The position numbers and the translations under genes are program-made. A stretch of DNA of 56,232 nt from Elusimicrobia bacterium RIFOXYD2_FULL_34_15. Lineage in GTDB: Bacteria; Elusimicrobiota; UBA8919. Location of the stretch: positions 1 to 56,232 of the forward strand of contig MGVS01000039.1 of NCBI GenBank assembly GCA_001800605.1, in the 5' to 3' direction. Numbering within the stretch: the first letter of the stretch is position 1; the number at the start of each line of letters is the position of its first letter. Under the pieces are notes generated by a model. That model did not search any database and was not told where the DNA came from. It was given only the letters and a program-made list of their open reading frames with translations. Shown one piece after another: positions 1 through 56,232 of the stretch.

Positions 1-812
1 ACTTCGCTCTCTTTATAACCAAAAAGTTTTGTAAATGCAGGGTTAACCTTTAGAATTTGGTTATCAAAATCACTTATAACTAACGCTTCATTCATTGTGA
101 AAATTATATTTTCTGCCATCATAGCCGAATCTATAACAAATAGTTCATATTTCCATATTGCATAACAAACAAAAATTGAAAACCAAGTCAAAGAACTGAT
201 AGACATCTCTGGAATTCCTAATTTAAATATGGGTATTATCTCTGGTATAGACATTAATATAGGAACAAAAAAACCTATAGTTATATAATTTAGTTGTTTT
301 CGCTTCCTTGTAGACATCGTTTTTTTTCTATAACTTATAAGCAAAAAAAGTATTGACGATAAAATTATTAAAGTCCAAATATTACTCAGCCAAAAAAGTA
401 AAGATTTTTCATTTGAAAGATAAGCATAACCCCAATATCTTTTAACCACTCCTATTGTCATTTGATCAGTAGCCAACTCTATGATTGTAAAAAATAATGC
501 AGGGATATATAATAAAAAATAAAATAATTTACTAGTATGAATATTTATTTTTTCGGTGTATATTAATACAAAATGAATTATTAAAGCAACAGTGAATGGC
601 CACAAAAAATTCATTTTTAACCAAATATAAGCAATTCCCGAACTTTCAGCTTGGCGATACATAAATTCAATAAATCCCCAATAAGATATACTAAAACAGA
701 ATAGAGAAAAAATAATATGTTGTAAGCTTTTCCTGTTCTTATAAAAAACAAAACTCCCAAGAGAAAAACTAATTATGCTACTTAATAATGATAAAAAAGC
801 GAATATATTCAT
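1..812 (-). CDS. Partial (3'-truncated by window edge) 7TM-domain sensor protein with PAS domain, probably a histidine kinase
   Basis: Not in ORF track; ATG at 812, manual translation MNIFAFLSLLSSIISFSLGSFVFYKNRKS...YAIWKYELF...MNEALVISDFDNQILKVNPAFTKLFGY resembles HisKA_7TM followed by PAS; starts just after the stop of the upstream kinase. Confidence 0.75.
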   Translation of the reverse strand, partial: MNIFAFLSLLSSIISFSLGSFVFYKNRKSLQHIIFSLFCFSISYWGFIEFMYRQAESSGIAYIWLKMNFLWPFTVALIIHFVLIYTEKINIHTSKLFYFLLYIPALFFTIIELATDQMTIGVVKRYWGYAYLSNEKSLLFWLSNIWTLIILSSILFLLISYRKKTMSTRKRKQLNYITIGFFVPILMSIPEIIPIFKLGIPEMSISSLTWFSIFVCYAIWKYELFVIDSAMMAENIIFTMNEALVISDFDNQILKVNPAFTKLFGYKESE

Positions 813-814
813 AT

Positions 815-3121
815 TTATTCACCAGCTACCTTCACCGGTAACTTTACAACAAATGTTGTACCTTTACCTACCTCGCTTTCCACTTCTATTGTCCCATTAT
901 GTTTCTTTATTATTTCATAACATATACTCAGTCCTAAACCAGTTCCTTTTCCTACCTCTTTTGTAGTATAAAACGGCTCAAAGACATGTTTCTTTACTTC
1001 TTCTGACATTCCCACACCTGTATCTGATATTGAAATTATAATATATTTTTTATCTGCGTTTATCCCTGCCTGCCGGCAGGCAGGTGCGTTTAAATCAGCG
1101 TCAATCTGCGATGTCGTTATCGTTATCGTTCCGCCTTCTGGCATCGCATCCATTGCATTATTACATAGATTCACTATCACTTGCTCTATCTGATTCTTAT
1201 TTATCTCTATCTGAGGTAAATCCGGAACATACCGTTTAATAATTTCAATATTTTTAATTTTTGCATGAGCTTCTACTAACGATATTGTATCATCAATCAA
1301 CACATTGATATCTGCTTTATCCTTTACCTTATCATCTATTCTGGAAAACGTTAATAAATTACTCACTAATTTTTTACATCTTATTGCTTCCCGCTCTATT
1401 GACTTCAATGGTATATATAACGAATCCCCTTCTTTCACCATTTTAACTACACTTTGGGCAAATCCTAATATTACCCCCATCGGATTGTTTATTTCATGTG
1501 CCACCCCACCTGCTAACTGTCCTACCGCTGCCATCTTCTCGGATTGTAGTAATTGTGCTTGAAGTTTTTCTTTCTCTTTCTCCATATTTTTCCGCTCGGT
1601 TATGTCACTAAATATTGCAGCAAATTTATTATCAGAATATTTATAAGCAAAAACTTCAAACCATTTATCTAAACTTTTAACGCGATTTTCTATATGCACC
1701 GGATTTCCCGTTTGAACAACTTCCGCATACTTATCAATCCAAAACTGTTCTATGCTCGGAATAATTTCACGAATAGTATGATTCATCGCCATATCACAGC
1801 GTATTCCTGTATTATTTTCCCAAGATTGGTTAACACTTAAATAACGGAAATCTATTGGCTTGTTTTGTTCATCCCAAATCATCTCGCAAAGTGCAAATCC
1901 TTCATTCATTTTATCGAATAACATACGATAATGCTTCTCACTCTGTTTCAATGCATATTCAGCATACTTCTGCTCGGTTACGTTTTTTATAATAGATCTC
2001 GTTCTGACAAAGTTTCCTACACTATCATATATTGCTGAAGAGTTTATTATTACATCCAATTTTTCTCCATTTTTTTTGATCATTTTCCCATTTTCAACAA
2101 ATAGTATTCCTTCATGTCTTAATTTTTCAAAACCTTTTTTGACGTTGTCCCATGTTTCAGGAGCATATATTTCTTTTATATATTTTCCATCGAGTTCTTC
2201 CCTTGAATAACCAAGAATTTCACATTCCTTTCGATTTGCAAAAACAATATGACCATCAATATTAACAGAATGAATCATATCCGAAGCATTTTCAACTATA
2301 TCTTGATACCGCTTTTCAACATCTATTAATCTTTTTTCTAATACTTTTGTTGATTCTATAAATTTTTCTCTCATTTCCCAATTGAAAATTTTAAGCATTC
2401 TAATTATGACCCAACTAACAATTACAGCACAAATAGCACGAAAAAACTGAACAGGGATATGTATAACCTCAAAAAATAAATCCATATTAAACCAGTCGGC
2501 AGGAAAAAAATTTGCTTTTGGAACTACCAATCCCCCTAAAAATCCATAAACTAAAAACGATAAACTCGCTAAAATAAAATATCTCTTTACTTTTAATGAT
2601 TTCAACATTATCTCGTTACATTTATAATACGAAGAAAAACCAAATGTTATAAGTATGCACCCGGTAAAACCTAAAAAATATCTTACCAATATATTCCCAA
2701 TTTTTAAAAAATCTGCAGACATAAATGCAAAGATAAAAATAAAAATTAAAATTATAAGTAATAACCACCTCGTTAAGACACTAGCTATTCTTTTGTGAAA
2801 TGAATTTCTATCTTTCCCTAAACTAAAAAGTTGTCTTCCAAACTCAAACAACAAACAATAAGAAATAACCAATATAAACCATCGAAATATATCAAAAAAG
2901 GTATTACTTTTTTTAATTATTGACCACATATCTAAAAATTCACTCAATCCGTGGGTTATACCAAATATAGCCAATAACCAAAGTATATCCGCAATCCTAA
3001 ATTCACTTTCTTTTTTAGGTTGAATTAAAATAGCAATTCCCATTACTACAAATGCAAAACCATAGACAAAAAATACAATATCCAGATTGTTTTGAAACCA
3101 CTGTTGAATTATATCCATCAT
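815..3121 (-). CDS. Membrane PAS-PAS sensor histidine kinase
   Basis: N-terminal TM helices, two PAS-like domains, H-box AHEINNP, N-box NLCNNAMDAM, G-boxes DTGVGM/GTGLGL. Confidence 0.95.
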   Translation of the reverse strand: MMDIIQQWFQNNLDIVFFVYGFAFVVMGIAILIQPKKESEFRIADILWLLAIFGITHGLSEFLDMWSIIKKSNTFFDIFRWFILVISYCLLFEFGRQLFSLGKDRNSFHKRIASVLTRWLLLIILIFIFIFAFMSADFLKIGNILVRYFLGFTGCILITFGFSSYYKCNEIMLKSLKVKRYFILASLSFLVYGFLGGLVVPKANFFPADWFNMDLFFEVIHIPVQFFRAICAVIVSWVIIRMLKIFNWEMREKFIESTKVLEKRLIDVEKRYQDIVENASDMIHSVNIDGHIVFANRKECEILGYSREELDGKYIKEIYAPETWDNVKKGFEKLRHEGILFVENGKMIKKNGEKLDVIINSSAIYDSVGNFVRTRSIIKNVTEQKYAEYALKQSEKHYRMLFDKMNEGFALCEMIWDEQNKPIDFRYLSVNQSWENNTGIRCDMAMNHTIREIIPSIEQFWIDKYAEVVQTGNPVHIENRVKSLDKWFEVFAYKYSDNKFAAIFSDITERKNMEKEKEKLQAQLLQSEKMAAVGQLAGGVAHEINNPMGVILGFAQSVVKMVKEGDSLYIPLKSIEREAIRCKKLVSNLLTFSRIDDKVKDKADINVLIDDTISLVEAHAKIKNIEIIKRYVPDLPQIEINKNQIEQVIVNLCNNAMDAMPEGGTITITTSQIDADLNAPACRQAGINADKKYIIISISDTGVGMSEEVKKHVFEPFYTTKEVGKGTGLGLSICYEIIKKHNGTIEVESEVGKGTTFVVKLPVKVAGE
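1052..1110. repeat. ATCTGCGT tandem array with inserted perfect 20-nt palindrome CCTGCCTGCCGGCAGGCAGG (1065-1084), inside the kinase CDS
   Basis: Same palindrome at 19514-19533 and (one mismatch) 47768-47787; encodes PACRQAG. Confidence 0.9.
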
Positions 3122-3137
3122 ATTGTTTTCACCTCTT

Positions 3138-3710
3138 TTAAATAAGATTTTCTATTTTTTGTTTTAATTCTTCTGCTGTAAAAGGTTTTATTAAATAACC
3201 TTCTGCACCTGATTTAATTATTTTTTCTTTCATTTCCTTTGAAGCAAAAGCAGTAATAATAATTATTTTCATTTTTTCTTTTTTAAGTTCTTTTAAAACT
3301 TCAAAACCATCCATTCCTGGCAGCCTGATATCAAGAATTATCAAATCCGGTTTAAATTCTGCTATTTTCCTGCCTGCCACAAATCCGTCCGATGCTAATT
3401 CAATGTCCACATCCTTAAAAAATTTTTTGATAACTATTGAAATAAACTTTAGAATTCCTTCTTCATCATCAACTATTAAAATCTTTTTTATGTTATTTTG
3501 AGTTTTTTGAATATTTCCGGTAGCATTCAATTCTTCGGGAATGGGCATTTTGTACTTCTTTAAAAAATCTATTAAATCGTTAATTTCAATCCTTCTGTGT
3601 CCGCCGGGAGTCTTATAGGCAGGTATTTTACCGGAATCAATCCAATCTATAACTGTACTAATATCTACATGTAATAATTTTGAAATTTGAAAAGTAGTAA
3701 GCGGTTCCAT
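3138..3710 (-). CDS. Response regulator with N-terminal excisionase-like (HTH_17/MerR-like) DNA-binding domain
   Basis: LTTFQISKLLHV...TPGGHRRI HTH, then receiver domain (VDDEE, ILDIRLP, LIKPF); start moved to ATG 3710 (SD-like GGGGAA; the longer ORF reads through hairpin repeats). Confidence 0.9.
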   Translation of the reverse strand: MEPLTTFQISKLLHVDISTVIDWIDSGKIPAYKTPGGHRRIEINDLIDFLKKYKMPIPEELNATGNIQKTQNNIKKILIVDDEEGILKFISIVIKKFFKDVDIELASDGFVAGRKIAEFKPDLIILDIRLPGMDGFEVLKELKKEKMKIIIITAFASKEMKEKIIKSGAEGYLIKPFTAEELKQKIENLI

Positions 3711-3719
3711 ATATTCCCC

Positions 3720-3794
3720 CCAACCCGACTTTGATCGGGTTGGCCTCGCCAAAGCCTCCCTGTCCGCCAAAGTTTCAGTGGCGGAAGTGGCGGA
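3720..3794. repeat. Cluster of GC-rich hairpins in the response regulator leader
   Basis: CCAACCCGA-6-TCGGGTTGG (3720-3743); CCTG-TCCGCCA-9-TGGCGGA (3759-3785) nested in a related degenerate copy. Confidence 0.8.
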
Positions 3795-3854
3795 CCATCT
3801 TTCTATCTTTAAGATATATCTAATAAAACTAAATATCCTAAGTATCCTAATATT

Positions 3855-3883
3855 AGTATAAAGTATTTAGCAATTTTTGTCAA
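3855..3883 (-). promoter_or_regulatory. Sigma70-type promoter for regulator/kinase operon
   Basis: TTGACA-17-TATACT on minus strand. Confidence 0.75.
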
Positions 3884-3936
3884 GGGGAAATATTAAAAGC
3901 AGGGTTAGGGATTAGGATTACAGATTACAAAATCTT

Positions 3937-5775
3937 TCAATCTTCTAATTTGAGTACGGCGAGAAATGCTTCTTGCGGGATGGAAACGTTGCCAAATTGT
4001 TTCATTTTCTTCTTTCCTTCTTTCTGCCTTTCAAGAAGTTTACGTTTGCGGGAAATATCACCGCCGTAACATTTTGCGATGACATCCTTTCTTAATGCAC
4101 GGACATTTTCACGGGCTATTATCCTGCCCCCGATAGATGCCTGAATAGGAATTTCAAACATCTGGCGCGGGATCAGGCCTCTCAATTTATCCACTATTTT
4201 TCTTCCGTAATATTCTGCATTGTTTTTAAATACTACAAATGATAAAGCATCCACCGGTTCATTGTTCACAAGGATGTCCAGTTTAACTAAATCGGATTCT
4301 TTATAATCGCAAATTTCATAATCAAATGAGGCATAGCCGGAAGAAACTGATTTTAAATTATCATAAAAATCTACTATAGAATCGGCCAACGGCATTTCAT
4401 ATGAAAGTTTTACCTTGTCCTCTGTGATGTATGTCATATCCAGAAAATCTCCGCGCTTGCCTTCACAGAGAGCCATTACATTGCCTACATATTGAGCAGG
4501 AAGTACAATGGTTGCTAATATATACGGCTCGTAAATTTTTTCTATGTATTGTTTTTCAGGGAATTTTGACGGATTTTCTATTTCTATAATTGCGTCTTCG
4601 CCTTTTAAACCTGTAACCGGTTTACTTCCATCTATGCATTTAATTCTGTATCTTACGTTCGGAGCGGTTATGATAAGATTTAGGCCAAATTCTCTTTGTA
4701 AACGTTCTTTGACAATGTCCATATGCAGCAGGCCTAAAAATCCGCACCTATAACCGAAACCAAGTGCAACTGATGTTTCCGGCTGATAAAAAAATGCCGA
4801 ATCTTCAAGATGTAATTTTCCTATTGCCTTTGTAAGAGCATCATAATCTCCGGGTTGAACGGGATACAAACCGCAAAAAACAAACGGTTTTAATTCCTTG
4901 TATCCGGGGTGGGCTGTCTTTGCAGGATTCTCGACATCGGAAATTGTGTCTCCGATTTTTATCTTATGAATATCCTTTATACCGAGAATTACATAGCCGA
5001 CTTCACCCGCAGAAAGTTTTTCTATTTTGTGCCTGCCTGCGGGTGCAGACGGATTTTTTATTTCAAAAAAACCGACTTCTTCAACATCGAATTTTTCCCC
5101 GGATGAAAAGAAAAATACTTTTTGACCGGCCGATATCATTCCGTCAAAAACTCTTATATAAACTATTACTCCCCTGAAGGAATCGTAGAGAGAATCAAAA
5201 GCTAAAGCTTTTAACGGTTTTTCTGCTTCACCGACAGGAGCGGGTATTTTATTTATTATTGCATCAATTATTTCTTTCGTACCTATATTTTGTTTCGCAG
5301 AAACAAGTATCGGCTTTTCATCTATTTTTAAAATTATTTCTATCTGCTGCTGGGTCTTCGGCACGTCTGCCTGTTTCAAATCAATCTTGTTTATTACCGA
5401 AATTATTTTTAGATTATGTTGTCTTGCAAGGTCAAAATTTGAAAGCGTCTGGGCTTCAACACCCTGCGAAGCATCCACAAGCAAAAGACAACCCTCGCAT
5501 GCAGCAAGAGCTCTGGAAACTTCATAAGTAAAATCCACATGACCGGGTGTATCAATAAGATTTAGTTGATATTTTTCACCATCCGGTTTAGTATAGTTTA
5601 AACGGACAGTTTTTGCCTTAATCGTTATGCCACGTTCTCTTTCAAGGTCCATTGCATCCAAAACCTGTTCGTGATGTGTAGTTGTAATTGCAGAGGTAAA
5701 CTCTAAAAGCCGGTCCGCAAGCGTGGATTTACCGTGGTCAATGTGTGCAATAATAGAAAAATTACGGATTTTCAT
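3937..5775 (-). CDS. lepA: Translation elongation factor 4
   Basis: MKIRNFSIIAHIDHGKSTLADR, DTPGHVDF, CYGGDISRKRKLLE; start reset to ATG 5775. Confidence 0.98.
   Translation of the reverse strand: MKIRNFSIIAHIDHGKSTLADRLLEFTSAITTTHHEQVLDAMDLERERGITIKAKTVRLNYTKPDGEKYQLNLIDTPGHVDFTYEVSRALAACEGCLLLVDASQGVEAQTLSNFDLARQHNLKIISVINKIDLKQADVPKTQQQIEIILKIDEKPILVSAKQNIGTKEIIDAIINKIPAPVGEAEKPLKALAFDSLYDSFRGVIVYIRVFDGMISAGQKVFFFSSGEKFDVEEVGFFEIKNPSAPAGRHKIEKLSAGEVGYVILGIKDIHKIKIGDTISDVENPAKTAHPGYKELKPFVFCGLYPVQPGDYDALTKAIGKLHLEDSAFFYQPETSVALGFGYRCGFLGLLHMDIVKERLQREFGLNLIITAPNVRYRIKCIDGSKPVTGLKGEDAIIEIENPSKFPEKQYIEKIYEPYILATIVLPAQYVGNVMALCEGKRGDFLDMTYITEDKVKLSYEMPLADSIVDFYDNLKSVSSGYASFDYEICDYKESDLVKLDILVNNEPVDALSFVVFKNNAEYYGRKIVDKLRGLIPRQMFEIPIQASIGGRIIARENVRALRKDVIAKCYGGDISRKRKLLERQKEGKKKMKQFGNVSIPQEAFLAVLKLED
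5032..5052. repeat. 21-nt CCTG-footed hairpin inserted in frame in lepA
   Basis: CCTGCCTGCGGGTGCAGACGG, related to the 20-nt palindrome family; encodes PSAPAGR. Confidence 0.8.
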
Positions 5776-5792
5776 AAAATTAAAGATGGTGT

Positions 5793-5960
5793 ATGATTGC
5801 GGGATAGCGTGATAGAAAATAAGGCAAAAAATGAAAAAGTAGAAAGGAAAATAAAAATTCACAGCTAACCTTTCCACCTCTCTACCTTTTACCTTTCTAT
5901 CTTTCCACCTGCTTTATACAATGCACAATCGCACAATCGTGCTATCGCACTAACTCACAA
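5793..5960. repeat. Nested inverted 8-mer tandem arrays
   Basis: Outer GATWGYGB / GCACAATC arms, inner AGAAAGG / ACCTTTCY arms. Confidence 0.65.
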
Positions 5961-5974
5961 TTTTGCTTTAATAT

Positions 5975-7696
5975 TTAATGTTTTCTTCTTTGTTTTATTT
6001 TTCTTAAAATAATATCTCTTTTACTTGGATCGTTTAATATTTCGTCTGCCATTTTTTTTGCAGCAGCAAGATTTACTCTTCTGACTTCTTTCTTTGTCCT
6101 AAGTACCGAACTGGAAACAACGCTAAAATGTTCCAGGCCTAAACCTAAAAGTATTTCTGTATACAATGGATCGCCGGCCATTTCACCGCACATAGAAACC
6201 CATTTCCCTGCTTTTTGCCCGGTATCTATTATTGTTTTTAATAATCTCAATATTGAAAGATGCAGAGGATCATAAAGATTAGTAACATATTCATTTATTC
6301 TGTCTACCGCAACGGTATATTGTATTAAATCATTTGTACCTATAGATAAAAAGTCTGCTTCCTTTACCAATATATCAACAGTTAGTGCCGCTGACGGTAT
6401 CTCTATCATTACACCTACTTCTACATTCTCATCATATTGAATTGTCTTACTGCTTAATTCCTTTTTTACTTCATTTAATAAATAATTCGCAGCCCTAAGC
6501 TCGTCAATTCCTGAAATCATCGGATACATTATTTTTACATTCCCGAATACCGATGCCCTTAATATTGCCCTAAGCTGAATCTTGAAAACTTCGGGATGCC
6601 GGAGGCAAAATCTTATTGCACGAAGGCCCATAAACGGATTTCTTTCTTCTTTTAAATTAAAATACGGCAAGAGTTTATCGCCGCCTAAATCAATTGTCCT
6701 TATTACCACCGAATTTGGAAATACTTTTTCTACCACCATCCTATATGATTCAAATTGTTCTTCTTCACTCGGGAATTCTCTCCTGTTTAAAAAAAGATAT
6801 TCCGTCCTAAAGAGACCTATCCCTTCCGAACCGTGAGATATAACAGATTTTGTCTCTTCCGGAATTTCAATATTGGAAGCAACAACAATTTTTTTACCGT
6901 CAGTTGTCACCGCAGGAAGATCCATGTACTTAGAAAGTTCTTTTATTTCACCAATATATAATTGCTGCCTTCTCTTGTAATTTGTAATTGTGTCTTCATC
7001 CGGATCTATAATTACGACTCCCTCATTACCATCTATAATGACTGTCTGGCCATGAATAGCATGCGTTGTAATATCTTTCATGCCGACAACAGCAGGAATT
7101 TCCATTGCGCGCGCCATAATCGCAGTATGAGATGTTACCCCGCCCATATTTGTTGCAAATGCAAGAACATTTTCCTCTTTCATTACAATAGTATCCGTCG
7201 GAGTTAGATTATTAGCAAAAACTATTGAATGTTCTGTCACCTCAGAAAGCATTTTTTTATGGGCACCGGTTATATGTTTCATAATCTTCTTGCCGACATC
7301 GAGGATATCTTTCCCGCGTTCCCTGAAATATTCATCTTCTATTTTATCAAAAACCTGAGAATATTTTTCAATAACGTTATATAATGCATATTCTGCATTT
7401 ATTAGCTCTTTGTTTATTTTAGATATAACGTCTTTTTCAAAAGTCGGATCTTCCGCAATAAAAATGTAAGCTTCGAAAAGCTTAACATGTTTTTTTCCAA
7501 AATGTTTTGCTACTTTTCCTTTTGCTTTTTCCAGTTCTAATTTCGTATCGATAACTGCATTTTTAAATTTTTCTATTTCACTATGAACATCTTCTTTAGC
7601 TATTGGTTTTTTTACTGCAGAAAACTCTTCATCTTCTATAACAAAAGCTTTTCCGATTGCTATACCATCTGAAGCTGCAATACCTTTATATAACAT
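5975..7696 (-). CDS. ptsI: PEP-protein phosphotransferase (PTS enzyme I)
   Basis: GGVTSHTAIMAR phospho-His, GIGLFRTEYLF, SIGTNDLIQY, CGEMAGDP. Confidence 0.97.
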   Translation of the reverse strand: MLYKGIAASDGIAIGKAFVIEDEEFSAVKKPIAKEDVHSEIEKFKNAVIDTKLELEKAKGKVAKHFGKKHVKLFEAYIFIAEDPTFEKDVISKINKELINAEYALYNVIEKYSQVFDKIEDEYFRERGKDILDVGKKIMKHITGAHKKMLSEVTEHSIVFANNLTPTDTIVMKEENVLAFATNMGGVTSHTAIMARAMEIPAVVGMKDITTHAIHGQTVIIDGNEGVVIIDPDEDTITNYKRRQQLYIGEIKELSKYMDLPAVTTDGKKIVVASNIEIPEETKSVISHGSEGIGLFRTEYLFLNRREFPSEEEQFESYRMVVEKVFPNSVVIRTIDLGGDKLLPYFNLKEERNPFMGLRAIRFCLRHPEVFKIQLRAILRASVFGNVKIMYPMISGIDELRAANYLLNEVKKELSSKTIQYDENVEVGVMIEIPSAALTVDILVKEADFLSIGTNDLIQYTVAVDRINEYVTNLYDPLHLSILRLLKTIIDTGQKAGKWVSMCGEMAGDPLYTEILLGLGLEHFSVVSSSVLRTKKEVRRVNLAAAKKMADEILNDPSKRDIILRKIKQRRKH

Positions 7697-7710
7697 ATTT
7701 TTCTCAATTT

Positions 7711-7790
7711 GATTATACAGGTTTTTTATCTAATCTGTGTAATCGTTTTTCAAAATCCGTGTAATAAGACATCCTTCTTTATAGAATGTC
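7711..7790. repeat. GATTACACAGAT-family inverted-repeat element (degenerate)
   Basis: GATTATACAG ... AATCTGTGTAATC ... AATCCGTGTAAT plus terminal GACAT/ATGTC hairpin. Confidence 0.7.
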
Positions 7791-8055
7791 ATTCTTCTTC
7801 AAATTTCTTACTGATTAGATCTTCTACTGCGGCTAGTAATTCCGCTTCATCAGGACCATTGATTAAAAATCGTAATTCTGTCCCCTGTCCGGCAGCAAGC
7901 ATCATAAGACCCATTATAGATTTACCGTCAATCTCCTGATTGTCTTTGATTACTTTAATAGACGCTTTAAATTTACCCGTTGTCTGAACAAAAAGTGCTG
8001 AAGGGCGTGCATGCAAGCCTAATTTATTCTTTATCACAAGTGTCTTTTCAATCAT
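7789..8055 (-). CDS. ptsH: Phosphocarrier protein HPr
   Basis: GLHARPSA and DGKSIMGLMML motifs. Confidence 0.97.
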   Translation of the reverse strand: MIEKTLVIKNKLGLHARPSALFVQTTGKFKASIKVIKDNQEIDGKSIMGLMMLAAGQGTELRFLINGPDEAELLAAVEDLISKKFEEE

Positions 8056-8186
8056 AATTAAACTTCCTTATAAGTCGCCCGGAACAAGTGCGATAGTGGG
8101 ATGGCGCGATAGTGCATAGTTTGAAATCAGTTGTTCAAGCCGCTACTTTCTATCTATCTACCTCCGCCAGTTGGCGGATTACCTTT

Positions 8187-10322
8187 TTACCCTTTCCCTG
8201 CTTTTAAATTAATTTTTAATGTAAAATTATATTTTTCTTTCGGCTTTAAATTGAGTTTTCTATTAATAGTAACTGACGAACCCTGATAAGTTTTTTCGAA
8301 ACCACCATCTGATAATGAAATTGTCCAAATTGGAAATACCCAAAAATCAAAACTATCAGATACATCCATCTTGAGGGCCAGATTATTATATATATCATTC
8401 ATTGCAAAAGATTTTATCGTATCAAAAGAGGTCTTCGCTGAAAATCTTTCTTTCTTTGCTCCGGCCATATAAAAACAATTATCATCCTCGGGATTTGAAA
8501 ATCCAAAATTAAACTCGCAACCATACCAAAACTCCCAATCTTTTTCATAATTGTTTACAATTTGGTATTGAATATTAATTATCTGCTCATTTATAGATAT
8601 TGTCTTTTGCACTTCAGCAGGTATTAGACCTGATGGAAGCCAGAGAAAACCATTTCGTTTTAATGTTATATTTTCATTTTTTTTGCCGGATGCTATTTCC
8701 AATTTATACGGTTGATTTACAAAATCTCCTACTTCACCGTATTCACAATTAGAATATTTTTCCAGATTGGTATCGTTATGAAAAAAATGATCAATCAAGG
8801 AATTCCTGTTATACCAGTCATATTTAAGATATTTTTCTAAACCGAGTTCTTTTGTATAATAAGTTCCCTTTATCGGCTCCGCCTTTTCATCTACATTTTT
8901 TATTATAGAAACATCAACTTTTTTATGATATGCTTCAAATCTCCTGGTTAAAACATCCGTTAAATTATAACTTACCGGCTTGAAATCAATTTCTGTAATC
9001 GCACCGCCACAAGACGGTTTTACATAAACATTTATATTTTTATTTGAGAGTATAGCCTCGTTTTGCCCGTCTTTATCGAAATCAATAATGTCTTTAGAAA
9101 TTATCGGTTTTGATCCCGAATCCAGAACATTTTCCGCATCTATTAAACTTTTATAAATTGCATGCCTTAAATGAGGCAGGTACAATCCGCCAAATACACC
9201 ATGCCAATAAGCACAATTACATTGACCCTTATAAAGAGAATCTATTGCCTGCTCTATTTGTGAAACTGTCTTTTTATTTTTTTCTTCTGAGCCGGTTTCT
9301 TTATTTAAATTTAACGATTGAATCTTATCGCCGATATAAAGCATTTTTTTATGCATGTTGTTAGATTCAGTGTATTTTGTCAAAAAATTTCTCCAAAAAC
9401 CGCCTCGTAAAAATCTTTTTGTGTTAGCATCAGCATGTGATACAATTTTTTCAAAATCAACCTGAGATTTTGCGGGTAGTGACCACTCGCTCATCTCGAA
9501 ATACGAAGCAGTCGGCAGATAGATTCGGCCTCTTGCCGGATATTGCTTCATATATTCAGAAAAAGTTGTTGTATTAATCCAATCAGAATTTTTTTCTAAT
9601 AATGTTAAAAAATTTTCTAGCCATTTTTCTTCATAACATGTTTTGAAGGTTTCAGGCCACAATCCGAATTTCTCGCCATCGTCAACCATTACAAGCAGGT
9701 CTGACGGTTCATCGGATACATGACTCCTCAGATATTCTATAGTTTCTTCGGGTTCGGCAAACGGTGTTAAATATCTTAATTTTTGATTTATAGTGAAAAT
9801 TTTTAAAGCAAAACCCTGCTCTTCAGTTATAAAATACCCTTTCAATTTATTTTCTTCAATCCCTGACGCTAAAAAGGGTGCGTCATCCAAAATAACATAC
9901 TCAATACCTGCATCATTAAGCGATTTTGCTAATGACGGCTCCCAAACTCTTTCAGCCAACCACATACCTTTTGCTTTATATGAAAACTTTTTATCTATGT
10001 AACTGCTGAGTTTTGAAATTTGGCCTAATTTGTCTCTATCCGGGATTATAGACATTATTGGTTCATAATATCCGCCTGTTAAGAGCTCTGCTTGCCCTTT
10101 TTTAACAAGAGTTTTCAATTTATTTAGTATTTCCGGATTTTTTCTTTCAAAAAAATCAATTAAAGGACCTGTATAATGAAAGACTGCTTTTATTTTTGGA
10201 TATTTCTTTATAGTGTCTAAAAATGGTTCATATGCCATTCTTGTTGCCATATCAAAAATATCATCATAATTACCTACCGGCTGATGATTATGAACACCAA
10301 AAATAAAATTTATCTTCTTCAT
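8187..10322 (-). CDS. GH57 alpha-amylase / 4-alpha-glucanotransferase
   Basis: HNHQP, WLAERVWEP, DDGEKFG, YWHGVFGGLY motifs; C-terminal DUF1926-like region. Confidence 0.92.
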   Translation of the reverse strand: MKKINFIFGVHNHQPVGNYDDIFDMATRMAYEPFLDTIKKYPKIKAVFHYTGPLIDFFERKNPEILNKLKTLVKKGQAELLTGGYYEPIMSIIPDRDKLGQISKLSSYIDKKFSYKAKGMWLAERVWEPSLAKSLNDAGIEYVILDDAPFLASGIEENKLKGYFITEEQGFALKIFTINQKLRYLTPFAEPEETIEYLRSHVSDEPSDLLVMVDDGEKFGLWPETFKTCYEEKWLENFLTLLEKNSDWINTTTFSEYMKQYPARGRIYLPTASYFEMSEWSLPAKSQVDFEKIVSHADANTKRFLRGGFWRNFLTKYTESNNMHKKMLYIGDKIQSLNLNKETGSEEKNKKTVSQIEQAIDSLYKGQCNCAYWHGVFGGLYLPHLRHAIYKSLIDAENVLDSGSKPIISKDIIDFDKDGQNEAILSNKNINVYVKPSCGGAITEIDFKPVSYNLTDVLTRRFEAYHKKVDVSIIKNVDEKAEPIKGTYYTKELGLEKYLKYDWYNRNSLIDHFFHNDTNLEKYSNCEYGEVGDFVNQPYKLEIASGKKNENITLKRNGFLWLPSGLIPAEVQKTISINEQIINIQYQIVNNYEKDWEFWYGCEFNFGFSNPEDDNCFYMAGAKKERFSAKTSFDTIKSFAMNDIYNNLALKMDVSDSFDFWVFPIWTISLSDGGFEKTYQGSSVTINRKLNLKPKEKYNFTLKINLKAGKG

Positions 10323-10323
10323 A

Positions 10324-10434
10324 TTACTTATTACCCAGCTTGTCCCGACCCATCGGGATTACTCATTACTTGTCACTCATCACTCGTTACCCCCGCCACT
10401 AGGTCTTCGGCGGGCAAGCATTACTCGTTACCGA
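10324..10434. repeat. TTACYCR heptamer array carrying two inserted hairpins
   Basis: Hairpins at 10338-10358 (GCTTG-TCCCGA-CCCA-TCGGGA) and 10392-10418 (CCCGCC...GGCGGG-CAAG); removing them restores the 7-nt period. Confidence 0.85.
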
Positions 10435-10438
10435 TTTT

Positions 10439-10846
10439 CTATGCTCTGAAGAAATTTCCCTTTAAATCCATTATTGATGCTTTTGCATCACTTAATACTT
10501 TTTCTTTTAGTTCCAACAATGTCAATTTCTGCCTATGTGTAAATGCAGACATAACCATATATAGATTAACACCGCTTAATATTTCAATCTTGTTGTTAAA
10601 TTTTTTTAAAAGAGATGTGCAGACAACCGAAGGGGTACCGCCTACTAAATCAAGTAATATAAGCAAACCGTTTTCAATGTTAAATGCTTTTATTATTTTT
10701 TCAAGCCGGATTTCGACAGATTTAGGATCTTCATTGCTTTTTATAGATACTGCGGCCGAAAACTGCTGTTCACCTATTATGTTTCGGGCAGTTTTCAAAA
10801 GCGTTGCCCCGAAATCTTCGTGTGTAATAATTAGAATATTAATCAT
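10439..10846 (-). CDS. PTS mannose-family EIIA-like protein
   Basis: MINILIITHEDFG, LDLVGGTPS, SGVNLYM; start reset to ATG 10846. Confidence 0.88.
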   Translation of the reverse strand: MINILIITHEDFGATLLKTARNIIGEQQFSAAVSIKSNEDPKSVEIRLEKIIKAFNIENGLLILLDLVGGTPSVVCTSLLKKFNNKIEILSGVNLYMVMSAFTHRQKLTLLELKEKVLSDAKASIMDLKGNFFRA

Positions 10847-11045
10847 TTTTTCGTTAGAAAAGCCGAGACCACCACCGAACCGTAGATGGGCAGGCAAACT
10901 CGGCAACTCTTTCAACTTTTAACTTCCAACATCGTTCTCTTGTTCTGAAGTTCTGCTGTTCTATAAACTATGAACTCTTTACTATGAACTTTTTTACATT
11001 TTACTCATTACCCGTTACTCGTTACTTATTCTTTTCCTTCTATGT

Positions 11046-12626
11046 TTATATGTATACTTTGTAATCAATATTCGGAAAAATGTTATTTCTTCTCTCTAAA
11101 TCACGTAAAAAACCTTCATCAATTTGATTGCTTTTCACCTGCTCGTATAATTTCGTAAATTGATAAATGTGGTTTTTAGTTCTTTTGCATGCATATGCCA
11201 CCATCGTTCCGGTTGTCATTATGAACGCCCAGTCAGAAGATTGTGCAAGAAGTAATTCACGTGCTGCCTGATTTAGTGCCCGTTTCTTTAAACCATGTGC
11301 ACTTGGATTTTCCACTGCAATTTCAATCATTCTTTCTGATGCCTTATGAAGATGCCTGTAAATCCAGTCATTTGCCCCGTTAAGCCATACCTCATTATAA
11401 CCTTTATCCCCCCAAGATGACATTGATGGTTGAATTACCTGATTTTCGGGATACATCTGCAAATATTCACTTGGAGTAATTGGCGTTATTGTCTTTTGGT
11501 CGTAATACATTTTCCTGAATAAAAATTCAATAAATTCCGGTCCTTCGTACCACCAGTGCCCAAAAAGTTCTGCATCATACATTGAAACAATCACAGGTTT
11601 TCTTTTAAGGAAAGAATGTAAAAACTCAACTTGTTTTTCACGATTAAACAAAAAATTACCGGCGTGGCTTGCTGCTATATCCCTTGCTTCATCCGGATCA
11701 TATGGCTGCTTTTCCGAAAGCCCTACTTTACCTGTAATTTTAAAATACTTTAATCCGATGTTTCTTCTTACTCCGTCAGAATGCAAATATGGTTTTACAT
11801 AATTATAATCTAAATCGTAACCAAGATCCCTGTAAAATTCTCTATATTTATAATCACCGGGATATCCGATTTCGGCAGACCAGACCTGATGAGCCGATTC
11901 CATGTCTCTCGCAAAAGCGGCAACACCAGAAGGGCAATATACCGGTGCGAATACACCATAACGGGGTCTTGGCGAACCGTATAATATACCGTGTGTATCT
12001 ACAAAAAAGTATCTTAATTTCTGTTCTTTTAAAACATAATCATCACCGGGATTATAAGCACATTCGGCAAGCCATATTCCTTTTGGCTTTCTGTGAAATT
12101 TATCCTTATAATCGTCAACTGCCGTTTTTATCTGGGCTCGTACTGCATTTCTATGAATCTTTAAAGGTAAAAAACCGTGAGTGGCACAGCAGGTTATTAT
12201 TTCTAATTTTCCTTCATCCTGAATTTTTCTAAAACCATTTATCAAATTCCCATGATGCTTTTCAACAATCTGTCTGCATTTTTTTAATTTTCTTTCATAC
12301 ATTAAAGCTGTCTTATGAAATTGATGCTGGTTTTGGGTTCTAAATACTTCCTTTTCTGAAAGATCTATGAGTTTTTCAAGATGTCTTTTATATCTTCCCA
12401 TCAGAAGTTCATCTGAAAACATGGCACATAGAGTCGGCGTTAAAGACATTGTAATACGAAAATCAACACCCTCAGAAATGAGACGCTCGTACATATCTAA
12501 AAGTGGAATATATGTTTCGGTAGCCGCTTCGAAAAACCAATCTTCTTCTAAAAAATCATCGTACTCGGGATGACGGATAAAAGGAAGGTGTGCGTGCAAA
12601 ACCAGACAAAGGTGACCTTGTTCCAT
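11046..12626 (-). CDS. GH57 1,4-alpha-glucan branching enzyme
   Basis: LHAHLPF, WLAECAY, YDAELFGHWWYEG, LAQSSDWAF. Confidence 0.93.
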   Translation of the reverse strand: MEQGHLCLVLHAHLPFIRHPEYDDFLEEDWFFEAATETYIPLLDMYERLISEGVDFRITMSLTPTLCAMFSDELLMGRYKRHLEKLIDLSEKEVFRTQNQHQFHKTALMYERKLKKCRQIVEKHHGNLINGFRKIQDEGKLEIITCCATHGFLPLKIHRNAVRAQIKTAVDDYKDKFHRKPKGIWLAECAYNPGDDYVLKEQKLRYFFVDTHGILYGSPRPRYGVFAPVYCPSGVAAFARDMESAHQVWSAEIGYPGDYKYREFYRDLGYDLDYNYVKPYLHSDGVRRNIGLKYFKITGKVGLSEKQPYDPDEARDIAASHAGNFLFNREKQVEFLHSFLKRKPVIVSMYDAELFGHWWYEGPEFIEFLFRKMYYDQKTITPITPSEYLQMYPENQVIQPSMSSWGDKGYNEVWLNGANDWIYRHLHKASERMIEIAVENPSAHGLKKRALNQAARELLLAQSSDWAFIMTTGTMVAYACKRTKNHIYQFTKLYEQVKSNQIDEGFLRDLERRNNIFPNIDYKVYI

Positions 12627-12644
12627 AAATTTTTCCTAATAAAT

Positions 12645-12755
12645 GATTACACAGATTTTCAACACCGATTACACTTATTAGAACCTAATCCTTAGAAAAA
12701 TCTGTGTAATCTGCCTTTTAATCTGTGTAATCAAACATCCGTTTTTAGGATGTTT
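12645..12755. repeat. GATTACACAGAT-family inverted-repeat element
   Basis: 2x GATTACAC / 2x AATCTGTGTAATC plus AAACATCC-7-GGATGTTT hairpin. Confidence 0.85.
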
Positions 12756-13618
12756 TATTTTGTTTTTCTTTCTGCTGTTATCGTTATATGACGTTCATCA
12801 ACCCCATCTTCTGAAACTGCCTGTATAGCATGTTCCTGAAAACCATCAGGAAATGCAAATCTTAATGAGAATGTACCATCGGGATTCAATTTAATCGGCT
12901 TGCCGCTTACGGTTAAAGATGCTGTCGGTTCAGTTGCTCCATAGATAATTAGTTCAGCATCTGCAATAAGCCAGAATTTTCTTTCTTTTCCCAGCGGTTT
13001 TCTGAATGAACTTGAACCGGAAAACGCACCCGATGAAATTACGCTTAGCATTTCCCATCTCTTTGCAAGCAACTTTGCCATTTCTAATGAGCCAACACCA
13101 ATTTTATCAACACCGGAAAGTTTCATTAATCTGTCATAATCGCCCATTAATAGCATCCATTGTTCATCGGTGATATCTGAAACTCTATCTGCCGGAAGTG
13201 AAATAATGTTTGATCTTAAAAGCAATATGAATTTTCCGTCTTTGGTCTTGAGACCAAGCTCAACACACCAGGACCTACCCGAAAAATCAACTCTAATATA
13301 CCAATTTTGTGCATTCAAAGATACAGAATTATCCTTAAAACCTATGGAATTAACTCCATTGAAGTTGCTCACCCCTGTAACATCGTGAATGCGCAAGACA
13401 ATTTGTGCATTTTCAAAAATATCATTACCATATTTACTTTTTATTTCCTGTTTCTTGCCTTCGGTAAGTTCCCAATAAGCAAATATCCAATATGGATCCC
13501 TTGGTAATATAACAATGCGGTCGTCACCATATGTTTCCGGTATCGAATATCCGACATCAACAAAACCTTCCTGTTTTTTTTCTTTCTTTCCCATTGGAGA
13601 AGATGGATTTTGAGACAT
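12755..13618 (-). CDS. DUF4912 domain protein
   Basis: ILPRDPYWIFAYWE and ADAELIIYGATEP motifs; usual neighbour of GH57 branching enzyme. Confidence 0.85.
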   Translation of the reverse strand: MSQNPSSPMGKKEKKQEGFVDVGYSIPETYGDDRIVILPRDPYWIFAYWELTEGKKQEIKSKYGNDIFENAQIVLRIHDVTGVSNFNGVNSIGFKDNSVSLNAQNWYIRVDFSGRSWCVELGLKTKDGKFILLLRSNIISLPADRVSDITDEQWMLLMGDYDRLMKLSGVDKIGVGSLEMAKLLAKRWEMLSVISSGAFSGSSSFRKPLGKERKFWLIADAELIIYGATEPTASLTVSGKPIKLNPDGTFSLRFAFPDGFQEHAIQAVSEDGVDERHITITAERKTK

Positions 13619-13832
13619 AGTCTGCCCCCTTCTTAAACATACTCTACAATTTTAAATTTACTATTCTACTCGTTTAGATTCAACTATATATATCTAGATT
13701 CCCATATTACTAAACTAAAATAATTTTACTCCGTAAAACATGCTTCCGTGACTCTTAAATAAATCTTTATTATTTTATTCCACTTAAATGTCAAATATGT
13801 ATATAAGCTTACAAACCAATCTCTAACTGGGC

Positions 13833-14696
13833 TTATCTTCCAATATCTCTGTGTTTCAAAGTTACAGAAAATCCCTTTTTGCCCAAATAATCTCCCAAAG
13901 CATTAGCAAGAACTACCGAACGGTGTTTGCCACCGGTACAGCCAAGAGCGATTGATAAATATGATTTTCCTTCCTTTACATATTTAGGAATTATATTTGC
14001 TATCATAGAAAAAAATGATTTTGTGAATTTTTTTGCATCTTCAAAACCCATCACATATTTCTTAACTTTTTTATCATTACCGGTATGGTTCTTAAGAGCT
14101 TCTACATAATAGGGATTAGGTAAAAATCTTACATCCATTACTATATCGGCATCTGAAGGAACACCATATTTATAACCAAAAGAAATTATTGTGATCCTCA
14201 TCTCTTCTTTCTGCGATACTTTCAATAAATCAGCAATGTTTTCTTTAAGCTCCTGAAGATTCATGTTTGAAGTATCGATAACTTTCGATGCCTGAGCTTT
14301 TATATTTGATAAAATAGCGCGTTCTGTTTTAATTGATTCTGTAATGGATTTTCCTATCGGATGCTTTCGCCTGGTTTCGCTGAATCTCCTAAACAACACC
14401 TCATCAGAAGCATCCATGAATAGAATTCTTGGCTGGATACTAAGCCCGGAGATTATTTTTGGGAAATTTGAAAGATCTTCACCTTCTCTGATATCTATGC
14501 CAAGCACTATTTTTTTAAATCTTGAATCTCTTGAGCTTGTACCAAGTGATACGAATTTATCAACTAAAGAAAGTGGCAAATTATCAACACAAAAAAAACC
14601 TAAATCCTCAAAACATTTTATTGCCTGGCTTTTCCCTGCTCCGGATATGCCTGTAATTATAAAAAATTGTGTTTCTTTACTATTGCTTTTGTTCAT
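13833..14696 (-). CDS. rapZ: RNase adapter RapZ / P-loop ATPase
   Basis: TGISGAGKS, CVDNLP, SFGYKYG, DVRFLPNP, GCTGGKHRSV. Confidence 0.95.
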   Translation of the reverse strand: MNKSNSKETQFFIITGISGAGKSQAIKCFEDLGFFCVDNLPLSLVDKFVSLGTSSRDSRFKKIVLGIDIREGEDLSNFPKIISGLSIQPRILFMDASDEVLFRRFSETRRKHPIGKSITESIKTERAILSNIKAQASKVIDTSNMNLQELKENIADLLKVSQKEEMRITIISFGYKYGVPSDADIVMDVRFLPNPYYVEALKNHTGNDKKVKKYVMGFEDAKKFTKSFFSMIANIIPKYVKEGKSYLSIALGCTGGKHRSVVLANALGDYLGKKGFSVTLKHRDIGR

Positions 14697-15639
14697 TATT
14701 TTTCTTTCTATCTTCTTCTCTCATCATTTCAATAAGCCGTTTATTTAAGTCCTGCGCAGCATGATAACCGCGTAATTTAAGACGCTGGTTCATAGCTGCT
14801 ATTTCTATAATACCCGCAATGTTTCTACCCGGTTTTACAGGAATAGTTACTTCCGGAATCTTAACACCCAATATCTCAGTGTATTTATCATCAAGTCCAA
14901 GGCGTTCATATTCTTTTTCTCCGGCCCAGTTTTCAAGCTGGACAAGCAACTCAACCTTAGTTGAATCCATAACAGAGAATATTCCAAAAAGATTTCTTAT
15001 ATCAATAATACCGATGCCTCTTATCTCCATATGATGTCTAATAAGTTCTTCTCCTGAACCCATAAGAACATCACCTGACTGCCTTTTTATTTCAACAACA
15101 TCATCAGCAACAAGAACATGCCCTCTTTTTATGAGTTCTAGCGCTGTTTCTGATTTTCCAATAGATGCATTGCCAAAAATTAAAACACCCATGCCTGAAA
15201 CATTGACCAAAACTCCGTGTTTCACTATAGAAGGAGCCAGCATATCTTCTAAAAATAGTGTAAGCCCTGTCGAGAACTTTCCTGTTTCTAAAGATGTTTT
15301 TATGATGGGTATTTCTTCTTCCTTTGATAGCTTTAAAAATTCTATAGGTATATCAAGATTTCTTGTTACAATTATAGTAGGAATTTCATAGGAAAATATT
15401 TTTTTGAAAACTTCTTCTTTTACCAGATGTGATTTGAGGTATGTTATTTCTCCTAAACCGATTATCTGAACGCGTTGATAAGGAAAATAATCGAAAAAAC
15501 CTGTCAGCACCAGACCCATTCTGTTTATTTCAGCAACAGTTATTTTTCTATTTAACCCTTCCTCTCCTGAAGCAATTTCTAACGAAAACTCCGTTTCTTT
15601 TTTTTCAAAAAAATCTCGTATAGTGATACTTTTATCCAT
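14680..15639 (-). CDS. hprK: HPr(Ser) kinase/phosphorylase
   Basis: HGVLV, GNASIGKSETALELIKRGH, LVADD, PVKPGRN; start reset to ATG 15639. Confidence 0.95.
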   Translation of the reverse strand: MDKSITIRDFFEKKETEFSLEIASGEEGLNRKITVAEINRMGLVLTGFFDYFPYQRVQIIGLGEITYLKSHLVKEEVFKKIFSYEIPTIIVTRNLDIPIEFLKLSKEEEIPIIKTSLETGKFSTGLTLFLEDMLAPSIVKHGVLVNVSGMGVLIFGNASIGKSETALELIKRGHVLVADDVVEIKRQSGDVLMGSGEELIRHHMEIRGIGIIDIRNLFGIFSVMDSTKVELLVQLENWAGEKEYERLGLDDKYTEILGVKIPEVTIPVKPGRNIAGIIEIAAMNQRLKLRGYHAAQDLNKRLIEMMREEDRKKNNEQKQ

Positions 15640-15647
15640 TATTTTCT

Positions 15648-15733
15648 CAGTATACAGTATACAGTACACAGTTTTTAGATAACCTTATTTTTTGTCTACT
15701 CACTGTATCCTGTAGTCTGTATCCTGTGTACTG
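15648..15733. repeat. Inverted pair of CAGTAYA heptamer arrays
   Basis: CAGTATA CAGTATA CAGTACA ... CTGTATC CTGTAGT CTGTATC CTGTGTA. Confidence 0.8.
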
Positions 15734-15738
15734 CAGTA

Positions 15739-16197
15739 TTATAGTTCGTCTTCTTCCTTTATTATTTTAATAACTTCGTGAGAAGATTGAGCGTCCCTTA
15801 AGGATTGTCTGAAAAATTTATCTTTCAATAACCTTGAAATTTTTGCAATCGCCTGCAAGTGTTCGCTTATTGATTCAGGCGGAGCAATCATTAAAAAAAC
15901 TATATAAACAGGTTCGCCGTCAAGAGAATCAAAATCAACACCAGCTCTGGAAATACCTAAAGATGCAACTATCTTGGAAACCTCTTCGCTTTTTGCATGC
16001 GGTATCGCAACACCTTGGCCGATACCGGTAGACCCTGTACTTTCTCTCTTCATAATAGCTTCTATAGTTTTATCAACACTTTTTACAAGTTTCTTTTTAG
16101 CCAACACATCTATAAGTTCGTTGATAACCTCTTTCTTAGTTTTTCCTTTTAAATCCGTGATAACTAAATTTTCCGATAAAAAATCCAAAATTTTCAT
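15739..16197 (-). CDS. ptsN: PTS EIIA (Ntr/fructose type)
   Basis: RESTGSTGIGQGVAIPHAK; position after hpf. Confidence 0.88.
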   Translation of the reverse strand: MKILDFLSENLVITDLKGKTKKEVINELIDVLAKKKLVKSVDKTIEAIMKRESTGSTGIGQGVAIPHAKSEEVSKIVASLGISRAGVDFDSLDGEPVYIVFLMIAPPESISEHLQAIAKISRLLKDKFFRQSLRDAQSSHEVIKIIKEEDEL

Positions 16198-16198
16198 G

Positions 16199-16732
16199 CT
16201 ACGAACTCCTCCTTTTCTCTATCTCAATTAAACCATAACCAGAATCGTATTTTTTATGAATTACCGACAATTTGTTATTTTGACTGTTAGTAAATACTAA
16301 AAACGCGTAATCATTCTCGGTCAAACTTTCCAGTGCTTCATTAACACTTAAAATCTCGGGAATAAATTTTCTCTTTTTTAAATCTACTGATTCCGCCGGA
16401 GATTGAAATGATTTTTCCTCCAACAACAAATATTTTTCTGCTTTTCTATGACCCTTAATTTTCTCTTTTTCTTTTAATAATTGCAGTTCAACTTTATCGA
16501 CAGCCATATCTACCGCAGAATGAAAATCTGTCGATTTCTTTTTAACTTTTAATGTAACACCCAGTAAATTAATAACAATTTCGACAAAATAAAGATATTT
16601 TTCGCGGCTTAAAAAAACTTCAATTTCATTGATATTTGGAAAAATCTTATGGCTTTTAGCTAATTTTTCATTAATATAATCTAACAACGAATTTGGAACT
16701 TTAACTTTTATAGTCCTAATATTGATTACCAT
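16199..16732 (-). CDS. hpf: Ribosome hibernation factor (long HPF/RaiA)
   Basis: S30AE-like N-domain (DFHSAVDMAVDKVELQL) plus C-terminal domain ending GYGLIE. Confidence 0.85.
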   Translation of the reverse strand: MVINIRTIKVKVPNSLLDYINEKLAKSHKIFPNINEIEVFLSREKYLYFVEIVINLLGVTLKVKKKSTDFHSAVDMAVDKVELQLLKEKEKIKGHRKAEKYLLLEEKSFQSPAESVDLKKRKFIPEILSVNEALESLTENDYAFLVFTNSQNNKLSVIHKKYDSGYGLIEIEKRRSS

Positions 16733-16750
16733 TGCTCCTCCCGAACCTAT

Positions 16751-16778
16751 ATAATACTAAAATCACGAATAAAGTCAA
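16751..16778 (-). promoter_or_regulatory. Sigma70-type promoter upstream of hpf
   Basis: TTGACT-16-TATTAT. Confidence 0.55.
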
Positions 16779-16816
16779 CTATTTATACACAAAAATTAAA
16801 AATTACCTGCCCCTAC

Positions 16817-17536
16817 TCACATCTTAAATTTCTTGCCGAGATATATTTTCCTTGCTTCTTCGCTCTCTAAAAGCTGTTTAGCTGAACCTTCAATTAGAAC
16901 CCTACCATCATAAATTATGTATGCCCTATCTATTATCTCCAAAGCTTCTCTAACATTATGATCTGTCAATATAACACCTATCCCCGATTTTTTCAAATCT
17001 TTTATTATATTTTGGATATCAGCAATTGTAATCGGATCTATACCTACAAAAGGTTCGTCAAGAAGTATGAAATGAGGATTTATTGCTAACGCACGCGCTA
17101 TTTCTGTCCGTCTTCTCTCGCCACCGGACAGATTATATGCGTATCTGTCTTTTAGATTATAAATACCCAGTTTCTTTAAAAGTAATTCACTTTCCGTGTA
17201 GCATTTATCTCTTTCATAACCGAGCATTTCAAGTATTGCCAGAATATTTTCCTGCACAGTAAGCCCTCTGAAAATCGATGACTCCTGAGATAAATATATT
17301 ATCCCTTTTTGGGCCCGCAAATAAACAGGAATATTTATTATGTCTTCCGAATCAAAGTATATATGTCCGCTATCCGCCTTTATTAATCCGCTTATTATGT
17401 GAAACGAGGTTGTTTTACCGGCACCGTTAGGGCCAAGCAGACCTATAATTTCCGAGTCATTTACGAACATCGAAAGTTCGTTGACTACTCTGTGCTTTGA
17501 ATAAGTTTTTACAATATTTTCTATTTTCAGTTGCAT
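16817..17536 (-). CDS. lptB: LPS export ABC ATPase
   Basis: GPNGAGKTT, LSGGERRRTEIARAL, LLDEPF, TDHNVRE. Confidence 0.95.
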   Translation of the reverse strand: MQLKIENIVKTYSKHRVVNELSMFVNDSEIIGLLGPNGAGKTTSFHIISGLIKADSGHIYFDSEDIINIPVYLRAQKGIIYLSQESSIFRGLTVQENILAILEMLGYERDKCYTESELLLKKLGIYNLKDRYAYNLSGGERRRTEIARALAINPHFILLDEPFVGIDPITIADIQNIIKDLKKSGIGVILTDHNVREALEIIDRAYIIYDGRVLIEGSAKQLLESEEARKIYLGKKFKM

Positions 17537-17549
17537 AATATTGAGAACC

Positions 17550-17732
17550 AATTTAAAATTAAAAGTTTCCGCTACTAAGTCGTTAGCGGATCCGCCGAAG
17601 CATAGTGGCGTAAAATATTCAGAACGACATTCATGTCATGCTGAGCCACATTCACTTCGTTCAGGATGACACTTTGTATCATTTTTAATTTTTCATCCCG
17701 TAAAAACGGGACAAGTTTTTGCATTTTTAATT
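17550..17732. repeat. A/T-rich heptamer arms carrying several hairpin elements
   Basis: Double hairpin 17568-17610, GTCAT...CTTCG..TCAGGATGAC 17635-17670, TCCCGT-AAAA-ACGGGA-CAAG 17696-17715. Confidence 0.8.
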
Positions 17733-17734
17733 GC

Positions 17735-18397
17735 CTATTTCATAATCATCTTTGATTGTACATTGCCTAAAATGGTTAAAATTTCTTTTTCCAATGCCAA
17801 TATAATTTTGTCTCCGGTGTATTCAGAATAATTTTTTTCATCTCTTCTTATTATTTTAGGAGGACCGCCTAATAGCAAAAGCTCGTCTGTTTTTTTGTCA
17901 TAAAATGCTTCATCACTTAGCATCTCTGTCCCTTCCTGAAAAATTTTAACATCTTTTATCGCATGAAACTTTTCACCAAAATCCGATATTTCAAGTTTTT
18001 CACAGGTCATATTTACAACGTCGGTTGTATTGTTGGTCAAAAATCTTTTCATTTTAACATTACCGAAAAAAATCCCGCTGCCGCTGTTTTTACTGTATTG
18101 TGCTTCATCTGCCCAGCCGTTGATATTTGTCATTCCGCTTGAATAGTGAATATTTATATTACCCTTACCGGTTATCTCGCCGTTTTTATCGTTTGACTTC
18201 ATTTCATCTGCAATGATTTCAAGGTTTTTTTGCTTAAATTTTACATTACCCAGGAATTCCATTATATCGCCTTTCGATAATATTTTCATCTTATCACCCG
18301 TAATTGTGGTCGGTTCATTTTTATCTGCAGAAAATACAAAACAACATACGTTGATAAAAAATATTATTATTAAACTAGTTTTCATTATTTTATTCAT
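17735..18397 (-). CDS. lptA: LptA/OstA-like periplasmic protein
   Basis: Signal peptide, repeated beta-jellyroll-like segments, synteny lptC-lptA-lptB. Confidence 0.75.
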   Translation of the reverse strand: MNKIMKTSLIIIFFINVCCFVFSADKNEPTTITGDKMKILSKGDIMEFLGNVKFKQKNLEIIADEMKSNDKNGEITGKGNINIHYSSGMTNINGWADEAQYSKNSGSGIFFGNVKMKRFLTNNTTDVVNMTCEKLEISDFGEKFHAIKDVKIFQEGTEMLSDEAFYDKKTDELLLLGGPPKIIRRDEKNYSEYTGDKIILALEKEILTILGNVQSKMIMK

Positions 18398-18420
18398 TAA
18401 TATTACTCTGCATTCTTCAG

Positions 18421-18458
18421 CTGTATCCTGTATACTGTGTACTGTGTACTGTATCCTG
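18421..18458. repeat. CTGTRTM heptamer array (single arm)
   Basis: CTGTATC CTGTATA CTGTGTA CTGTGTA CTGTATC. Confidence 0.8.
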
Positions 18459-18462
18459 ACTA

Positions 18463-18987
18463 TTACTTCTTTACCACCTTCACGTCTTTTAAAATAGTTA
18501 TATCTGACAAATCTGAATTTGCTTCCAGGCCTATGCCTGTAATTGTGGAATCCTGTTTCTCCTGGCGAATAAAAGAATTCGAAGTTACCCTATTGGTTTT
18601 TCCAAAATAATTCAGTGAATCGGCATAAATAGTAGTATTTTTCAAAAGTGAAACTATTGAAACATTCCCCATTGCCTTTACATCGCCTGTGTCGGATTGC
18701 AAAACTGCCTTGTCAGCTAAAATGAAAGAGCTTATTTTTTTATTTTCATAAAAGCTCATTCTAATGTTTGTTGCATTTACAACTTTTTTCTTTTCGTAAA
18801 CATCGCCGTGAATTGCAAAAAAATTCCACTCGTGTTTTTCTAAGTCGTATTTGTCTATACTTAGATTTTTTATAATCTGGTCCGGGAATGTATTGCTTAT
18901 AAAAAATTTGTCTGCCTTTTTGCTGCAAGAAATAAAGCAAAAAGACAATATAACTACGAGCGGTATTGCTTTAATACATTTTCCCAT
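18463..18987 (-). CDS. lptC: LPS export protein LptC
   Basis: N-terminal hydrophobic/lipoprotein-like segment, ITGIGLEANSDL motif, synteny. Confidence 0.8.
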   Translation of the reverse strand: MGKCIKAIPLVVILSFCFISCSKKADKFFISNTFPDQIIKNLSIDKYDLEKHEWNFFAIHGDVYEKKKVVNATNIRMSFYENKKISSFILADKAVLQSDTGDVKAMGNVSIVSLLKNTTIYADSLNYFGKTNRVTSNSFIRQEKQDSTITGIGLEANSDLSDITILKDVKVVKK

Positions 18988-19493
18988 AAACCTTTTGATT
19001 TAAAAACAATCTCAATAACTTCCCTGAATACACCCTCGCCGCTTTCTGCATCTGTTATATAATCGGCCGATTTTTTAACATCTTCGGACGCATTTTTAGG
19101 ACATGCAGAAAAACCGCATTTTGACATTACCGATAGATCTACCAGATCGTCACCTAAAAAAGCAACTTCGTCAATATTAAAATTCTCTTTTTCCAAGATT
19201 TCGTTTATTGCAGAAATCTTGTTCATACAGCCCTGGTAAAGATAATGAATGCCCACTTCCTTTGCCCTTGTTTCAACCTGTTCTGACTTTCTTCCTGTTA
19301 CCCATGCAAGTTTTATATCTTTTGCATGATTTTTCAAAAGTGTATAGGCAAACCTGTCGCGCGCATCCCAGAATTTTACTTCTTCACCGTTTTTCAATAT
19401 TATTATTTTACCGTCAGTCAAAACACCGTCTATATCTGACGCGATTAATTTAATATTCTTTATCTTATTAATTATCTTTTTACTAATCTTCAT
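18954..19493 (-). CDS. kdsC: KDO 8-phosphate phosphatase
   Basis: HAD motifs DIDGVLTDG and GDDLVD; start reset to ATG 19493. Confidence 0.92.
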   Translation of the reverse strand: MKISKKIINKIKNIKLIASDIDGVLTDGKIIILKNGEEVKFWDARDRFAYTLLKNHAKDIKLAWVTGRKSEQVETRAKEVGIHYLYQGCMNKISAINEILEKENFNIDEVAFLGDDLVDLSVMSKCGFSACPKNASEDVKKSADYITDAESGEGVFREVIEIVFKSKGLWENVLKQYRS

Positions 19494-19504
19494 AAATAGA
19501 ATCT

Positions 19505-19656
19505 GATTACACACCTGCCTGCCGGCAGGCAGGGATTTAGAAAACCGATTACACAGACTTTTAAAAGCAATTTAAGATTTAACGAAGAGCCTTAATCTGT
19601 GTAATCTTGCCTTTTATCTGTGTAATCAGTGATTGTTTGGATTTTTAAACAATCAC
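19505..19656. repeat. GATTACACAGAT-family element with inserted 20-nt palindrome (19514-19533)
   Basis: Removing the palindrome restores GATTACACA|GATTT; terminal hairpin GTGATTGTTT/AAACAATCAC. Confidence 0.88.
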
Positions 19657-19659
19657 ATT

Positions 19660-20712
19660 TTATCTTTCTGTCATTTTTCTGGTATTTTTCTCAATATCCA
19701 GGAAAAGTAAAATTGTTTCGGCAATTGCGTTAAAAGAAATAAAAATTATATAGGATATAACGGCTATACCAACCATGCCGAGTAAAGACGAAAAAATACT
19801 TTGCGGAAGCAATACTATGAAACAACCTATTGCCGTTATTAATCCTATTATCAAAATAAATCTTCCGAGAAATCTAAATACGTTTGATATACGATGTAAT
19901 GCCCCGTATCTGCGCGGATTTGCAATCTCCGGTGCTTTAAGAATATTTCCGCAATTAATACAATAACCGCTAACCGGTGTTTCTTTCCGGCAGATAGCAC
20001 ATATCATTATGGCTTCTTCTGCCGACGCTTTTTCTTCTGAAGTAGGTGAAAATTTTTCTCCCATTCCTATAAAAAGAAATATTAATCCTGCCGTTATACC
20101 GCCTGAAATTACATCAGCAGTAAAAAACATTGCAGGAGAAACCGCTTCAAATCTTAACCTCAAAAATATTTCCCAACCAATTGCACCGCCAATTGCGCCG
20201 CCTAACGCACCGCCGATAAAAACATAGATTCTTCTTTTATCACTGGATGTAAACAATCCGATAAAAGCGCCCGTAATTAACCATATAACCGCATTTGCCG
20301 TTGTGTAAAGTGAGAATTCTAAACTTTTTGCTTTTTCCGGAATAAACAGCCACATCGGCATATCATTTCTTAAAAGGTACATGGCAACAATACTTCCGAT
20401 TACTCCGCCCAAAATTGCACCTAATAAACCGAAAATTACTTTATTAGTTGATTTCTCAAGAACTCCGATAACTATCCCAATAAAAACTGCAGCTATAACA
20501 ATCCTAAGCACAATATAGAACGGTTCTGCTATTCCTTGATTTGTAATGTTGAAAATACCGGAAGATAAAAACCAGCCTATACAACCCGCAATTGCGCCGG
20601 CAAGCGTTCTTCTCAATAACCATGCAGCGGTTGTGAGTAAGAAATTTGTTCCGCAAACTCCGCAATACTTGGAACCTTCTTTTACTTCTGCATCACAATT
20701 TGAGCAACGCAT
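19660..20712 (-). CDS. Gly-rich multi-pass membrane protein with two zinc ribbons
   Basis: CxxC-x10-CxxC at the N-terminus and internally; about 8 hydrophobic Gly-rich helices; SD GGAGG before ATG 20712. Confidence 0.75.
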   Translation of the reverse strand: MRCSNCDAEVKEGSKYCGVCGTNFLLTTAAWLLRRTLAGAIAGCIGWFLSSGIFNITNQGIAEPFYIVLRIVIAAVFIGIVIGVLEKSTNKVIFGLLGAILGGVIGSIVAMYLLRNDMPMWLFIPEKAKSLEFSLYTTANAVIWLITGAFIGLFTSSDKRRIYVFIGGALGGAIGGAIGWEIFLRLRFEAVSPAMFFTADVISGGITAGLIFLFIGMGEKFSPTSEEKASAEEAIMICAICRKETPVSGYCINCGNILKAPEIANPRRYGALHRISNVFRFLGRFILIIGLITAIGCFIVLLPQSIFSSLLGMVGIAVISYIIFISFNAIAETILLFLDIEKNTRKMTER

Positions 20713-20730
20713 AAAACCTCCGTTAAACAG

Positions 20731-20834
20731 CAATTTAAAATTTAAAAACTTGTCCCGTTGTTACGGGATGTAAAATTATCCGCCACTAAGTCGCTGGCGG
20801 ATCCGCCTAAGCATCAATGGCGGAAAAATTGTGG
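20731..20834. repeat. AAAATT array with three inserted hairpins (filled site)
   Basis: Inserts 20749-20768 and 20779-20824; empty counterpart at 46187-46223. Confidence 0.88.
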
Positions 20835-20876
20835 TTAATTTATTAAAAAAACAATTTACCCATTACCCGTTACCCG

Positions 20877-21134
20877 TTACTTATTTATTGGTTTTGGTGC
20901 CATTTTTTCATACATCGGATATTCTGATTCCCAAGTTGGTAAATTTCTATCAAACTTGTTTAAGAAAAATCTTGCTACAAAAAATAAAACTATTACTATA
21001 ACATAAATTATTCCAAGAACTTTCAAGTGCCATTTCCAAGTCGGTTTCCATGGAACATACATCAAATCTGCACCGCAACTTTTACATATCTTTGCCGTAT
21101 CCTTGTTTTCAGTCTGACAATTATAACATTTCAT
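20877..21134 (-). CDS. Small zinc-ribbon membrane protein
   Basis: CYNC...CKSC plus one TM helix; SD GGGGAG. Confidence 0.75.
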   Translation of the reverse strand: MKCYNCQTENKDTAKICKSCGADLMYVPWKPTWKWHLKVLGIIYVIVIVLFFVARFFLNKFDRNLPTWESEYPMYEKMAPKPINK

Positions 21135-21156
21135 AAACTTCTCCCCCTAAAGACAA

Positions 21157-21295
21157 CCCGCCTGCATCAGCTGTGCTGAAAGCACTGCGGGCAGGTTAAA
21201 AATTCAAAATGAAAAATTTAAAAATGAATGTGAAAACCTTATCTTTCCGCTACGACTCCTCAGCCCGTTACTCGTTACCCGTTGCCCGTTACTTA
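21157..21295. repeat. CAGG-tailed hairpin (21157-21195), AAAATT array and TTACYCG array
   Basis: CCCGC...GCGGG-CAGG; TTACTCG TTACCCG TTGCCCG TTACTTA overlapping the kdsA stop. Confidence 0.75.
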
Positions 21296-22092
21296 TTTTT
21301 AATTTCTTTCAATAAATTTTTTAGTTCAGATAATTTTACGGAATTTGCTGAATCTGATAATGCCTTTTCAGGACTGGGATGCACTTCCATGAAAATAGCA
21401 TCTGTCCCAATCGCTAAAGCAGCTTTTGATAACGGCAGAATAAATTCCTTCTGTCCGCTGCTTTTATTGCCAAGACCTCCCGGCAATTGAACCGAGTGTG
21501 TAGCATCAAAAATTACGGGATATCCGAAATTTTTCATTATCACAAGAGAACGCATATCAACAATAAGGTTATTATAGCCGAAACTTGTGCCCCGCTCAGT
21601 AAGTAAAATATTTTTATTCCCGGTTGACTCTATTTTCTCAACTACATTTTTCATGTCATACGGCGAAAGAAACTGGCCTTTTTTTACATTTATAGGTTTC
21701 TTTGTAATTGCTGCTGCAATTAATAAATCAGTTTGACGACATAAAAATGCCGGAATCTGTATTGCATCCGCTACTTTTGCGACTAACGGAATTTCGCTAA
21801 CGCAATGAACATCCGTTAAAACCGGTATATCAAATTTTTCTTTAATATCTGCTAAAATCTCAAGCCCTTTATAAATACCGGGACCGCGGTATGATTTTAT
21901 CGAAGATCTGTTCGCTTTGTCATATGATGCTTTAAATACTAATGGTATTTTTAATTCCTTTGTAATTTTTTTAAGTTGTTCGGCAATCTTAAAAACAATT
22001 TCTTTTGTCTCAATTACACACGGCCCCGCAATTAAAACAAACGGATTTTTACCGCCGATTTTTATATTACCAATTTTAATTTCTATAGTCAT
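21289..22092 (-). CDS. kdsA: KDO 8-phosphate synthase
   Basis: IAGPCVIE, KASYDKANRSS, QIPAFLCRQTDL, DATHSVQLPG. Confidence 0.97.
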   Translation of the reverse strand: MTIEIKIGNIKIGGKNPFVLIAGPCVIETKEIVFKIAEQLKKITKELKIPLVFKASYDKANRSSIKSYRGPGIYKGLEILADIKEKFDIPVLTDVHCVSEIPLVAKVADAIQIPAFLCRQTDLLIAAAITKKPINVKKGQFLSPYDMKNVVEKIESTGNKNILLTERGTSFGYNNLIVDMRSLVIMKNFGYPVIFDATHSVQLPGGLGNKSSGQKEFILPLSKAALAIGTDAIFMEVHPSPEKALSDSANSVKLSELKNLLKEIKNK

Positions 22093-22625
22093 TATTCAAT
22101 ATGTTCAATATATTCTATCAACCTTTTAGCCTTGTCTTTATCCCTGAGAAGCAACGAAGTGTCATTATTATTTTTTAACCCGTCAAACGAATAATTATGA
22201 CTACCGATGATAATTGTTTCTTTATCTATAACTAAAACTTTGCTGTGAGTCGTCCTTTTAGAACTGTCAAACCGTACATTTATACCGGCTGCCTTTAATT
22301 TATTGAATACTTCCTGATTTTTTAGTGTTTCTTCTTTTATATACTCAGATTTTGGATAGTCCAAAACCACATAAACATCTAATCCCCTGGTACGTGCATC
22401 TATGAAATCCCTGAGCAACCTATTGGAATATGCATCTTTATAATCGTAAAGAAGAAACAAATAAGCGACAAGATGAACTGATTCTTTTGCATTTTGTATC
22501 TCTCTATGAGCAATCTGAAAGTATTCATCATTCAGTATTAGCTCGCTCTGTATTCTTGCTGTGACACATCCTAAAAAAATATTTACTATGATAAAAAGCA
22601 AAATTATTAATGTCCATTTTTTCAC
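22092..22625 (-). CDS. Phospholipase D-superfamily (single HKD, Nuc-like) lipoprotein
   Basis: HSKVLVIDKETIIIGSHN motif; lipobox-like FLGC. Confidence 0.85.
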   Translation of the reverse strand: MKKWTLIILLFIIVNIFLGCVTARIQSELILNDEYFQIAHREIQNAKESVHLVAYLFLLYDYKDAYSNRLLRDFIDARTRGLDVYVVLDYPKSEYIKEETLKNQEVFNKLKAAGINVRFDSSKRTTHSKVLVIDKETIIIGSHNYSFDGLKNNNDTSLLLRDKDKAKRLIEYIEHIE

Positions 22626-22688
22626 TCATTCCTCTTTTTGACACCGATTCTATCCTCTACTCATTACCCATTACCCGTTACTATTCTT

Positions 22689-23474
22689 TCACACAACAAC
22701 CCGATTCTTATAATTCAATACACTTGCCAATGTAAGCGGGTTAGGGTCATCGATATCAACCGAGCTCCAAGCGTCCATCATAAAACGTTCAATATATGCA
22801 TACGGTAAAAATCCGTAACCTTTCTGTCCCCACTCTTCTGACCATGAATTCTTAAATTTAATAACTTGCTTTTTATCGTCATAACCTACCGGACAAATTG
22901 CATGCCCACCCAAGCTGCTTTCATTTTTCTTTGGCATAGGCACAATACCCGTCGTTCCGGTTTCCATCATCCCATTGAAAACCTCAATCCCGATAACGCA
23001 CGGTCCTTTAGTCGCAAGATTTAGACGCAGTTCATTAAGGTTAAGTATACGGGCATATGTCATTATACTAAATTTTTTGGCATTTGTCTTGGCTCCTTCC
23101 TGCGCTTTGTTTCTTTGATGCGGGAAATACGGCCAATACTTTTCCTGGCAAACACCTTTGCTCTCAAGCACCTGCATCGCCGCGCGTATTGTCGTGCCTT
23201 CTGCCCCGGGTATACCGTCAATCTTTTTACATTCACTATAAAGAAACCTGGGGGAAAGCAAAACCAATTTTTTATAATCCTGTAATTCCTGGTACTCTTT
23301 CATACCGGCGACTGTCGCAAAACCAACGCAGGTACCTTCATCTCCCTGATCTCTGACAGGCGATACCTTTGGCGTATAGTCAACCTTAGCCGGTAACTTT
23401 ACAACCGGCAAATACGCCCTCATCAAATAATCCCTGTCGTCAAATTTATCTTTAATACATCCAAATTTTTTCAT
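22689..23474 (-). CDS. Papain-family (C1A) cysteine peptidase
   Basis: VRDQGDEGTCVGF, GGHAI, KNSWSEEWG. Confidence 0.9.
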   Translation of the reverse strand: MKKFGCIKDKFDDRDYLMRAYLPVVKLPAKVDYTPKVSPVRDQGDEGTCVGFATVAGMKEYQELQDYKKLVLLSPRFLYSECKKIDGIPGAEGTTIRAAMQVLESKGVCQEKYWPYFPHQRNKAQEGAKTNAKKFSIMTYARILNLNELRLNLATKGPCVIGIEVFNGMMETGTTGIVPMPKKNESSLGGHAICPVGYDDKKQVIKFKNSWSEEWGQKGYGFLPYAYIERFMMDAWSSVDIDDPNPLTLASVLNYKNRVVV

Positions 23475-23479
23475 TTGTT

Positions 23480-24778
23480 TTAAAAACTATACTTAAACAC
23501 TGCTCTTACCGAATTCCGGCCAACACTATCTTTCTGTACATAATCCGTATATCTGGATATAAAATCTATCCCTAGTGTTAAATCTCCATCTATGAAATAT
23601 TTATCGATTGATAAATTAGTATAGTATCTTTTTTTATCATTATTTGAATCATTAAAATCGTAATTATTTCCTATTAATCCCGCCGAAACCTTCCAACCAT
23701 TTTGTTTTATTTTGTAATTTGCTTTTATACCGGCGGTTTCCTTCCTGTAATTATTACCTAACTTAAGACTATAATTTACATTTTTATGCTCAATATCAAA
23801 ATCAAGCCATATTCTATTTTTGTCATTATCCAAAATTTCGTATCCCCATCCGTTTTGAATATAAAACCCTTCGTGATTTAAGTCAGCGTCAATATAATCC
23901 CTTTTAAAATACTGATATTTTAAATTTGCATTTAATCTTTTATTGATTCTGTGTTCAGTCCCGGCATAGTATTGTCGATATTCGTAATCGTAATCATCGT
24001 CTCTTTCGTCTTCTTCTTTAGTATCCCGCTGGCCCCAGCTAGCCCGGGTTGTGATTTCATATAGCCAGGGAAAATCAAAAATATAATCAAATCCTCCCAT
24101 GGCATCCTGTTTGGTTCTTTTCCGGTCTATTTTCTTTTCTTTCAGTTGTTCTATCTTGTAAGATGAAGTAAGCATTAATTTCTTACCCAAAAAATATCTT
24201 TTCCCGCCAAGCTTACTAAAAATCTTAAGTTGATCATTATTTTCTGATTTTAAATAATCAAAATCATCGATACCCGCAGATAAATTTATCGTATAAAAAT
24301 CTTTTTTCGTAAATGTAATATCGGGTACGCCTGTAACCTGATTATATTCACTTTTTGGAGAATTATCATACCGTTTCTCTTTATATTTCATTTTAAGGCC
24401 CAGCTCCAGCGATTCTTCCTCAAGCTTGCTGATAAAATATGACCAGTTTGTTTTGAAAATTTTAGATACGTTATCCAAAGAATCTTTAGTATCATAGTTT
24501 TTGTCATAGATGAATGAGCTTATATTGTAAATTAACCGATCTGATACTTTCTGTCCGAATTTGAGATGATAGTTGTGATAAGTATAATCATCATCCGTGT
24601 CTTCTTCTTCGTAATCTTCAGATGTTGACCTTTTACTTACTTCAGTATAACCGCTTAAGGTAAAAACATCCGCTTTTGATAAAGTATATTCATTTTCATC
24701 CGTGTAAACCGGTAAAGTAAAACCTTTTATTATATTTAGGGTAAAAAACCCAATTATGAGAAAGAACACTTTTTTCAT
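23480..24778 (-). CDS. Putative outer-membrane beta-barrel protein
   Basis: Signal peptide, alternating aromatic/polar strands, C-terminal FKYSF. Confidence 0.65.
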   Translation of the reverse strand: MKKVFFLIIGFFTLNIIKGFTLPVYTDENEYTLSKADVFTLSGYTEVSKRSTSEDYEEEDTDDDYTYHNYHLKFGQKVSDRLIYNISSFIYDKNYDTKDSLDNVSKIFKTNWSYFISKLEEESLELGLKMKYKEKRYDNSPKSEYNQVTGVPDITFTKKDFYTINLSAGIDDFDYLKSENNDQLKIFSKLGGKRYFLGKKLMLTSSYKIEQLKEKKIDRKRTKQDAMGGFDYIFDFPWLYEITTRASWGQRDTKEEDERDDDYDYEYRQYYAGTEHRINKRLNANLKYQYFKRDYIDADLNHEGFYIQNGWGYEILDNDKNRIWLDFDIEHKNVNYSLKLGNNYRKETAGIKANYKIKQNGWKVSAGLIGNNYDFNDSNNDKKRYYTNLSIDKYFIDGDLTLGIDFISRYTDYVQKDSVGRNSVRAVFKYSF

Positions 24779-24802
24779 TATCTAATTTGTTATGATGGAG
24801 TT

Positions 24803-24952
24803 CCTGCCGATGCATCAGTGACAGACTACCTCTTCGGTTTGCTGTAGTTGCCAACCTTGGCTGGCTTCTTTGTCTTTCAAATGTCAACACAGCCGAGCAA
24901 GCTCGTCAACTACATCCGCCAGTTGGCGGAGATAGGTAACCCCTGCCAATAC
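24803..24952. other. GC-richer intergenic rod-like structured element of unknown class
   Basis: Nested complementary segments TACCT/AGGTA, TGTAGTTG/CAACTACA, CTTGGCTG/CAGCCGAG; carries TCCGCCAGTTGGCGGA (also at 8163-8178). Confidence 0.5.
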
Positions 24953-24958
24953 TATGAT

Positions 24959-27900
24959 CTACCTAATTACAGCTATTTTCCTTAAAACCCTTATCGTCTT
25001 CTCGCCTGTCTTGTGTGCCTTTATTATATATAAATAAACGCCAGATGCAATGTCATTTATATCCCAAGTGTATTCGTAGGCGTATTTATTATTCTTTATA
25101 ATTGGCAATGAAAATATTTCATTTTTATGCAATAATTCACCTGCTATGTTGTATATTTGTATCTCCAAACTATCAGCTATTCCACACTCAGCATGAATAA
25201 TTGGCTGATAACCATTTTTAGCCGGGTTTGGATATGCATACACCTCACCCTTAACAAATGCTGCCGACGGTGCTTGTTTTAATGCTCCAAGTAATATTGG
25301 CTTTTCTTTGTAGTTTACACCTATTATCTTGCTTTGGCCGTTTATGTCAATGCTTTTTGCTATTACGTTACTTAATGTTATTCCTTGTCCGTTTATTGAT
25401 ATATCGCTGTATGGAGCATATATTATTCCTTTTAGTTCTCCCTGCCCGCTTATCTGTATCGGTTGTGTAGTGTTACAATAAATCATTAACTTGTATGGGT
25501 TCCCATTATAATGTACTTCACTTTGTCCTGATATCTGTATTTTGCCTATGCATAATATTTGTATTTCGCCGGTTAGATTAAGTTTTGCTTGTCCTGATAG
25601 ATCTATTCCTGATAAATAATATGTTCCTGTTGATATTGTTAGTGTGTCCTGCCCTGATAGTGTTAATATTCCATTTATAAGTGCTTTTTTGCCTTTGCTG
25701 GTTAATGGTATTTTGTCGTTGTCGTTTGTTTGTGATATTTTTACCTGCATTGTGTCCAAGTCTATAATATATGGACTCATTGGTTCTGTATTTTGTGTTA
25801 TTGTCCCAGTTATTTTGCTTTGGCCAATTAATGTTATTTTTTGTCCTTCCGCATTACCGTCTATTAATGCTTGTCCTGATAGTTTTATTTGTTTGTTGCT
25901 TCTTACATCCCCGTATATTTTACCTTGGCCGTTTATTGTTATTCCTTCAATTCCAAGTGCTGCATATTCAGTTAGTTGCGTTACCGTAAATACTGCTGAT
26001 TTTAATGTTTCTACGTTTGAAACATTATCAATACTCCGGTAAGTTACTGTGTGAGTACCTTCGGAGACAAGGTAAATGGGTAAAGAGGTAGAAAGGTAGA
26101 CAGTGTATGTACTATTATCTATTGAATAATATGTTTCTTTCACACCGGATGCTATACCGTTAACTAACGGATCAATAGTATTAAAAAATATTGGGGTGTC
26201 TGGTGTTATGTAGGTTTCTGTTGTGTTTATAGTAGTGATTGGCGGAGTTGCGTCTACATTTAGAGTTATAGAGTTATAGGGTTCAGCATTATTGAGATTA
26301 TCCTCTGCATAGTATTTTATTGTATGGATACCTTCTGATAGAGTAAATGAAGATGTATAATTTATGAACTCTGAACTATCAACTCTGAACTTAATATCTT
26401 TTAGTCCTGAAAATACTCCATTGATTATTGAATCTTCTGCACTTATTATTATTTCCGTCTCTGAATTTATATATGTTTTGTCGCCAATCTGAAATCCCGA
26501 TGAGTCGGGACAAGTTCCGCAATTTGAAATTTGTAATTCCGATTCCGGCGGAGTATTATCTAATTTTATTGTTACTGTTCTTTCCGGTTCGGTGTTTTCC
26601 ACGTTATCTTGCGAGTAATAATTCATTAAATATATTCCATCTATGCCAGTTATGTTGAATGTGGTGATATATTGGGTATATGCTGGAATATTATCGGTAC
26701 TGGTATATATGGTGTATTTTGTTTCTTTTATACCTGACGGTATTGTGCCAGTACTTGCTTGCCCTGAGCCTGTCGAAGGGTCTATGGTTACCAATTTAAA
26801 TATTGAGTTTGAGGTTATGTATTCATTAAACTTTGGATCAGAGATTGATAAAAACGTTTCGGGAACGCTGTTGTCAATTGTTATTGTTAATGATTTTTCT
26901 GCCTCTTGATTTAGTAGGTTATCATAACTTCTGTAATATATAGTATGCTCGCCGTCAGACAGATTAGAAAGATAAATGGTAGACAGGTAAATAGAATACG
27001 GACTATCATCTATCTTATATTCTGTGTATTTTACACCAAGTCCTATTCCATCCCCAACTTCTATTAAATCATCTATCGCCGATAATTCTATTTGCGACTC
27101 CGACGTTATATATGTCTTGCCATTAATTTGAAATTTGTAATCTGCAATCTGCAATTGACTCACCGGCGGTTTTGTATCCCAAACTACTTCAAATTTTGCC
27201 GTAGTAGATGAACTGTAATTACCGATTGCATCTGTAGCTTCAACTGTCAATGTATAAATTCCATAGGATGGTAAATTAAGAGGCTCTATCTGAACATCCG
27301 TACTCACTATTACTTTAGTACCGATTTTTGATGTATCAGGACATTCTATCAACGTTAAATAACCGGTTGTTACAAACCGTGACAAATCAGTTACATTGAA
27401 ATCAACATATATTTTATTTAAAGTTGCTATAAATCTTTCTCCGCCTTCAGGTGAATTTATTGTAATTACCGGTGATTCATTATCGGTAATTGCTAATATG
27501 CCTATCCTACTTGAAGATTCGTATCTGCTGTCTCCGTCAAATCGCACTCTTAAATAGTATGATAATCTTACCGGTCTTTCAGGAAGTGAAAATTCAAATG
27601 TCACACTGCTTTTTACAAGTGTGCTTTGTGTTATTGTTTGCCAACTGTCATTATTCCAATATTCAAGCACAACCGTTTTTGGTTCATCTTCCTGGTGCAA
27701 TAATTCTAAATTTTCATCATCTGTCATTGTTACTATCAATGTTGTTGTTCCCGGATACAAAATAGTTGCGTTAGGTTTAGATAATATAACTTTTTCTTTT
27801 ACTATTTTTAATGTTTCCTGCACTTGACTGGGTAAATAATAATATCCATCACCGGGAAATTCTATCTTTATAGGATATTCACCGGGCAGTAAATCAATGC

Positions 27901-29857
27901 CGTATAAAGCAGAATAAGAACCATTATTGCCGGTAATTTCTGTGCAACTGCTATTATTAACATAAAAATTGACTTGTTTATCAGCTAATGCATTGTTGGA
28001 AGTATCAGTTAGTGTTGCACGAAATTCAAATGTATCGGAATAATTAATTATTTTTTCAGTATTATTGTAAATACTTGTTTGTTTTGGAATAACTGAAATT
28101 ATCGTATTTGTCCTTGTTTCTTCAGGTACTGACGGAAAATACACGGTAGCGTAATTTGCTATTACAGTTCCCGGTTGCGCATTACTATTTACCCTGACGC
28201 TCATATCAAACTTTCCGCCTTGCTTTGAACCAACTTCTCCGTAATTATCCGCAAAAACCGTGAGCAATCTTGTTTGCGGACTATATTTATATTCAAAATT
28301 ACAAGGTATTTCTGTATTATTGTTATAATCAATTCTTTTAAAATTGGAAACATTTAAACTTGTATCATCTATACCTTCAGGTAATACATCAGTTACATAT
28401 ACGCCGTAAGCAATACCCTCGCCTACATTTTCAAATTCAACAGTATAATTTAATGTCTGTCCTGCAGAGATATACCCCTCGGGCCCGTACATAATATTAG
28501 GATCACGTGCTATAAGAACTGATAATAATTTTTTGTATATTGATGCAAAAGGCCCGACCGGCGTTGTTGTCGGAGAACTCGGTGGTGTAGTTGGTCCCGG
28601 AGGTAATGGAGGTTCTGGCGGCGGACTTCCAGGTGGCTCCGGTGGTTCCGGCGGTGTTGGTGGCCCGGGTGGCGTTGGCGGTTGTGGTGGAGTCGGTGGT
28701 TGTGGCGGTGTTGGTGGTTCTGACGAACCATCACCATCGCCATCACTTTCGCTTACTTTAAAAGAATAACTTCTACTTTCTTCTAAATATAGTTCATTTT
28801 TAACTACAAAACTTACATTATACGTCCCCACCGGCAACGGCTCCGGTGTCTCGTAGGTAATACGCACTGTCTCGGAATTTATCCTAAATAAATTAGGAAT
28901 TTCTTCAGTCCCGCCATTTATACTTATTTTAGCTGATTCTATTCGTAATTTAGATTTTACTAATAATTTTATTTGTACTTTTTTCGGTTCATCTTCGTTA
29001 ATAATCACATTATCTTTTGGTGAGAATGTATCGGTTAAAACAGGGAATGGGGTGTAGGGAGTGTGTGGCATATATGCTCCATATCTATATAATTTCAATT
29101 CATTATTTTCTATTTTAAAATTCGTCGTTTCTTCTATGACTCTTCTCATATGAATGCCTGTTACATATGATAACCATGCGGCGTGTATTATTGTTACTGT
29201 TCCAGTGTTAGCTGTATTATAATTTAATTTAGTTTTTACTAAGACAACATGGCCTTTTGGATCATATAATGCATCACCATTATCTATTAAATGATAATTC
29301 GCAACACTTAATCCATATTTAGAACCAACATTGCTACTATGTATATCATTTGTATTTCCGGGTACCCACATCTCTTCTACAAACTCTGCACAATCTATCC
29401 CGGCATATCCTTTGCCTGCATGACTTGAAGGTACTGTTGTATCTAAATCCCTTTTCCCTGCTATATAACCATTGGTAATTCTACTTTTGAATGTAGTGAA
29501 TGTATTGTCCATGCCATACGCATACGCTACACTGGGATATGATTTACCTAGTTCAAATGGCCACCAACTATTAGGAAAATTTGAATTTAATTCTTTATCC
29601 ACATTTCGTCTATCATCTATGTCATCGTTTGGTATACCCCTTTTTGTTACAATATCTTTTCCTATTTTTACTTTTATATCAGAACCATCATCTATAATAT
29701 TATTCACTGAGCATACCCAAGGTTGTAATAACATATATGGCGCAGTTCTAGATATAACTTCATCTCTTGTAATGCCACAAATAGATGTTTTGATAGAAAT
29801 CAAAAAAGTTGAAAATATAATACAATATTTGATATTGTTATTTATCTTTTGGAACAT
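24959..29857 (-). CDS. Large secreted multidomain protein: NlpC/P60-like N-domain, Pro-rich linker, DUF11-like domain, Ig-like repeats, beta-helix-like repeats, T9SS/FlgD-like C-terminal domain
   Basis: GIDCAEFV...GHVVLV...IIHA; PPTPPQ repeats; ARDPN...YTVEFEN; repeated EGxHTIxYxSxDN; LSGQA repeats; YAYPNP...IYNIAGEL...WD...ASGVYLY. Confidence 0.8.
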   Translation of the reverse strand: MFQKINNNIKYCIIFSTFLISIKTSICGITRDEVISRTAPYMLLQPWVCSVNNIIDDGSDIKVKIGKDIVTKRGIPNDDIDDRRNVDKELNSNFPNSWWPFELGKSYPSVAYAYGMDNTFTTFKSRITNGYIAGKRDLDTTVPSSHAGKGYAGIDCAEFVEEMWVPGNTNDIHSSNVGSKYGLSVANYHLIDNGDALYDPKGHVVLVKTKLNYNTANTGTVTIIHAAWLSYVTGIHMRRVIEETTNFKIENNELKLYRYGAYMPHTPYTPFPVLTDTFSPKDNVIINEDEPKKVQIKLLVKSKLRIESAKISINGGTEEIPNLFRINSETVRITYETPEPLPVGTYNVSFVVKNELYLEESRSYSFKVSESDGDGDGSSEPPTPPQPPTPPQPPTPPGPPTPPEPPEPPGSPPPEPPLPPGPTTPPSSPTTTPVGPFASIYKKLLSVLIARDPNIMYGPEGYISAGQTLNYTVEFENVGEGIAYGVYVTDVLPEGIDDTSLNVSNFKRIDYNNNTEIPCNFEYKYSPQTRLLTVFADNYGEVGSKQGGKFDMSVRVNSNAQPGTVIANYATVYFPSVPEETRTNTIISVIPKQTSIYNNTEKIINYSDTFEFRATLTDTSNNALADKQVNFYVNNSSCTEITGNNGSYSALYGIDLLPGEYPIKIEFPGDGYYYLPSQVQETLKIVKEKVILSKPNATILYPGTTTLIVTMTDDENLELLHQEDEPKTVVLEYWNNDSWQTITQSTLVKSSVTFEFSLPERPVRLSYYLRVRFDGDSRYESSSRIGILAITDNESPVITINSPEGGERFIATLNKIYVDFNVTDLSRFVTTGYLTLIECPDTSKIGTKVIVSTDVQIEPLNLPSYGIYTLTVEATDAIGNYSSSTTAKFEVVWDTKPPVSQLQIADYKFQINGKTYITSESQIELSAIDDLIEVGDGIGLGVKYTEYKIDDSPYSIYLSTIYLSNLSDGEHTIYYRSYDNLLNQEAEKSLTITIDNSVPETFLSISDPKFNEYITSNSIFKLVTIDPSTGSGQASTGTIPSGIKETKYTIYTSTDNIPAYTQYITTFNITGIDGIYLMNYYSQDNVENTEPERTVTIKLDNTPPESELQISNCGTCPDSSGFQIGDKTYINSETEIIISAEDSIINGVFSGLKDIKFRVDSSEFINYTSSFTLSEGIHTIKYYAEDNLNNAEPYNSITLNVDATPPITTINTTETYITPDTPIFFNTIDPLVNGIASGVKETYYSIDNSTYTVYLSTSLPIYLVSEGTHTVTYRSIDNVSNVETLKSAVFTVTQLTEYAALGIEGITINGQGKIYGDVRSNKQIKLSGQALIDGNAEGQKITLIGQSKITGTITQNTEPMSPYIIDLDTMQVKISQTNDNDKIPLTSKGKKALINGILTLSGQDTLTISTGTYYLSGIDLSGQAKLNLTGEIQILCIGKIQISGQSEVHYNGNPYKLMIYCNTTQPIQISGQGELKGIIYAPYSDISINGQGITLSNVIAKSIDINGQSKIIGVNYKEKPILLGALKQAPSAAFVKGEVYAYPNPAKNGYQPIIHAECGIADSLEIQIYNIAGELLHKNEIFSLPIIKNNKYAYEYTWDINDIASGVYLYIIKAHKTGEKTIRVLRKIAVIR
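26495..26515. repeat. 21-nt hairpin inserted in frame (encodes TCPDSSG)
   Basis: TCCCGATGAGTCGGGACAAGT; near-identical intergenic copy at 56185-56204. Confidence 0.88.
26759..26779. repeat. 21-nt element inserted in frame (encodes PSTGSGQ)
   Basis: TTGCCCTGAGCCTGTCGAAGG; relatives at 45652-45674 and 48786-48808. Confidence 0.85.
28590..28720 (-). repeat. Proline-rich coding tandem repeat (about 18-nt period)
   Basis: EPPTPPQPPTPPQPPTPPGPPTPPEPPEPP. Confidence 0.85.
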
Positions 29858-30839
29858 ATTTTATTACCTTTAGTATATTACTAATCATATCATCATAAAA
29901 ATAATATTTATCTATATAATATATCGGTACTCCTTCTAACTTTTTTATGAGTTTACCTTCCAAATTAAAAACAAATATTTCACTTTTAGCATTTTCTGCT
30001 TTACCTGAATAAATTTCTACATAAATTTCATTTGGTGTTAAAAAACCATAATACCTTATAGGATATTCGATCTTTGATAAATCAATTTTCGTTATCTTAT
30101 TTGTTGATTTTGACTTAATATTTATTATCCTTTCTGGCAAACCACTCTCAGAACTCGAAAGATATAATGAGTATTCGCTTTTGTCGTCTGGTATTTCTTT
30201 GTATTTTGCTTCTGTATTTATATCAAGATAATATTTGTCCATATTCAAGAACAAACGATCATTTTTTACTATTAAAGAATTGCCTGCTTCTACTTCCCAT
30301 TTCTTTATAAACTTATCATCCTTAAACTGCCAGACTTCGCCTTTTTTGTTTCTTTCAAAATAGTAATATAAATTGTCATTCGAATCTATTACAATGTTAA
30401 TACCATATACTTCAATGGGATATATTAAATATTTTTCTTTTAAATATGGGTTTTCTATAGGTTTTCCTTCAAAATATTTTGTCTTACCTTTAAAAGATTC
30501 AACAGGTATTGAAAGCAAATATTTACCTTCACTATCAAATTTCTGTATTCTATTATTTACAGTATCAAGAATATATATATTCCCTTTTGAATCTACTATC
30601 ATACTTTGAGGTTCGTAGAATTGTTCTCCCCATTCGCTCTTTCCGAATTCCCCATGTTCTGTCCCCCACATCCCTTCCACAATTACCTTCGGCATATACT
30701 CTTCTACCATTACAGGATATGTAGCATAGGGCGTAAGTATCATTTTATATGTCTCTGTGCTTTCAGACAATTCCGCTGAATATAAATACATACTATTAAG
30801 AAATAAAACCAACACTAAAATGTTTTTCTGTAATTTCAT
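29838..30839 (-). CDS. Secreted NHL-repeat / beta-propeller-like protein
   Basis: Signal peptide after ATG 30839; PQSMIVDSKGNIYILDTVNNRIQKFDSEGKYL NHL repeat. Confidence 0.75.
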   Translation of the reverse strand: MKLQKNILVLVLFLNSMYLYSAELSESTETYKMILTPYATYPVMVEEYMPKVIVEGMWGTEHGEFGKSEWGEQFYEPQSMIVDSKGNIYILDTVNNRIQKFDSEGKYLLSIPVESFKGKTKYFEGKPIENPYLKEKYLIYPIEVYGINIVIDSNDNLYYYFERNKKGEVWQFKDDKFIKKWEVEAGNSLIVKNDRLFLNMDKYYLDINTEAKYKEIPDDKSEYSLYLSSSESGLPERIINIKSKSTNKITKIDLSKIEYPIRYYGFLTPNEIYVEIYSGKAENAKSEIFVFNLEGKLIKKLEGVPIYYIDKYYFYDDMISNILKVIKYVPKDK

Positions 30840-30848
30840 AAACAATAT

Positions 30849-31925
30849 TTATTCTTCCTGTGTTTTATATAATTCTGCAGAACATCCTAACGTCGTATCA
30901 GCAAATATACCACCTTTAATTACTATTTGATAATTAAATTTTATTGTTGATTTTGCGGGAATTATTTTCATATCCCAGCGTAATAATGGCCATGGATCTT
31001 GTTCATTTACCCAATCTTCTAATCCAAGTATTTGAAGATAACATCCTTCTGTACCGGAAAGATATTTACATTGTGACGGTAATTCTACAAGTACCGCATA
31101 ATTTTCCGCAGCGCCCAATCCATCGTTCCGTACTTCTACAGTGCATGACACAGTTTGTCCAGGACTTGCTCTGTCCGGACTAAAAAGCTTTACGCTTAAA
31201 TCAGGTTGTGGTGATAAACCATAATCAAGCCGTGTTATAGATAAAGAAAGATTTTTTGTTTTTTCATCTATTGTTGCTGATGCAAGACCGTATATAGGTT
31301 TTGTTATTACTCCTTCCAGTTTTGTTTGGAATACATTGTATTTTACAGTCGTATAAATTGAACCTGCTCCTAAATTTGAATTAAATGATATTATAGAAAA
31401 TCCTTCGTTGTTATATGGATTATTTATATCGTTTACTCTTAGTAATGTTAATGTTGTAGATAAATTACCGTTATAATGCCCAACTGAATTTCCTTCTAAC
31501 ATTTTTTGAAGGTAATATAACTGTGTGTTAGGATATTCTGTTTCCATCTGATATGTAATGTTTCCAGCTATTTTTATTTTGTCTATCATTTGTTGATTTT
31601 CGGCTTGAACTATTGATAATGTGGCGTAATATATATCGTAATTATTACTTCCGGTTACCGATTCTTGAATTACTCCTTCTATTATTCCGTACATCGGACC
31701 TTTAACATTTCCATACAAATATATTTTTCTTTCTTTTTCATTTAAATAAGACATTCCATCACATTGATTTAAATAAGATGCGTTACCAACAGTTAATATG
31801 AATTCGCTTTTAAAAATACCTTTATCCGCAAATACACCTGTTTTAATATCTATTTTGTCAAAATAATTAAATGCAAGTGTTCCAATCATCGTATTACCTT
31901 CAAAAGTATTGTTTTGCAGTACCAA
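30849..31925 (-). CDS. DUF11-domain ORF, probably the C-terminal continuation of the upstream gene
   Basis: PDLSVKLFSPDRASPGQTVSCTVEVRNDG; same frame as upstream ORF, separated by one TAG; no signal peptide or SD. Confidence 0.6.
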   Translation of the reverse strand: MVLQNNTFEGNTMIGTLAFNYFDKIDIKTGVFADKGIFKSEFILTVGNASYLNQCDGMSYLNEKERKIYLYGNVKGPMYGIIEGVIQESVTGSNNYDIYYATLSIVQAENQQMIDKIKIAGNITYQMETEYPNTQLYYLQKMLEGNSVGHYNGNLSTTLTLLRVNDINNPYNNEGFSIISFNSNLGAGSIYTTVKYNVFQTKLEGVITKPIYGLASATIDEKTKNLSLSITRLDYGLSPQPDLSVKLFSPDRASPGQTVSCTVEVRNDGLGAAENYAVLVELPSQCKYLSGTEGCYLQILGLEDWVNEQDPWPLLRWDMKIIPAKSTIKFNYQIVIKGGIFADTTLGCSAELYKTQEE

Positions 31926-31928
31926 TTT

Positions 31929-34598
31929 CTATTTTTTTAGTGTTTCATTTATGATATTATTTTTTGTATAGGTTTCAGTTAAATCTGATACCGCTACCGG
32001 TGAATCTGTTGTTAGTGATTTATATATGACGGTTCCATCCGGGGCGTTCGCTAATCCTTGTCCGCCTTTTGCTTGTATACTACCTGTATATGAAGTTGTT
32101 TCATAATATACGGCTATCCTACCACCTGCTCCGGCATTTGCTAAATAATATTCTGATGCATCACCGCCATCGGCATTTATTTCTCCGTTACCGCTTAATG
32201 TTTTTGTTATTATGTATATACTGCCACCTCGGCCACCACTGGTGTGCCTGTCTCCCCAATAGTTATATTTAATTCCTTTTTGTCCTCTCGCAGTTATCTG
32301 GCCATTAATTATTATGTTATTCGCAATTATTTTTATCTTACCACCGCCGCTTGCTCCTGCACATTGTTCGTTTGCATTACCGCCGCTACCCAGTTCTGCA
32401 GGTTCGTAAATAGAACCGTATATCCCTGCTGGGCCACTACCACCGGGGTATCCTTTGTAATCCACATTGATACTGCCACCGTCTTCTATTATTAAGTTAT
32501 TACTTACTTCAAGGTCAAAATCAGAATCCTGTAATGTGTGGGTTACTACACCGCCGGATGAGATTGTTAGATTTGATGTGGTAAGTTTAGTGTTCAAATA
32601 AAACGTTCCTTTATTACCTATTTGAGGTGTTCCTAATATTAACAAACTACCTTCGTTATAGTAAAGCATCCCGCCATTTTCCAATGTTAAGTTTGTTATT
32701 GTTAAATCGCCATTATTACTTAATATACCATTATTAGTTATAGTTAAGTCTGTAGTTGTTATTTTGTTAGTGTTATTTATTCTTAGTTCTGCTTTGTTCT
32801 TCATTATTATATTATCTAATGTATATGTACCTTGTGGTAATAAAGTGGGTGAACAGTTGTTACTACTGTTGTTATCTAACGTTAAATTACCATTAGATTG
32901 TTGTGTTGATTTAATATATATTGTTCCTGCTGCCGAATCTTTTGACAAACCACCTGTACCACGACCTCCGTTACCAGTAATATTGCCTGTAAAATTGTTT
33001 ATCTCATAATATATTGCTATCCTACCACCAGGGCCGGCAGATACGCTGTAATATGGTGTATTGCCGCCATCGGAAATTATCTTCCCGTTACCGAATAATG
33101 CCTGCGTTCTTATATAAATACTACCGCCTTCTGCACCGGTTGTGTATTGTTCTGACCAGTAATGATATGATATCCCGTTTTGTCCTCTGGTTGATATTTG
33201 TCCATTTACTACCATGTCTTTTGCTGTTATTTTTATTTTCCCGCCGCCGGTTGCTCCGGCACATTGTGCATTTGCACCTCCGCCGGCTCCCATGTCTACC
33301 GGCTCGTATATCGAACCATGCGGCCAACTTGGACCATTACCACCGGGATATCCTTTATAATCCGCATTGATACTGCCACCGTCTTCTATTATTAAGTTAT
33401 TACTTACTTCAAGGTCAAAATCGGAATCCTGTAATGTGTGGGTTACTACTCCGCCGGATGAGATTGTTAGGTTATCTATTGATAATGCTGTGTTTAAATA
33501 AAATGTTCCACCGCTGCCAATTTGTAATATACCGTTATTTGGTATTGTTCCTTTAACTGATAGATTTCCCTCATTGTGATATAACACACCACCACTTTCT
33601 AATGTCAAATTAGTAATTGTCAGATTTCCGTTATTAGTTAATGTTCCATAATTGGTTATGATTAAATTTGTAGTTGTTATTTCGTTAGTGTTATTTGTTC
33701 TCAGTTCTGCTTTGTTCTTTATTATTATATTATCTAATGTATATGTACCTTGTGGTAATAAAGTATACCAGCTGTTATTGGTGGTATTGTTATCTAGTGT
33801 TAAATAACCGTTGGATTGCTGGGCTGACTTAGTATATATTGTCCCGGCAGAAGCTTCTGTCGGTAAACCGCCGGATCCGCGGCCACCGTTTGCAGTAATA
33901 TTACCTGTAAGATTGTTTGTCTTATAATATATCGCTATTCTGCCTCCTGCTCCACCGGATACTGAGTAATATGGCGAATCTCCACCGTCTGCAAGTATCT
34001 TACCACTTCCGGATAATGCCTGCGTTCTTATGTAGATACTTCCGCCTTCGGCACCGTTTGTATATTGCGGTGACCAATAATGATATGATATCCCATTTTG
34101 GCCTCTGGCTGATATTTGTCCATTTACTACCATGTCTTTTGCTGTTATTTTTATCTTCCCGCCTCCGGTTGCTCCGGCACATTGTGCATTTGCACCTCCG
34201 CCGGCCCCCATGTCTACCGGCTCATATATCGAACCATGCGGCCATGCAGGACCACTACCACCAACATATCCTTTGTAATCCACATTGATACTGCCACCGT
34301 CTTCTATTATTAAGTTATTACTTACTTCAAGGTCAAAATCAGAATCCTGTAATGTGTGGGTTACTACACCGCCGGATGAGATTGTTAGATTTGATGTGGT
34401 AAGTTTAGTGTTCAAATACAATTTTCCATATATTTGAACAGAATTGGTATATGTATGAGGATTATCTAATATGTAGGTTTCTGTAGAAAGAACTATTAAA
34501 TCACTGTCTGTATCGGTTACTGCTAATAAATACGTATTGGATAAAAAAAATATGATTAATATTGCTAATAATATATTTAAATATATATTTTTCTTCAT
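31929..34598 (-). CDS. Secreted Gly/Asn/Thr-rich repeat protein (adhesin-like)
   Basis: Signal peptide; three approx. 300-aa units with GGGKIKI, GGSIYI, GGRIAIYY motifs. Confidence 0.8.
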   Translation of the reverse strand: MKKNIYLNILLAILIIFFLSNTYLLAVTDTDSDLIVLSTETYILDNPHTYTNSVQIYGKLYLNTKLTTSNLTISSGGVVTHTLQDSDFDLEVSNNLIIEDGGSINVDYKGYVGGSGPAWPHGSIYEPVDMGAGGGANAQCAGATGGGKIKITAKDMVVNGQISARGQNGISYHYWSPQYTNGAEGGSIYIRTQALSGSGKILADGGDSPYYSVSGGAGGRIAIYYKTNNLTGNITANGGRGSGGLPTEASAGTIYTKSAQQSNGYLTLDNNTTNNSWYTLLPQGTYTLDNIIIKNKAELRTNNTNEITTTNLIITNYGTLTNNGNLTITNLTLESGGVLYHNEGNLSVKGTIPNNGILQIGSGGTFYLNTALSIDNLTISSGGVVTHTLQDSDFDLEVSNNLIIEDGGSINADYKGYPGGNGPSWPHGSIYEPVDMGAGGGANAQCAGATGGGKIKITAKDMVVNGQISTRGQNGISYHYWSEQYTTGAEGGSIYIRTQALFGNGKIISDGGNTPYYSVSAGPGGRIAIYYEINNFTGNITGNGGRGTGGLSKDSAAGTIYIKSTQQSNGNLTLDNNSSNNCSPTLLPQGTYTLDNIIMKNKAELRINNTNKITTTDLTITNNGILSNNGDLTITNLTLENGGMLYYNEGSLLILGTPQIGNKGTFYLNTKLTTSNLTISSGGVVTHTLQDSDFDLEVSNNLIIEDGGSINVDYKGYPGGSGPAGIYGSIYEPAELGSGGNANEQCAGASGGGKIKIIANNIIINGQITARGQKGIKYNYWGDRHTSGGRGGSIYIITKTLSGNGEINADGGDASEYYLANAGAGGRIAVYYETTSYTGSIQAKGGQGLANAPDGTVIYKSLTTDSPVAVSDLTETYTKNNIINETLKK
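32449..34418. repeat. Intragenic long direct repeats (three units, about 900-920 nt period)
   Basis: 32449-32600 identical to 34267-34418 (152 nt); middle copy near 33349-33470 differs at a few sites. Confidence 0.9.
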
Positions 34599-34601
34599 AT
34601 T

Positions 34602-35318
34602 CTATGCTATCTTGCCTATATTTAGTCTCTTTAAATATTTTCCGACTTTCAACAGGTCCGCTTTTGTATCAACACCTATTGTATTGTATTTTGTTTTAAC
34701 AACAAAAATTTTATAACCGTTTTCTAAAATTCTTAACTGTTCAAGTTTTTCTGCAATTTCAAGCGGTGTTTGTTTCATCCCGGAATATTTCAGTAAAAAA
34801 TTATTGCGATAGACGTATAAACCGATATGTTTAAGTGAATTTTGTAAAGGTAATCGCGAAAAATAAATAGCAAAATTATTTTTATCAATTATAACTTTTA
34901 CGTCATTTGGATTTGTTCTTTCCTGTTCCGAGGTAAAATCAGTTGCAAGTGTTGATACTAAAATATCTTTGTTATCAATTAACGGTTTAACCGCTAAATC
35001 AATCATTGCGTGCTTTATTAGCGGTTCATCGCCTTGAATATTAACGACGATATCACAATTCATTTTTTTTGCGACAAATGCCAGCCTGTCGGTACCGCTA
35101 TTGCATTGCGGCGTCATTATTACATCTGCGCCAAAAGATTTCGCAGAATTAAAAATTCTTTTGTCATCGGTTGCAATTATAACTTTATCTAATAATTTGG
35201 ATTTTGAAACTGATTCATAAACCCATTGTATCATGGGTTTGTCTAAAATTTTAATAAGTGGTTTTCCTGGTAATCTGGTAGAGGCGTATCTGGAGGGGAT
35301 AATACCAATTATTTTCAT
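34602..35318 (-). CDS. kdsB: CMP-KDO synthetase
   Basis: IPSRYASTRLPGKPL, NIQGDEP, EKLEQLRILENG. Confidence 0.97.
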   Translation of the reverse strand: MKIIGIIPSRYASTRLPGKPLIKILDKPMIQWVYESVSKSKLLDKVIIATDDKRIFNSAKSFGADVIMTPQCNSGTDRLAFVAKKMNCDIVVNIQGDEPLIKHAMIDLAVKPLIDNKDILVSTLATDFTSEQERTNPNDVKVIIDKNNFAIYFSRLPLQNSLKHIGLYVYRNNFLLKYSGMKQTPLEIAEKLEQLRILENGYKIFVVKTKYNTIGVDTKADLLKVGKYLKRLNIGKIA

Positions 35319-36280
35319 TTTAATGCTTTTGATAACTCCTGAGGGGAAACCGTTGCGGTACCAACTTTTCCAACGACAATTCCGGCTGCAAAATTTGCAA
35401 TTTTTGCCGAATCTGAAAGAGACATCCCACTTGCCAAAGCCAAAGTTAATACGGCAATTACAGTGTCTCCTGCTCCCGTTACATCAAAAACTTCTTTCGC
35501 CGCTGTGGGTATATGCAAACTTTTTGTTTGTTCAAAAAGAGTCATGCCGTTTTCACCCTGAGTTATCAATACTGACCTGCATTTTAGTTTTTTTAATATT
35601 TTTTTCCCAAGTTCGTCTATTTCACTTATATTTTTTAACCTTGTAATATGCATTCCGCCCATAGCTTCGTAGATGTTCGGCGTCAAGCAGTCGACATATT
35701 TATATCTTGTAAAATGTTCTATTTTAGGGTCAACGGTAACTATTTTTCTATGTTTTTTGGCTAATTTTATAATCTTTTGTATTATACTTTTGGTGATTAC
35801 TCCTTTACCATAATCCGATATCAATACCGCATCTGAATCAGATATTCTTTCAGTGAAGAATTCTAAAATCTTTTTTGTGTTGACCGGGGAAAGTTCACGT
35901 ACGGTCTCTTTATCAAACCTGACAACTTGTTGATGACCGGCAATTATCCTTGTTTTGATGGAAGTTTCTACGGTTTTATCTTTAAATATACCGCTTACAT
36001 CAATATTTTTCGCATGAAGTTCTTTTAATAATACTTCCGCAGTATAATCATTCCCGACAATACCTGAAATAGAAACATTTCCGCCAAGAGAAACTATGTT
36101 ATTTGCAACATTTCCGGCTCCGCCTAAACAGTATGTTTCCATCTTAACTTCAACAACCGGAACGGGTGCTTCCGGTGAAACTCTTCGTGCCTCACCACGG
36201 ATAAACCTGTCAAGTATCAAATCCCCAAGAATAAGCACTTTCGCTTTCGAAAATTTATCGAATATATGACTAAAATTCAT
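35315..36280 (-). CDS. rfaE1: D-glycero-beta-D-manno-heptose-7-phosphate kinase (HldE/RfaE domain I)
   Basis: SPEAPVPVV, GGAGNVA, SDYGKG, DVTGAGDTV. Confidence 0.93.
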   Translation of the reverse strand: MNFSHIFDKFSKAKVLILGDLILDRFIRGEARRVSPEAPVPVVEVKMETYCLGGAGNVANNIVSLGGNVSISGIVGNDYTAEVLLKELHAKNIDVSGIFKDKTVETSIKTRIIAGHQQVVRFDKETVRELSPVNTKKILEFFTERISDSDAVLISDYGKGVITKSIIQKIIKLAKKHRKIVTVDPKIEHFTRYKYVDCLTPNIYEAMGGMHITRLKNISEIDELGKKILKKLKCRSVLITQGENGMTLFEQTKSLHIPTAAKEVFDVTGAGDTVIAVLTLALASGMSLSDSAKIANFAAGIVVGKVGTATVSPQELSKALK

Positions 36281-36287
36281 AAGAGAA

Positions 36288-36316
36288 ATTATATAAATTT
36301 ATTACAGAAAAGTCAA
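36288..36316 (-). promoter_or_regulatory. Internal sigma70-type promoter directly upstream of rfaE1
   Basis: TTGACT-17-TATAAT, ending 7 nt before the ATG. Confidence 0.65.
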
Positions 36317-37210
36317 TAAAGAATGATATAGCAAAGGAAGCATTATTTCGTGGTGCCCGATGAAGTAAAAACCACTGCCGCCGGTAGGCCTTGAAACTAT
36401 ATTTTCTGCTGCTCTATACTGATAATTCATATCGAAATTACAAGCAGTAAAATTATTAACTTTATGCCCAAGATTTCTTGCTAAATTCAATGATTTTAGG
36501 AAAACTTCCGGCAAAATTACAGCAGACCCAAAGTTTAAAACCACACCGCCTTCCAATTTTGTAATTATATCCGTAAGTTTTATGAAATCATTATATGATG
36601 TTTTACCCCAGCTTGCCCCGTCACATTCGGGATGCTGATAAATTATATCGGTACCTATACCGGCATGTACCGTTGCCGGAATTTTTAAATTATATGCATT
36701 TGCAAAAATGCTATCTCTATGAAATTTTAATTTTTTATTGTTAATCATATTGCCGATTGTTTCGCCAAGCCCGAGATTTCTTTTTGCACCTTCTTTTACC
36801 GCTCCATTTATATATTTTCCTGTTTCAAGTGACATACCGAATTCACCTTTTTTTAATTGTATTGCGACATCTTCGGACGTTTTTCCGGTATAAGCAAGTT
36901 CAAAATCATGGATGATTGAAGCTCCGTTTGTCGAAACCGCGGTAATTACGTTTTTTTTCATTAAATCAATGACTATACGGGAAAGCCCGCATTTAATGAC
37001 ATGCGCTCCAAACATAAAAATAACAGGTTTTTTATTTTTTTTAGCAGAAATAATCCTTTTGACGACTTCTTTAAAATTCTTGCCGGCTAAAACATCCGGC
37101 ATGCACTTAATTAAATTTTTTTTATCCGGAGTTACCAGCATGTTTATGCTAACCTTGCTTTCTCTTTTCTCCAACGGATATCTTTTAACTTTTTTTATAT
37201 TTATCACCAT
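36302..37210 (-). CDS. Conserved protein of deoxyhypusine-synthase-like fold, unknown function
   Basis: GAHVIKCGL, NGASIIHDFE, GTDIIYQHP, GSAVILPEVF, GHHEIMLPL; start reset to ATG 37210. Confidence 0.65.
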   Translation of the reverse strand: MVINIKKVKRYPLEKRESKVSINMLVTPDKKNLIKCMPDVLAGKNFKEVVKRIISAKKNKKPVIFMFGAHVIKCGLSRIVIDLMKKNVITAVSTNGASIIHDFELAYTGKTSEDVAIQLKKGEFGMSLETGKYINGAVKEGAKRNLGLGETIGNMINNKKLKFHRDSIFANAYNLKIPATVHAGIGTDIIYQHPECDGASWGKTSYNDFIKLTDIITKLEGGVVLNFGSAVILPEVFLKSLNLARNLGHKVNNFTACNFDMNYQYRAAENIVSRPTGGSGFYFIGHHEIMLPLLYHSLLTFL

Positions 37211-37217
37211 GCCCCCT

Positions 37218-37955
37218 TCATTTTTCAGGAATGTTCGCCATATTTTCATTCCATTCAGCAATGATATTACCAACGCTGACTCCGGATTTCATCTTTACGG
37301 GAATATGTTTTTCATCGTCAGTTAGCCATATTTTTATAGTTCCCTTTTGCATAAAAATACCCTGATCCTGAAGAATCGGTTCAACAACAATGGTCTTATA
37401 TTCTTTATTATTAACATTTATTGTCTCTCTACCGTAAATGTTAATATACATTATATAATTTTTTTTGTGAGAATTAACATTTACTTTTAACGCTTTACCA
37501 GGTTCAAGTTTCTGAAGCCTAACCCAGTAAAAAGCAGAAAGTACATCTAAAGCATTATCAAAAATATTAAATGTTTCTCCTTTATTATTTGTTCCGATAT
37601 GTTTTTTCTGATCGTATTTTGTCATTCTTTCCCGTTTGTATCTGCCTTCTTTTATTTTTTGCAGAAATGCTAACGAATGAAAACTATTAACATCAATCCA
37701 AGCTTCATTCATATCTCTTACTTTATAAAACACATCAAAAAACGGCACTGATTTTGCTTCAGAATATATATGATATGCTTTTTTACCTTCATAATCCTCT
37801 ATACCTTTTACTTCAAGAAGACCATATCCGACTTTAACAAATTGCCAGCTTACTTCAAAAACCAATTTTTCACCTACAATCAGCGTCTTATTCTCTGAAA
37901 AACAATTATTAATAGGTAAAAAACACAGCATTAAAACAAGTATTTTAATTTTCAT
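37218..37955 (-). CDS. DUF3108 domain exported protein
   Basis: Signal peptide, GEKLVFEVSW, DVLSAFY, IWLTDDEKHIPVK. Confidence 0.8.
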   Translation of the reverse strand: MKIKILVLMLCFLPINNCFSENKTLIVGEKLVFEVSWQFVKVGYGLLEVKGIEDYEGKKAYHIYSEAKSVPFFDVFYKVRDMNEAWIDVNSFHSLAFLQKIKEGRYKRERMTKYDQKKHIGTNNKGETFNIFDNALDVLSAFYWVRLQKLEPGKALKVNVNSHKKNYIMYINIYGRETINVNNKEYKTIVVEPILQDQGIFMQKGTIKIWLTDDEKHIPVKMKSGVSVGNIIAEWNENMANIPEK

Positions 37956-39651
37956 TTTTTATTATCCATTCTGCGGCAGCTAAAATATCTTTCGCTGTAT
38001 AATCCGCACCTTTGACATCTTTACCCTGACCGCTTAAAACAAAAATTGATTTTGCATTTATGCTTTTTGCCAAATCAATATCACATTGTTTATCGCCGAC
38101 AATGTATGAATTTTTTAAATCTATATTTAAATCTTTTTTTGCCCTAATAAGCATTCCGGGTTTTGGTTTCCTGCAAGAACAGTTATCGTCCGGATGATGC
38201 GGACAAACATATATATTATCAATATGGGCATAGTTTTCATTAAGCCTCTTTTTTAATTCCTTGTTTACTTCGTCTGCATCTTTCCTGGAGTAATACCCCC
38301 TTCCAATCCCGGACTGATTAGTAACAATTATAACTTTATATCCTGATTTGTTCAATAGTCCTATCGCTTGTGCAGATTTTTCGAAAACCTTAAGATCTTT
38401 AACTTTTGATAGATAATGTGAGTCTTCAATTATCGTACCGTCTCTATCAAAAAAAACTACCCTGCTTTTATAAAACGTCAATGCCATTAAAAATAATGCA
38501 GTCATTCTAACTTCCGAATCACCATAAGTATATTCTGTTAAACCTGATAATAAAAACCCTGGAATTCCCAATAGACATCCTGAAATAAAAAACCTCTCTA
38601 AACCACTGACGTACTTTGCTTTTCTTATTCCGTAATAAAAATAAAATACAAATAAATTCAAAAAAGCCAATAAACCAAATATTCCTCTTTCAGTCAGCAA
38701 ATGTATAAATGTGCTATGCAAATGTGAAAGTTTATAATGTTCTTTTGGTAAATTTAATTTTTCATAATAACCGGGATATACCGTTTTTATATTTTTCATT
38801 CCGGTTCCAAATAACGGATAATCCTTAAAAATTGCAAAAGAAGTTTTCCACATGTTGATGCGGATAGGATCTCTGAAATCAGTTGCCCTTTTAATAATAT
38901 TTGCCCTTTTTGGAAGGAAAAAACTTGAGGATATTATTAAGATTAAAATAATACCAAACCAAATAAAATTAATATTTTTAAGTATTTTAAATTGAGTAAA
39001 AAACATAATTCCAAAAATAACAAATGTCGTTAACCAGACCATCCTGACATAACTTAAAACTATTCCTGAAATAATAAGTCCGATAATCAAATAATAAAAT
39101 ATTTTTTTTCTTGAATTTAGTGAAAAATAAATGGCTATCGGCAAAGCCATAAGAAGCCCTTCTGCATATGTGTGCATCCATGAACGCGTTCCATGAGCGC
39201 GAAAATTAAACATGCTCAAAAGGCTTGCGGTTTTACCGTATGCAACATTATCCCAGATATTATTGCCGCTAAAGTACTGCCACAAACCTAATATGCCGGT
39301 CAAAGCAGAAGAAATTAAAAAGAAATAAACTATTTTTTTTACGTGTTCAAAATCTTTTACATTTACAGCAATAATAAAAAAAACTATAAAAAGCAATTCA
39401 GAATTTAAACCTTTTATACTATTTGAAAAATTTAAACCAAAAAATGAAGAAATTATTGTTACAAGCAGAAATATAAAAATTGGATAAATTAACGGAATAG
39501 AAAAATCTTCTGATTTTTTTAAAATTATTTTAATAATCCATACGAGCAATAGAATTGCCCAAACAACATTTGTTGCGGCAATAGAAATTGGAATTACAAA
39601 CGCCAGCACCATTAATCCATAATATAAAATTGAATCAAGCTTTTTAACCAA
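37945..39651 (-). CDS. O-antigen ligase-like (Wzy_C) protein fused to heptose-1,7-bisphosphate phosphatase GmhB
   Basis: About 12 TM helices with RINMW...HLHSTFIHLLTERGIFG, then FFDRDGTI, TNQSGIGRG, CPHHP..CSCRKPKPGM, GDK..D; likely TTG start 39651 after GGAGG. Confidence 0.88.
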   Translation of the reverse strand: MVKKLDSILYYGLMVLAFVIPISIAATNVVWAILLLVWIIKIILKKSEDFSIPLIYPIFIFLLVTIISSFFGLNFSNSIKGLNSELLFIVFFIIAVNVKDFEHVKKIVYFFLISSALTGILGLWQYFSGNNIWDNVAYGKTASLLSMFNFRAHGTRSWMHTYAEGLLMALPIAIYFSLNSRKKIFYYLIIGLIISGIVLSYVRMVWLTTFVIFGIMFFTQFKILKNINFIWFGIILILIISSSFFLPKRANIIKRATDFRDPIRINMWKTSFAIFKDYPLFGTGMKNIKTVYPGYYEKLNLPKEHYKLSHLHSTFIHLLTERGIFGLLAFLNLFVFYFYYGIRKAKYVSGLERFFISGCLLGIPGFLLSGLTEYTYGDSEVRMTALFLMALTFYKSRVVFFDRDGTIIEDSHYLSKVKDLKVFEKSAQAIGLLNKSGYKVIIVTNQSGIGRGYYSRKDADEVNKELKKRLNENYAHIDNIYVCPHHPDDNCSCRKPKPGMLIRAKKDLNIDLKNSYIVGDKQCDIDLAKSINAKSIFVLSGQGKDVKGADYTAKDILAAAEWIIKNEN

Positions 39652-40657
39652 TCTGGCCCTCCAGAAATTTAGCAAATTCCTGTTTTTCTTTGATTTCAAG
39701 TTTTACATCAAGAACATAGCATGGAAAATCTTCCGGCAAACGGGTAGCATCTTTTGATGTGGTAATAATAGCTGCCTGAAATTCTGCGGCATCGCCGTAA
39801 AATTTTCCTATATCCCTGTCTTTAAAAAAGTAATGATCGGGATATTTTTTATGACCAAGAAGATTCAGTCCTAATTCTTTGATTGTCTTTTCAAAATCTT
39901 CAGGAACAGCAATCCCCGAAATGGCAATGACATTCTTTTCTTGTAAAGTTGATATTTCAACTTTATTGCCATTTCTATCAAAAATATTTTTACTGAAATA
40001 TGCATGGAAAACGGGAATATCTTTTTTATATTTTCTTATTGTGGCTTCTATTTCCTGAATTTTTTCGTCCGGTACCTGATTGCTTCTTGTAATTACAATA
40101 ACATCTGCTCTTGACAAGCCTTTTACGGGTTCTCTCAAATACCCTGCAGGTAAAAGCAAAAAATCACCGAAAGGATTCAAGGCATTAATACATACAATAT
40201 CTAAATTCCTATAAAGGCCCAAGTACTGAAGCCCATCATCCAGAATTATCGTATCGGTTCCGAATTTTTCAATTGCAAAATGCCCCGCTTTGTATCTGTC
40301 TCTGCCAATGACAACAGGAACATTTTTTAATGACCTTGCTGATAGATATGCTTCGTCACCTGAAATCGTTGGACCAAGAAAAACCCTTTTTCCGTCACTC
40401 ACTGTTACAGGATTATTATTTTTTATTTTAGATTTGTATCCCCTGGAAACTACACAAACTTTTTTTCTTGTTTTTGACAATAAATCTGCCAAAAATATTA
40501 CTAAGGGAGTTTTTCCGGTTCCCCCGACTGAAATATTGCCTACTGAAATCACTTTACAATTTAATTTTTTCTGTTTTGCCTTTCTTATCATCTGTGAAAT
40601 GTTAAAAAAGAAAAGATAAACAAAAGAAAGTGGTTTAAGAAATTTTAATGGTTTCAT
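39644..40657 (-). CDS. lpxK: Tetraacyldisaccharide 4'-kinase
   Basis: VISVGNISVGGTGKTP, SRGY, LDDGLQ, LLPAGYLREP. Confidence 0.95.
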   Translation of the reverse strand: MKPLKFLKPLSFVYLFFFNISQMIRKAKQKKLNCKVISVGNISVGGTGKTPLVIFLADLLSKTRKKVCVVSRGYKSKIKNNNPVTVSDGKRVFLGPTISGDEAYLSARSLKNVPVVIGRDRYKAGHFAIEKFGTDTIILDDGLQYLGLYRNLDIVCINALNPFGDFLLLPAGYLREPVKGLSRADVIVITRSNQVPDEKIQEIEATIRKYKKDIPVFHAYFSKNIFDRNGNKVEISTLQEKNVIAISGIAVPEDFEKTIKELGLNLLGHKKYPDHYFFKDRDIGKFYGDAAEFQAAIITTSKDATRLPEDFPCYVLDVKLEIKEKQEFAKFLEGQIG

Positions 40658-41349
40658 ATTTTTTTATACACCTTTTCATAAATTTTTGAAAAAAACTGAT
40701 TTGAATAGATCACTAAACGGTTTCTTAGCCATTTTTCAGGACCCCGCGCATCGATTCGTTTCAGTAGATATGGATTTTGATTAATATCATTAGACCCTAT
40801 ATCCAGAGTAAGCCCGCCTAAAAAACCCGCAGATTTTAAAACATCGACATATAATTCATCATATTCTCCGTACGGATAGCAAAAATATTTCGACTCCTTT
40901 TTCAAGTTTCCTTTTATAATATTTTTTGAAAGCATAATATCATCTATAAGCTCTTGTTTTGACGGTTTCATTAAAAAATATCTCGGATGACTGTGCGTAT
41001 GCGACTCAAAATCAATAATTCCGGAATCCTGCATTTCAAGGATTTCTTCCCAGTTAAGATGCCCCAAAAGACCTACTTGGGATGTTATTAAAAATACCGT
41101 TGCTTTGAAACCATATTTTTTAAGTATTGGAAATGCTTCTGAATAATTATCCTTATATCCGTCATCAAAAGTTAAATGAACAGTTTTGTCAGGTAAAGTT
41201 TTCTTTCCATTAATATAATTATAAACCTCATCGAGTGTTGCGGAATAATATTTTTTTTCAATAAGTAATTTAATATTTTTCTCAAATATTTCCGGCGTAA
41301 TCATTCCGTTTTTGTTAATATTATGATAACAGATTATTAATACTGACAT
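40654..41349 (-). CDS. Polysaccharide deacetylase (CE4/NodB)
   Basis: TFDDGY, SHTHSH, YPYG. Confidence 0.9.
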   Translation of the reverse strand: MSVLIICYHNINKNGMITPEIFEKNIKLLIEKKYYSATLDEVYNYINGKKTLPDKTVHLTFDDGYKDNYSEAFPILKKYGFKATVFLITSQVGLLGHLNWEEILEMQDSGIIDFESHTHSHPRYFLMKPSKQELIDDIMLSKNIIKGNLKKESKYFCYPYGEYDELYVDVLKSAGFLGGLTLDIGSNDINQNPYLLKRIDARGPEKWLRNRLVIYSNQFFSKIYEKVYKKI

Positions 41350-42263
41350 TCGATAATTTTCCCAAAAACTTCTTCAGTTGAAAGTTTATTAAGATCTCCT
41401 TGTATATATCTGTGAATATCCGAATCCGGCGGTGTCCAATTTACAGGATTTGTTTTCAATCCATAAATGATAAACGTTGGAGTGTTCTGGCTTGTCGCTA
41501 TATGACCCGGCGCTGACGAAGTACCTACATGCAGTTTAACATTTTTCATCAATGCGGCTAAATCTAAAAGATCAGTATTAAACGATAAAATATGTTTTTT
41601 CTTACACAAACCCATGGTTTCTCTTACGTAATCCTCCTCATTGGGTGCATAAGTAAAAACTATTTTAGCATTTAATTTTTCAGATATCAAATCAGCAAGC
41701 TTTGCAAATTTTTCTTTTTCCCAGCTTTTATACGCTCTTTTGCTTGTCACATCAAGAGTAATCAGAAAATCATTTTTACTAATACCATTTTCATTGAGAA
41801 AACTTATCACCTTTTCTTCATTTTCTTTATTAAATTTTAAGTCTAAATTAATGCCATCATCTTTTAAGTTCAATATTTCAAGAATTTTAAGACGGTCATA
41901 AACTGTATAGACCCGAGTTGAATATCTTGGCATAATATTATAGCACCAAAAACCCCAAGGCCTGTAAAATGCAATTCTTTTCTTAGCTTTTGATTTGAAA
42001 GTATAATATCCTGTAATGGCTGAATTCATGAAATCTATTACCACGTCAAACTTGTGTTCTTTTATCTTCTTTAATGAACCTTTGTCAAATAAAATTATTT
42101 CAGATAAATACGGATTATTTTTTAAAATTTTTTCAGATATCTTCTCGGTCAAAAAAAATATTTCACTTTCCGGCTTATTTTTTTTTATGGCCCTGATTAA
42201 CGGTGTTGTAAGTAAAACATCACCTATTGCTCTTAATACAATTATTAATATTTTTTCATTCAT
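41337..42263 (-). CDS. GT9 glycosyltransferase (heptosyltransferase family)
   Basis: AIGDVLLTTP, SSAPGHIA. Confidence 0.88.
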   Translation of the reverse strand: MNEKILIIVLRAIGDVLLTTPLIRAIKKNKPESEIFFLTEKISEKILKNNPYLSEIILFDKGSLKKIKEHKFDVVIDFMNSAITGYYTFKSKAKKRIAFYRPWGFWCYNIMPRYSTRVYTVYDRLKILEILNLKDDGINLDLKFNKENEEKVISFLNENGISKNDFLITLDVTSKRAYKSWEKEKFAKLADLISEKLNAKIVFTYAPNEEDYVRETMGLCKKKHILSFNTDLLDLAALMKNVKLHVGTSSAPGHIATSQNTPTFIIYGLKTNPVNWTPPDSDIHRYIQGDLNKLSTEEVFGKIIECQY

Positions 42264-42303
42264 TTTATATACTTTTTACCAATTACTTGTTACCCATTAC
42301 TCA

Positions 42304-43050
42304 TTACCCGTTGCTGTCTCTTTTTTCCTTCAATTTCAATAACGACACAAACTCATTATACGAGTCCATTAAAGAAACTGAAAAACCGGTAAAACCATCT
42401 AAAAAACCTAATTTTAAAAAATACAGTTTAAAAAATTTTATTAATGACTGCATCAATATAAATTTTGGAGTTTTACCATTACTGAACCAATATTCCGCTT
42501 TTCTCGAAGTATAAAAATTTGATTTTTTTAGCATATCTGAAATATCCTGATACGGATAATGCAGCATCGGAGATTCAAATTTTTTAACTTTGCCGTCAAC
42601 ATCAATTTTTTCATGGACATGTTTACATGAAAATTTTGCAAAACCATTTTTAAAAAACCGCAATTGGTAATCAGGATATTTGCCGCCAAATCTTAAAAAT
42701 TTACCGAAATAATAATTCTTCCTAGGTATAGAATAACCCCTGACTTCATTTCCTTCAGTTTGAATTACGGATAACATTTCTTTTCTTAAATTACCTGTAA
42801 TAACCTCGTCCGGATCCAAATACAAAATCCAGCTATTCTTGCACTGCTCAATCCCGAATTGTTTATTGACATTAAGATTCGGATTATTTTCTCTGCTGAA
42901 AATTTTCTGAGTGTATCTCTTAACAATTTCCGCTGTTTTATCTGTGGATTCACAATCAACAAAAATTATTTCATCCGCCCATTTAACGCTTTCAAGGCAT
43001 CTTTCAATGTTTTTTTCCTCGTTATGCCCTATAATAGATACGGATATCAT
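42304..43050 (-). CDS. GT2 glycosyltransferase (WaaE/KdtX-like)
   Basis: NEEKNIERCL, LDPDE, YPDYQLR, VHE, GFLDG. Confidence 0.9.
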   Translation of the reverse strand: MISVSIIGHNEEKNIERCLESVKWADEIIFVDCESTDKTAEIVKRYTQKIFSRENNPNLNVNKQFGIEQCKNSWILYLDPDEVITGNLRKEMLSVIQTEGNEVRGYSIPRKNYYFGKFLRFGGKYPDYQLRFFKNGFAKFSCKHVHEKIDVDGKVKKFESPMLHYPYQDISDMLKKSNFYTSRKAEYWFSNGKTPKFILMQSLIKFFKLYFLKLGFLDGFTGFSVSLMDSYNEFVSLLKLKEKRDSNG

Positions 43051-44123
43051 ATAATCTCCGAATATATTCTTTCGGTACTATCTATCATATTCTCTTTTGA
43101 AAATTCTCTTGATTTTATTTTATTTAATTGGGAAAATCGCATTTTTAAATTTTTATCATTAACTATTTTCATTACAGCATCTACTATCTGCACTGGATTG
43201 TCCGGTGAAACCTGCAAACCATTTGTATTGTCTTCTATCAATTCCGGGACACCGCCCACGTTTGTCGCAACTATCGGCAATCCTGATGCCATAGCATCAA
43301 TTAGTGAGGTGCAGAGCCCCTCCGAATCTGAAGATAAAATAAATATGCTAAAAATTGACAAAATTTGCGGAATGTCGTTTCTGAACCCTGTAAAAACGAT
43401 TGAGTCCGATAATCCTAATTTTTCTGTATATGCTATTAATTCTTTTTTTAATACTCCCTCACCCACAATAAAAAATATCGAATTCGGAATCGAATTTTTA
43501 ATTATTGATGCAGCTTGAATAAAATTTTTATGATTTTTGCACCTGTCAAGACTACCCACTGTACCAATAACTATCTGCTCTTTTTTAATATTGAATTCCG
43601 CATTAAGATACTCATTAGAAATCTTTTCAAATCTTTTTAAATCAACACCGGAATAAACAACTGAAATTTTATTCTCGGAAATTCCGCTTTTAACCAGAAT
43701 TTCTTTTACCCTTTTTGAAATCGCAACTATTTTATCAACATTCTCATATTTCCATCTGTTATTTATACCGAATTCCACTCTTCGCGATAAAATAAGTTTT
43801 GATTTATGCCGTGATAATTTCGAAGCAATAACCCCTATCGTATGCGCATGTGCCGAATGTAAATGTATTATATCAGGTTTCACTTCTTCAATTATTTTTT
43901 TAGTTCTAAAAATTGCAAAAGGATCCAGTTCAAACAACATTTTTAAAGAAAAAAAGTCATAACTATTATCCTGTAATTTCTTATGTAATTCACTATCGGT
44001 TCGGCAGACAACATAATTGTTATGTCCTTTTTTAGAAAGACCCTCTACTAACCAAAAAAGCTGCTGTTGACCGCCGCGCCATGTTTTTTCAAAATCAATG
44101 TGCAATATTTTTAATTGTTTCAT
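43047..44123 (-). CDS. GT4 glycosyltransferase
   Basis: WRGGQQQ, SEGLCTSLIDAMASG. Confidence 0.9.
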   Translation of the reverse strand: MKQLKILHIDFEKTWRGGQQQLFWLVEGLSKKGHNNYVVCRTDSELHKKLQDNSYDFFSLKMLFELDPFAIFRTKKIIEEVKPDIIHLHSAHAHTIGVIASKLSRHKSKLILSRRVEFGINNRWKYENVDKIVAISKRVKEILVKSGISENKISVVYSGVDLKRFEKISNEYLNAEFNIKKEQIVIGTVGSLDRCKNHKNFIQAASIIKNSIPNSIFFIVGEGVLKKELIAYTEKLGLSDSIVFTGFRNDIPQILSIFSIFILSSDSEGLCTSLIDAMASGLPIVATNVGGVPELIEDNTNGLQVSPDNPVQIVDAVMKIVNDKNLKMRFSQLNKIKSREFSKENMIDSTERIYSEII

Positions 44124-45153
44124 TATACGCCTTTTCTGTTTCTGAAATGAACTTGTCTATATTATATTTTTCTTTTATTATTTTTCTATTGTTTTCTCCG
44201 GTAATTTTTATATTTCCCGGTTTTTCTAAAAAATATAAAATATTTTTTGTTAAAATTTCAGAATCGCACGGCTCGGATAAAAATTCTTTACCTAAGATCT
44301 CAGGAATACATCCTACCGAAGTTGCGACTACCGGCTTGCCACAGCTCATCCATTCTAAAAGAACCCGGCTAACCGCTTCACTGCCGGTTGATGCGATAAC
44401 CCCAATGGTACATCCTGACATGAACTTGTAAACATTATCTACATATCCTACAAACTGGATATTTTTTTCAATCCCCAGTTTACCTGCAAAAACCTTTAGT
44501 TCCTCATATTTTATATTTTCTTCTTTACCTGCAATTAAAAATTTTGCATTAGAAAATCTCTTCAATACAAAAGCAGCAGCTTCTAAAAAATATTTATGAC
44601 CTTTTACCGGATCCAAACGGCCGACCATACCGATTATCGGACCTTCCGGAGCCGGATATTCCGATAAAACCGGAATTTCAATACCCTGATATATTATAGC
44701 AATCTTTTCCGGATTTGTTTTTATTTCAATATATCTTTTTTTTATAAGTTCTGATGCTGCTATTATTTTGTCAGTTTTAGCCGATAGAAAACTTCTTTTC
44801 GGATACATATCATCTGCTTTAGTCCTTACTATTGCAAATTTATTTTTAGAAAATATTGAAGCCAAATATGCTAAAAAATGTCCTTTTCCGGTGTGCGCAT
44901 TAACAATGTCAATTTTTTTATTTTGAATCAAATCTTTTAATTTCAGAACGCTTTTTAAAATAAACGGATTTTTTCTTGAACATATCACCAGAGTTTCAAA
45001 ACCATTTTCTCCTGCAACTTTTAACGGCAGACCATTCTTTACACCGGCAAAAAAAATCTTGTGCCCTTTTTTGGAAAGTCCTTTTGAGGATTCAATCGCA
45101 TAGCTGGTCACTCCGCTATACCAAGGTATATCAATTATATTCAAAATATTCAT
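44095..45153 (-). CDS. GT4 glycosyltransferase
   Basis: GRLDPVKG, SEAVSRVLLEWM. Confidence 0.88.
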   Translation of the reverse strand: MNILNIIDIPWYSGVTSYAIESSKGLSKKGHKIFFAGVKNGLPLKVAGENGFETLVICSRKNPFILKSVLKLKDLIQNKKIDIVNAHTGKGHFLAYLASIFSKNKFAIVRTKADDMYPKRSFLSAKTDKIIAASELIKKRYIEIKTNPEKIAIIYQGIEIPVLSEYPAPEGPIIGMVGRLDPVKGHKYFLEAAAFVLKRFSNAKFLIAGKEENIKYEELKVFAGKLGIEKNIQFVGYVDNVYKFMSGCTIGVIASTGSEAVSRVLLEWMSCGKPVVATSVGCIPEILGKEFLSEPCDSEILTKNILYFLEKPGNIKITGENNRKIIKEKYNIDKFISETEKAYNETIKNIAH

Positions 45154-46168
45154 AAAGCTTTTTTACAGCTCCAAATACTTCATCAACAGTAACTTTGTTC
45201 ATACAATTAAAATGATTTCTTGGACATTTATTTGACCCATGCCTGTCGCATGGCCGGCACTTGATATCCTTTTCTATTACAACCGCTTTATCCGAATACG
45301 GGAAAAATCCGAATCTTTTTACTGTAGGACCAAAAATTGCAACAGTCGGTATATCCAATGCAGCGGCAATATGCATCGACCCGGAATCATTTGTAATAAA
45401 AACTCTGCATCTTTTTATCAACGCTGTTAGCTGTTTAAGCGTTGTCTTGCCGGCAAGATTAATCGGGTGTTTCTTCATATTTTTTTCAACTATTGATGCT
45501 GTATCAATATCATCGACACCGCCAAAAATTATTATTTTTCCGCCAAATTTATCTACAATTTTATCCGATAATTCTGCATATCTTTCCGGAAGCCATCTTT
45601 TGGTCGCCCAAACACTTCCCGGATTTATCCCAAAATATCTGCCCTGAGCGACCTGTCCTGAGCTTGTCGAAGGATCTAAAGTTGAGTCTGCATACTCATC
45701 GGATTTTTTATCAATATATATTTTTGTCTTTTCTTTTTCTAATTCAAAACCGAAATATTGCATTAAATCCAAATATCTTTCAAGTTGACATTTATCTTTA
45801 TCAAAAGGTATGCACTTAGTTAAAAAAAACCTACCCGCACTATTACAAAACCCTACTCTCTTTTTTATTCCGGATAAATAGGCTAAAAAGCCAGATTGGA
45901 AAGAAGGGTGTGGAATTAAAACCGTATCATATTTTTTTTCCCTTATTTTTTTTGCTAATTTAAATAAATTAAAAATCCCCCTGTCTTTACCTTTTTTATC
46001 ATAAACAATAATTTCATCAATATCCGGGTGCCCTACAAGAATATCTTTTGTCGAAGGAATGCATAATACAGATACTTCAGACTTTAAATATTTTTTTGCT
46101 GCCTGAATTAAAGGAATCGTTAAGACAACATCTCCTAAAAAAGCCGTCTGAATAATCAGTATTTTCAC
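45131..46168 (-). CDS. waaF: LPS heptosyltransferase II (GT9)
   Basis: QTAFLGDVVL, NPGSVWATKRW, NDSGSMHIAAAL, IFGPT; likely GTG start 46168. Confidence 0.82.
   Translation of the reverse strand: MKILIIQTAFLGDVVLTIPLIQAAKKYLKSEVSVLCIPSTKDILVGHPDIDEIIVYDKKGKDRGIFNLFKLAKKIREKKYDTVLIPHPSFQSGFLAYLSGIKKRVGFCNSAGRFFLTKCIPFDKDKCQLERYLDLMQYFGFELEKEKTKIYIDKKSDEYADSTLDPSTSSGQVAQGRYFGINPGSVWATKRWLPERYAELSDKIVDKFGGKIIIFGGVDDIDTASIVEKNMKKHPINLAGKTTLKQLTALIKRCRVFITNDSGSMHIAAALDIPTVAIFGPTVKRFGFFPYSDKAVVIEKDIKCRPCDRHGSNKCPRNHFNCMNKVTVDEVFGAVKKLYEYFEYN
45639..45674. repeat. CCTGAGC...TCGAAGG-family element inside waaF
   Basis: CTGCCCTGAGCGA-CCTGTCCTGAGCTTGTCGAAGGA; encodes PSTSSGQVAQG. Confidence 0.8.
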
Positions 46169-46186
46169 CTTTGCCTTCCTGAAAAA

Positions 46187-46357
46187 CAATTAAAAATTAA
46201 AAATGTAAAATTAAAAATTGTGGTGTTTTATCTATGAACCATAAACTACTAACTCTGAACTTTTTACCTTTTACTCAACCTGTTCTGCCGCCTATGGCGA
46301 GCCTCGCCCCTTTGGGGCGGGAGCTTATTAAGTAGTCGAAGGATTACTCGTTACTGA
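46187..46357. repeat. Composite repeat spacer: empty AAAATT array, CTATGAA array, nested hairpins, TTACTCG units
   Basis: 46287-46320 hairpin (relative at 55331-55372) interrupts CCTGTTCT|GAGCTT...TCGAAGGA. Confidence 0.75.
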
Positions 46358-46982
46358 TTATCCCATCTGCTTCTGCTGTGATTTCATCCATTGCGATTTT
46401 CAATTCTTTTGACTTCTCTTCCAAACTATCATTTTCTTTGACATATACCGGATTACCATGACATACCGAAACTTTGTTAAATGGATATGGTATATGGAAT
46501 TCATCCCAGTGTCTAACAATATATTTTCTTTTTGCACTGTAAGCAACAGGAATTATTGGTAATCCTGATTTCTGAGCGGTAATAAGTACACCTGGCTTTA
46601 CTATTCTTTGCGGACCGCGGGGACCATCCGGAGTAAAAGCAATTACATTACCTTCTTTTGCATCTTCAATCAGAGAAAATAAAGATTCAACACCTCCTCT
46701 TGATGTTGAACCTCGAACAACCCTGTACCCAAATTTTTCTGCAACTTTTGCTATCAATTCCCCGTCTTTTGATCTGCTTATTAAAAGACCGATACCTTCA
46801 CATTTGTGTGCCCATATTAAAAATATTTGCCTGCCATGCCATAAAGCATAAATTACCGGACTATTGCTTCTTCTTAATTCATCGTGTATTTGAGAATTTT
46901 TTATAATAATTTTTGAAGTTTTTCCGATAAGCCATATATAACAATATCCTATTTCAATTAATAACCTGTCTAATAAATTCAT
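46344..46982 (-). CDS. DUF374 lysophospholipid-acyltransferase-family protein
   Basis: ALWHG, SRSKDGE, RGSTSRGG, TPDGPRGP, WDEFHIPYPF. Confidence 0.88.
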   Translation of the reverse strand: MNLLDRLLIEIGYCYIWLIGKTSKIIIKNSQIHDELRRSNSPVIYALWHGRQIFLIWAHKCEGIGLLISRSKDGELIAKVAEKFGYRVVRGSTSRGGVESLFSLIEDAKEGNVIAFTPDGPRGPQRIVKPGVLITAQKSGLPIIPVAYSAKRKYIVRHWDEFHIPYPFNKVSVCHGNPVYVKENDSLEEKSKELKIAMDEITAEADGIISNE

Positions 46983-47054
46983 TCTTATTCTTTGTCCGCC
47001 GAAGAATGCGAGAATGCCGCGGCCGCCATTGTAGGATATGCCTCCCGTGGCAGT

Positions 47055-47573
47055 CTATTTTTTCTTCTTTAACAACCAATTAATAGCAAAAAATTTCGTA
47101 TATTCAGGAAATATTTTATTATATTCAAACTTTACTCCTATTTTGGAAAAATCAACTTCTTTTAATATTTTATAATTCTCGAAAATTTTCGGAGAATCAA
47201 TTTCTATTGGTTCTGTTACCTCACAATGTTCTTCTTCTGCCTCCATTTCAATTAGTTTAAAAATAAAATGCCGGGCAACATCGAGTCCGTCTTTTAATGA
47301 TACATCTGTAATCTCATTTTTTTCTAATGACTCGACATCCTTACCGAGAGTAATTGAAGAAAGTGAAATAGCTATTGATTTCCCCAATTCAAAATAACCG
47401 CGAAAAACATCCGGTTTAAAAGAATCGTAAACTGTTGCCGGTTTTATATTTTTTTGAATTTCCTTTATTTTTTCTGCAAGTATTTCTTCGGAAATATCAA
47501 TTTTTCTCTTTTTAAGTTCTCTAAAAATATAACCCTGTCTAAGATTAATTTTAAAGTTCCTTATTAACTTCAT
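47055..47573 (-). CDS. Hypothetical protein (weak resemblance to B12 methionine synthase activation domain)
   Basis: Uninterrupted 172-aa ORF co-oriented with the operon; resemblance judged by eye only. Confidence 0.55.
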   Translation of the reverse strand: MKLIRNFKINLRQGYIFRELKKRKIDISEEILAEKIKEIQKNIKPATVYDSFKPDVFRGYFELGKSIAISLSSITLGKDVESLEKNEITDVSLKDGLDVARHFIFKLIEMEAEEEHCEVTEPIEIDSPKIFENYKILKEVDFSKIGVKFEYNKIFPEYTKFFAINWLLKKKK

Positions 47574-47582
47574 AATTACGTT

Positions 47583-47611
47583 ATTATATCAGAAAAAGGC
47601 AGGTATTACAA
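47583..47611 (-). promoter_or_regulatory. Sigma70-type promoter heading the LPS cluster
   Basis: TTGTAA-17-TATAAT with TGn extended -10. Confidence 0.65.
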
Positions 47612-47624
47612 GAAAAATGCTTTT

Positions 47625-47804
47625 GATTACACGGATTTCTAACATCGATTACACCGATTAAAACCTAAACCTTCTAATAGAATCTGCCCGTCCTCCGCAG
47701 TAGCAGTGCTACTGCTACGGAGGATGGATGTAATATGCATTCTAATCTGCGTAATCAGTGATTGTTACCTGCCTGCCGGTAGGCAGGGTTTTTTTAACAA
47801 TCAC
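47625..47804. repeat. GATTACACAGAT-family element with two inserted hairpins
   Basis: 42-nt hairpin 47687-47728 splits AATCTG|TGTAAT; 20-nt palindrome 47768-47787 sits in the terminal hairpin. Confidence 0.88.
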
Positions 47805-47807
47805 AAT

Positions 47808-48695
47808 TTACTGAGTTTTTCTTTTTTCCCATTCGTAAACAATCGGAGTCGCAACAAAAATTGTAGAATACGAACCGATTATTACCCCGAAAAGGAGAGC
47901 GAGCGCAAAATCGTGTATTACCTCACCACCAAAAAAGAAAAGTGATAGTAAAACTAATAAAACGGTGAGAGAAGTTATAACCGTCCTGGAGAGTGTTTCA
48001 TTTACTGAACGGTTTATCAATTCATATAGAGTATCCTTTCTGTAAAGACGTATATTCTCGCGCATTCTGTCAAAAATAACTATAGTATCATTTATTGAAT
48101 ATCCGGCAAGCGTCAAAAGCGCCGCTATTACATTTATATTTATTTCTCTATTTAAAACCGAAAAAAGCCCTACAGTAATAAAGACATCATGTATTATTGC
48201 TATGACTCCTGCTGCGCCCCAAATGCCTGATTTAAATCTAAATGCGACATAAACGATTATTCCTACAAAAGACCAGAAAAGTGCAAAAAACGCTTGATTG
48301 ACCAAATGTTTGCCAATGGTAGGTCCGACATATTCTGATCTTTCTAAAACATAAGGATTCTGAGGAACTTCTCTTTTAAAAATTCCCTGAATATTTTCTG
48401 AAATTCCCGCTTCAGTTCCTTTAACTTTCACTAAAATAGAATTTTGCTGGGGAAAATCCTGAAGCTCGCCGGTAACACCATTTTTAGATAAAATATTCCT
48501 TACATCAGAAAGTGGAATATGCTGATTAAATTTCAGCTGGATAAGTGTACCGCCGGAAAAATCGATTCCATAATTCAGTCCTTTATGAAAAAAGATTGAA
48601 AAAATAGAAATTAAAATCAGGCTTGCTGATAAACCAAAAAATATTTTTCTCTTGCCGACAAAATCAAAGTTAGTTTTTTTAAAGAATTGAATCAT
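47808..48695 (-). CDS. secF: Protein translocase subunit SecF
   Basis: GIDFSGG, VGPTIG, GYSINDTIVIFDRMREN. Confidence 0.96.
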   Translation of the reverse strand: MIQFFKKTNFDFVGKRKIFFGLSASLILISIFSIFFHKGLNYGIDFSGGTLIQLKFNQHIPLSDVRNILSKNGVTGELQDFPQQNSILVKVKGTEAGISENIQGIFKREVPQNPYVLERSEYVGPTIGKHLVNQAFFALFWSFVGIIVYVAFRFKSGIWGAAGVIAIIHDVFITVGLFSVLNREININVIAALLTLAGYSINDTIVIFDRMRENIRLYRKDTLYELINRSVNETLSRTVITSLTVLLVLLSLFFFGGEVIHDFALALLFGVIIGSYSTIFVATPIVYEWEKRKTQ

Positions 48696-48825
48696 GTTTT
48701 TACTCCCTATTTTAACTTCAATGAAAAGTTAAAAGTTTAAATTAGAATCAAGTTTTTTTCGTTTTATTTCAATTTATACTTTTTATCCTTCGTCACACTC
48801 AGGACAAGTTTTTAACTTGCCTTAA

Positions 48826-50256
48826 CTATATCGATAATTCTTTTAACTGTCTTCCTGTGAGCCAAAAATCATATATTTGATGAGTTACAATAACTGCTGT
48901 ATACATCGACACGATTAAACCGAGTGTTAATGATACTGCAAAACCTTTTATAGGACCTGTCCCAAACTGAAAAAGAAATGCAGCAGCTATAAGCGTTGTT
49001 AAATTTCCATCCAGAATTGCTGAAAATGCTTTTTCATATCCAAGGTCAACTGCTACTCTAACCGTTTTCCCATTTCTTAATTCTTCTCTCATTCTTTCAA
49101 GTATAAGAACATTCGCATCAACTGCCATACCCACTGTTAGAATTATTCCCGCGATACCGGGTAGAGTTAGGGTCGCATGAAAAAGTGACATCAACCCAAG
49201 TAAAATTACTAAATTTAGAAGCAACGCCATATTGGCAATTAATCCTGAAAACTTATAATAAAAAATCATATACCCTACTACGAGTAAAATACCAATTATA
49301 CAAGCCATTAACCCGGATTTAATAGAATCCCGACCAAGTGATGGCCCTACTATTCTATTCTCAATGATTCTTACAGGAGCAGGCAGTGCACCTGCACGGA
49401 GAATAATCGCAAGCCCTGAAGCTTCATCGGCGGTGAAATTACCCTCGATAATTGCATGCCCGTCCGGAATTCTGCTTTTTATATTAGGTGCTGATTGAAC
49501 CACGCCGTCAAGTACAATGGCAAGTCGCCTTTCTATATTTGCTTCGGTAACCGCCGAAAATATCTTGGCACCGTCGTTATTAAAATCAATTCCTACATAT
49601 GGCATCCCGTATTGCCCGCCGATTTTCATTTTGGCATCAGTTAAATATGCGCCCGTAATTTGAGCAGATGATGTAACAAGAAAGTATCCTTCCTCTTTAC
49701 CGGGTAAAACCTCATAACCTTTTGGAATTAAATCTACAAATTCTTTTTTTGGTTTACGGTTTTCATCGTAAATATCTTTTAATTGAATACTCAGTTCTTT
49801 CGCCTTAGCTGCGATTTTTTCTATTGCCCCCGTACCATCAACAAGCCGGAATTCTAAAAGTGCGGTTTTACCGATTAAATCTATAGCGGCTTGCGGATCT
49901 TTCACCCCAGGTAGTTGAACGGTAATCCATTTTTCGCCTTGCTTAGCAATCAATGGTTCCGAAACACCAAACTGATCAATACGATTTCTGATAATTTCTA
50001 TCGCTCTGTTTAATGCATCAACTAGATTTGTGCCCTTTTCGAGTTTAGTATCATCTATTTCAAGAACAAGATGAATTCCACCCTGTAAATCCAATCCTAG
50101 ATTTAATACTTTACCCGCTATTTTTTCCTTCATTTGTTGTGCTTTCGTTCTTTCTTCTTGTGACATCTGATACCACTGAAAAGTAGGCCACAACAAATAA
50201 ACAGAACCCAATAACACCACCCAAAAAATCAACAATTTAATTTTTTTACCATCCAT
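48826..50256 (-). CDS. secD: Protein translocase subunit SecD
   Basis: LGLDLQGG, LRAGALPAP, GMAVDANVLILER. Confidence 0.97.
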   Translation of the reverse strand: MDGKKIKLLIFWVVLLGSVYLLWPTFQWYQMSQEERTKAQQMKEKIAGKVLNLGLDLQGGIHLVLEIDDTKLEKGTNLVDALNRAIEIIRNRIDQFGVSEPLIAKQGEKWITVQLPGVKDPQAAIDLIGKTALLEFRLVDGTGAIEKIAAKAKELSIQLKDIYDENRKPKKEFVDLIPKGYEVLPGKEEGYFLVTSSAQITGAYLTDAKMKIGGQYGMPYVGIDFNNDGAKIFSAVTEANIERRLAIVLDGVVQSAPNIKSRIPDGHAIIEGNFTADEASGLAIILRAGALPAPVRIIENRIVGPSLGRDSIKSGLMACIIGILLVVGYMIFYYKFSGLIANMALLLNLVILLGLMSLFHATLTLPGIAGIILTVGMAVDANVLILERMREELRNGKTVRVAVDLGYEKAFSAILDGNLTTLIAAAFLFQFGTGPIKGFAVSLTLGLIVSMYTAVIVTHQIYDFWLTGRQLKELSI

Positions 50257-50290
50257 GATTACGCTCCAATTAAAAATTTTTGCAAAATTT

Positions 50291-50453
50291 TAGTACTCAG
50301 AATACAGTATACTGTACACAGTTTAAAATTCAGTACTCAGTACACATAATATAGTATACAGCTTTTAATAACTCGCAAAACTGAATTCTGTGAGCTGTTT
50401 ATTATGAGCAGACTTTTAAGAACTGTATCCTGTATACTGTTTGCTGTGTACTG
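50291..50453. repeat. Inverted pair of CAGWAYW heptamer arrays
   Basis: CAGAATA CAGTATA...CAGTACT CAGTACA / CTGTATC CTGTATA ... CTGTGTA. Confidence 0.75.
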
Positions 50454-50455
50454 CC

Positions 50456-51121
50456 TTAAAAAAGCTTCGTTTCGTTTATATATAAATCAAAATCAGTTTT
50501 TAAAAATTCAGCTGCTTTCTTACATATCAGCATTCTGCTCAAGAATATCTCAAAATATTCCATCACCTGCGAAATTTTGGTATCGATAGTTAATTCTAAA
50601 GCAATTTTTTTCTTTTCTGCATCAACCCTTAAAAAAGAACGTTCCACTGCATAGTTAACCCGGTCATGTATATCCATTGCTATTAATTGCGGATTTCTTA
50701 CTCTGCTTCTATGAACATCCGCTTTATCCGCTAAAATCAACGCTGCAGCTACAGGATTGACCGGTTCGCCGATGGGTTCCTCATGATTACCTATCGCACC
50801 AATAATTATCGCAACATCTTCCGGTGACATTCCTAACTCATCCAGAACATCCATAGTAATTAATGCACTTGCTGAAATATGGTCGGTACGGTTAACAACG
50901 TTACCTATATCGTGTAAATATCCCGCAATAGCAGCTAATTCCGGAAGCGGTTTTTTATAATTTAAATGAGCTAAAACGTTTTTCGAAAGTTTTGAAACAA
51001 TATCTGCGTGCCTGAATCCGTGCTCAGTATAACCTATGACACCGAGATATTCATTAGCCGCTTCTAAAAAAGAAACCACTTGAGGATTATTTTTTACAGC
51101 TTCTAATGTAATTTCCTTCAT
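50456..51121 (-). CDS. HD-domain phosphohydrolase
   Basis: EHGFRH, YLHDIGN, GNHEE, LADKADVH. Confidence 0.88.
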   Translation of the reverse strand: MKEITLEAVKNNPQVVSFLEAANEYLGVIGYTEHGFRHADIVSKLSKNVLAHLNYKKPLPELAAIAGYLHDIGNVVNRTDHISASALITMDVLDELGMSPEDVAIIIGAIGNHEEPIGEPVNPVAAALILADKADVHRSRVRNPQLIAMDIHDRVNYAVERSFLRVDAEKKKIALELTIDTKISQVMEYFEIFLSRMLICKKAAEFLKTDFDLYINETKLF

Positions 51122-51435
51122 TTATTTTCAATTACCGGCGTACTTTGAACAGTTTCATTTATGACCGCTGAAATTGCCGATTTGAGCATCTGAACATTTA
51201 CATTTTCCGATATCTTTATTTTTACGATATTTCCCTGAATTTCATGAACAGTTCCATAAATTCCGCTGATTGTAATTACCCTGTCGCCTTTCTTTAGATT
51301 ATTAATCATTTTCAAATGCTCTTTCTGTTTTTTGGCTTGCGGCCTGATTAATAAAAAATAAAAAACTACAAAAATCAAAATTATTGGCAACATCGACGAA
51401 AACATTGAAGCTCCCTGCGCTGTATTTGGTGGCAT
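51118..51435 (-). CDS. yajC: Preprotein translocase subunit YajC
   Basis: FYFLLIRPQ, LKKGDRVITISGIYG. Confidence 0.95.
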   Translation of the reverse strand: MPPNTAQGASMFSSMLPIILIFVVFYFLLIRPQAKKQKEHLKMINNLKKGDRVITISGIYGTVHEIQGNIVKIKISENVNVQMLKSAISAVINETVQSTPVIENK

Positions 51436-51461
51436 TTTTATTCCCCCTATACTTCGTATAA

Positions 51462-52601
<1,140 letters not shown>

Positions 52602-52723
52602 TTATTTTTAAAAGGATGGAGGTAAAAGATGGAAAAATAAAGAGTAACAGCTTAAATGATTTGAACTACTTAAACCCATACCTTCTACCCATTACCCATT
52701 ACTCATTACCCGTTACTGATTTT

Positions 52724-53389
52724 TTAAAGGAATTTATTTTTGTTTACATAAAGAACGAACATGCATTTTAAATAATTTGAAGCTTTTTTTAGCTGTAGCA
52801 TTCTTTCCAGAAAAGTTTCAAAATATTCGCCTATATCTATAATCTTTGTATCAATAGTTAATTCCAGCGAAATTGTTTTTGATTCGGCATCAACTCTTAA
52901 AAAAGAATTTTTACATGCGAGATTTACACGTGTGTGTTCATCCAGTCCGGTTCGCTTTTCGGTTCTTACTCTTGAATGATGTACATCTGTTTTATCACCT
53001 AAAATTACTGCAGCAGTAAGTTCCGAGCCCGGCATAATATCTTTTTCTTCGTGCGATCCGACAGCAGTAATTATTTTGGCAAGCTCATTATTATGCATAC
53101 CCATGCGCTGCAAAAACCTTTTTGATAAGATCGCGCCCGATAAAGTATGCTGGTGCATCTCTATTGAGTTTCCGATATCATGAAGATAACCTGCTATCTG
53201 TGCCAGTTCAATATCTCTTTTTGAAAAATTTAAATATGTTAAAACATTACCGGCAATATTTGAAGCAAGTTTCGCATGCCTAAGACCGTGTTCCTTATAT
53301 CCTATTGCAGCAAAATTATTATCCGCGGCACCTAGGAATACTCTTACATAATGATCTTTTTTTACTTCGGAAATAGTTATATTACCCAT
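52724..53389 (-). CDS. HD-domain phosphohydrolase (paralog of 50456-51121)
   Basis: EHGLRH, YLHDIGN, GSHEE, LGDKTDVH. Confidence 0.88.
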   Translation of the reverse strand: MGNITISEVKKDHYVRVFLGAADNNFAAIGYKEHGLRHAKLASNIAGNVLTYLNFSKRDIELAQIAGYLHDIGNSIEMHQHTLSGAILSKRFLQRMGMHNNELAKIITAVGSHEEKDIMPGSELTAAVILGDKTDVHHSRVRTEKRTGLDEHTRVNLACKNSFLRVDAESKTISLELTIDTKIIDIGEYFETFLERMLQLKKASNYLKCMFVLYVNKNKFL

Positions 53390-54255
53390 AATATTAAAGG
53401 AATCAAAACCAAAGTCATAATTAAACCGACGGCAATCATCGAAGATGCAAATTCATAATCTGCATGATATTTTCTGGTATATATGTAAGAACTAACTGCT
53501 GACGGCATTGAACTTGAAAGCAGGCATACAGATCTTGCACTACCAGATATTTTTAAAATTTTACAAAATAAAATTGCAACTAAAAAACCGCCAATCATGC
53601 GTACCGAAACTCCGATGAATATTTTTTTTAGGATATCTTTATTTACCGGTTTTATTTGGTATCCCACCAGACACAACATTATCGGCAGTGTAATAATATT
53701 TAAAATTTTGCCGAAATTATCTAAATATGGAGGAATATAAATATTTTTTAAACTCATTAAAACACCCAAGAAAGCCGCATATACCATAGGCAATCTGAAT
53801 ATTTCTATTGCGGAACCGCTCAAAATCCAAAGCCCTATGCTATTATATAAAAGTGTCTGAAAAATATTATACATAATTGCATAATAAGTGCCTTCTGCCC
53901 CGAAAAAAATGGCATTTAGCGGGATCGCAAGATAGGCGGAATTCATAAAAATAATCGGCACCGCAATATTCCTAAATTTCAGAGAAAATATTTTTGAATA
54001 TAATGTTGCAAAAACCGCACCAAAAAAAAGGACAATTACAACTATATAAATAATATTTACCGAATTAGATAAACTTTCCCTTAACGGAGTCTTCCACATA
54101 GTAAAAAAAGTAAAAATCGGAAATAAAAAATAAATTGCAAATGTAACAAAATATTTTATAAATTTATCGTCCCAGTCAAGTTTAAATCTTGAAAAAATAT
54201 ATCCTATCAATATATAAGGTAATACTTTTAAAACAAGATCAAATAAAATAGTCAT
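53377..54255 (-). CDS. AEC (auxin efflux carrier)-family transporter
   Basis: About 10 TM helices, FMNSAYLAIPL, SSMPSAV. Confidence 0.85.
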   Translation of the reverse strand: MTILFDLVLKVLPYILIGYIFSRFKLDWDDKFIKYFVTFAIYFLFPIFTFFTMWKTPLRESLSNSVNIIYIVVIVLFFGAVFATLYSKIFSLKFRNIAVPIIFMNSAYLAIPLNAIFFGAEGTYYAIMYNIFQTLLYNSIGLWILSGSAIEIFRLPMVYAAFLGVLMSLKNIYIPPYLDNFGKILNIITLPIMLCLVGYQIKPVNKDILKKIFIGVSVRMIGGFLVAILFCKILKISGSARSVCLLSSSMPSAVSSYIYTRKYHADYEFASSMIAVGLIMTLVLIPLILWVI

Positions 54256-54264
54256 TTTAAAATT

Positions 54265-54402
54265 CAGTACTCAGAATACAGTACTCAGGATACAGCTCAT
54301 TAAAAGCAACTCACAGGATAACAGTATTCAGAATTCAGCTTTATAAATTATTAAAAGCTGTATACTGTATTCTGTGCGCTGTGTACTGTATCCTGTGTAC
54401 TG
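54265..54402. repeat. Inverted pair of CAGDAYW heptamer arrays
   Basis: CAGTACT CAGAATA CAGTACT CAGGATA / CTGTATA CTGTATT CTGTGCG CTGTGTA CTGTATC CTGTGTA. Confidence 0.85.
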
Positions 54403-54410
54403 CCTTTGTG

Positions 54411-54454
54411 ATTATATAAAATATTCTTGACTTTTGAAAGTAAAAAGTTAGAAT
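54411..54454. promoter_or_regulatory. Overlapping divergent sigma70-type promoters
   Basis: Plus: TTGACT-16-TAGAAT (54427-54454); minus: TTTCAA-17-TATAAT (54439-54411); lies at the only strand switch. Confidence 0.6.
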
Positions 54455-54486
54455 AGAAATAAAGCAAGTACTCAGGATACAGAATA

Positions 54487-54513
54487 TCCGCCACTAAGCC
54501 ACTGGCGGACAAG
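54487..54513. repeat. 27-nt CAAG-tailed hairpin between heptamer units
   Basis: CAGAATA [TCCGCCACTAAGCCACTGGCGGACAAG] CAGGATA. Confidence 0.85.
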
Positions 54514-54584
54514 CAGGATACAGTTTAAGGCAAAAAAATAGTAATTTCTTAACTGCCGTTTATATATCTTATTGGAGGAACATT

Positions 54585-55295
54585 ATGGACTTTTTTAGAA
54601 AACACATGAAAACCATTTTTTGGATAACACTAATTGGTTTTGTGTTTGCAACTTTTGCATATTTTGGGGCCGGTGGAATTTTAACGAAAGGAATAGATAC
54701 CGTAGCAACAGTAAATGGAAATAAGGTTTCTTATACCGAATTTTCAAGACAGGTTTCAAGGACAATTGAAAATCAGCAGGCACAAAAAAAAGACTCTCAA
54801 CTTACAGAAAATGATATTAAACAGATTAAAATGAGCGTTTTACAGGATATGGTTTCCGAAGAAGCTTTTCTTCAGATGGCGTTAAAATACGGATTAGATA
54901 CAACAGATAACGAAGTCCGGGCTTACTTACAGCAAATTCCGCAGTTTCAGAAAGATGGGCATTTTGATCATATGACTTATTTTCAGGCACTAAATTATGG
55001 TTTAAAAATAAAACCGGAAGAATTTGAAAAATCAAGAAAAAGAGCACTTACGGTTGATAAGCTAAGATACCTGATTTACCTTGAAGCAAAAGTTTCTGAC
55101 AAAGAAGCCGAAGATGAATTTTTAAGGAGAAACAGTAATTTGAAAAATTGGCTTAAAGAAAAAGATAAATTTATAGAAACATTAAGAAATGAAAAGCGGG
55201 TTTTATTATTTAGTCAATTTGTTAACGTTTTGCAACAAAAAATAAAAGTTCAGGATTACATGTCAAAATTTGAACAACAACAAGCACAACAGTAA
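54585..55295 (+). CDS. SurA/PpiD N-terminal-domain periplasmic chaperone
   Basis: N-terminal TM helix, VATVNGNKVS, IPQFQKDGHFD; SD GGAGG. Confidence 0.85.
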   Translation: MDFFRKHMKTIFWITLIGFVFATFAYFGAGGILTKGIDTVATVNGNKVSYTEFSRQVSRTIENQQAQKKDSQLTENDIKQIKMSVLQDMVSEEAFLQMALKYGLDTTDNEVRAYLQQIPQFQKDGHFDHMTYFQALNYGLKIKPEEFEKSRKRALTVDKLRYLIYLEAKVSDKEAEDEFLRRNSNLKNWLKEKDKFIETLRNEKRVLLFSQFVNVLQQKIKVQDYMSKFEQQQAQQ

Positions 55296-55372
55296 TAAGT
55301 AACGAGTAACGAGTAATGGGTAAAGGATAGTCCGCCCTTTGGGTGAGGTCTTGCCATAGGCGGCGGGACAAG
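55289..55372. repeat. NNRGTAA heptamer array plus CAAG-tailed hairpin
   Basis: ACAGTAA TAAGTAA CGAGTAA CGAGTAA TGGGTAA; hairpin 55331-55372. Confidence 0.8.
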
Positions 55373-55443
55373 TTTTTGTATTTTTGACTGTCTTCTTTGT
55401 TGAATCCTTTGAACATTTTGTACCTCTAATAAATATCAAACTT

Positions 55444-56175
55444 ATGACTGATGCTCAATTCTCTGTAATAATATACTCGCTAATTGCCGGAATATCAACC
55501 ATAATCGGGACCATACTAATCTTCGCTAACGAAAAGTTAGTCAAAAAACATTCCGTATATCTTATAAGTTTTGCTGCAGGCATTATGCTTGCTACCTCTT
55601 TTTTACATCTAATTCCGGAATCTTTGGAAATATCTGAGAATGTTTCAATTTTTGTTTTTATCGGTTTTTTAATTTTTTACGTAATTCAAAATTACCTGAT
55701 AACTATCCATCCTTGTAACGAAGCAAATTGCGAGGTACACCGTTTGGGGATAATGTCCTTCATCGGATTAGCGATACACTCATTATTAGACGGTATTGCG
55801 ATTGCTATTGGATTTGAGGTTTCTTCAAGTATCGGTATATTTACCGCTGTCGCAGTCATCTTACATGAATTTCCCGAAGGACTTATAACTACCGGCATTT
55901 TAATGCACACTAACCTGAAAAAACAAAAGATATGGATATATTCACTGGTTGTGGCATTAGCAACACCTTTTGGAGCAATCGTTTCGTTATTTCTTATTCG
56001 AAATCTACAACCGAATATTTTGGGTAATGCTCTTTCAATAACAGCAGGTTCATTTATTTACCTTGCTGCGTCGGATTTAATTCCTGAGATGCACAAATCG
56101 AAAAGAAAGATTAACAGTTTGATTCTAATTTTTGGAATAATATTTGTATATCTGTTGGGCAAGTTATTCCACTAA
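55444..56175 (+). CDS. ZIP-family metal transporter
   Basis: SFAAGIML, HLIPES, IHSLLDG, LHEFPEG, DLIPEMH; start reset to ATG 55444. Confidence 0.92.
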   Translation: MTDAQFSVIIYSLIAGISTIIGTILIFANEKLVKKHSVYLISFAAGIMLATSFLHLIPESLEISENVSIFVFIGFLIFYVIQNYLITIHPCNEANCEVHRLGIMSFIGLAIHSLLDGIAIAIGFEVSSSIGIFTAVAVILHEFPEGLITTGILMHTNLKKQKIWIYSLVVALATPFGAIVSLFLIRNLQPNILGNALSITAGSFIYLAASDLIPEMHKSKRKINSLILIFGIIFVYLLGKLFH

Positions 56176-56232
56176 ATATAGTAATCCCGATGAGTCGGGA
56201 CAGGCTGAGTAACGCTTGCCCGTCAGTGGCGG

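Follow-up and report, generated by a model that had tools for sequence, protein, structure and literature searches.

Small dispersed repeats (SDRs) are 21–27 nt long, form hairpin families and nest in other repeats; eight families were reportedly distinguished in Nostocaceae by Elhai and colleagues in 2008. Rickettsia palindromic elements (RPEs), which are about 100–150 bp long and lack a terminal tetranucleotide tag, are palindromic selfish repeats that lie in frame in housekeeping genes, where they are tolerated as extra peptide loops. Published REPs carry either GTAG or CGTC as their tag (Di Nocera et al. 2013, PMC3733652). Among SDRs, passages in PMC13756078 and PMC4390886 describe SDR5 as a module of 21 nt whose insertion point falls exactly after the third of the HIP1 bases and before the fourth, and a statement in PMC5861425 has SDRs reported from Nostocaceae only. 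In IS200/IS605 elements such as IS608 and ISDra2, a tetranucleotide 5′ of the hairpin foot guides an HUH Y1 enzyme on single-stranded DNA, as set out in a section of PMC8266576.

Here we describe GC-rich hairpins of 20–27 bases, tagged with CTTG or CCTG (CYTG), from Elusimicrobia bacterium RIFOXYD2_FULL_34_15 (assembly GCA_001800605.1); the window, that is, the whole stretch analyzed, is contig MGVS01000039.1 with 56,232 nt. We propose, with a probability of roughly 0.7, that these hairpins are miniature, non-autonomous mobile DNA units and thereby form a tagged class of tiny repeats that is new. They resemble REPs (20–40 bp GC-rich hairpins) in form and in high copy number (62 copies of the 27-nt pattern in this genome), in the conserved unpaired tetranucleotide at one end with variable stems under one tag, in being mainly extragenic with some intragenic copies, and in the untagged inverted doublets that occur alongside tagged units; as for CGTC-class REPs, no dedicated transposase is evident. 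However, their tag is CTTG or CCTG rather than GTAG or CGTC, and CTTG, CCTG, CAAG and CAGG occur 0 times in the main text of PMC3733652. Further, unlike in a REPtron, no CYTG unit was seen in the stretches read beside the RAYT genes, whereas the GTAG REPs of the same genome are tied to RAYTs. CYTG units also take up set positions when nested in one another's loops, and 27-nt units occur head to tail in arrays; no description of either behavior for REPs was found in the passages covered here.

The closest behavioral analogue of the CYTG units would be the cyanobacterial SDRs, beside which we set them by description: both are very small mobile units that encode no protein, and CYTG units of about 21–27 nt insert precisely into other repeats (20 of 21 nests, array phase, empty sites), although their host belongs to another phylum. 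Like RPEs, CYTG units are palindromic and occur in frame within genes, but their inserts measure 27 nt or a multiple thereof and are tagged. The tetranucleotide directly 5′ of the hairpin foot recalls IS200/IS605; however, IS200/IS605 elements encode TnpA between two distinct ends, always integrate 3′ of the same target word and favor the template of the lagging strand, whereas a CYTG unit is one 20–27-nt hairpin without a gene and shows neither preference. MITEs, with terminal inverted repeats, a target-site duplication and a usual length of more than 50 bp, do not fit.

Tagged hairpins in the window

The following hairpins of the window were classified:

3759–3785, + strand: 27-nt unit CCTG+TCCGCC-N11-GGCGGA, nested in the loop of an outer hairpin that has decayed
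10339–10358, + strand: 20-nt unit CTTG+TCCCGA-ccca-TCGGGA, within a TTACYCR heptamer array
10392–10418, − strand: 27-nt unit CTTG+CCCGCC-N11-GGCGGG, in the TTACYCR heptamer array shared with the 10339 unit; excision restores the phase
17696–17715, − strand: 20-nt unit CTTG+TCCCGT-tttt-ACGGGA
20749–20768, + strand: 20-nt unit CTTG+TCCCGT-tgtt-ACGGGA, adjoining a hairpin doublet
20779–20824, no strand: untagged doublet of two back-to-back TCCGCC-N11-GGCGGA hairpins (20779–20801 and 20802–20824)
26495–26514, − strand: 20-nt unit CTTG+TCCCGA-ctca-TCGGGA, inside a 1632-aa surface-protein ORF
26754–26780, + strand: 23-nt unit (26758–26780) within a 27-nt in-frame insertion CTTG+CTTG+CCCTGAGCCTGTCGAAGGG, peptide PSTGSGQAS
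45652–45674, + strand: 23-nt unit CCTG+TCCTGAGCTTGTCGAAGGA, weak 4-bp stem
48786–48808, − strand: 23-nt unit CTTG+TCCTGAGTGTGACGAAGGA, weak 4-bp stem
54487–54513, − strand: 27-nt unit CTTG+TCCGCC-N11-GGCGGA, within CTGTATC-type heptamers
56185–56204, − strand: 20-nt unit CCTG+TCCCGA-ctca-TCGGGA
56215–56232, + strand: irregular unit CTTG+CCCGTC..., cut by the contig end; partial
21157–21195, − strand: CCTG+CCCGC...GCGGG hairpin with a long structured loop; partial class match
8163–8178, no strand: untagged short-loop hairpin TCCGCC-agtt-GGCGGA, second copy at 24915–24930
1065–1084, no strand: 20-nt perfect palindrome CCTGCCTGCCGGCAGGCAGG, second copy at 19514–19533; uninformative on the foot

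The first-pass annotation had listed 16 sites with a CYTG foot in the window, of which 11 prove to be members of repeat families with the tag at the foot, three are partial matches, including an imperfect composite at 55372, and two fail. At site 5032, CCTG falls in the loop of a hairpin within the lepA coding sequence, and at 46279 it lies 8 nt away from the hairpin. The hairpins at 8163, 20779 and 24915, said to be footless, do lack the CYTG foot. The 20-nt palindrome with CCTG at its ends is real, but there CCTG is paired stem and not an unpaired foot.

The 23-nt units at 26758, 45652 and 48808 have a stem of only 4 bp. Stretches of 56–76 nt around the units fold no better than shuffles at 26758 (z −0.34) and 45652 (z +0.39), and the 48808 region folds with a z of −3.83, but as a different hairpin that uses CAAG itself. 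In the surface-protein ORF, the unit at 26495–26514 together with one 5′ base encodes the in-frame peptide TCPDSSG. At other loci, the junction of a doublet like that at 20779–20824 hosts an inserted CTTG+CCTGAC-ggca-GTCAGG unit.

Genome-wide tag excess and unit families

Across 2.47 Mb in 119 contigs we scored 1240 perfect, non-overlapping hairpins with a stem of ≥6, ≥4 G/C in the stem and a loop of 3–14. CYTG is enriched at hairpin feet genome-wide: CTTG lies directly at the stem foot in 72 cases where 7.9 are expected (9.2-fold), and CCTG in 35 where 7.3 are expected (4.8-fold). At offsets of 1, 2, 4, and 8 nt from the stem of the same hairpins, CYTG counts were only 2–11, with no excess, and among the seven family patterns examined no case had a CYTG foot on both sides of the hairpin. 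The stems had been called unrelated, and several stem families do carry the tag, but these share a YCC...GGR base: 84 of 275 YCC...GGR stems are tagged vs. 23 of 965 other stems (Fisher p 3e-39, without correction for shared descent).

The 107 footed hairpins fall into 25 flank-context clusters, 10 of them multi-copy and 15 singletons, and chance alone would yield about 15 footed hairpins. Given so few multi-copy clusters and this chance expectation, the excess at the foot stems from a handful of multi-copy families. Independent associations of tag and stem are few, with about four families in the 10 multi-copy clusters. Beyond tag and stem, the flanks of the 25 context representatives hold ≤0.43 bit of information. 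Crude ORFs make up about 88% of the genome, and 87 of the 107 footed hairpins lie outside them.

Each unit consists of the CYTG tag followed immediately by a hairpin whose stem starts with YCC and ends with GGR. The four families, which may have descended from a single ancestor, are:

Family 1, 27 nt: CYTG-YCCRCC-N11-GGYGGR
Family 2, 20 nt: CYTG-TCCCGW-N3-4-WCGGGA
Family 3, 20 nt: CYTG-CCTGAC-ggca-GTCAGG
Family 4, about 23 nt: CYTG-YCCTGAG-N6-8-GAAGGR

There are 165 YCCRCC-N11 hairpins, 146 of which can be oriented by an ...AGT loop end; by our own reading of the list, the 5′ neighbor is CYTG in about 58 of these and a partner hairpin in about 70.

Insertion into loops, arrays and genes

As judged from assembled contigs, it is always the entire CYTG unit that inserts, be it in another copy's loop, a heptamer or octamer array, a spacer or, in frame, a gene. 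Among 21 nests, removal of the inner 27-nt unit leaves an outer loop of exactly 11 nt in 20, split 8+3 in nine of them and 11+0 in the other 11. In the arrays, removing exactly 27 nt restores the heptamer phase in 10 of 11 cases with 27-nt units, while removal of a 20-nt unit leaves 8 nt in all 11 arrays and removal of a 23-nt unit does likewise in seven of seven. Such an 8-nt remainder in heptamer arrays implies effective units of 21 and 24 nt, i.e., 20 or 23 nt plus one base. The tag belongs to the unit, whose first base is the C of CYTG and whose final base is the last of the stem.

Empty sites are found in related genomes. The 27-nt insert in the surface-protein gene (26754–26780) is missing in three homologs in G001 and G002 with aligned flanks, and an 81-nt insert in an ArgRS-like gene (C78), made up of three nested 27-nt units, is missing in G002, G003, and G006. 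Neither of these two empty orthologous positions shows a target-site duplication, nor do the nests, and by eye we saw neither a target duplication, nor a common target word, nor the complement of the tag in the 4 nt on each side of insertion points. The orientation of units relative to a tandem array is fixed within each family. Relative to GC skew, units are oriented 59 vs. 48, without a strand bias of the IS200/IS605 kind, and relative to co-directional genes 39 vs. 34, again without bias.

The 27-nt pattern recurs in other families of the phylum; its counts are 62 copies in G000, 56 in G001, 28 in G002, 66 in G173, seven each in G171 and G248, and five in G211, compared with 0–2 per genome for the reversed pattern across 301 genomes; G173 belongs to another family, and its 66 copies include 27-nt tandem arrays. 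Searches of G001, G002, G173, G171, and G248 found no member of the 20-nt or 23-nt families, so new stem families with the same tag arose in this species. Spacers syntenic between this genome and G001 hold entirely different repeats.

Candidate enzymes and competing explanations

We hypothesize that a trans-acting enzyme would move the units, recognizing tag and stem base while the single-stranded DNA is folded. The genome has five PF01797 genes, and these HUH Y1 nucleases would be the most plausible movers, although their involvement is less likely than not; the search for a reverse transcriptase (PF00078) and for TnpB (PF07282) gave no match in the genome, which favors them. Each of the seven genomes with ≥5 units has 5–9 Y1 matches (E 1e-5 or better), whereas 146 of the 301 genomes in the comparison set have any Y1 match. 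Among them, the long, TIR-flanked Y1 genes are no weaker candidates than the short RAYTs, which already have GTAG partners; the ends of the long ones read ..YTG-TCCC... No CYTG unit was seen in the 35–360 nt on the displayed sides of the five Y1 genes, and no recurrent nuclease or transposase family was found among 125 ORFs within 300 nt of units.

The first-pass annotation had read CYTG as a REP-like guide tetranucleotide served by one nuclease family. The likeness in architecture holds, with an unpaired tetranucleotide directly 5′ of GC-rich hairpins in several stem families, but the link to RAYTs is not supported. A classical REP/RAYT system, in which the RAYTs of this genome cut beside the hairpin and spread the units as TnpA-REP does GTAG REPs, is quite improbable, even though GTAG itself is guide-like and its alteration can shift the cleavage site (in a passage of PMC8266576), the genome has two short RAYT genes (with 88.7 bits, L003 clears the NCBIfam REP_Tyr_transpos threshold of 80), and units co-occur with an L003-type RAYT in G000, G001, G002, and G211. 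Within or next to each short RAYT gene lie REPs that are tagged with GTAG and belong to other stem families, with stems that match the abundant GTAG families of the genome, and the orthologous RAYT of G211 is flanked by GTAGTT-ACCGAG-cttg-CTCGGC REPs as a classical REPtron. GTAG-tagged hairpins in this genome belong mostly to other stem families, apart from a few YCCGCC doublets. Moreover, the L003 query finds no match at E 1e-8 or better in the unit-bearing G173 (66 units), G171, and G248, while at least 12 genomes have an L003-type RAYT and zero units, and the stretches beside the RAYTs are among those lacking CYTG units.

It is slightly less improbable, but still unlikely, that no dedicated enzyme is involved and that units arise and spread when replication goes wrong at hairpins, through template switching or slippage, or by gene conversion between repeats, the tag being kept by descent from a single founder per family. 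The lack of an associated gene near units and of target duplications would agree with this, as would the clustering of units in tandem arrays and inside hairpins, where polymerases stall, the 27-nt tandem arrays of G173, and the small number of multi-copy context clusters (only about 10). However, nested inner and outer units are unlike in stem and loop, hence they are not local duplications; boundaries are exact and do not vary between unrelated hosts, two protein-coding genes among them; four families of differing stems and loops retain one and the same 4-nt tag and YCC base; and two of these four are limited to this species. Least probable, by a narrow margin, is a selected, non-mobile element with a host function, for instance one bound by a nucleoid protein or an RNA-binding protein, or one that acts as an RNA hairpin in terminating or protecting transcripts. 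Conservation of the 27-nt sequence (stem, ...AGT loop end and tag) in several families of the phylum, unusual for selfish repeats, and the extra-ORF location of most units would be expected from it, whereas the unbiased orientation relative to flanking genes, the copies inside ORFs and inside one another, the entirely different repeats in syntenic spacers, the range of 0 to 66 copies among related genomes and the absence of Rfam matches in the window argue against it.

If CYTG units are indeed mobile, it is conceivable, though speculative, that they represent both a third super-family of tagged palindromic repeats and the first SDR-like "smallest mobile DNA" beyond cyanobacteria, one that targets its own loops, colonizes essential genes in frame and is moved by a Y1 type new to REPs (e.g., the TIR-flanked long Y1) or by another enzyme. 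For studying how repeats of 20–30 bases move, with no enzyme known for either SDRs or CGTC-tagged REPs, this genome is an unusually clean case: it has exact boundaries, nests at fixed positions and in-frame inserts in essential genes, and the GTAG/RAYT system in the same cell can serve as an internal control. With only five Y1 candidates, no reverse transcriptase found and such clean units, the mechanism is directly testable with oligonucleotides and the five proteins. On the practical side, in these uncultivated groundwater bacteria assemblies break at the units, and conserved proteins gain extra peptide loops from them.

The CYTG tag at hairpin feet

The first-pass annotation had proposed that hairpins in the window carry a CTTG or CCTG (CYTG) immediately beside the stem, and a genome-wide scan of the source genome bears this out. 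Perfect hairpins with a stem of at least 6, at least four G/C in the stem and a loop of 3–14 were collected (1240 non-overlapping hairpins kept), the tetramer at each of the two feet was read inwards, and the expectation was taken from genome tetramer frequency. CTTG stood directly at the foot 72 times (7.9 expected) and CCTG 35 times (7.3 expected), whereas counts at offsets of 1, 2, 4 and 8 from the foot were only 2–11, and the excess is therefore position-specific. Against about 15 footed hairpins expected by chance, 107 were seen; by flank context, however, these group into only 25 clusters, of which 10 are multi-copy and 15 are singletons, so that the footed hairpins are not all independent. 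Outside the tag and stem the flanks carry at most 0.43 bit of information. We conclude that the CYTG tag is real and that the miniature mobile hairpin units bearing it are a class of their own, though one that resembles REPs.

Eleven of the 16 sites listed for the window proved to be family members, three fit in part (21195, 55372 and 56215) and two fail (5032 and 46279). The sites at 26758, 45652 and 48808, rated weak, belong to a fourth family, CYTG-YCCTGAG-N6-8-GAAGGR, with 38 copies and a stem of only 4 bp. A 20-nt CCTG...CAGG palindrome had also been offered as evidence for the foot, and we reject it because its tetranucleotide is paired.

Stem families in the source genome (hairpins with a CYTG foot/all hairpins)
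YCCGCC-N11: 48/152
TCCCGA-N4: 17/47
YCCACC-N11: 10/13
TCCCGT: 6/9
CCTGAC-N4: 7/8
CGCCCC-N3: 0/25
YCCGCC, short loop: 5/32

No hairpin in the tabulated families carries the foot on both sides. The tag is present in 84 of 275 hairpins with a YCC...GGR stem vs. 23 of 965 others; it accompanies stems starting with YCC and ending with GGR, and the signature is therefore CYTG-YCC...GGR. The stems, described at first as unrelated, are not wholly so, since they have this base in common. A conserved ...AGT loop end orients 146 of 165 YCCRCC-N11 hairpins, whose 5' neighbor, in a list read by eye, is the tag in about 58 and a second, back-to-back hairpin in about 70; these back-to-back pairs are untagged, REPIN-like doublets.

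The sole non-YCC stem that is repeatedly footed lies within a longer six-copy repeat, ..GTTTCGTCAGCACACGGTCC-CCTG-GTGGGG-ccgt-CCCCAC-TCGTTCCGCTGAATG.., and a further family consists of an AT-rich long hairpin with a conserved core, which often adjoins GGCGGA-type hairpins. Intergenic spacers are patchworks of tandem repeats with units of 7 or 8 bases (TTACYCR, CAGTATA, GATAGYGG), often arranged as inverted arrays about a center.

Further repeats (source genome unless stated; C, contig)
GTTTCGTCAGCACACGGTCC-CCTG-GTGGGG repeat: C107:12735, C21:41271, C68:118854, C70:25168, C70:77152, C97:73546
TCTCC(A/G)GTAGGGGAC family: C58:26152, C71:920, C83:15064, C94:8500/8610, C117:1591/1653
Tandem-repeat mosaic spacers: window 8090–8130, 10320–10440, 11010–11030, 15640–15745; locus L024 of G001, a genome of the same genus

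Tag plus hairpin as the inserted unit

Tag and hairpin together constitute an inserted unit, on evidence from nests, tandem-repeat hosts, a doublet host and orthologous genes. A 27-nt unit lies inside another YCCRCC hairpin in 21 cases, and in 20 of these the pieces of the outer loop total exactly the canonical 11 nt, split 8+3 in nine nests (same orientation) and 11+0 in eleven (opposite orientation). In GTAA-type arrays, exact removal of 27 nt restores the heptamer phase in 10 of 11 cases. In TTAC-type arrays, removal of 20-nt units (11/11) or 23-nt units (7/7) leaves 8 nt, and these units are therefore effectively 21 and 24 nt long; orientation relative to the array is fixed within each unit family. 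The doublet at window 20779–20824 is empty, and a CTTG-CCTGAC-ggca-GTCAGG unit occupies the same junction in five or six other loci, as counted by eye.

Among orthologous genes, a surface protein reads ..ID-PSTGSGQAS-TGTIPSGIKE.. in the source genome and ..ID-SGTIPSGIKE.. in three homologs (two from G001, one from G002); at the DNA level, between alignable flanks, the insert is 27 nt, CTTG-CTTG-CCCTGAGCCTGTCGAAGGG (window 26754–26780). Similarly, an ArgRS-like gene (C78:1359–3065, minus strand) has 27 extra residues, in frame, relative to G002, G003 and G006, which represent three related genera, and the corresponding 81 nt consist of three nested 27-nt units. None of the nests, array hosts, doublet host or orthologous genes shows a visible target duplication, and the 4 nt either side of insertion points, read by eye, contain no complement of CYTG, whether plain or position-wise. 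The effective unit lengths of 21, 24 and 27 nt are all multiples of three, though most copies are intergenic.

Empty sites were also sought in syntenic G001 spacers (about 80% gene identity), which hold wholly different repeat mosaics and are not alignable; that syntenic spacers carry entirely different repeats points to fast turnover. Assembled contigs of public runs break at the repeats, with no 20–27 nt skip listed, and have no bearing on polymorphism or excision products; the runs containing DNA of this genome are labeled as soil and groundwater metagenomes.

A terminator or RNA role might be considered for hairpins that lie mainly between genes, as 87 of the 107 footed hairpins fall outside crude ORFs, though ORFs take up about 88% of the sequence. 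However, their orientation is unbiased, 39 vs. 34 relative to co-directional genes and 59 vs. 48 relative to local GC skew, which argues against such a role; Rfam at its gathering threshold gave no matches in the window. IS200/IS605 elements prefer the lagging strand, whereas the CYTG units give no sign of such a preference. The draft genome comprises 2.47 Mb in 119 contigs at 34% GC, of which the window is one entire 56-kb contig (C39), and the window genes, nearly all on the minus strand, are ordinary housekeeping genes (e.g., lepA, a PEP-utilizing enzyme, GH57 glucan enzymes, secD and tgt), together with one for a surface protein of 1632 aa that carries a T9SS sorting tail.

Distribution and known classes

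The 27-nt pattern CYTG-YCCRCC-N11-GGYGGR was counted in 301 genomes of the phylum, in which a reversed-pattern control gave 0–2 per genome.

Copies of the 27-nt pattern
Source genome: 62
G001 (same genus): 56
G002: 28
G173 (another family): 66
G171: 7
G248: 7
G211: 5

The pattern is missing from one large family of the phylum (89 genomes), and its loop end ...AGT is kept across the lineages that bear it. G173 holds head-to-tail arrays with a 27-nt period; in one of these (C27:2332–2412, locus L259) the unit CCTGCCCGCCGATGCTGTAGTGGCGGG is repeated with no spacer. Searches of G001, G002, G173, G171 and G248 found no footed TCCCG or TCCTGAG family, and stem families with the same tag therefore arose within the source species. 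In samples of 233–400 kb from relatives, the foot excess was 5 vs. 0.9 and 6 vs. 0.8 in G001, weak in G003, and absent from the samples of G002 and G006, where classical GTAG-tagged REPs with many stems were found instead. Across 185,579 species genomes, the matches listed for CTTGYCCGCC-N11-GGCGGR are mainly single ones in GC-rich genomes, with little bearing on distribution, and one Elusimicrobia record among them bears a similar unit.

Tagged REPs have been sorted into GTAG and CGTC super-families, the latter without a dedicated transposase (PMC3733652), and a word search for CTTG and CCTG in the main text of articles on tagged REPs and RAYTs, including this one, gave no occurrence. In their exact insertion into other repeats, as units of 21–27 nt that encode no protein, the CYTG units come closest, judging from citing papers, to the small dispersed repeats of Nostocaceae.

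Candidate mobilizing enzymes

The tag had been read as a guide served by one nuclease family, as in REPs with their RAYTs (REP-associated tyrosine transposases). A link of the units to RAYTs is not supported. Five Y1 (HUH nuclease, PF01797) genes are present in the source genome, two of them encoding short proteins (149 and 151 aa) that resemble RAYTs, one above the NCBIfam RAYT cut-off.

Y1 genes and repeats of the source genome
C1:7236–7685 and C68:7193–7648: short RAYT genes, outside the window
C64:11021/11752 and C38:2245/3003: long-Y1 inverted repeats, TAGGGACAGC(TACC/GCCC)TAT..
C87:25304/26388: long-Y1 inverted repeats, TAGGGGACGTAGT..

GTAG lies 0–3 nt from the foot of 64 hairpins in this genome, mostly with other stems (e.g., GCAGAGC, GCCGAC, GCCAAG, GGCAAAGC), and copies of GTAG-tagged hairpins occur inside both short RAYT ORFs. 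Orthologs in G001, G002 and G003 are alike, usually with two inverted REPs bracketing the HUH region in indel-rich alignment columns, and the G211 ortholog is flanked by GTAGTT-ACCGAG-cttg-CTCGGC REPs; short RAYTs are therefore paired with the GTAG class. No CYTG unit lies beside the five Y1 genes in the stretches read (35–360 nt on the sides displayed). Moreover, the RAYT type of locus L003 occurs in 26 of 301 genomes without tracking unit number: many of its carriers have no units, and the query had no match in G173, G171 or G248.

All short RAYT genes examined in four genomes (loci L003, L005, L114, L117, L120, L121, L110 and L124) hold GTAG REPs within their own frame, usually as an inverted pair around the HUH motif, with stems matching the abundant REP families of the genome; this position, within the RAYT gene and not next to it, looks unusual for REPs.

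Among 125 ORFs adjoining units there is no recurrent nuclease family, and no neighbors recur except surface proteins, porin-like proteins and ABC ATPases. Reverse transcriptase (PF00078) and the TnpB zinc ribbon (PF07282) have no match in the source genome, which disfavors an RNA-mediated route. Y1 involvement gains slight support from co-occurrence, confounded by phylogeny: all seven genomes with at least five units have 5–9 Y1 genes of some type, and 146 of 301 have any. The three long Y1 genes (219–334 aa), one with a DnaA-C-like tail, each lie between inverted repeats of their own, and the genome has 23 occurrences of the word TAGGGACAG, mostly in this inverted-repeat form, with scattered copies. 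With their repeats they form a small family of TIR type, distinct from the two classes of hairpin, and they match the TIR-flanked RAYT-like genes described previously (PMC3733652). The long-Y1 ends read ..YTG-TCCC.. or ..ACG-TCCCC.. (CCTGTCCCCC in G211, ACTGTCCCC in G171, GCTGTCCCTA in the source genome), and this resemblance to CYTG-YCC is one lead, and a lead only, to the mobilizer.

Follow-up and report, generated by a model that had tools for sequence, protein, structure and literature searches.

The translation factor EF4 (LepA) of Elusimicrobia bacterium RIFOXYD2_FULL_34_15 carries a seven-residue insertion, PSAPAGR, in its domain II. The alignments indicate that the 21 nt encoding this peptide are very probably a true in-frame insertion, which would have been fixed once in the ancestor of one Elusimicrobiota family and then held by purifying selection on N-P-S-A-P-A-G-R. 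The insertion is old and common to the whole family of groundwater Elusimicrobia, and it is not a newly landed mobile hairpin.

The insertion and its host protein

The window, that is, the whole stretch of DNA that was analysed, spans 56,232 nt and holds lepA on the minus strand at 3937..5775. The translated open reading frame starts with MKIRNF, is 612 aa long, and has the five-domain architecture of LepA/EF4 (GTPase, EF-Tu domain 2, EF-G III/V-like domains, and the LepA-specific C-terminal domain). All five Pfam families were matched (PF00009, PF03144, PF14492, PF00679, and PF06421; GTP_EFTU, GTP_EFTU_D2 at residues 202-278, EFG_III, EFG_C, and LepA_C), and the PDB LepA structure 2YWE matches residues 2-611 with an E of 2.3e-216.

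The insertion lies at 5032..5052 on the minus strand, where the plus strand reads CCTGCCTGCGGGTGCAGACGG and the coding strand reads CCG TCT GCA CCC GCA GGC AGG. A sequence-only reading of this DNA had proposed that these 21 nt add PSAPAGR to LepA; translation and structure alignments bear this out and place the peptide at residues 242-248, with boundaries that are uncertain by about one codon (NPSAPAG is the alternative). The same reading had noted a GC-rich stretch in an AT-rich gene, and indeed 16/21 positions are G or C, compared with 34% for the whole window. It had further stated that LepA without the insert is colinear with the Escherichia coli segment, which was confirmed against the solved structure 3CB4. 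The net gap is 7 aa relative to E. coli and to Aquifex (2YWE), and 6 aa relative to Thermus (5IMQ/4W2E).

The insert falls inside the PF03144 match. In the AlphaFold model, which is of moderate quality (mean pLDDT 67) and of low confidence in the insert loop itself, it occupies a loop at residues 239-246 (pLDDT <50) between strands 228-238 and 247-251. The model thus places it at the tip of a beta-hairpin in domain II, an EF-Tu-type beta-barrel. The loop is probably best pictured as a rigid Pro/Gly turn that ends in an invariant Arg on the surface of the domain. Domain II of translational GTPases faces the shoulder of the 30S subunit. Presumably, the loop makes a contact that is important to the EF4 of this family, for example, with the 30S shoulder; as to which loop of EF4 domain II is in contact with the ribosome, the literature offered general statements only.

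Distribution and age

The insert is present in 11/11 species genomes of the family, which represent six genera, and is lacking in 12/12 aligned genomes outside it. Altogether, 30 LepA loci were considered, seven of which (L013, L018, L026-L030) were left out of the alignment as their reading frames were not picked up by the motif filter; all seven come from outside the family, and their match lengths, where listed, fit the short form. Surveys with wider sampling gave the same picture. Among the 12 genomes of the order, the 11 of the family aligned to 96 aa of query sequence surrounding the insert without any net gap along the aligned portion (288 nt for 96 aa; in G002, 282 nt for 94 aa), and the sister family gave 267 nt. 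In the phylum (401 genomes), among the matches read from the 150 listed of 386, the other matches were 6-7 aa short of the ungapped length. A collection of 5.8 billion proteins contained 17 clusters with N-P-[SAD]-[ASI]-P-A-[GA]-R, 11 of which have exactly NPSAPAGR. All named clusters bearing the insert are Elusimicrobia, and 18 other protein hits have no insert.

The flanks EEVGFF and LSAGEVGY are conserved. Within the family, the residues of the insert that vary are 243, 244, and 247 (G or A, with G in 15/17 clusters), and the Arg at 248 is invariant. With the same length and position, conserved flanks, and absence from the LepA of the sister family and from every other LepA aligned or listed, the insert is a clade-specific conserved signature insertion.

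Selection and folding of the inserted DNA

The insert had been described as an exact hairpin. It has in fact 8 pairs, including one G-U, together with one bulged A and a 4-nt loop, and its energy of -9.9 kcal/mol (z -2.39) is reached by 4/200 shuffles. By hand count, the wobble pair of the stem is kept in 5/11 orthologs. This local hairpin is stabler in the present genome than 97.5% of synonymous encodings, but it beats synonymous recodings in only 3/11 orthologs, and in the other 8/11 it is no better than random synonymous encodings. The orthologs differ by synonymous codons; the Arg codon, for example, is AGG, CGT, CGG, AGA, or CGA. Third-position identity is 0.373 in the insert against 0.466 across the gene, and 87% of 221 windows equal or exceed the insert. 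These synonymous nulls and third-position identities rule out conservation of the DNA hairpin. As the codons are synonymously scrambled, third positions are not extra conserved, and 8/11 orthologs fold unremarkably, selection acts on the peptide and not on the DNA. We also considered whether the hairpin is a relic written into the order of the residues; this was ruled out, as shuffling the peptide through its 1260 permutations gave hairpins of equal or greater stability in 18% of cases. The present-day hairpin follows largely from the fact that Pro, Ala, Gly, Arg, and Ser have GC-rich codons, and is not maintained as a nucleic-acid structure.

A stronger fold than the local hairpin exists in this genome only. 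It is a 60-nt mRNA/DNA hairpin (4996..5055, minus strand) that joins the insert to a downstream partner, ACTTTCTGCGGGTGAAGTCGG, located inside the K-LSAGEVG codons (4997..5017, minus strand). With -25.8 kcal/mol, a z of -4.48, and P=0.004 against synonymous recoding, it might suggest a functional nucleic-acid element in lepA, such as a translational pause, a site for an RNase or a regulator, or a DNA-level signal. Such a function is very improbable: the fold is not conserved, with the same-genus ortholog reaching -11.5 kcal/mol and 10/11 orthologs being at the synonymous expectation; third positions have no excess conservation; and an Rfam scan of 3900-5900 gave no match at the insert and a single sub-threshold hit at 5701-5785. 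Neither the covariance-model match nor the fold-keeping covariation of a structured RNA family was found at the site.

A family of mini-palindromes

The first 9 bases of the insert, CCTGCCTGC, coincide with the half-site of a genuine repeat family. This genome holds 85 half-sites, 10 perfect 20-nt palindromes, and 52 copies within 1 mismatch of the 20/21-nt palindrome CCCTGCCTGCCGGCAGGCAGG; the 21-nt form accounts for 18/28 exact copies. The mini-palindrome is present in 6/11 genomes of the family and in 0/20 genomes outside it, and it is one of several palindrome families in this genome. Within 2 substitutions, 67 copies were found, and for 58 of these the longest spanning open reading frame is shorter than 150 aa; six of the other nine are located at the upstream edge of a reading frame. 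In the window, a perfect 20-nt palindrome at 19514..19533 is at such an upstream edge and is probably non-coding, and the copy at 47768..47787, a CCGGTAGG variant, has a longest spanning reading frame of 100 aa.

Some copies are translated. At 1065..1084 (minus strand), the perfect 20-nt palindrome CCTGCCTGCCGGCAGGCAGG is read in frame as PACRQAG; it forms part of 14 aa inserted into the ATP-binding domain of a histidine kinase (reading frame 815..3121). The closest homologue does not have these 14 aa, and the insertion is 42 nt with flanking repeats. LepA itself has a second lineage-variable loop, CIDGSKPVTGLKGEDA (residues 380-395; 4591..4638, minus strand), which in relatives has received younger in-frame hairpin insertions. 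In-frame hairpin insertions therefore do happen in this family, in the histidine kinase and in the second LepA loop of relatives. One of them, a young and unique 27-nt hairpin insert in the LepA of G005, is not a copy of its flanks (13/27 match), which rules out a template-switch origin for it.

A scan of the proteome (2003 stop-to-stop reading frames of at least 150 aa), which is not decisive for the lepA insert, found PACRQAG once (in the kinase), PAGRQ twice, LPAGR three times, PSTGSG once, PSTSSG twice, and CPDSSG once. PAGR occurred 10 times against 3.5 expected, and three of these ten are element copies at the ends of reading frames, two upstream and one near the C-terminal end. Read in frame, CCCTGCCTGCCGGCAGGCAGG gives PCLPAGR, and the scan recovered this translation.

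The sequence-only reading had gone further and proposed that frame-preserving mini-elements are writing 7-aa peptides into core proteins here. That such a family exists, with no copies outside the taxonomic family, and that one perfect copy is in frame in a histidine kinase, stands. For lepA, an active element recently inserted in this genome would fit the half-site shared with the repeat family and the stability of the local hairpin, yet this reading is scarcely credible and is refuted by the ortholog alignment, since the same peptide is found at the same place in all 11 family species and in the 17 protein clusters. Nor does the 21-mer qualify as a copy of the repeat, being unique in the 2.47-Mb genome, with no other site within 4 mismatches, and 5 edits from the palindrome consensus. 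The peptide was not written "here": the whole family shares it, with its residues conserved and its codons scrambled. The sequence-only reading had itself held that a shared insertion with non-palindromic DNA would count against it, and half of this was found, as the insertion is shared and the DNA of most orthologs folds no better than synonymous encodings. An ancient origin from a mini-element is possible and ties statistically with inverted duplication.

Source of the inserted DNA

The source of the insert was probably palindromic DNA. The family's 21-nt mini-palindrome CCCTGCCTGCCGGCAGGCAGG is slightly favoured as this source over a local inverted duplication, tentatively and in a near tie. 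The codon profile of PSAPAGR matches the mini-palindrome at 11.7/20 positions, and 5/1260 permutations do as well. Five of the seven residues are shared with its translation, PCLPAGR; the other two, 243 and 244, belong to the three positions at which family members vary. The element would have entered lepA in frame, reading P-C-L-P-A-G-R; two replacements would then have turned this into PSAPAGR, which was exapted as a loop peptide; and the same family would have kept feeding hairpins into the second LepA loop and other proteins. Taken as a whole, and with a little more reserve than the choice of source, it may be that the domain II beta-hairpin of the family ancestor's EF4 received a selfish, GC-rich mini-palindrome of 21 nt in frame, which was then domesticated, with P..PAGR (5/7 residues) frozen across six genera; the element would then be far smaller than any described coding "palindromic element".

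Several observations weigh against the mini-palindrome as the source. In addition to being single-copy and 5 edits off the consensus, the lepA 21-mer has its half-site 9-mer GCAGGCAGG only in genus g1; once AGR is given, the codon usage of this genome yields that 9-mer with a chance of 1.6%. With four-fold sites near saturation even within a genus (40% identity against a chance expectation of about 26%), this 9-mer cannot be claimed as an ancestral retention. Five of the 11 family genomes have the insert in LepA while the element itself is missing from them, and the sole clearly recent coding insertion of the element is the 42-nt one with flanking repeats, not a bare 21 nt. Because the genome has several palindrome families, the 5/1260 needs a discount for multiple testing. 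The inverted-duplication source also scores slightly better, at 2/1260.

This near-equal rival, which we regard as possible but doubtful, is a local inverted duplication by short-range template switching in the family ancestor. During replication, the 21 nt located 14 nt downstream (the K-LSAGEVG codons) would have been copied in reverse complement into the hairpin-loop position, giving a 21+21 inverted repeat. This would first have read approximately P-T-S-P-A-E-S, and later changes would have made it PSAPAGR. Mutations of this type have been described (PMC5453318, PMC8794818, PMC8604942). Across the 2.47-Mb genome, just five sites come within 5 mismatches of the insert; one is the segment at 4997-5017, located 35 nt away, whose reverse complement matches the insert at 16/21 positions. 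When all registers up to 75 nt to either side are considered, the codon profile averaged over 11 orthologs matches this one at 12.5/21, which is equalled by 2/1260 permutations (one being the peptide itself) and by 1/400 random proteome 7-mers. The best direct-repeat match is unremarkable (77/1260 permutations).

On the other hand, a template switch requires four changes of amino acid, including those at 247 and 248, of which the latter is now invariant and the former nearly always G; only 3/7 residues match the hypothetical original, against 5/7 for the mini-palindrome. Outside this genome, the complementarity is 10-14/21, and in 10/11 orthologs it is no better than synonymous recoding of both peptides. 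The young G005 insert, the one compared with its flanks, is not a copy of them. In addition, the two origin signals are confounded, as the downstream segment itself resembles the mobile palindrome (11/21 alike by hand count), and at the four constrained positions that separate the two sources, the insert splits 2-2, also by hand count.

It is less likely again that the insert arose by ordinary loop insertion through slippage or repair, with a source that cannot be known and with both resemblances being after-the-fact coincidences. Where a surface turn consists largely of Pro, Ala, Gly, Ser, and Arg, its codons are bound to be GC-rich and self-complementary. In 18% of the permutations, the encoded hairpin is at least as stable. 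Synonymous sites are saturated, so that no nucleotide memory of the event is to be expected, and both source tests were devised after the similarity had been seen. The length of this loop also varies among bacteria, with Thermus and three clusters of Clostridia differing by 1 aa. Against such an origin, the permutation tests control for composition and register and still give 2/1260 and 5/1260, and 7-mers made only of residues with GC-rich codons are rare in the proteome, 4/1500 random 7-mers encoding as much structure.

Comparison with known systems

Conserved signature indels are clade-specific inserts in conserved proteins that are used as taxonomic markers, and PMC6306742 describes one in LepA itself, a 3-aa insert specific to the "Tuberculosis" clade of mycobacteria. 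The insert reported here is similar in its fixed length, conserved flanks, restriction to one clade, and location in a surface loop of the same protein. It differs from the mycobacterial one in position and clade, in that the peptide itself is strongly conserved, and in that there is statistical evidence on the source of the DNA.

Rickettsia palindromic elements, as described in PMC10969869, are found in frame in protein-coding genes, are about 100-150 bp long, encode conserved peptides of about 50 aa, and form recognisable multi-copy families; such palindromic selfish DNA can be translated in frame at structurally tolerant sites of housekeeping proteins. The histidine kinase and second LepA loop cases resemble them in this. 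The lepA insert, too, is in frame (21 nt, 7 aa) at a surface site, the domain II loop, with the host fold intact. Unlike those elements, it falls far below 100-150 bp, occurs once and differs by 5 edits from the local repeat rather than being a recognisable dispersed copy, is ancient, and is selected as protein.

REP/REPIN elements are repetitive extragenic palindromes of 20-40 bp (PMC3733652). The CCTGCC family, with its CCTGCCTGCCGGCAGGCAGG repeat, is of this size, GC-rich, palindromic, present in many copies, and mostly outside genes. The family differs from REP elements in that its consensus lacks the GTAG/CGTC head, in that some copies are translated, and in that no cognate RAYT was found. 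None of the five PF01797 (Y1 transposase) hits in the genome has this palindrome or a comparable GC-rich hairpin with an 8-bp stem within 900 nt, and no REPtron, that is, a Y1 transposase flanked by the palindromes, was found; one unrelated hairpin lies inside one of these five genes.

Short-range template switches create inverted repeats and hairpins and can alter coding sequence, according to the three reports cited above. The insert shows a likeness to the reverse complement of neighbouring DNA, as such a mutation would produce together with an instant hairpin, but this likeness is confounded with that to the mobile palindrome. The template switches described there are mostly young and near-perfect, whereas here 10-16/21 positions survive and the event could be deduced only statistically.

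Implications

The insertion provides a clean molecular marker, seven residues long, by which one family of uncultivated Elusimicrobiota from groundwater can be recognised in a protein that nearly all bacteria possess. It also corrects a tempting inference, as a GC-rich hairpin in an AT-rich gene need not be a recent mobile insertion: where selection on the peptide retains codons for Pro, Ala, Gly, and Arg, a DNA signature that looks like a hairpin persists indefinitely. With young in-frame hairpin insertions in the same gene and the same family, this clade is suited to studying the creation of loops. If either of the two palindromic origins could be demonstrated, a core translation factor would offer a dated case in which palindromic DNA was exapted as a conserved loop, with a bearing on the ways in which template switching and repeats give rise to new loops in proteins. 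If the domesticated palindrome is the true account, the insert would be a dated fossil, evidence that hairpin repeats can be taken into core proteins as parts under selection.

Distribution and age of the LepA insert

The seven-residue insert PSAPAGR in LepA/EF4 is an ancient, peptide-selected loop. Its gene, lepA, was delimited as an ORF at window positions 3937-5775 (minus strand), and the translated 612-aa product has the complete LepA/EF4 domain set, matching a solved LepA at E 2e-216. The insert, residues 242-248, is encoded at window 5032-5052 (coding strand minus) as CCG TCT GCA CCC GCA GGC AGG, with G+C at 16/21 positions vs 34% across the window. Sequence alignment with solved LepA proteins leaves a net gap of 7 aa for E. 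coli, 7 aa for Aquifex and 6 aa for Thermus, and the E. coli segment that the sequence-only reading had quoted proved correct.

LepA is present in all 31 related genomes, and 23 of the 30 fetched loci were aligned; the ORF filter failed to pick up the remaining seven, none of which belongs to the family. The insert stands at the identical place in 11/11 family genomes (six genera), and exactly these 7 residues are missing in 12/12 aligned genomes that belong to other families within the phylum, among them the sister family, which is the only other one in its order. Aligning LepA from relatives therefore confirmed the expected 7-aa gap to outgroups, but placed the same insertion in every one of the 11 family genomes. 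In a phylum survey, a 96-aa query was matched in 385 of 401 genomes (150 rows listed, 236 further). Among the 150 matches listed, the nucleotide length equals that expected from the aligned query residues only in the 11 family rows (96 aa on 288 nt or, in genome G002, 94 aa on 282 nt), and the other rows inspected among them are 6-7 aa shorter than the family rows. In a collection of 5.8 billion proteins, N-P-[SAD]-[ASI]-P-A-[GA]-R occurs in 17 clusters, 11 of them with exact NPSAPAGR, and N241, P242, P245, A246 and R248 are invariant across all 17. Every named cluster among these carriers is from Elusimicrobia, and the remaining 18 cluster hits, the closest (598-600 aa) included, are without the insert. 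Since the insert is common to family genomes and protein clusters, an assembly artefact is ruled out, and the insert was not written in the source genome (G000).

Structural position and selection

In translational GTPases, domain II is turned towards the shoulder of the 30S subunit. The insert falls within EF-Tu domain 2 (PF03144, residues 202-278), a domain described as a shared beta-barrel (PMC5207388). Modelling of the loop, a check suggested by the sequence-only reading, gave a loop between two strands: in the AlphaFold model (21 sequences, mean pLDDT 67), the insert forms loop 239-246, with pLDDT below 50, joining strands 228-238 and 247-251, and is thus predicted to be the tip of a barrel beta-hairpin. 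It is more conserved than the adjoining residues (E/Q-I-K/Q before, H/S/K/Q-K/M after), which argues for a function of the peptide.

On codon-level comparison, selection acts on this peptide and not on the DNA hairpin. The insert DNA of the 11 orthologs varies at synonymous positions (the Arg codon is AGG, CGT, CGG, AGA or CGA), and four-fold sites in lepA are nearly saturated even when the genus's two species are compared (identity 40% vs about 26% by chance). Identity at third positions, 0.466 over the whole gene, falls to 0.373 within the insert, and 87% of 221 windows are equally or more conserved. Folded alone, the insert forms an imperfect hairpin of 8 pairs, including one G-U pair, whose loop is 4 nt and whose stem has a single bulged base, at -9.9 kcal/mol (z -2.39; equalled by 4/200 shuffles). 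When the peptide of each ortholog is recoded at random with synonymous codons, the native hairpin excels over the recodings in only 3/11 orthologs (G000, P=0.025; relatives G005, 0/400, and G003, 0.05) and is unremarkable or poorer in the remaining eight. PSAPAGR codes for unusually foldable DNA, matched by only 4/1500 proteome 7-mers; we attribute this to composition, because reordering the seven residues gives equal or greater foldability in 18% of the 1260 permutations. No Rfam family matched at the insert site. A sub-threshold AsrC match at window 5701-5785 (plus strand; 26 bits vs a gathering score of 111) was taken as noise.

Palindromic repeats and in-frame hairpins in the clade

The same family carries a dispersed GC-rich mini-palindrome of 20 or 21 nt, CCTGCCTRCCGGYAGGCAGG, with 52 copies within 1 mismatch in the source genome and 2, 23, 5, 24 and 8 copies in five other family genomes. 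The remaining five family genomes have no copy, nor do 20/20 genomes outside the family, and a reversed-pattern control gave zero in all genomes scanned. The 21-nt form, with one extra C·G pair, accounts for 18/28 exact copies. Allowing up to 2 substitutions gives 67 copies. Of these, 58 have no spanning ORF of 150 aa or longer; six coincide with the upstream end of a longer ORF, two are ambiguous and one is clearly internal. This last, a perfect 20-nt copy (window 1065-1084, minus strand), lies in a 768-aa histidine kinase (ORF 815..3121) immediately before the G1 box, reading ...IDAD-LNAPACRQAGINAD-KKYII.... The palindrome is part of an in-frame insertion of 14 aa (42 nt), LNAPACRQAGINAD, flanked by direct repeats TAAACGCA and GC(T/A)GAT. 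These 14 aa are missing in the closest homologue (G002, 75% identity), and paralogues hold other inserts in the same loop.

The mini-palindrome resembles REPs in size and location, but is without the GTAG or CGTC head described for them (PMC3733652) and without an adjacent RAYT gene. Neither the CCTGCC palindrome nor a comparable GC-rich hairpin occurs within 900 nt of five Y1-transposase (PF01797) genes on source-genome contigs C64, C38, C1, C87 and C68. Other short GC-rich palindromes in this genome are CCGCCAGCTGGCGG (7 copies), GCCGACCAAGGTCGGC (5), GGGCGAGACCTCGCCC (5) and GGTCGCCGCGGCGACC, the last with variants.

A second LepA loop (window 4591-4638, residues 380-395) is expanded throughout the order, and in relatives (loci L006, L009, L010) it holds young in-frame hairpins. 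For example, an additional 27-nt hairpin of G005 (7-bp stem) encodes PPAKGLVAG; it occurs once in that genome and is missing from two congeners. In G009 the loop contains a perfect palindrome of 26 nt, translated as GRAPLRVLY, with 3 copies in that genome and 1 in G010, and in G007 it contains a CCCCGAT...ATCGGGG hairpin. Translated in-frame insertion, as inferred from the sequence-only reading, therefore exists in the clade; the idea that mini-elements write peptides into proteins here was right in kind, but wrong in time for lepA.

Similar features were observed elsewhere. A 19-aa insert, SP(A/T)F(A/T)SATTPLAD(N/K)K(A/V)T(E/D)GK, follows the G2 region in two paralogous kinases (locus L033 of G001; source-genome contig C118, about 63750-64367) and looks like another translated GC-rich repeat, and the ATP-lid loop of L041, a G002 kinase paralogue, contains a repeat-like insert. 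GC-rich in-frame islands lie on the minus strand at window 26762-26779, 26495-26512 and 45656-45673: two in a 1633-aa ORF (PSTGSG; CPDSSG, with a -15.8 kcal/mol hairpin) and a third, PSTSSG, in a 352-aa ORF, with PSTSSGQV recurring in a 4360-aa ORF on contig C59.

Origin of the insert

Palindromic DNA is a plausible source of the lepA insert. The 21-mer occurs nowhere else in the genome and lies 5 edits away from the mini-palindrome consensus, so that it cannot be recognised as a copy of that repeat. The claim of an exact 21-nt hairpin was overstated, the hairpin being imperfect and the sequence single-copy, although the stretch is real. Rickettsia RPEs are translated palindromes of about 150 bp, with 44 insertions reported in R. 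conorii (PMC10969869), and the lepA insert differs from them both in size and in not being recognisable as a repeat copy.

Two candidate sources fit the insert better than chance. Tentatively, the source may be the mini-palindrome, whose 21-nt form would have landed in lepA in the frame P-C-L-P-A-G-R. This peptide, also seen as a translation of the repeat in the proteome scan, shares 5/7 residues with the insert; residues 243 and 244, where they differ, vary within the family, as does 247 (G or A). The PSAPAGR codon profile matches the mini-palindrome at 11.7/20 positions, reached by 5/1260 permutations, and the repeat is confined to the same family as the insert (11 family and 20 outside genomes). 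The second candidate, which we regard as only slightly less likely, is a template-switched reverse complement of 21 nt lying 14 nt downstream, in K-LSAGEVG codons; template switching is reported to create hairpins and coding novelty (PMC5453318, PMC8794818, PMC8604942). The insert matches this reverse complement at 16/21 positions in the source genome and 10-14/21 in the other orthologs. The mean profile match over 11 orthologs, 12.5/21, is reached by 2/1260 permutations and 1/400 proteome 7-mers when all registers up to 75 nt away are allowed, and the best direct-repeat match is ordinary (77/1260 permutations). Insert and downstream arm form a 60-nt hairpin in the source genome (-25.8 kcal/mol, z -4.48). 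At window 4996-5055, the 16/21 arm complementarity has P=0.004 vs synonymous recoding, with 5/7 third positions complementary; among the 11 orthologs it is well above recoding only in the source genome. The two arms may still be homogenising each other, or one such value in a set of 11 may be due to chance.

The two origins are inseparable, since their sources are alike at 11/21 positions and, of the four constrained positions that distinguish them, the insert agrees with each source at two. We give a slight edge to the mini-palindrome because it requires fewer replacements, at still-varying positions, and because dispersed palindromes demonstrably enter relatives' LepA. That the source is neither of these, or is unknowable, we consider about as likely as a template switch, or a little less.

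Significance for the family

In the limited collection searched, no paper dealt with this insert or with translated palindromes of Elusimicrobia. Functionally and taxonomically, the insert is a conserved signature insertion, a kind catalogued in many proteins; in mycobacteria, for example, a 3-aa LepA insert is catalogued as such (PMC6306742). The insert is a good marker for the family.

Follow-up and report, generated by a model that had tools for sequence, protein, structure and literature searches.

Between positions 20731 and 20834 of a contig of Elusimicrobia bacterium RIFOXYD2_FULL_34_15, an AT-rich array of short period is interrupted by GC-rich hairpins, which raises the question of whether such hairpins are insertions, how they came to stand where they do and which enzyme could have placed them. 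The window, meaning the whole stretch of 56,232 nt that was analysed, is contig C39 of a genome (hereafter G000) of 2.47 Mb in 119 contigs with 34% GC and 97% completeness; the nearest genome compared (G001) belongs to the same genus, its KdsA being just 81% identical. Judged from its sequence, the stretch is probably one composite copy of an AT-rich heptamer array that stands upstream of a gene start and carries three GC-rich, REP-like or SDR-like mini-elements of a genome-wide population.

The locus and its hairpins

The site lies between two co-directional minus-strand genes, one for an 85-aa zinc-ribbon protein (20877-21134) and one for a 357-aa membrane protein (start 20712). Its hairpins, the comparable elements of the window and the uninterrupted array are as follows, with supporting evidence in brackets.

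20749 to 20768, minus strand: CTTG-tagged mini-hairpin CTTG-TCCCGT-TGTT-ACGGGA, which reads TCCCGT-AACA-ACGGGA plus CAAG on the minus strand (sequence, fold, excision matches)
20779 to 20801, plus strand: 23-nt hairpin unit in forward orientation, T-CCGCC-ACTAAGTCGCT-GGCGG-A (sequence, fold)
20802 to 20824, minus strand: 23-nt hairpin unit, inverted, forming with 20779-20801 a head-to-head 46-nt doublet with zero spacer
20728 to 20846, minus strand: composite repeat of an AT-rich heptamer array module and three hairpins (alignment of four copies, with a fifth on contig C37)
46197 to 46224, minus strand: uninterrupted ('empty') AT-rich array module, adjoining a minus-strand gene start on its upstream side
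10338 to 10358, plus strand: CTTG-tagged TCCCGA hairpin within a TTACNCN heptamer array (sequence, excision)
10392 to 10418, plus strand: CAAG-tagged 27-nt hairpin, CCCGCCACTAGGTCTTCGGCGGG plus CAAG, in a TTACNCG array (sequence, excision)
19514 to 19533, no strand: 20-nt perfect palindrome CCTGCCTGCCGGCAGGCAGG splitting the motif GATTACACA|GAT (sequence, excision)
26495 to 26515, plus strand: CAAG-tagged TCCCGA hairpin within a heptamer array (sequence, excision)
47687 to 47728, no strand: 42-nt long-stem palindrome splitting AATCTG|TGTAAT (second copy on contig C3)
47768 to 47787, no strand: 20-nt palindrome CCTGCCTGCCGGTAGGCAGG occupying the loop of a hairpin that is larger and AT-rich (GATTGTTA...TAACAATC)
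54487 to 54513, plus strand: 27-nt hairpin with a CAAG tag in an AGRATAC heptamer array (its flanks, once joined, match an uninterrupted sequence elsewhere)

Folded as single-stranded DNA, the stretch is predicted to form three separate hairpins (z = -3.9), and none of 200 shuffles did as well. A long, REPIN-like hairpin was considered for the doublet and rejected, its loops being complementary by eye at 4 of 11 positions and the fold giving two hairpins.

The first-pass annotation had reported that deleting the tagged hairpin and the doublet leaves a string identical over 27 nt to an uninterrupted array of the same window. The match with the array at 46181-46235 is indeed exact, but it is 28 nt long (46197-46224), and the 28-nt string has a single occurrence in the genome. 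For the tagged hairpin a 21-nt cut (20748-20768) is equally good, with excision matches at (-1,0) and (-2,-1), while cutting out the 46-nt doublet (20779-20824) yields a 20-mer that is present elsewhere. The host motif is likewise regained at all six other sites from which it had been said to be restored: removal of 19514-19533 gives GATTACACA|GAT, a 12-mer with 236 copies, removal of 47687-47728 gives AATCTG|TGTAAT, and at 10338-10358, 10392-10418, 26495-26515 and 54487-54513 the heptamer arrays come back into phase.

Exact edges, element families and their targets

The same operation was carried out genome-wide on every CTTG followed by a perfect GC-rich hairpin (n = 99), sites that group into a few subfamilies according to context, with 11 + 11 flank bases joined at offsets from -6 to +6. 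An existing 22-mer was recreated at the exact edges in 15 of the 99 and by none of the cuts inside the element, and the matches are confined to the same-length, +1 and +7 diagonals, +7 corresponding to one heptamer more. A random control with shorter flanks (10 + 10) gave 1-5 matches per cell among 3000 segments, or about 0.05%, and chance is excluded as the source of the exact-edge matches. A scan for filled and empty sites that was unbiased with respect to the hairpins (all positions, insert lengths of 12-60 nt) returned 1368 non-tandem events, 167 of them with an insert GC of at least 0.5; 85 of these 167 have a perfect stem of at least 5 and fall into a handful of families, namely the CAAG-tagged hairpins, the 46-nt doublet, the 20-nt palindrome CCTGCCTGCCGGCAGGCAGG, a 27-34-nt GCCTGCCTGAC...GGCAGGC element and a 41-42-nt long-stem palindrome. 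As proposed earlier, the elements are without visible target duplication, in the sense that none of at least 2 nt was seen at their edges, and a junction ambiguity of 1-2 nt stays where one base (A or G) flanks both junctions.

The family of elements that had been put at 16-46 nt was found as hairpins of 19-46 nt with exact edges, in many contexts and nested in one another. About 80 hairpins, with stems of every type, carry an unpaired CAAG/CTTG tag; the population further includes 106 copies of the 23-nt unit N-CCGCC-A[C/T]T[A/G]AnnCnnn-GGCGG-N', 43 copies of the 20-nt perfect palindrome and several rarer types. The 23-nt unit is asymmetric and forms 31 head-to-head 46-nt doublets with zero spacer; single copies carry CAAG after the stem, and doublets are mostly untagged. 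Its outer stem pair is kept by covariation (T-A in 62 copies, C-G in 41 and another pair in 3, n = 106), and loop position 14 is C in 102 of the 106 while positions 12, 13 and 15 vary freely. The conserved positions also hold in the copies listed from other genomes of the phylum. Among the 27-nt CTTG-CCCGCC hairpins listed, the type seen at 10392-10418, eight agree fully in stem and loop and stand at eight separate places whose flanks differ, which points to recent copying as the probable origin of these copies. The TCCCGA hairpin, for its part, resembles the anticodon arm of two tRNA-Met genes on contig C31, a similarity that we take to be coincidence.

Several families interrupt each other at defined positions. 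An element CTTGCCCACCA..TGGTGGG lies inside TCCGCCACTGAAACTTT^GGCGGACAAG, at the loop-stem junction of the tagged CCGCC hairpin, in 8 places, and ACTTGCCTGACGGCAGTCAGG stands exactly between the halves of the doublet in three of four aligned composites. The 20-nt palindrome is placed in the GATTACACAGAT motif or in the loops of larger, AT-rich hairpins, and the 23-nt unit occurs in AT arrays, in TTACNCG arrays, in the loops of other elements and in the D, anticodon and T loops of tRNA copies.

The preference for short-period arrays that the first-pass annotation had inferred holds in part. A period-7 flank accompanies 22 of 80 tagged hairpins, 5 of 31 doublets and none of the 46 counted matches to the 20-nt palindrome; for comparison, 305 of 5000 intergenic positions chosen at random have one. 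Arrays are thus favoured, though other targets are used, among them GATTACACAGAT, hairpin loops, tRNA loops and other elements. Orientation and phase are fixed within a host repeat, in that all 17 CCCGCC hairpins counted come after GTAA[CT]G.

Most copies are extragenic. The main hairpin families lie 80-95% outside crude ORF calls, in a genome of which ORFs cover 90%, and the rare CCCACCA type does so in 4 of 8 cases. The elements stand mostly between co-directional genes. Their orientation relative to the downstream gene differs between families, with 14 with and 4 against for TCCCG hairpins with CAAG, 12 with and 23 against for CCGCC hairpins with CAAG, and 46 with and 43 against for the 23-nt units; counts on the G-rich strand, as given by GC skew, show opposite biases for the two tagged types (18:5 and 9:29, respectively), the units standing at 43:50.

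Composite copies, relatives and competing explanations

The clean contrast between the interrupted and the uninterrupted array had been read as a filled and an empty site. The contrast with 46197-46224 is real, but the sites compared are paralogues, which counts against the reading preferred here as well. The locus is one of five genome copies of a composite of roughly 100-125 nt with the layout CCACAATTTTT-(unit)(unit)-ATAATTTT..-(TCCCGT hairpin + CAAG)-TTTTTWAATTTTWAATTG, located in the window, on contig C1, twice on contig C51 and on contig C37. Each copy stops right before the ribosome-binding site of a different gene, that of the window (20728-20846) ending about 20-30 nt upstream of the gene start at 20712, and homology ends at the edges of the array modules. 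An extra nested 21-nt element is present in three of the four aligned composites and absent from the window copy. Since the locus is one composite copy among five, the insertions need not have occurred at 20731-20834 and may predate the locus. In other genera only separate modules match, namely the doublet and, together with an AT flank, the TCCCG hairpin, so that the modules are old and independent and the composite is genome-specific and was copied as a unit.

Under the preferred reading of a composite copy carrying mini-elements, the hairpins would have spread by a copy-and-insert process supplied in trans, whose machinery would recognise the folded hairpin. Insertion would prefer unpaired or easily melted DNA, such as the loops of tRNA copies, hairpin loops, hairpin-hairpin junctions and AT-rich arrays, and composites, once formed, would be copied again as units. 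Comparable behaviour is ascribed to REPs and to the SDRs of cyanobacteria.

Orthologous loci bear on this reading. In two relatives found by a scan of metagenome contigs, the 357-aa protein is 90% identical, with the same upstream 85-aa gene (locus L114), or 76% identical (locus L115); both loci are without all three hairpins, and AT-rich arrays are present before the gene. These arrays are too diverged for the junctions to be read base by base. At 19514-19533 the intergenic region is unalignable with that of L114, in which different hairpins stand; in G001, synteny downstream of kdsA is lost and part of the locus reads N.

Across the phylum, the doublet pattern was found in 9 of 201 sampled genomes, at 40 places in G000, 18 in G001 and 1-3 in each of seven others (five families), while a reversed control pattern gave no match in any of the 201. 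Two families of the phylum have the tagged CCGCC hairpin in multiple copies (37 copies in G000, 21 in G001, 12 in G173, 9 in G002 and 7 in G171). A collection-wide scan returned 74 loci, mostly in Elusimicrobiota MAGs, among them a closed chromosome that has the pattern at 14 places, and also in several Omnitrophota MAGs; the few GC-rich genomes among the 74 loci are probably chance matches.

A different account is that the hairpins were not transposed at all and arose once or a few times within dispersed host repeats (AT arrays, TTACNCG arrays, GATTACACAGAT), from which they were spread by homologous recombination or gene conversion. We regard it as unlikely for the population as a whole, and for the composites spread by recombination between host repeats is a live rival. 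All five composites have near-identical array flanks and hairpin loops and lie upstream of unrelated genes, and because they share their array flanks, recombination between arrays could spread hairpins too. Within the host repeat, each subfamily also always has the same orientation and phase, a pattern that a single origin followed by the co-spread of array and hairpin would equally give, and in other genera the TCCCG hairpin and its AT-array flank are matched as a single piece (query positions 3-51). This account fits poorly with the 23-nt unit, which occurs in unrelated contexts from AT and TTACNCG arrays to element loops and tRNA-copy loops, with flanking homology that is often a few bases only, and it leaves the nested insertions at unique positions of other elements unexplained.

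It would also be conceivable, though we consider it improbable, that selection maintains the hairpins as cis-acting signals (for instance terminators, stem-loops that stabilise mRNA, or binding sites for proteins) and that the look of insertion is incidental. An intrinsic terminator consists of a GC-rich stem directly followed by a T run and is oriented with the upstream gene. On the gene strand, TCCCGT...ACGGGA followed by CAAGTTTTT scores terminator-like, and 14 of 18 TCCCG hairpins are oriented with the downstream gene. The likeness is confined to the TCCCG family, in which the 4-nt CAAG forms a spacer before the T run; the other families are without a T run and occur in both orientations. 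The position of the elements, intergenic and mostly between co-directional genes, would suit a regulatory role, as would the stem covariation and the specific loop positions conserved across the phylum, and the latter could reflect host function rather than a transposase. Against such a role stand the lack of a shared orientation rule (12 with and 23 against for the tagged CCGCC hairpins, 46 and 43 for the units), an orthologous site that is without hairpins in two relatives, a copy number ranging from 0 to 40 among related genomes, and the fact that the elements interrupt one another and tRNA copies. Rfam gave no family at gathering score in the whole window and no more than chance-level matches near the site. 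A host function is in any case compatible with mobility, the two being no more exclusive here than in REPs.

That the inserts reflect errors made in assembling a genome from a metagenome is a negligible prospect, for although the window comes from a 119-contig assembly, the same elements recur with consistent edges at hundreds of places and in independently assembled genomes from many records, a closed chromosome included.

Candidate enzymes and comparable repeats

As the first-pass annotation had stated, no enzyme gene lies in the window, all candidate matches being on other contigs. Its attribution of the elements to an HUH/Y1 enzyme does not hold in the form given: G000 has five Y1_Tnp genes, and none is flanked by these hairpins. 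One of them, a 149-aa gene on contig C1, passes the NF047646 model of REP-associated tyrosine transposases (88.7 bits, cut-off 80), and the remaining four score below that cut-off. Within roughly 1.5 kb on each side, none of the five loci has a CCGCC or TCCCG hairpin, two of the genes being flanked by unrelated inverted repeats; when the Y1 loci of G000 and other Elusimicrobiota are taken together, 1 of 43 has a CCGCC hairpin within the same distance. Conversely, 80 loci centred on doublets (552 kb in total) are free of Y1 homologues. The RAYT homologues of other Elusimicrobiota have classical GTAG palindromes of other sequence in their flanks, and the closed genome with 14 doublets holds a Y1 fragment only, together with weak GIY-YIG matches. 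A RAYT-like Y1/HUH transposase is a tentative candidate for the enzyme.

The proposed comparison of flanks among Y1/RAYT, GIY-YIG, four-helix-bundle (TIGR02436) and GxxExxY (TIGR04256) genes singles out a small GIY-YIG gene rather than a Y1 gene. On contig C77 two identical doublets enclose a stand-alone GIY-YIG ORF of about 85 aa. GIY-YIG homologues lie 18-207 nt from the doublet in four of the five doublet loci that hold one, including a locus in an Omnitrophota MAG, and CCGCC hairpins lie within 18-190 nt of the GIY-YIG gene in 9 of 14 loci. The gene is flanked by hairpins on both sides in five genomes (G000, G171, G173, G002 and G005). In 12 of 13 loci the ORF stands about 30-110 nt upstream of a same-strand tRNA gene, and the thirteenth reads N there. 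Ahead of the ORF stands a partial tRNA-Ser copy whose D loop contains hairpins, as does its anticodon loop, where they come immediately 3' of CTTG; a tRNA-Pro copy of the Omnitrophota MAG has a doublet in its T loop, also after CTTG.

Co-occurrence was counted with a genome regarded as hairpin-positive if it has either pattern with a CCGCCA-type loop, a grouping of 14 genomes that was set after the matches had been seen. Of these 14 genomes, 12 have the GIY-YIG type and 8 the RAYT type; among the 187 others the numbers are 6 and 11, respectively. Because the genomes are related and not independent, both sets of counts overstate the association. Neither enzyme is universal among hairpin-bearing genomes, and one doublet-bearing genome has no GIY-YIG match. 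Speaking against the link to GIY-YIG genes, a hairpin lies no more than 400 nt from 13 of the 39 tRNAs of G000, with or without a GIY-YIG gene in the vicinity, and of the four GIY-YIG genes of G000 with a tRNA within 400 nt one has hairpins nearby.

A small tRNA-linked GIY-YIG nuclease is a rather doubtful candidate, somewhat less likely than the RAYT-like transposase, and an agent other than these two is about as likely as both together. If it were the enzyme, it would nick folded single-stranded loops, into which hairpins would be pasted, and its targets would be AT arrays that melt easily, other hairpins (in their loops) and, in tRNA copies, the D, anticodon and T loops. Speculatively, the CCGCC-type hairpins might then form a third, CAAG-tagged REP-like super-family with a non-RAYT partner, the tRNA-riding GIY-YIG nuclease of about 85 aa (a 'GIY-YIG REPtron').

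Four-helix-bundle genes (TIGR02436, six in number) and GxxExxY genes (TIGR04256, two) were rejected as candidates; one of them, on contig C9, is near a CCGCC hairpin, and most are flanked by other short arrays. The 80 doublet loci contain two four-helix-bundle matches, at 432 and 5429 nt from the doublet. No reverse transcriptase (PF00078) was found in G000, which is 97% complete, so that an RNA route is without a candidate enzyme in the assembly. Taken together, the observation made at this locus is confirmed and generalised, and its earlier interpretation is partly supported.

Among known systems, the SDRs of cyanobacteria would, by description, be the closest behavioural match to the Elusimicrobiota hairpins. 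SDR1-8, attributed to Elhai and colleagues (2008), are reportedly hairpin-forming, 21-27 nt long, located within tandem heptamers and nested in one another. The elements described here are likewise very small hairpin repeats with period-7 flanks (22 of 80), nested and precisely inserted into a short motif. SDR5 is reported to be inserted between nucleotides 3 and 4 of HIP1 (PMC4390886) and SDRs are confined to Nostocaceae (PMC5861425), whereas the hosts here are Elusimicrobiota and, for some copies, Omnitrophota; the two sets are compared here by description. The CAAG tag, the head-to-head doublets and the insertions in tRNA loops are features that the descriptions used do not attribute to SDRs.

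Tagged REPs of the GTAG and CGTC super-families are GC-rich palindromes of 20-40 bp, intergenic and of high copy number, with an unpaired 4-nt end tag, and many of them stand as inverted pairs; the CGTC REPs, too, have no dedicated transposase (Di Nocera et al., 2013; PMC3733652). The elements here share the palindrome, the tag, the inverted dimers, the high copy number and the mostly extragenic position at a length of 19-46 nt. They differ in their tag (CAAG/CTTG), in the smaller size of the units (19-27 nt), in doublets whose halves abut directly and in being placed inside other short repeats. In the text of PMC3733652, CAAG, CTTG and Elusimicrobia do not occur, and in a literature search on REP/REPIN and Elusimicrobia the name is absent from the ten best-matching of 148 papers. 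In the REPIN-RAYT system the unit is a pair of inverted REPs (Bertels and Rainey, 2011; PMC3116915; PMC3337134). The 31 inverted doublets and the RAYT-like gene on C1 recall that system, but the RAYT-like genes of G000 are not flanked by these hairpins.

The likeness to IS200/IS605 elements lies in the hairpins and the absence of target duplication. Peel-and-paste transposition of these elements uses hairpin ends, makes no target duplication, inserts 3' of a fixed tetra- or pentanucleotide, which is retained as the left flank, and is marked by a bias of orientation with respect to replication. Single hairpins here differ in carrying CTTG along, with varied flanks and no constant preceding tetranucleotide, and the elements are 20-50 times smaller, geneless and without a uniform strand bias, the two tagged families leaning in opposite directions. 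Doublets in copies of two different tRNAs, for their part, are immediately preceded on the 5' side by a CTTG that belongs to the tRNA. MITEs have terminal inverted repeats and a target-site duplication and are usually longer than 100 bp; the elements here differ from them in measuring 19-46 nt and having no duplication of at least 2 nt.

The hairpins look like some of the smallest insertion elements known, in a phylum from which none had been reported, and few insertion-like DNA units on record would be as small as those of 19-27 nt. They would extend the biology of REP- and SDR-type repeats to Elusimicrobiota and Omnitrophota. Their spread bears on an open question, namely how REPs without a dedicated transposase and cyanobacterial SDRs are propagated, which PMC3733652 raises for the CGTC REPs. 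With many clean filled/empty pairs, nesting, insertions in tRNA loops and two enzyme candidates, the mechanism becomes testable with oligonucleotides and purified proteins.

The repeats also break short-read contigs at every copy. Logan contigs, found for seven runs, covered window positions 9500-27500 with contigs that in four runs end at repeats; none of the pieces listed bridges 20731-20834, they are uninformative on the presence or absence of the hairpins there, and insertion polymorphism was not observed directly. As the repeats fill the regions just upstream of gene starts, both the assembly and the reading of regulatory regions are affected in such genomes.

Dispersed host repeats and further hairpins

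19500-19615 and 47610-47760: examples of the 12-mer GATTACACAGAT / ATCTGTGTAATC
46197-46233: AT-rich heptamer array module (CCACAATTTT...AATTG), found in about 30 other places
46290-46325: additional hairpin families GGCGAG-CC-TCGCC and CGCCCC-TTT-GGGGCG
17560-17615 and 17686-17734: further matches, one doublet-like and one to the TCCCG hairpin and AT array

The 12-mer is a dispersed repeat in its own right that hosts the 20-nt and 42-nt palindromes. It occurs in 236 copies across the whole genome, 214 of them outside crude ORFs, and is present in both orientations with frequent inverted pairs. The ends of the AT-rich heptamer array module are defined. In 17 of the 22 cases scored it lies upstream of a gene start in the orientation of the gene, and it may represent an independent 5' leader or promoter-proximal module.

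The two additional hairpin families, each with about 17-18 copies genome-wide, adjoin arrays of the TTACNCN type in the window, and the second doublet-like and TCCCG-hairpin matches lie about 3 kb away from the hairpin-bearing site at 20731-20834.

Y1 transposase genes and their palindromes

L127 (congener genome G001), about 1340-1600: counterpart of the RAYT-like gene on contig C1, with the same neighbouring genes on both sides
C38 (about 2200-3010) and C87 (about 25300-26400), contigs of the window's own genome: Y1_Tnp genes, 225-335 aa long

The G001 RAYT-like ORF contains in-frame additional sequence holding GTAG-type hairpins (GTAG with GGCAGGG..CCCTGCC, and GGCGAGG..CCTCGCC with ACTAC), palindromic repeats that lie within a coding region. 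The Y1_Tnp genes on C38 and C87 are bracketed by inverted repeats of their own (AATAGGGACAGCGCCCA and TAGGGGACGTAG), in which they resemble the TIR-flanked tyrosine transposases described in PMC3733652.

Small GIY-YIG ORFs at tRNA genes

C77, about 35350-35930 (L111), and loci L160, L161, L163, L169 and L170: small GIY-YIG ORF with tRNA
C31, about 48480-49020: further GIY-YIG ORF, 88 aa

At L111 and the five other loci, a partial 5' copy of a tRNA (Ser, Pro or Cys) sits ahead of the small GIY-YIG ORF and the intact gene for the same tRNA follows about 30-110 nt downstream. Many Elusimicrobiota genomes share this arrangement, which has the appearance of a tRNA-targeting GIY-YIG cassette. On C31 the ORF starts inside a copy that resembles tRNA-Met, and another partial tRNA copy comes after it. 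In these tRNA-Met copies the anticodon arm (ATCCCG-ATTCAT-CGGGAT with CAAG) resembles the TCCCGA mini-hairpin with its CAAG tag.
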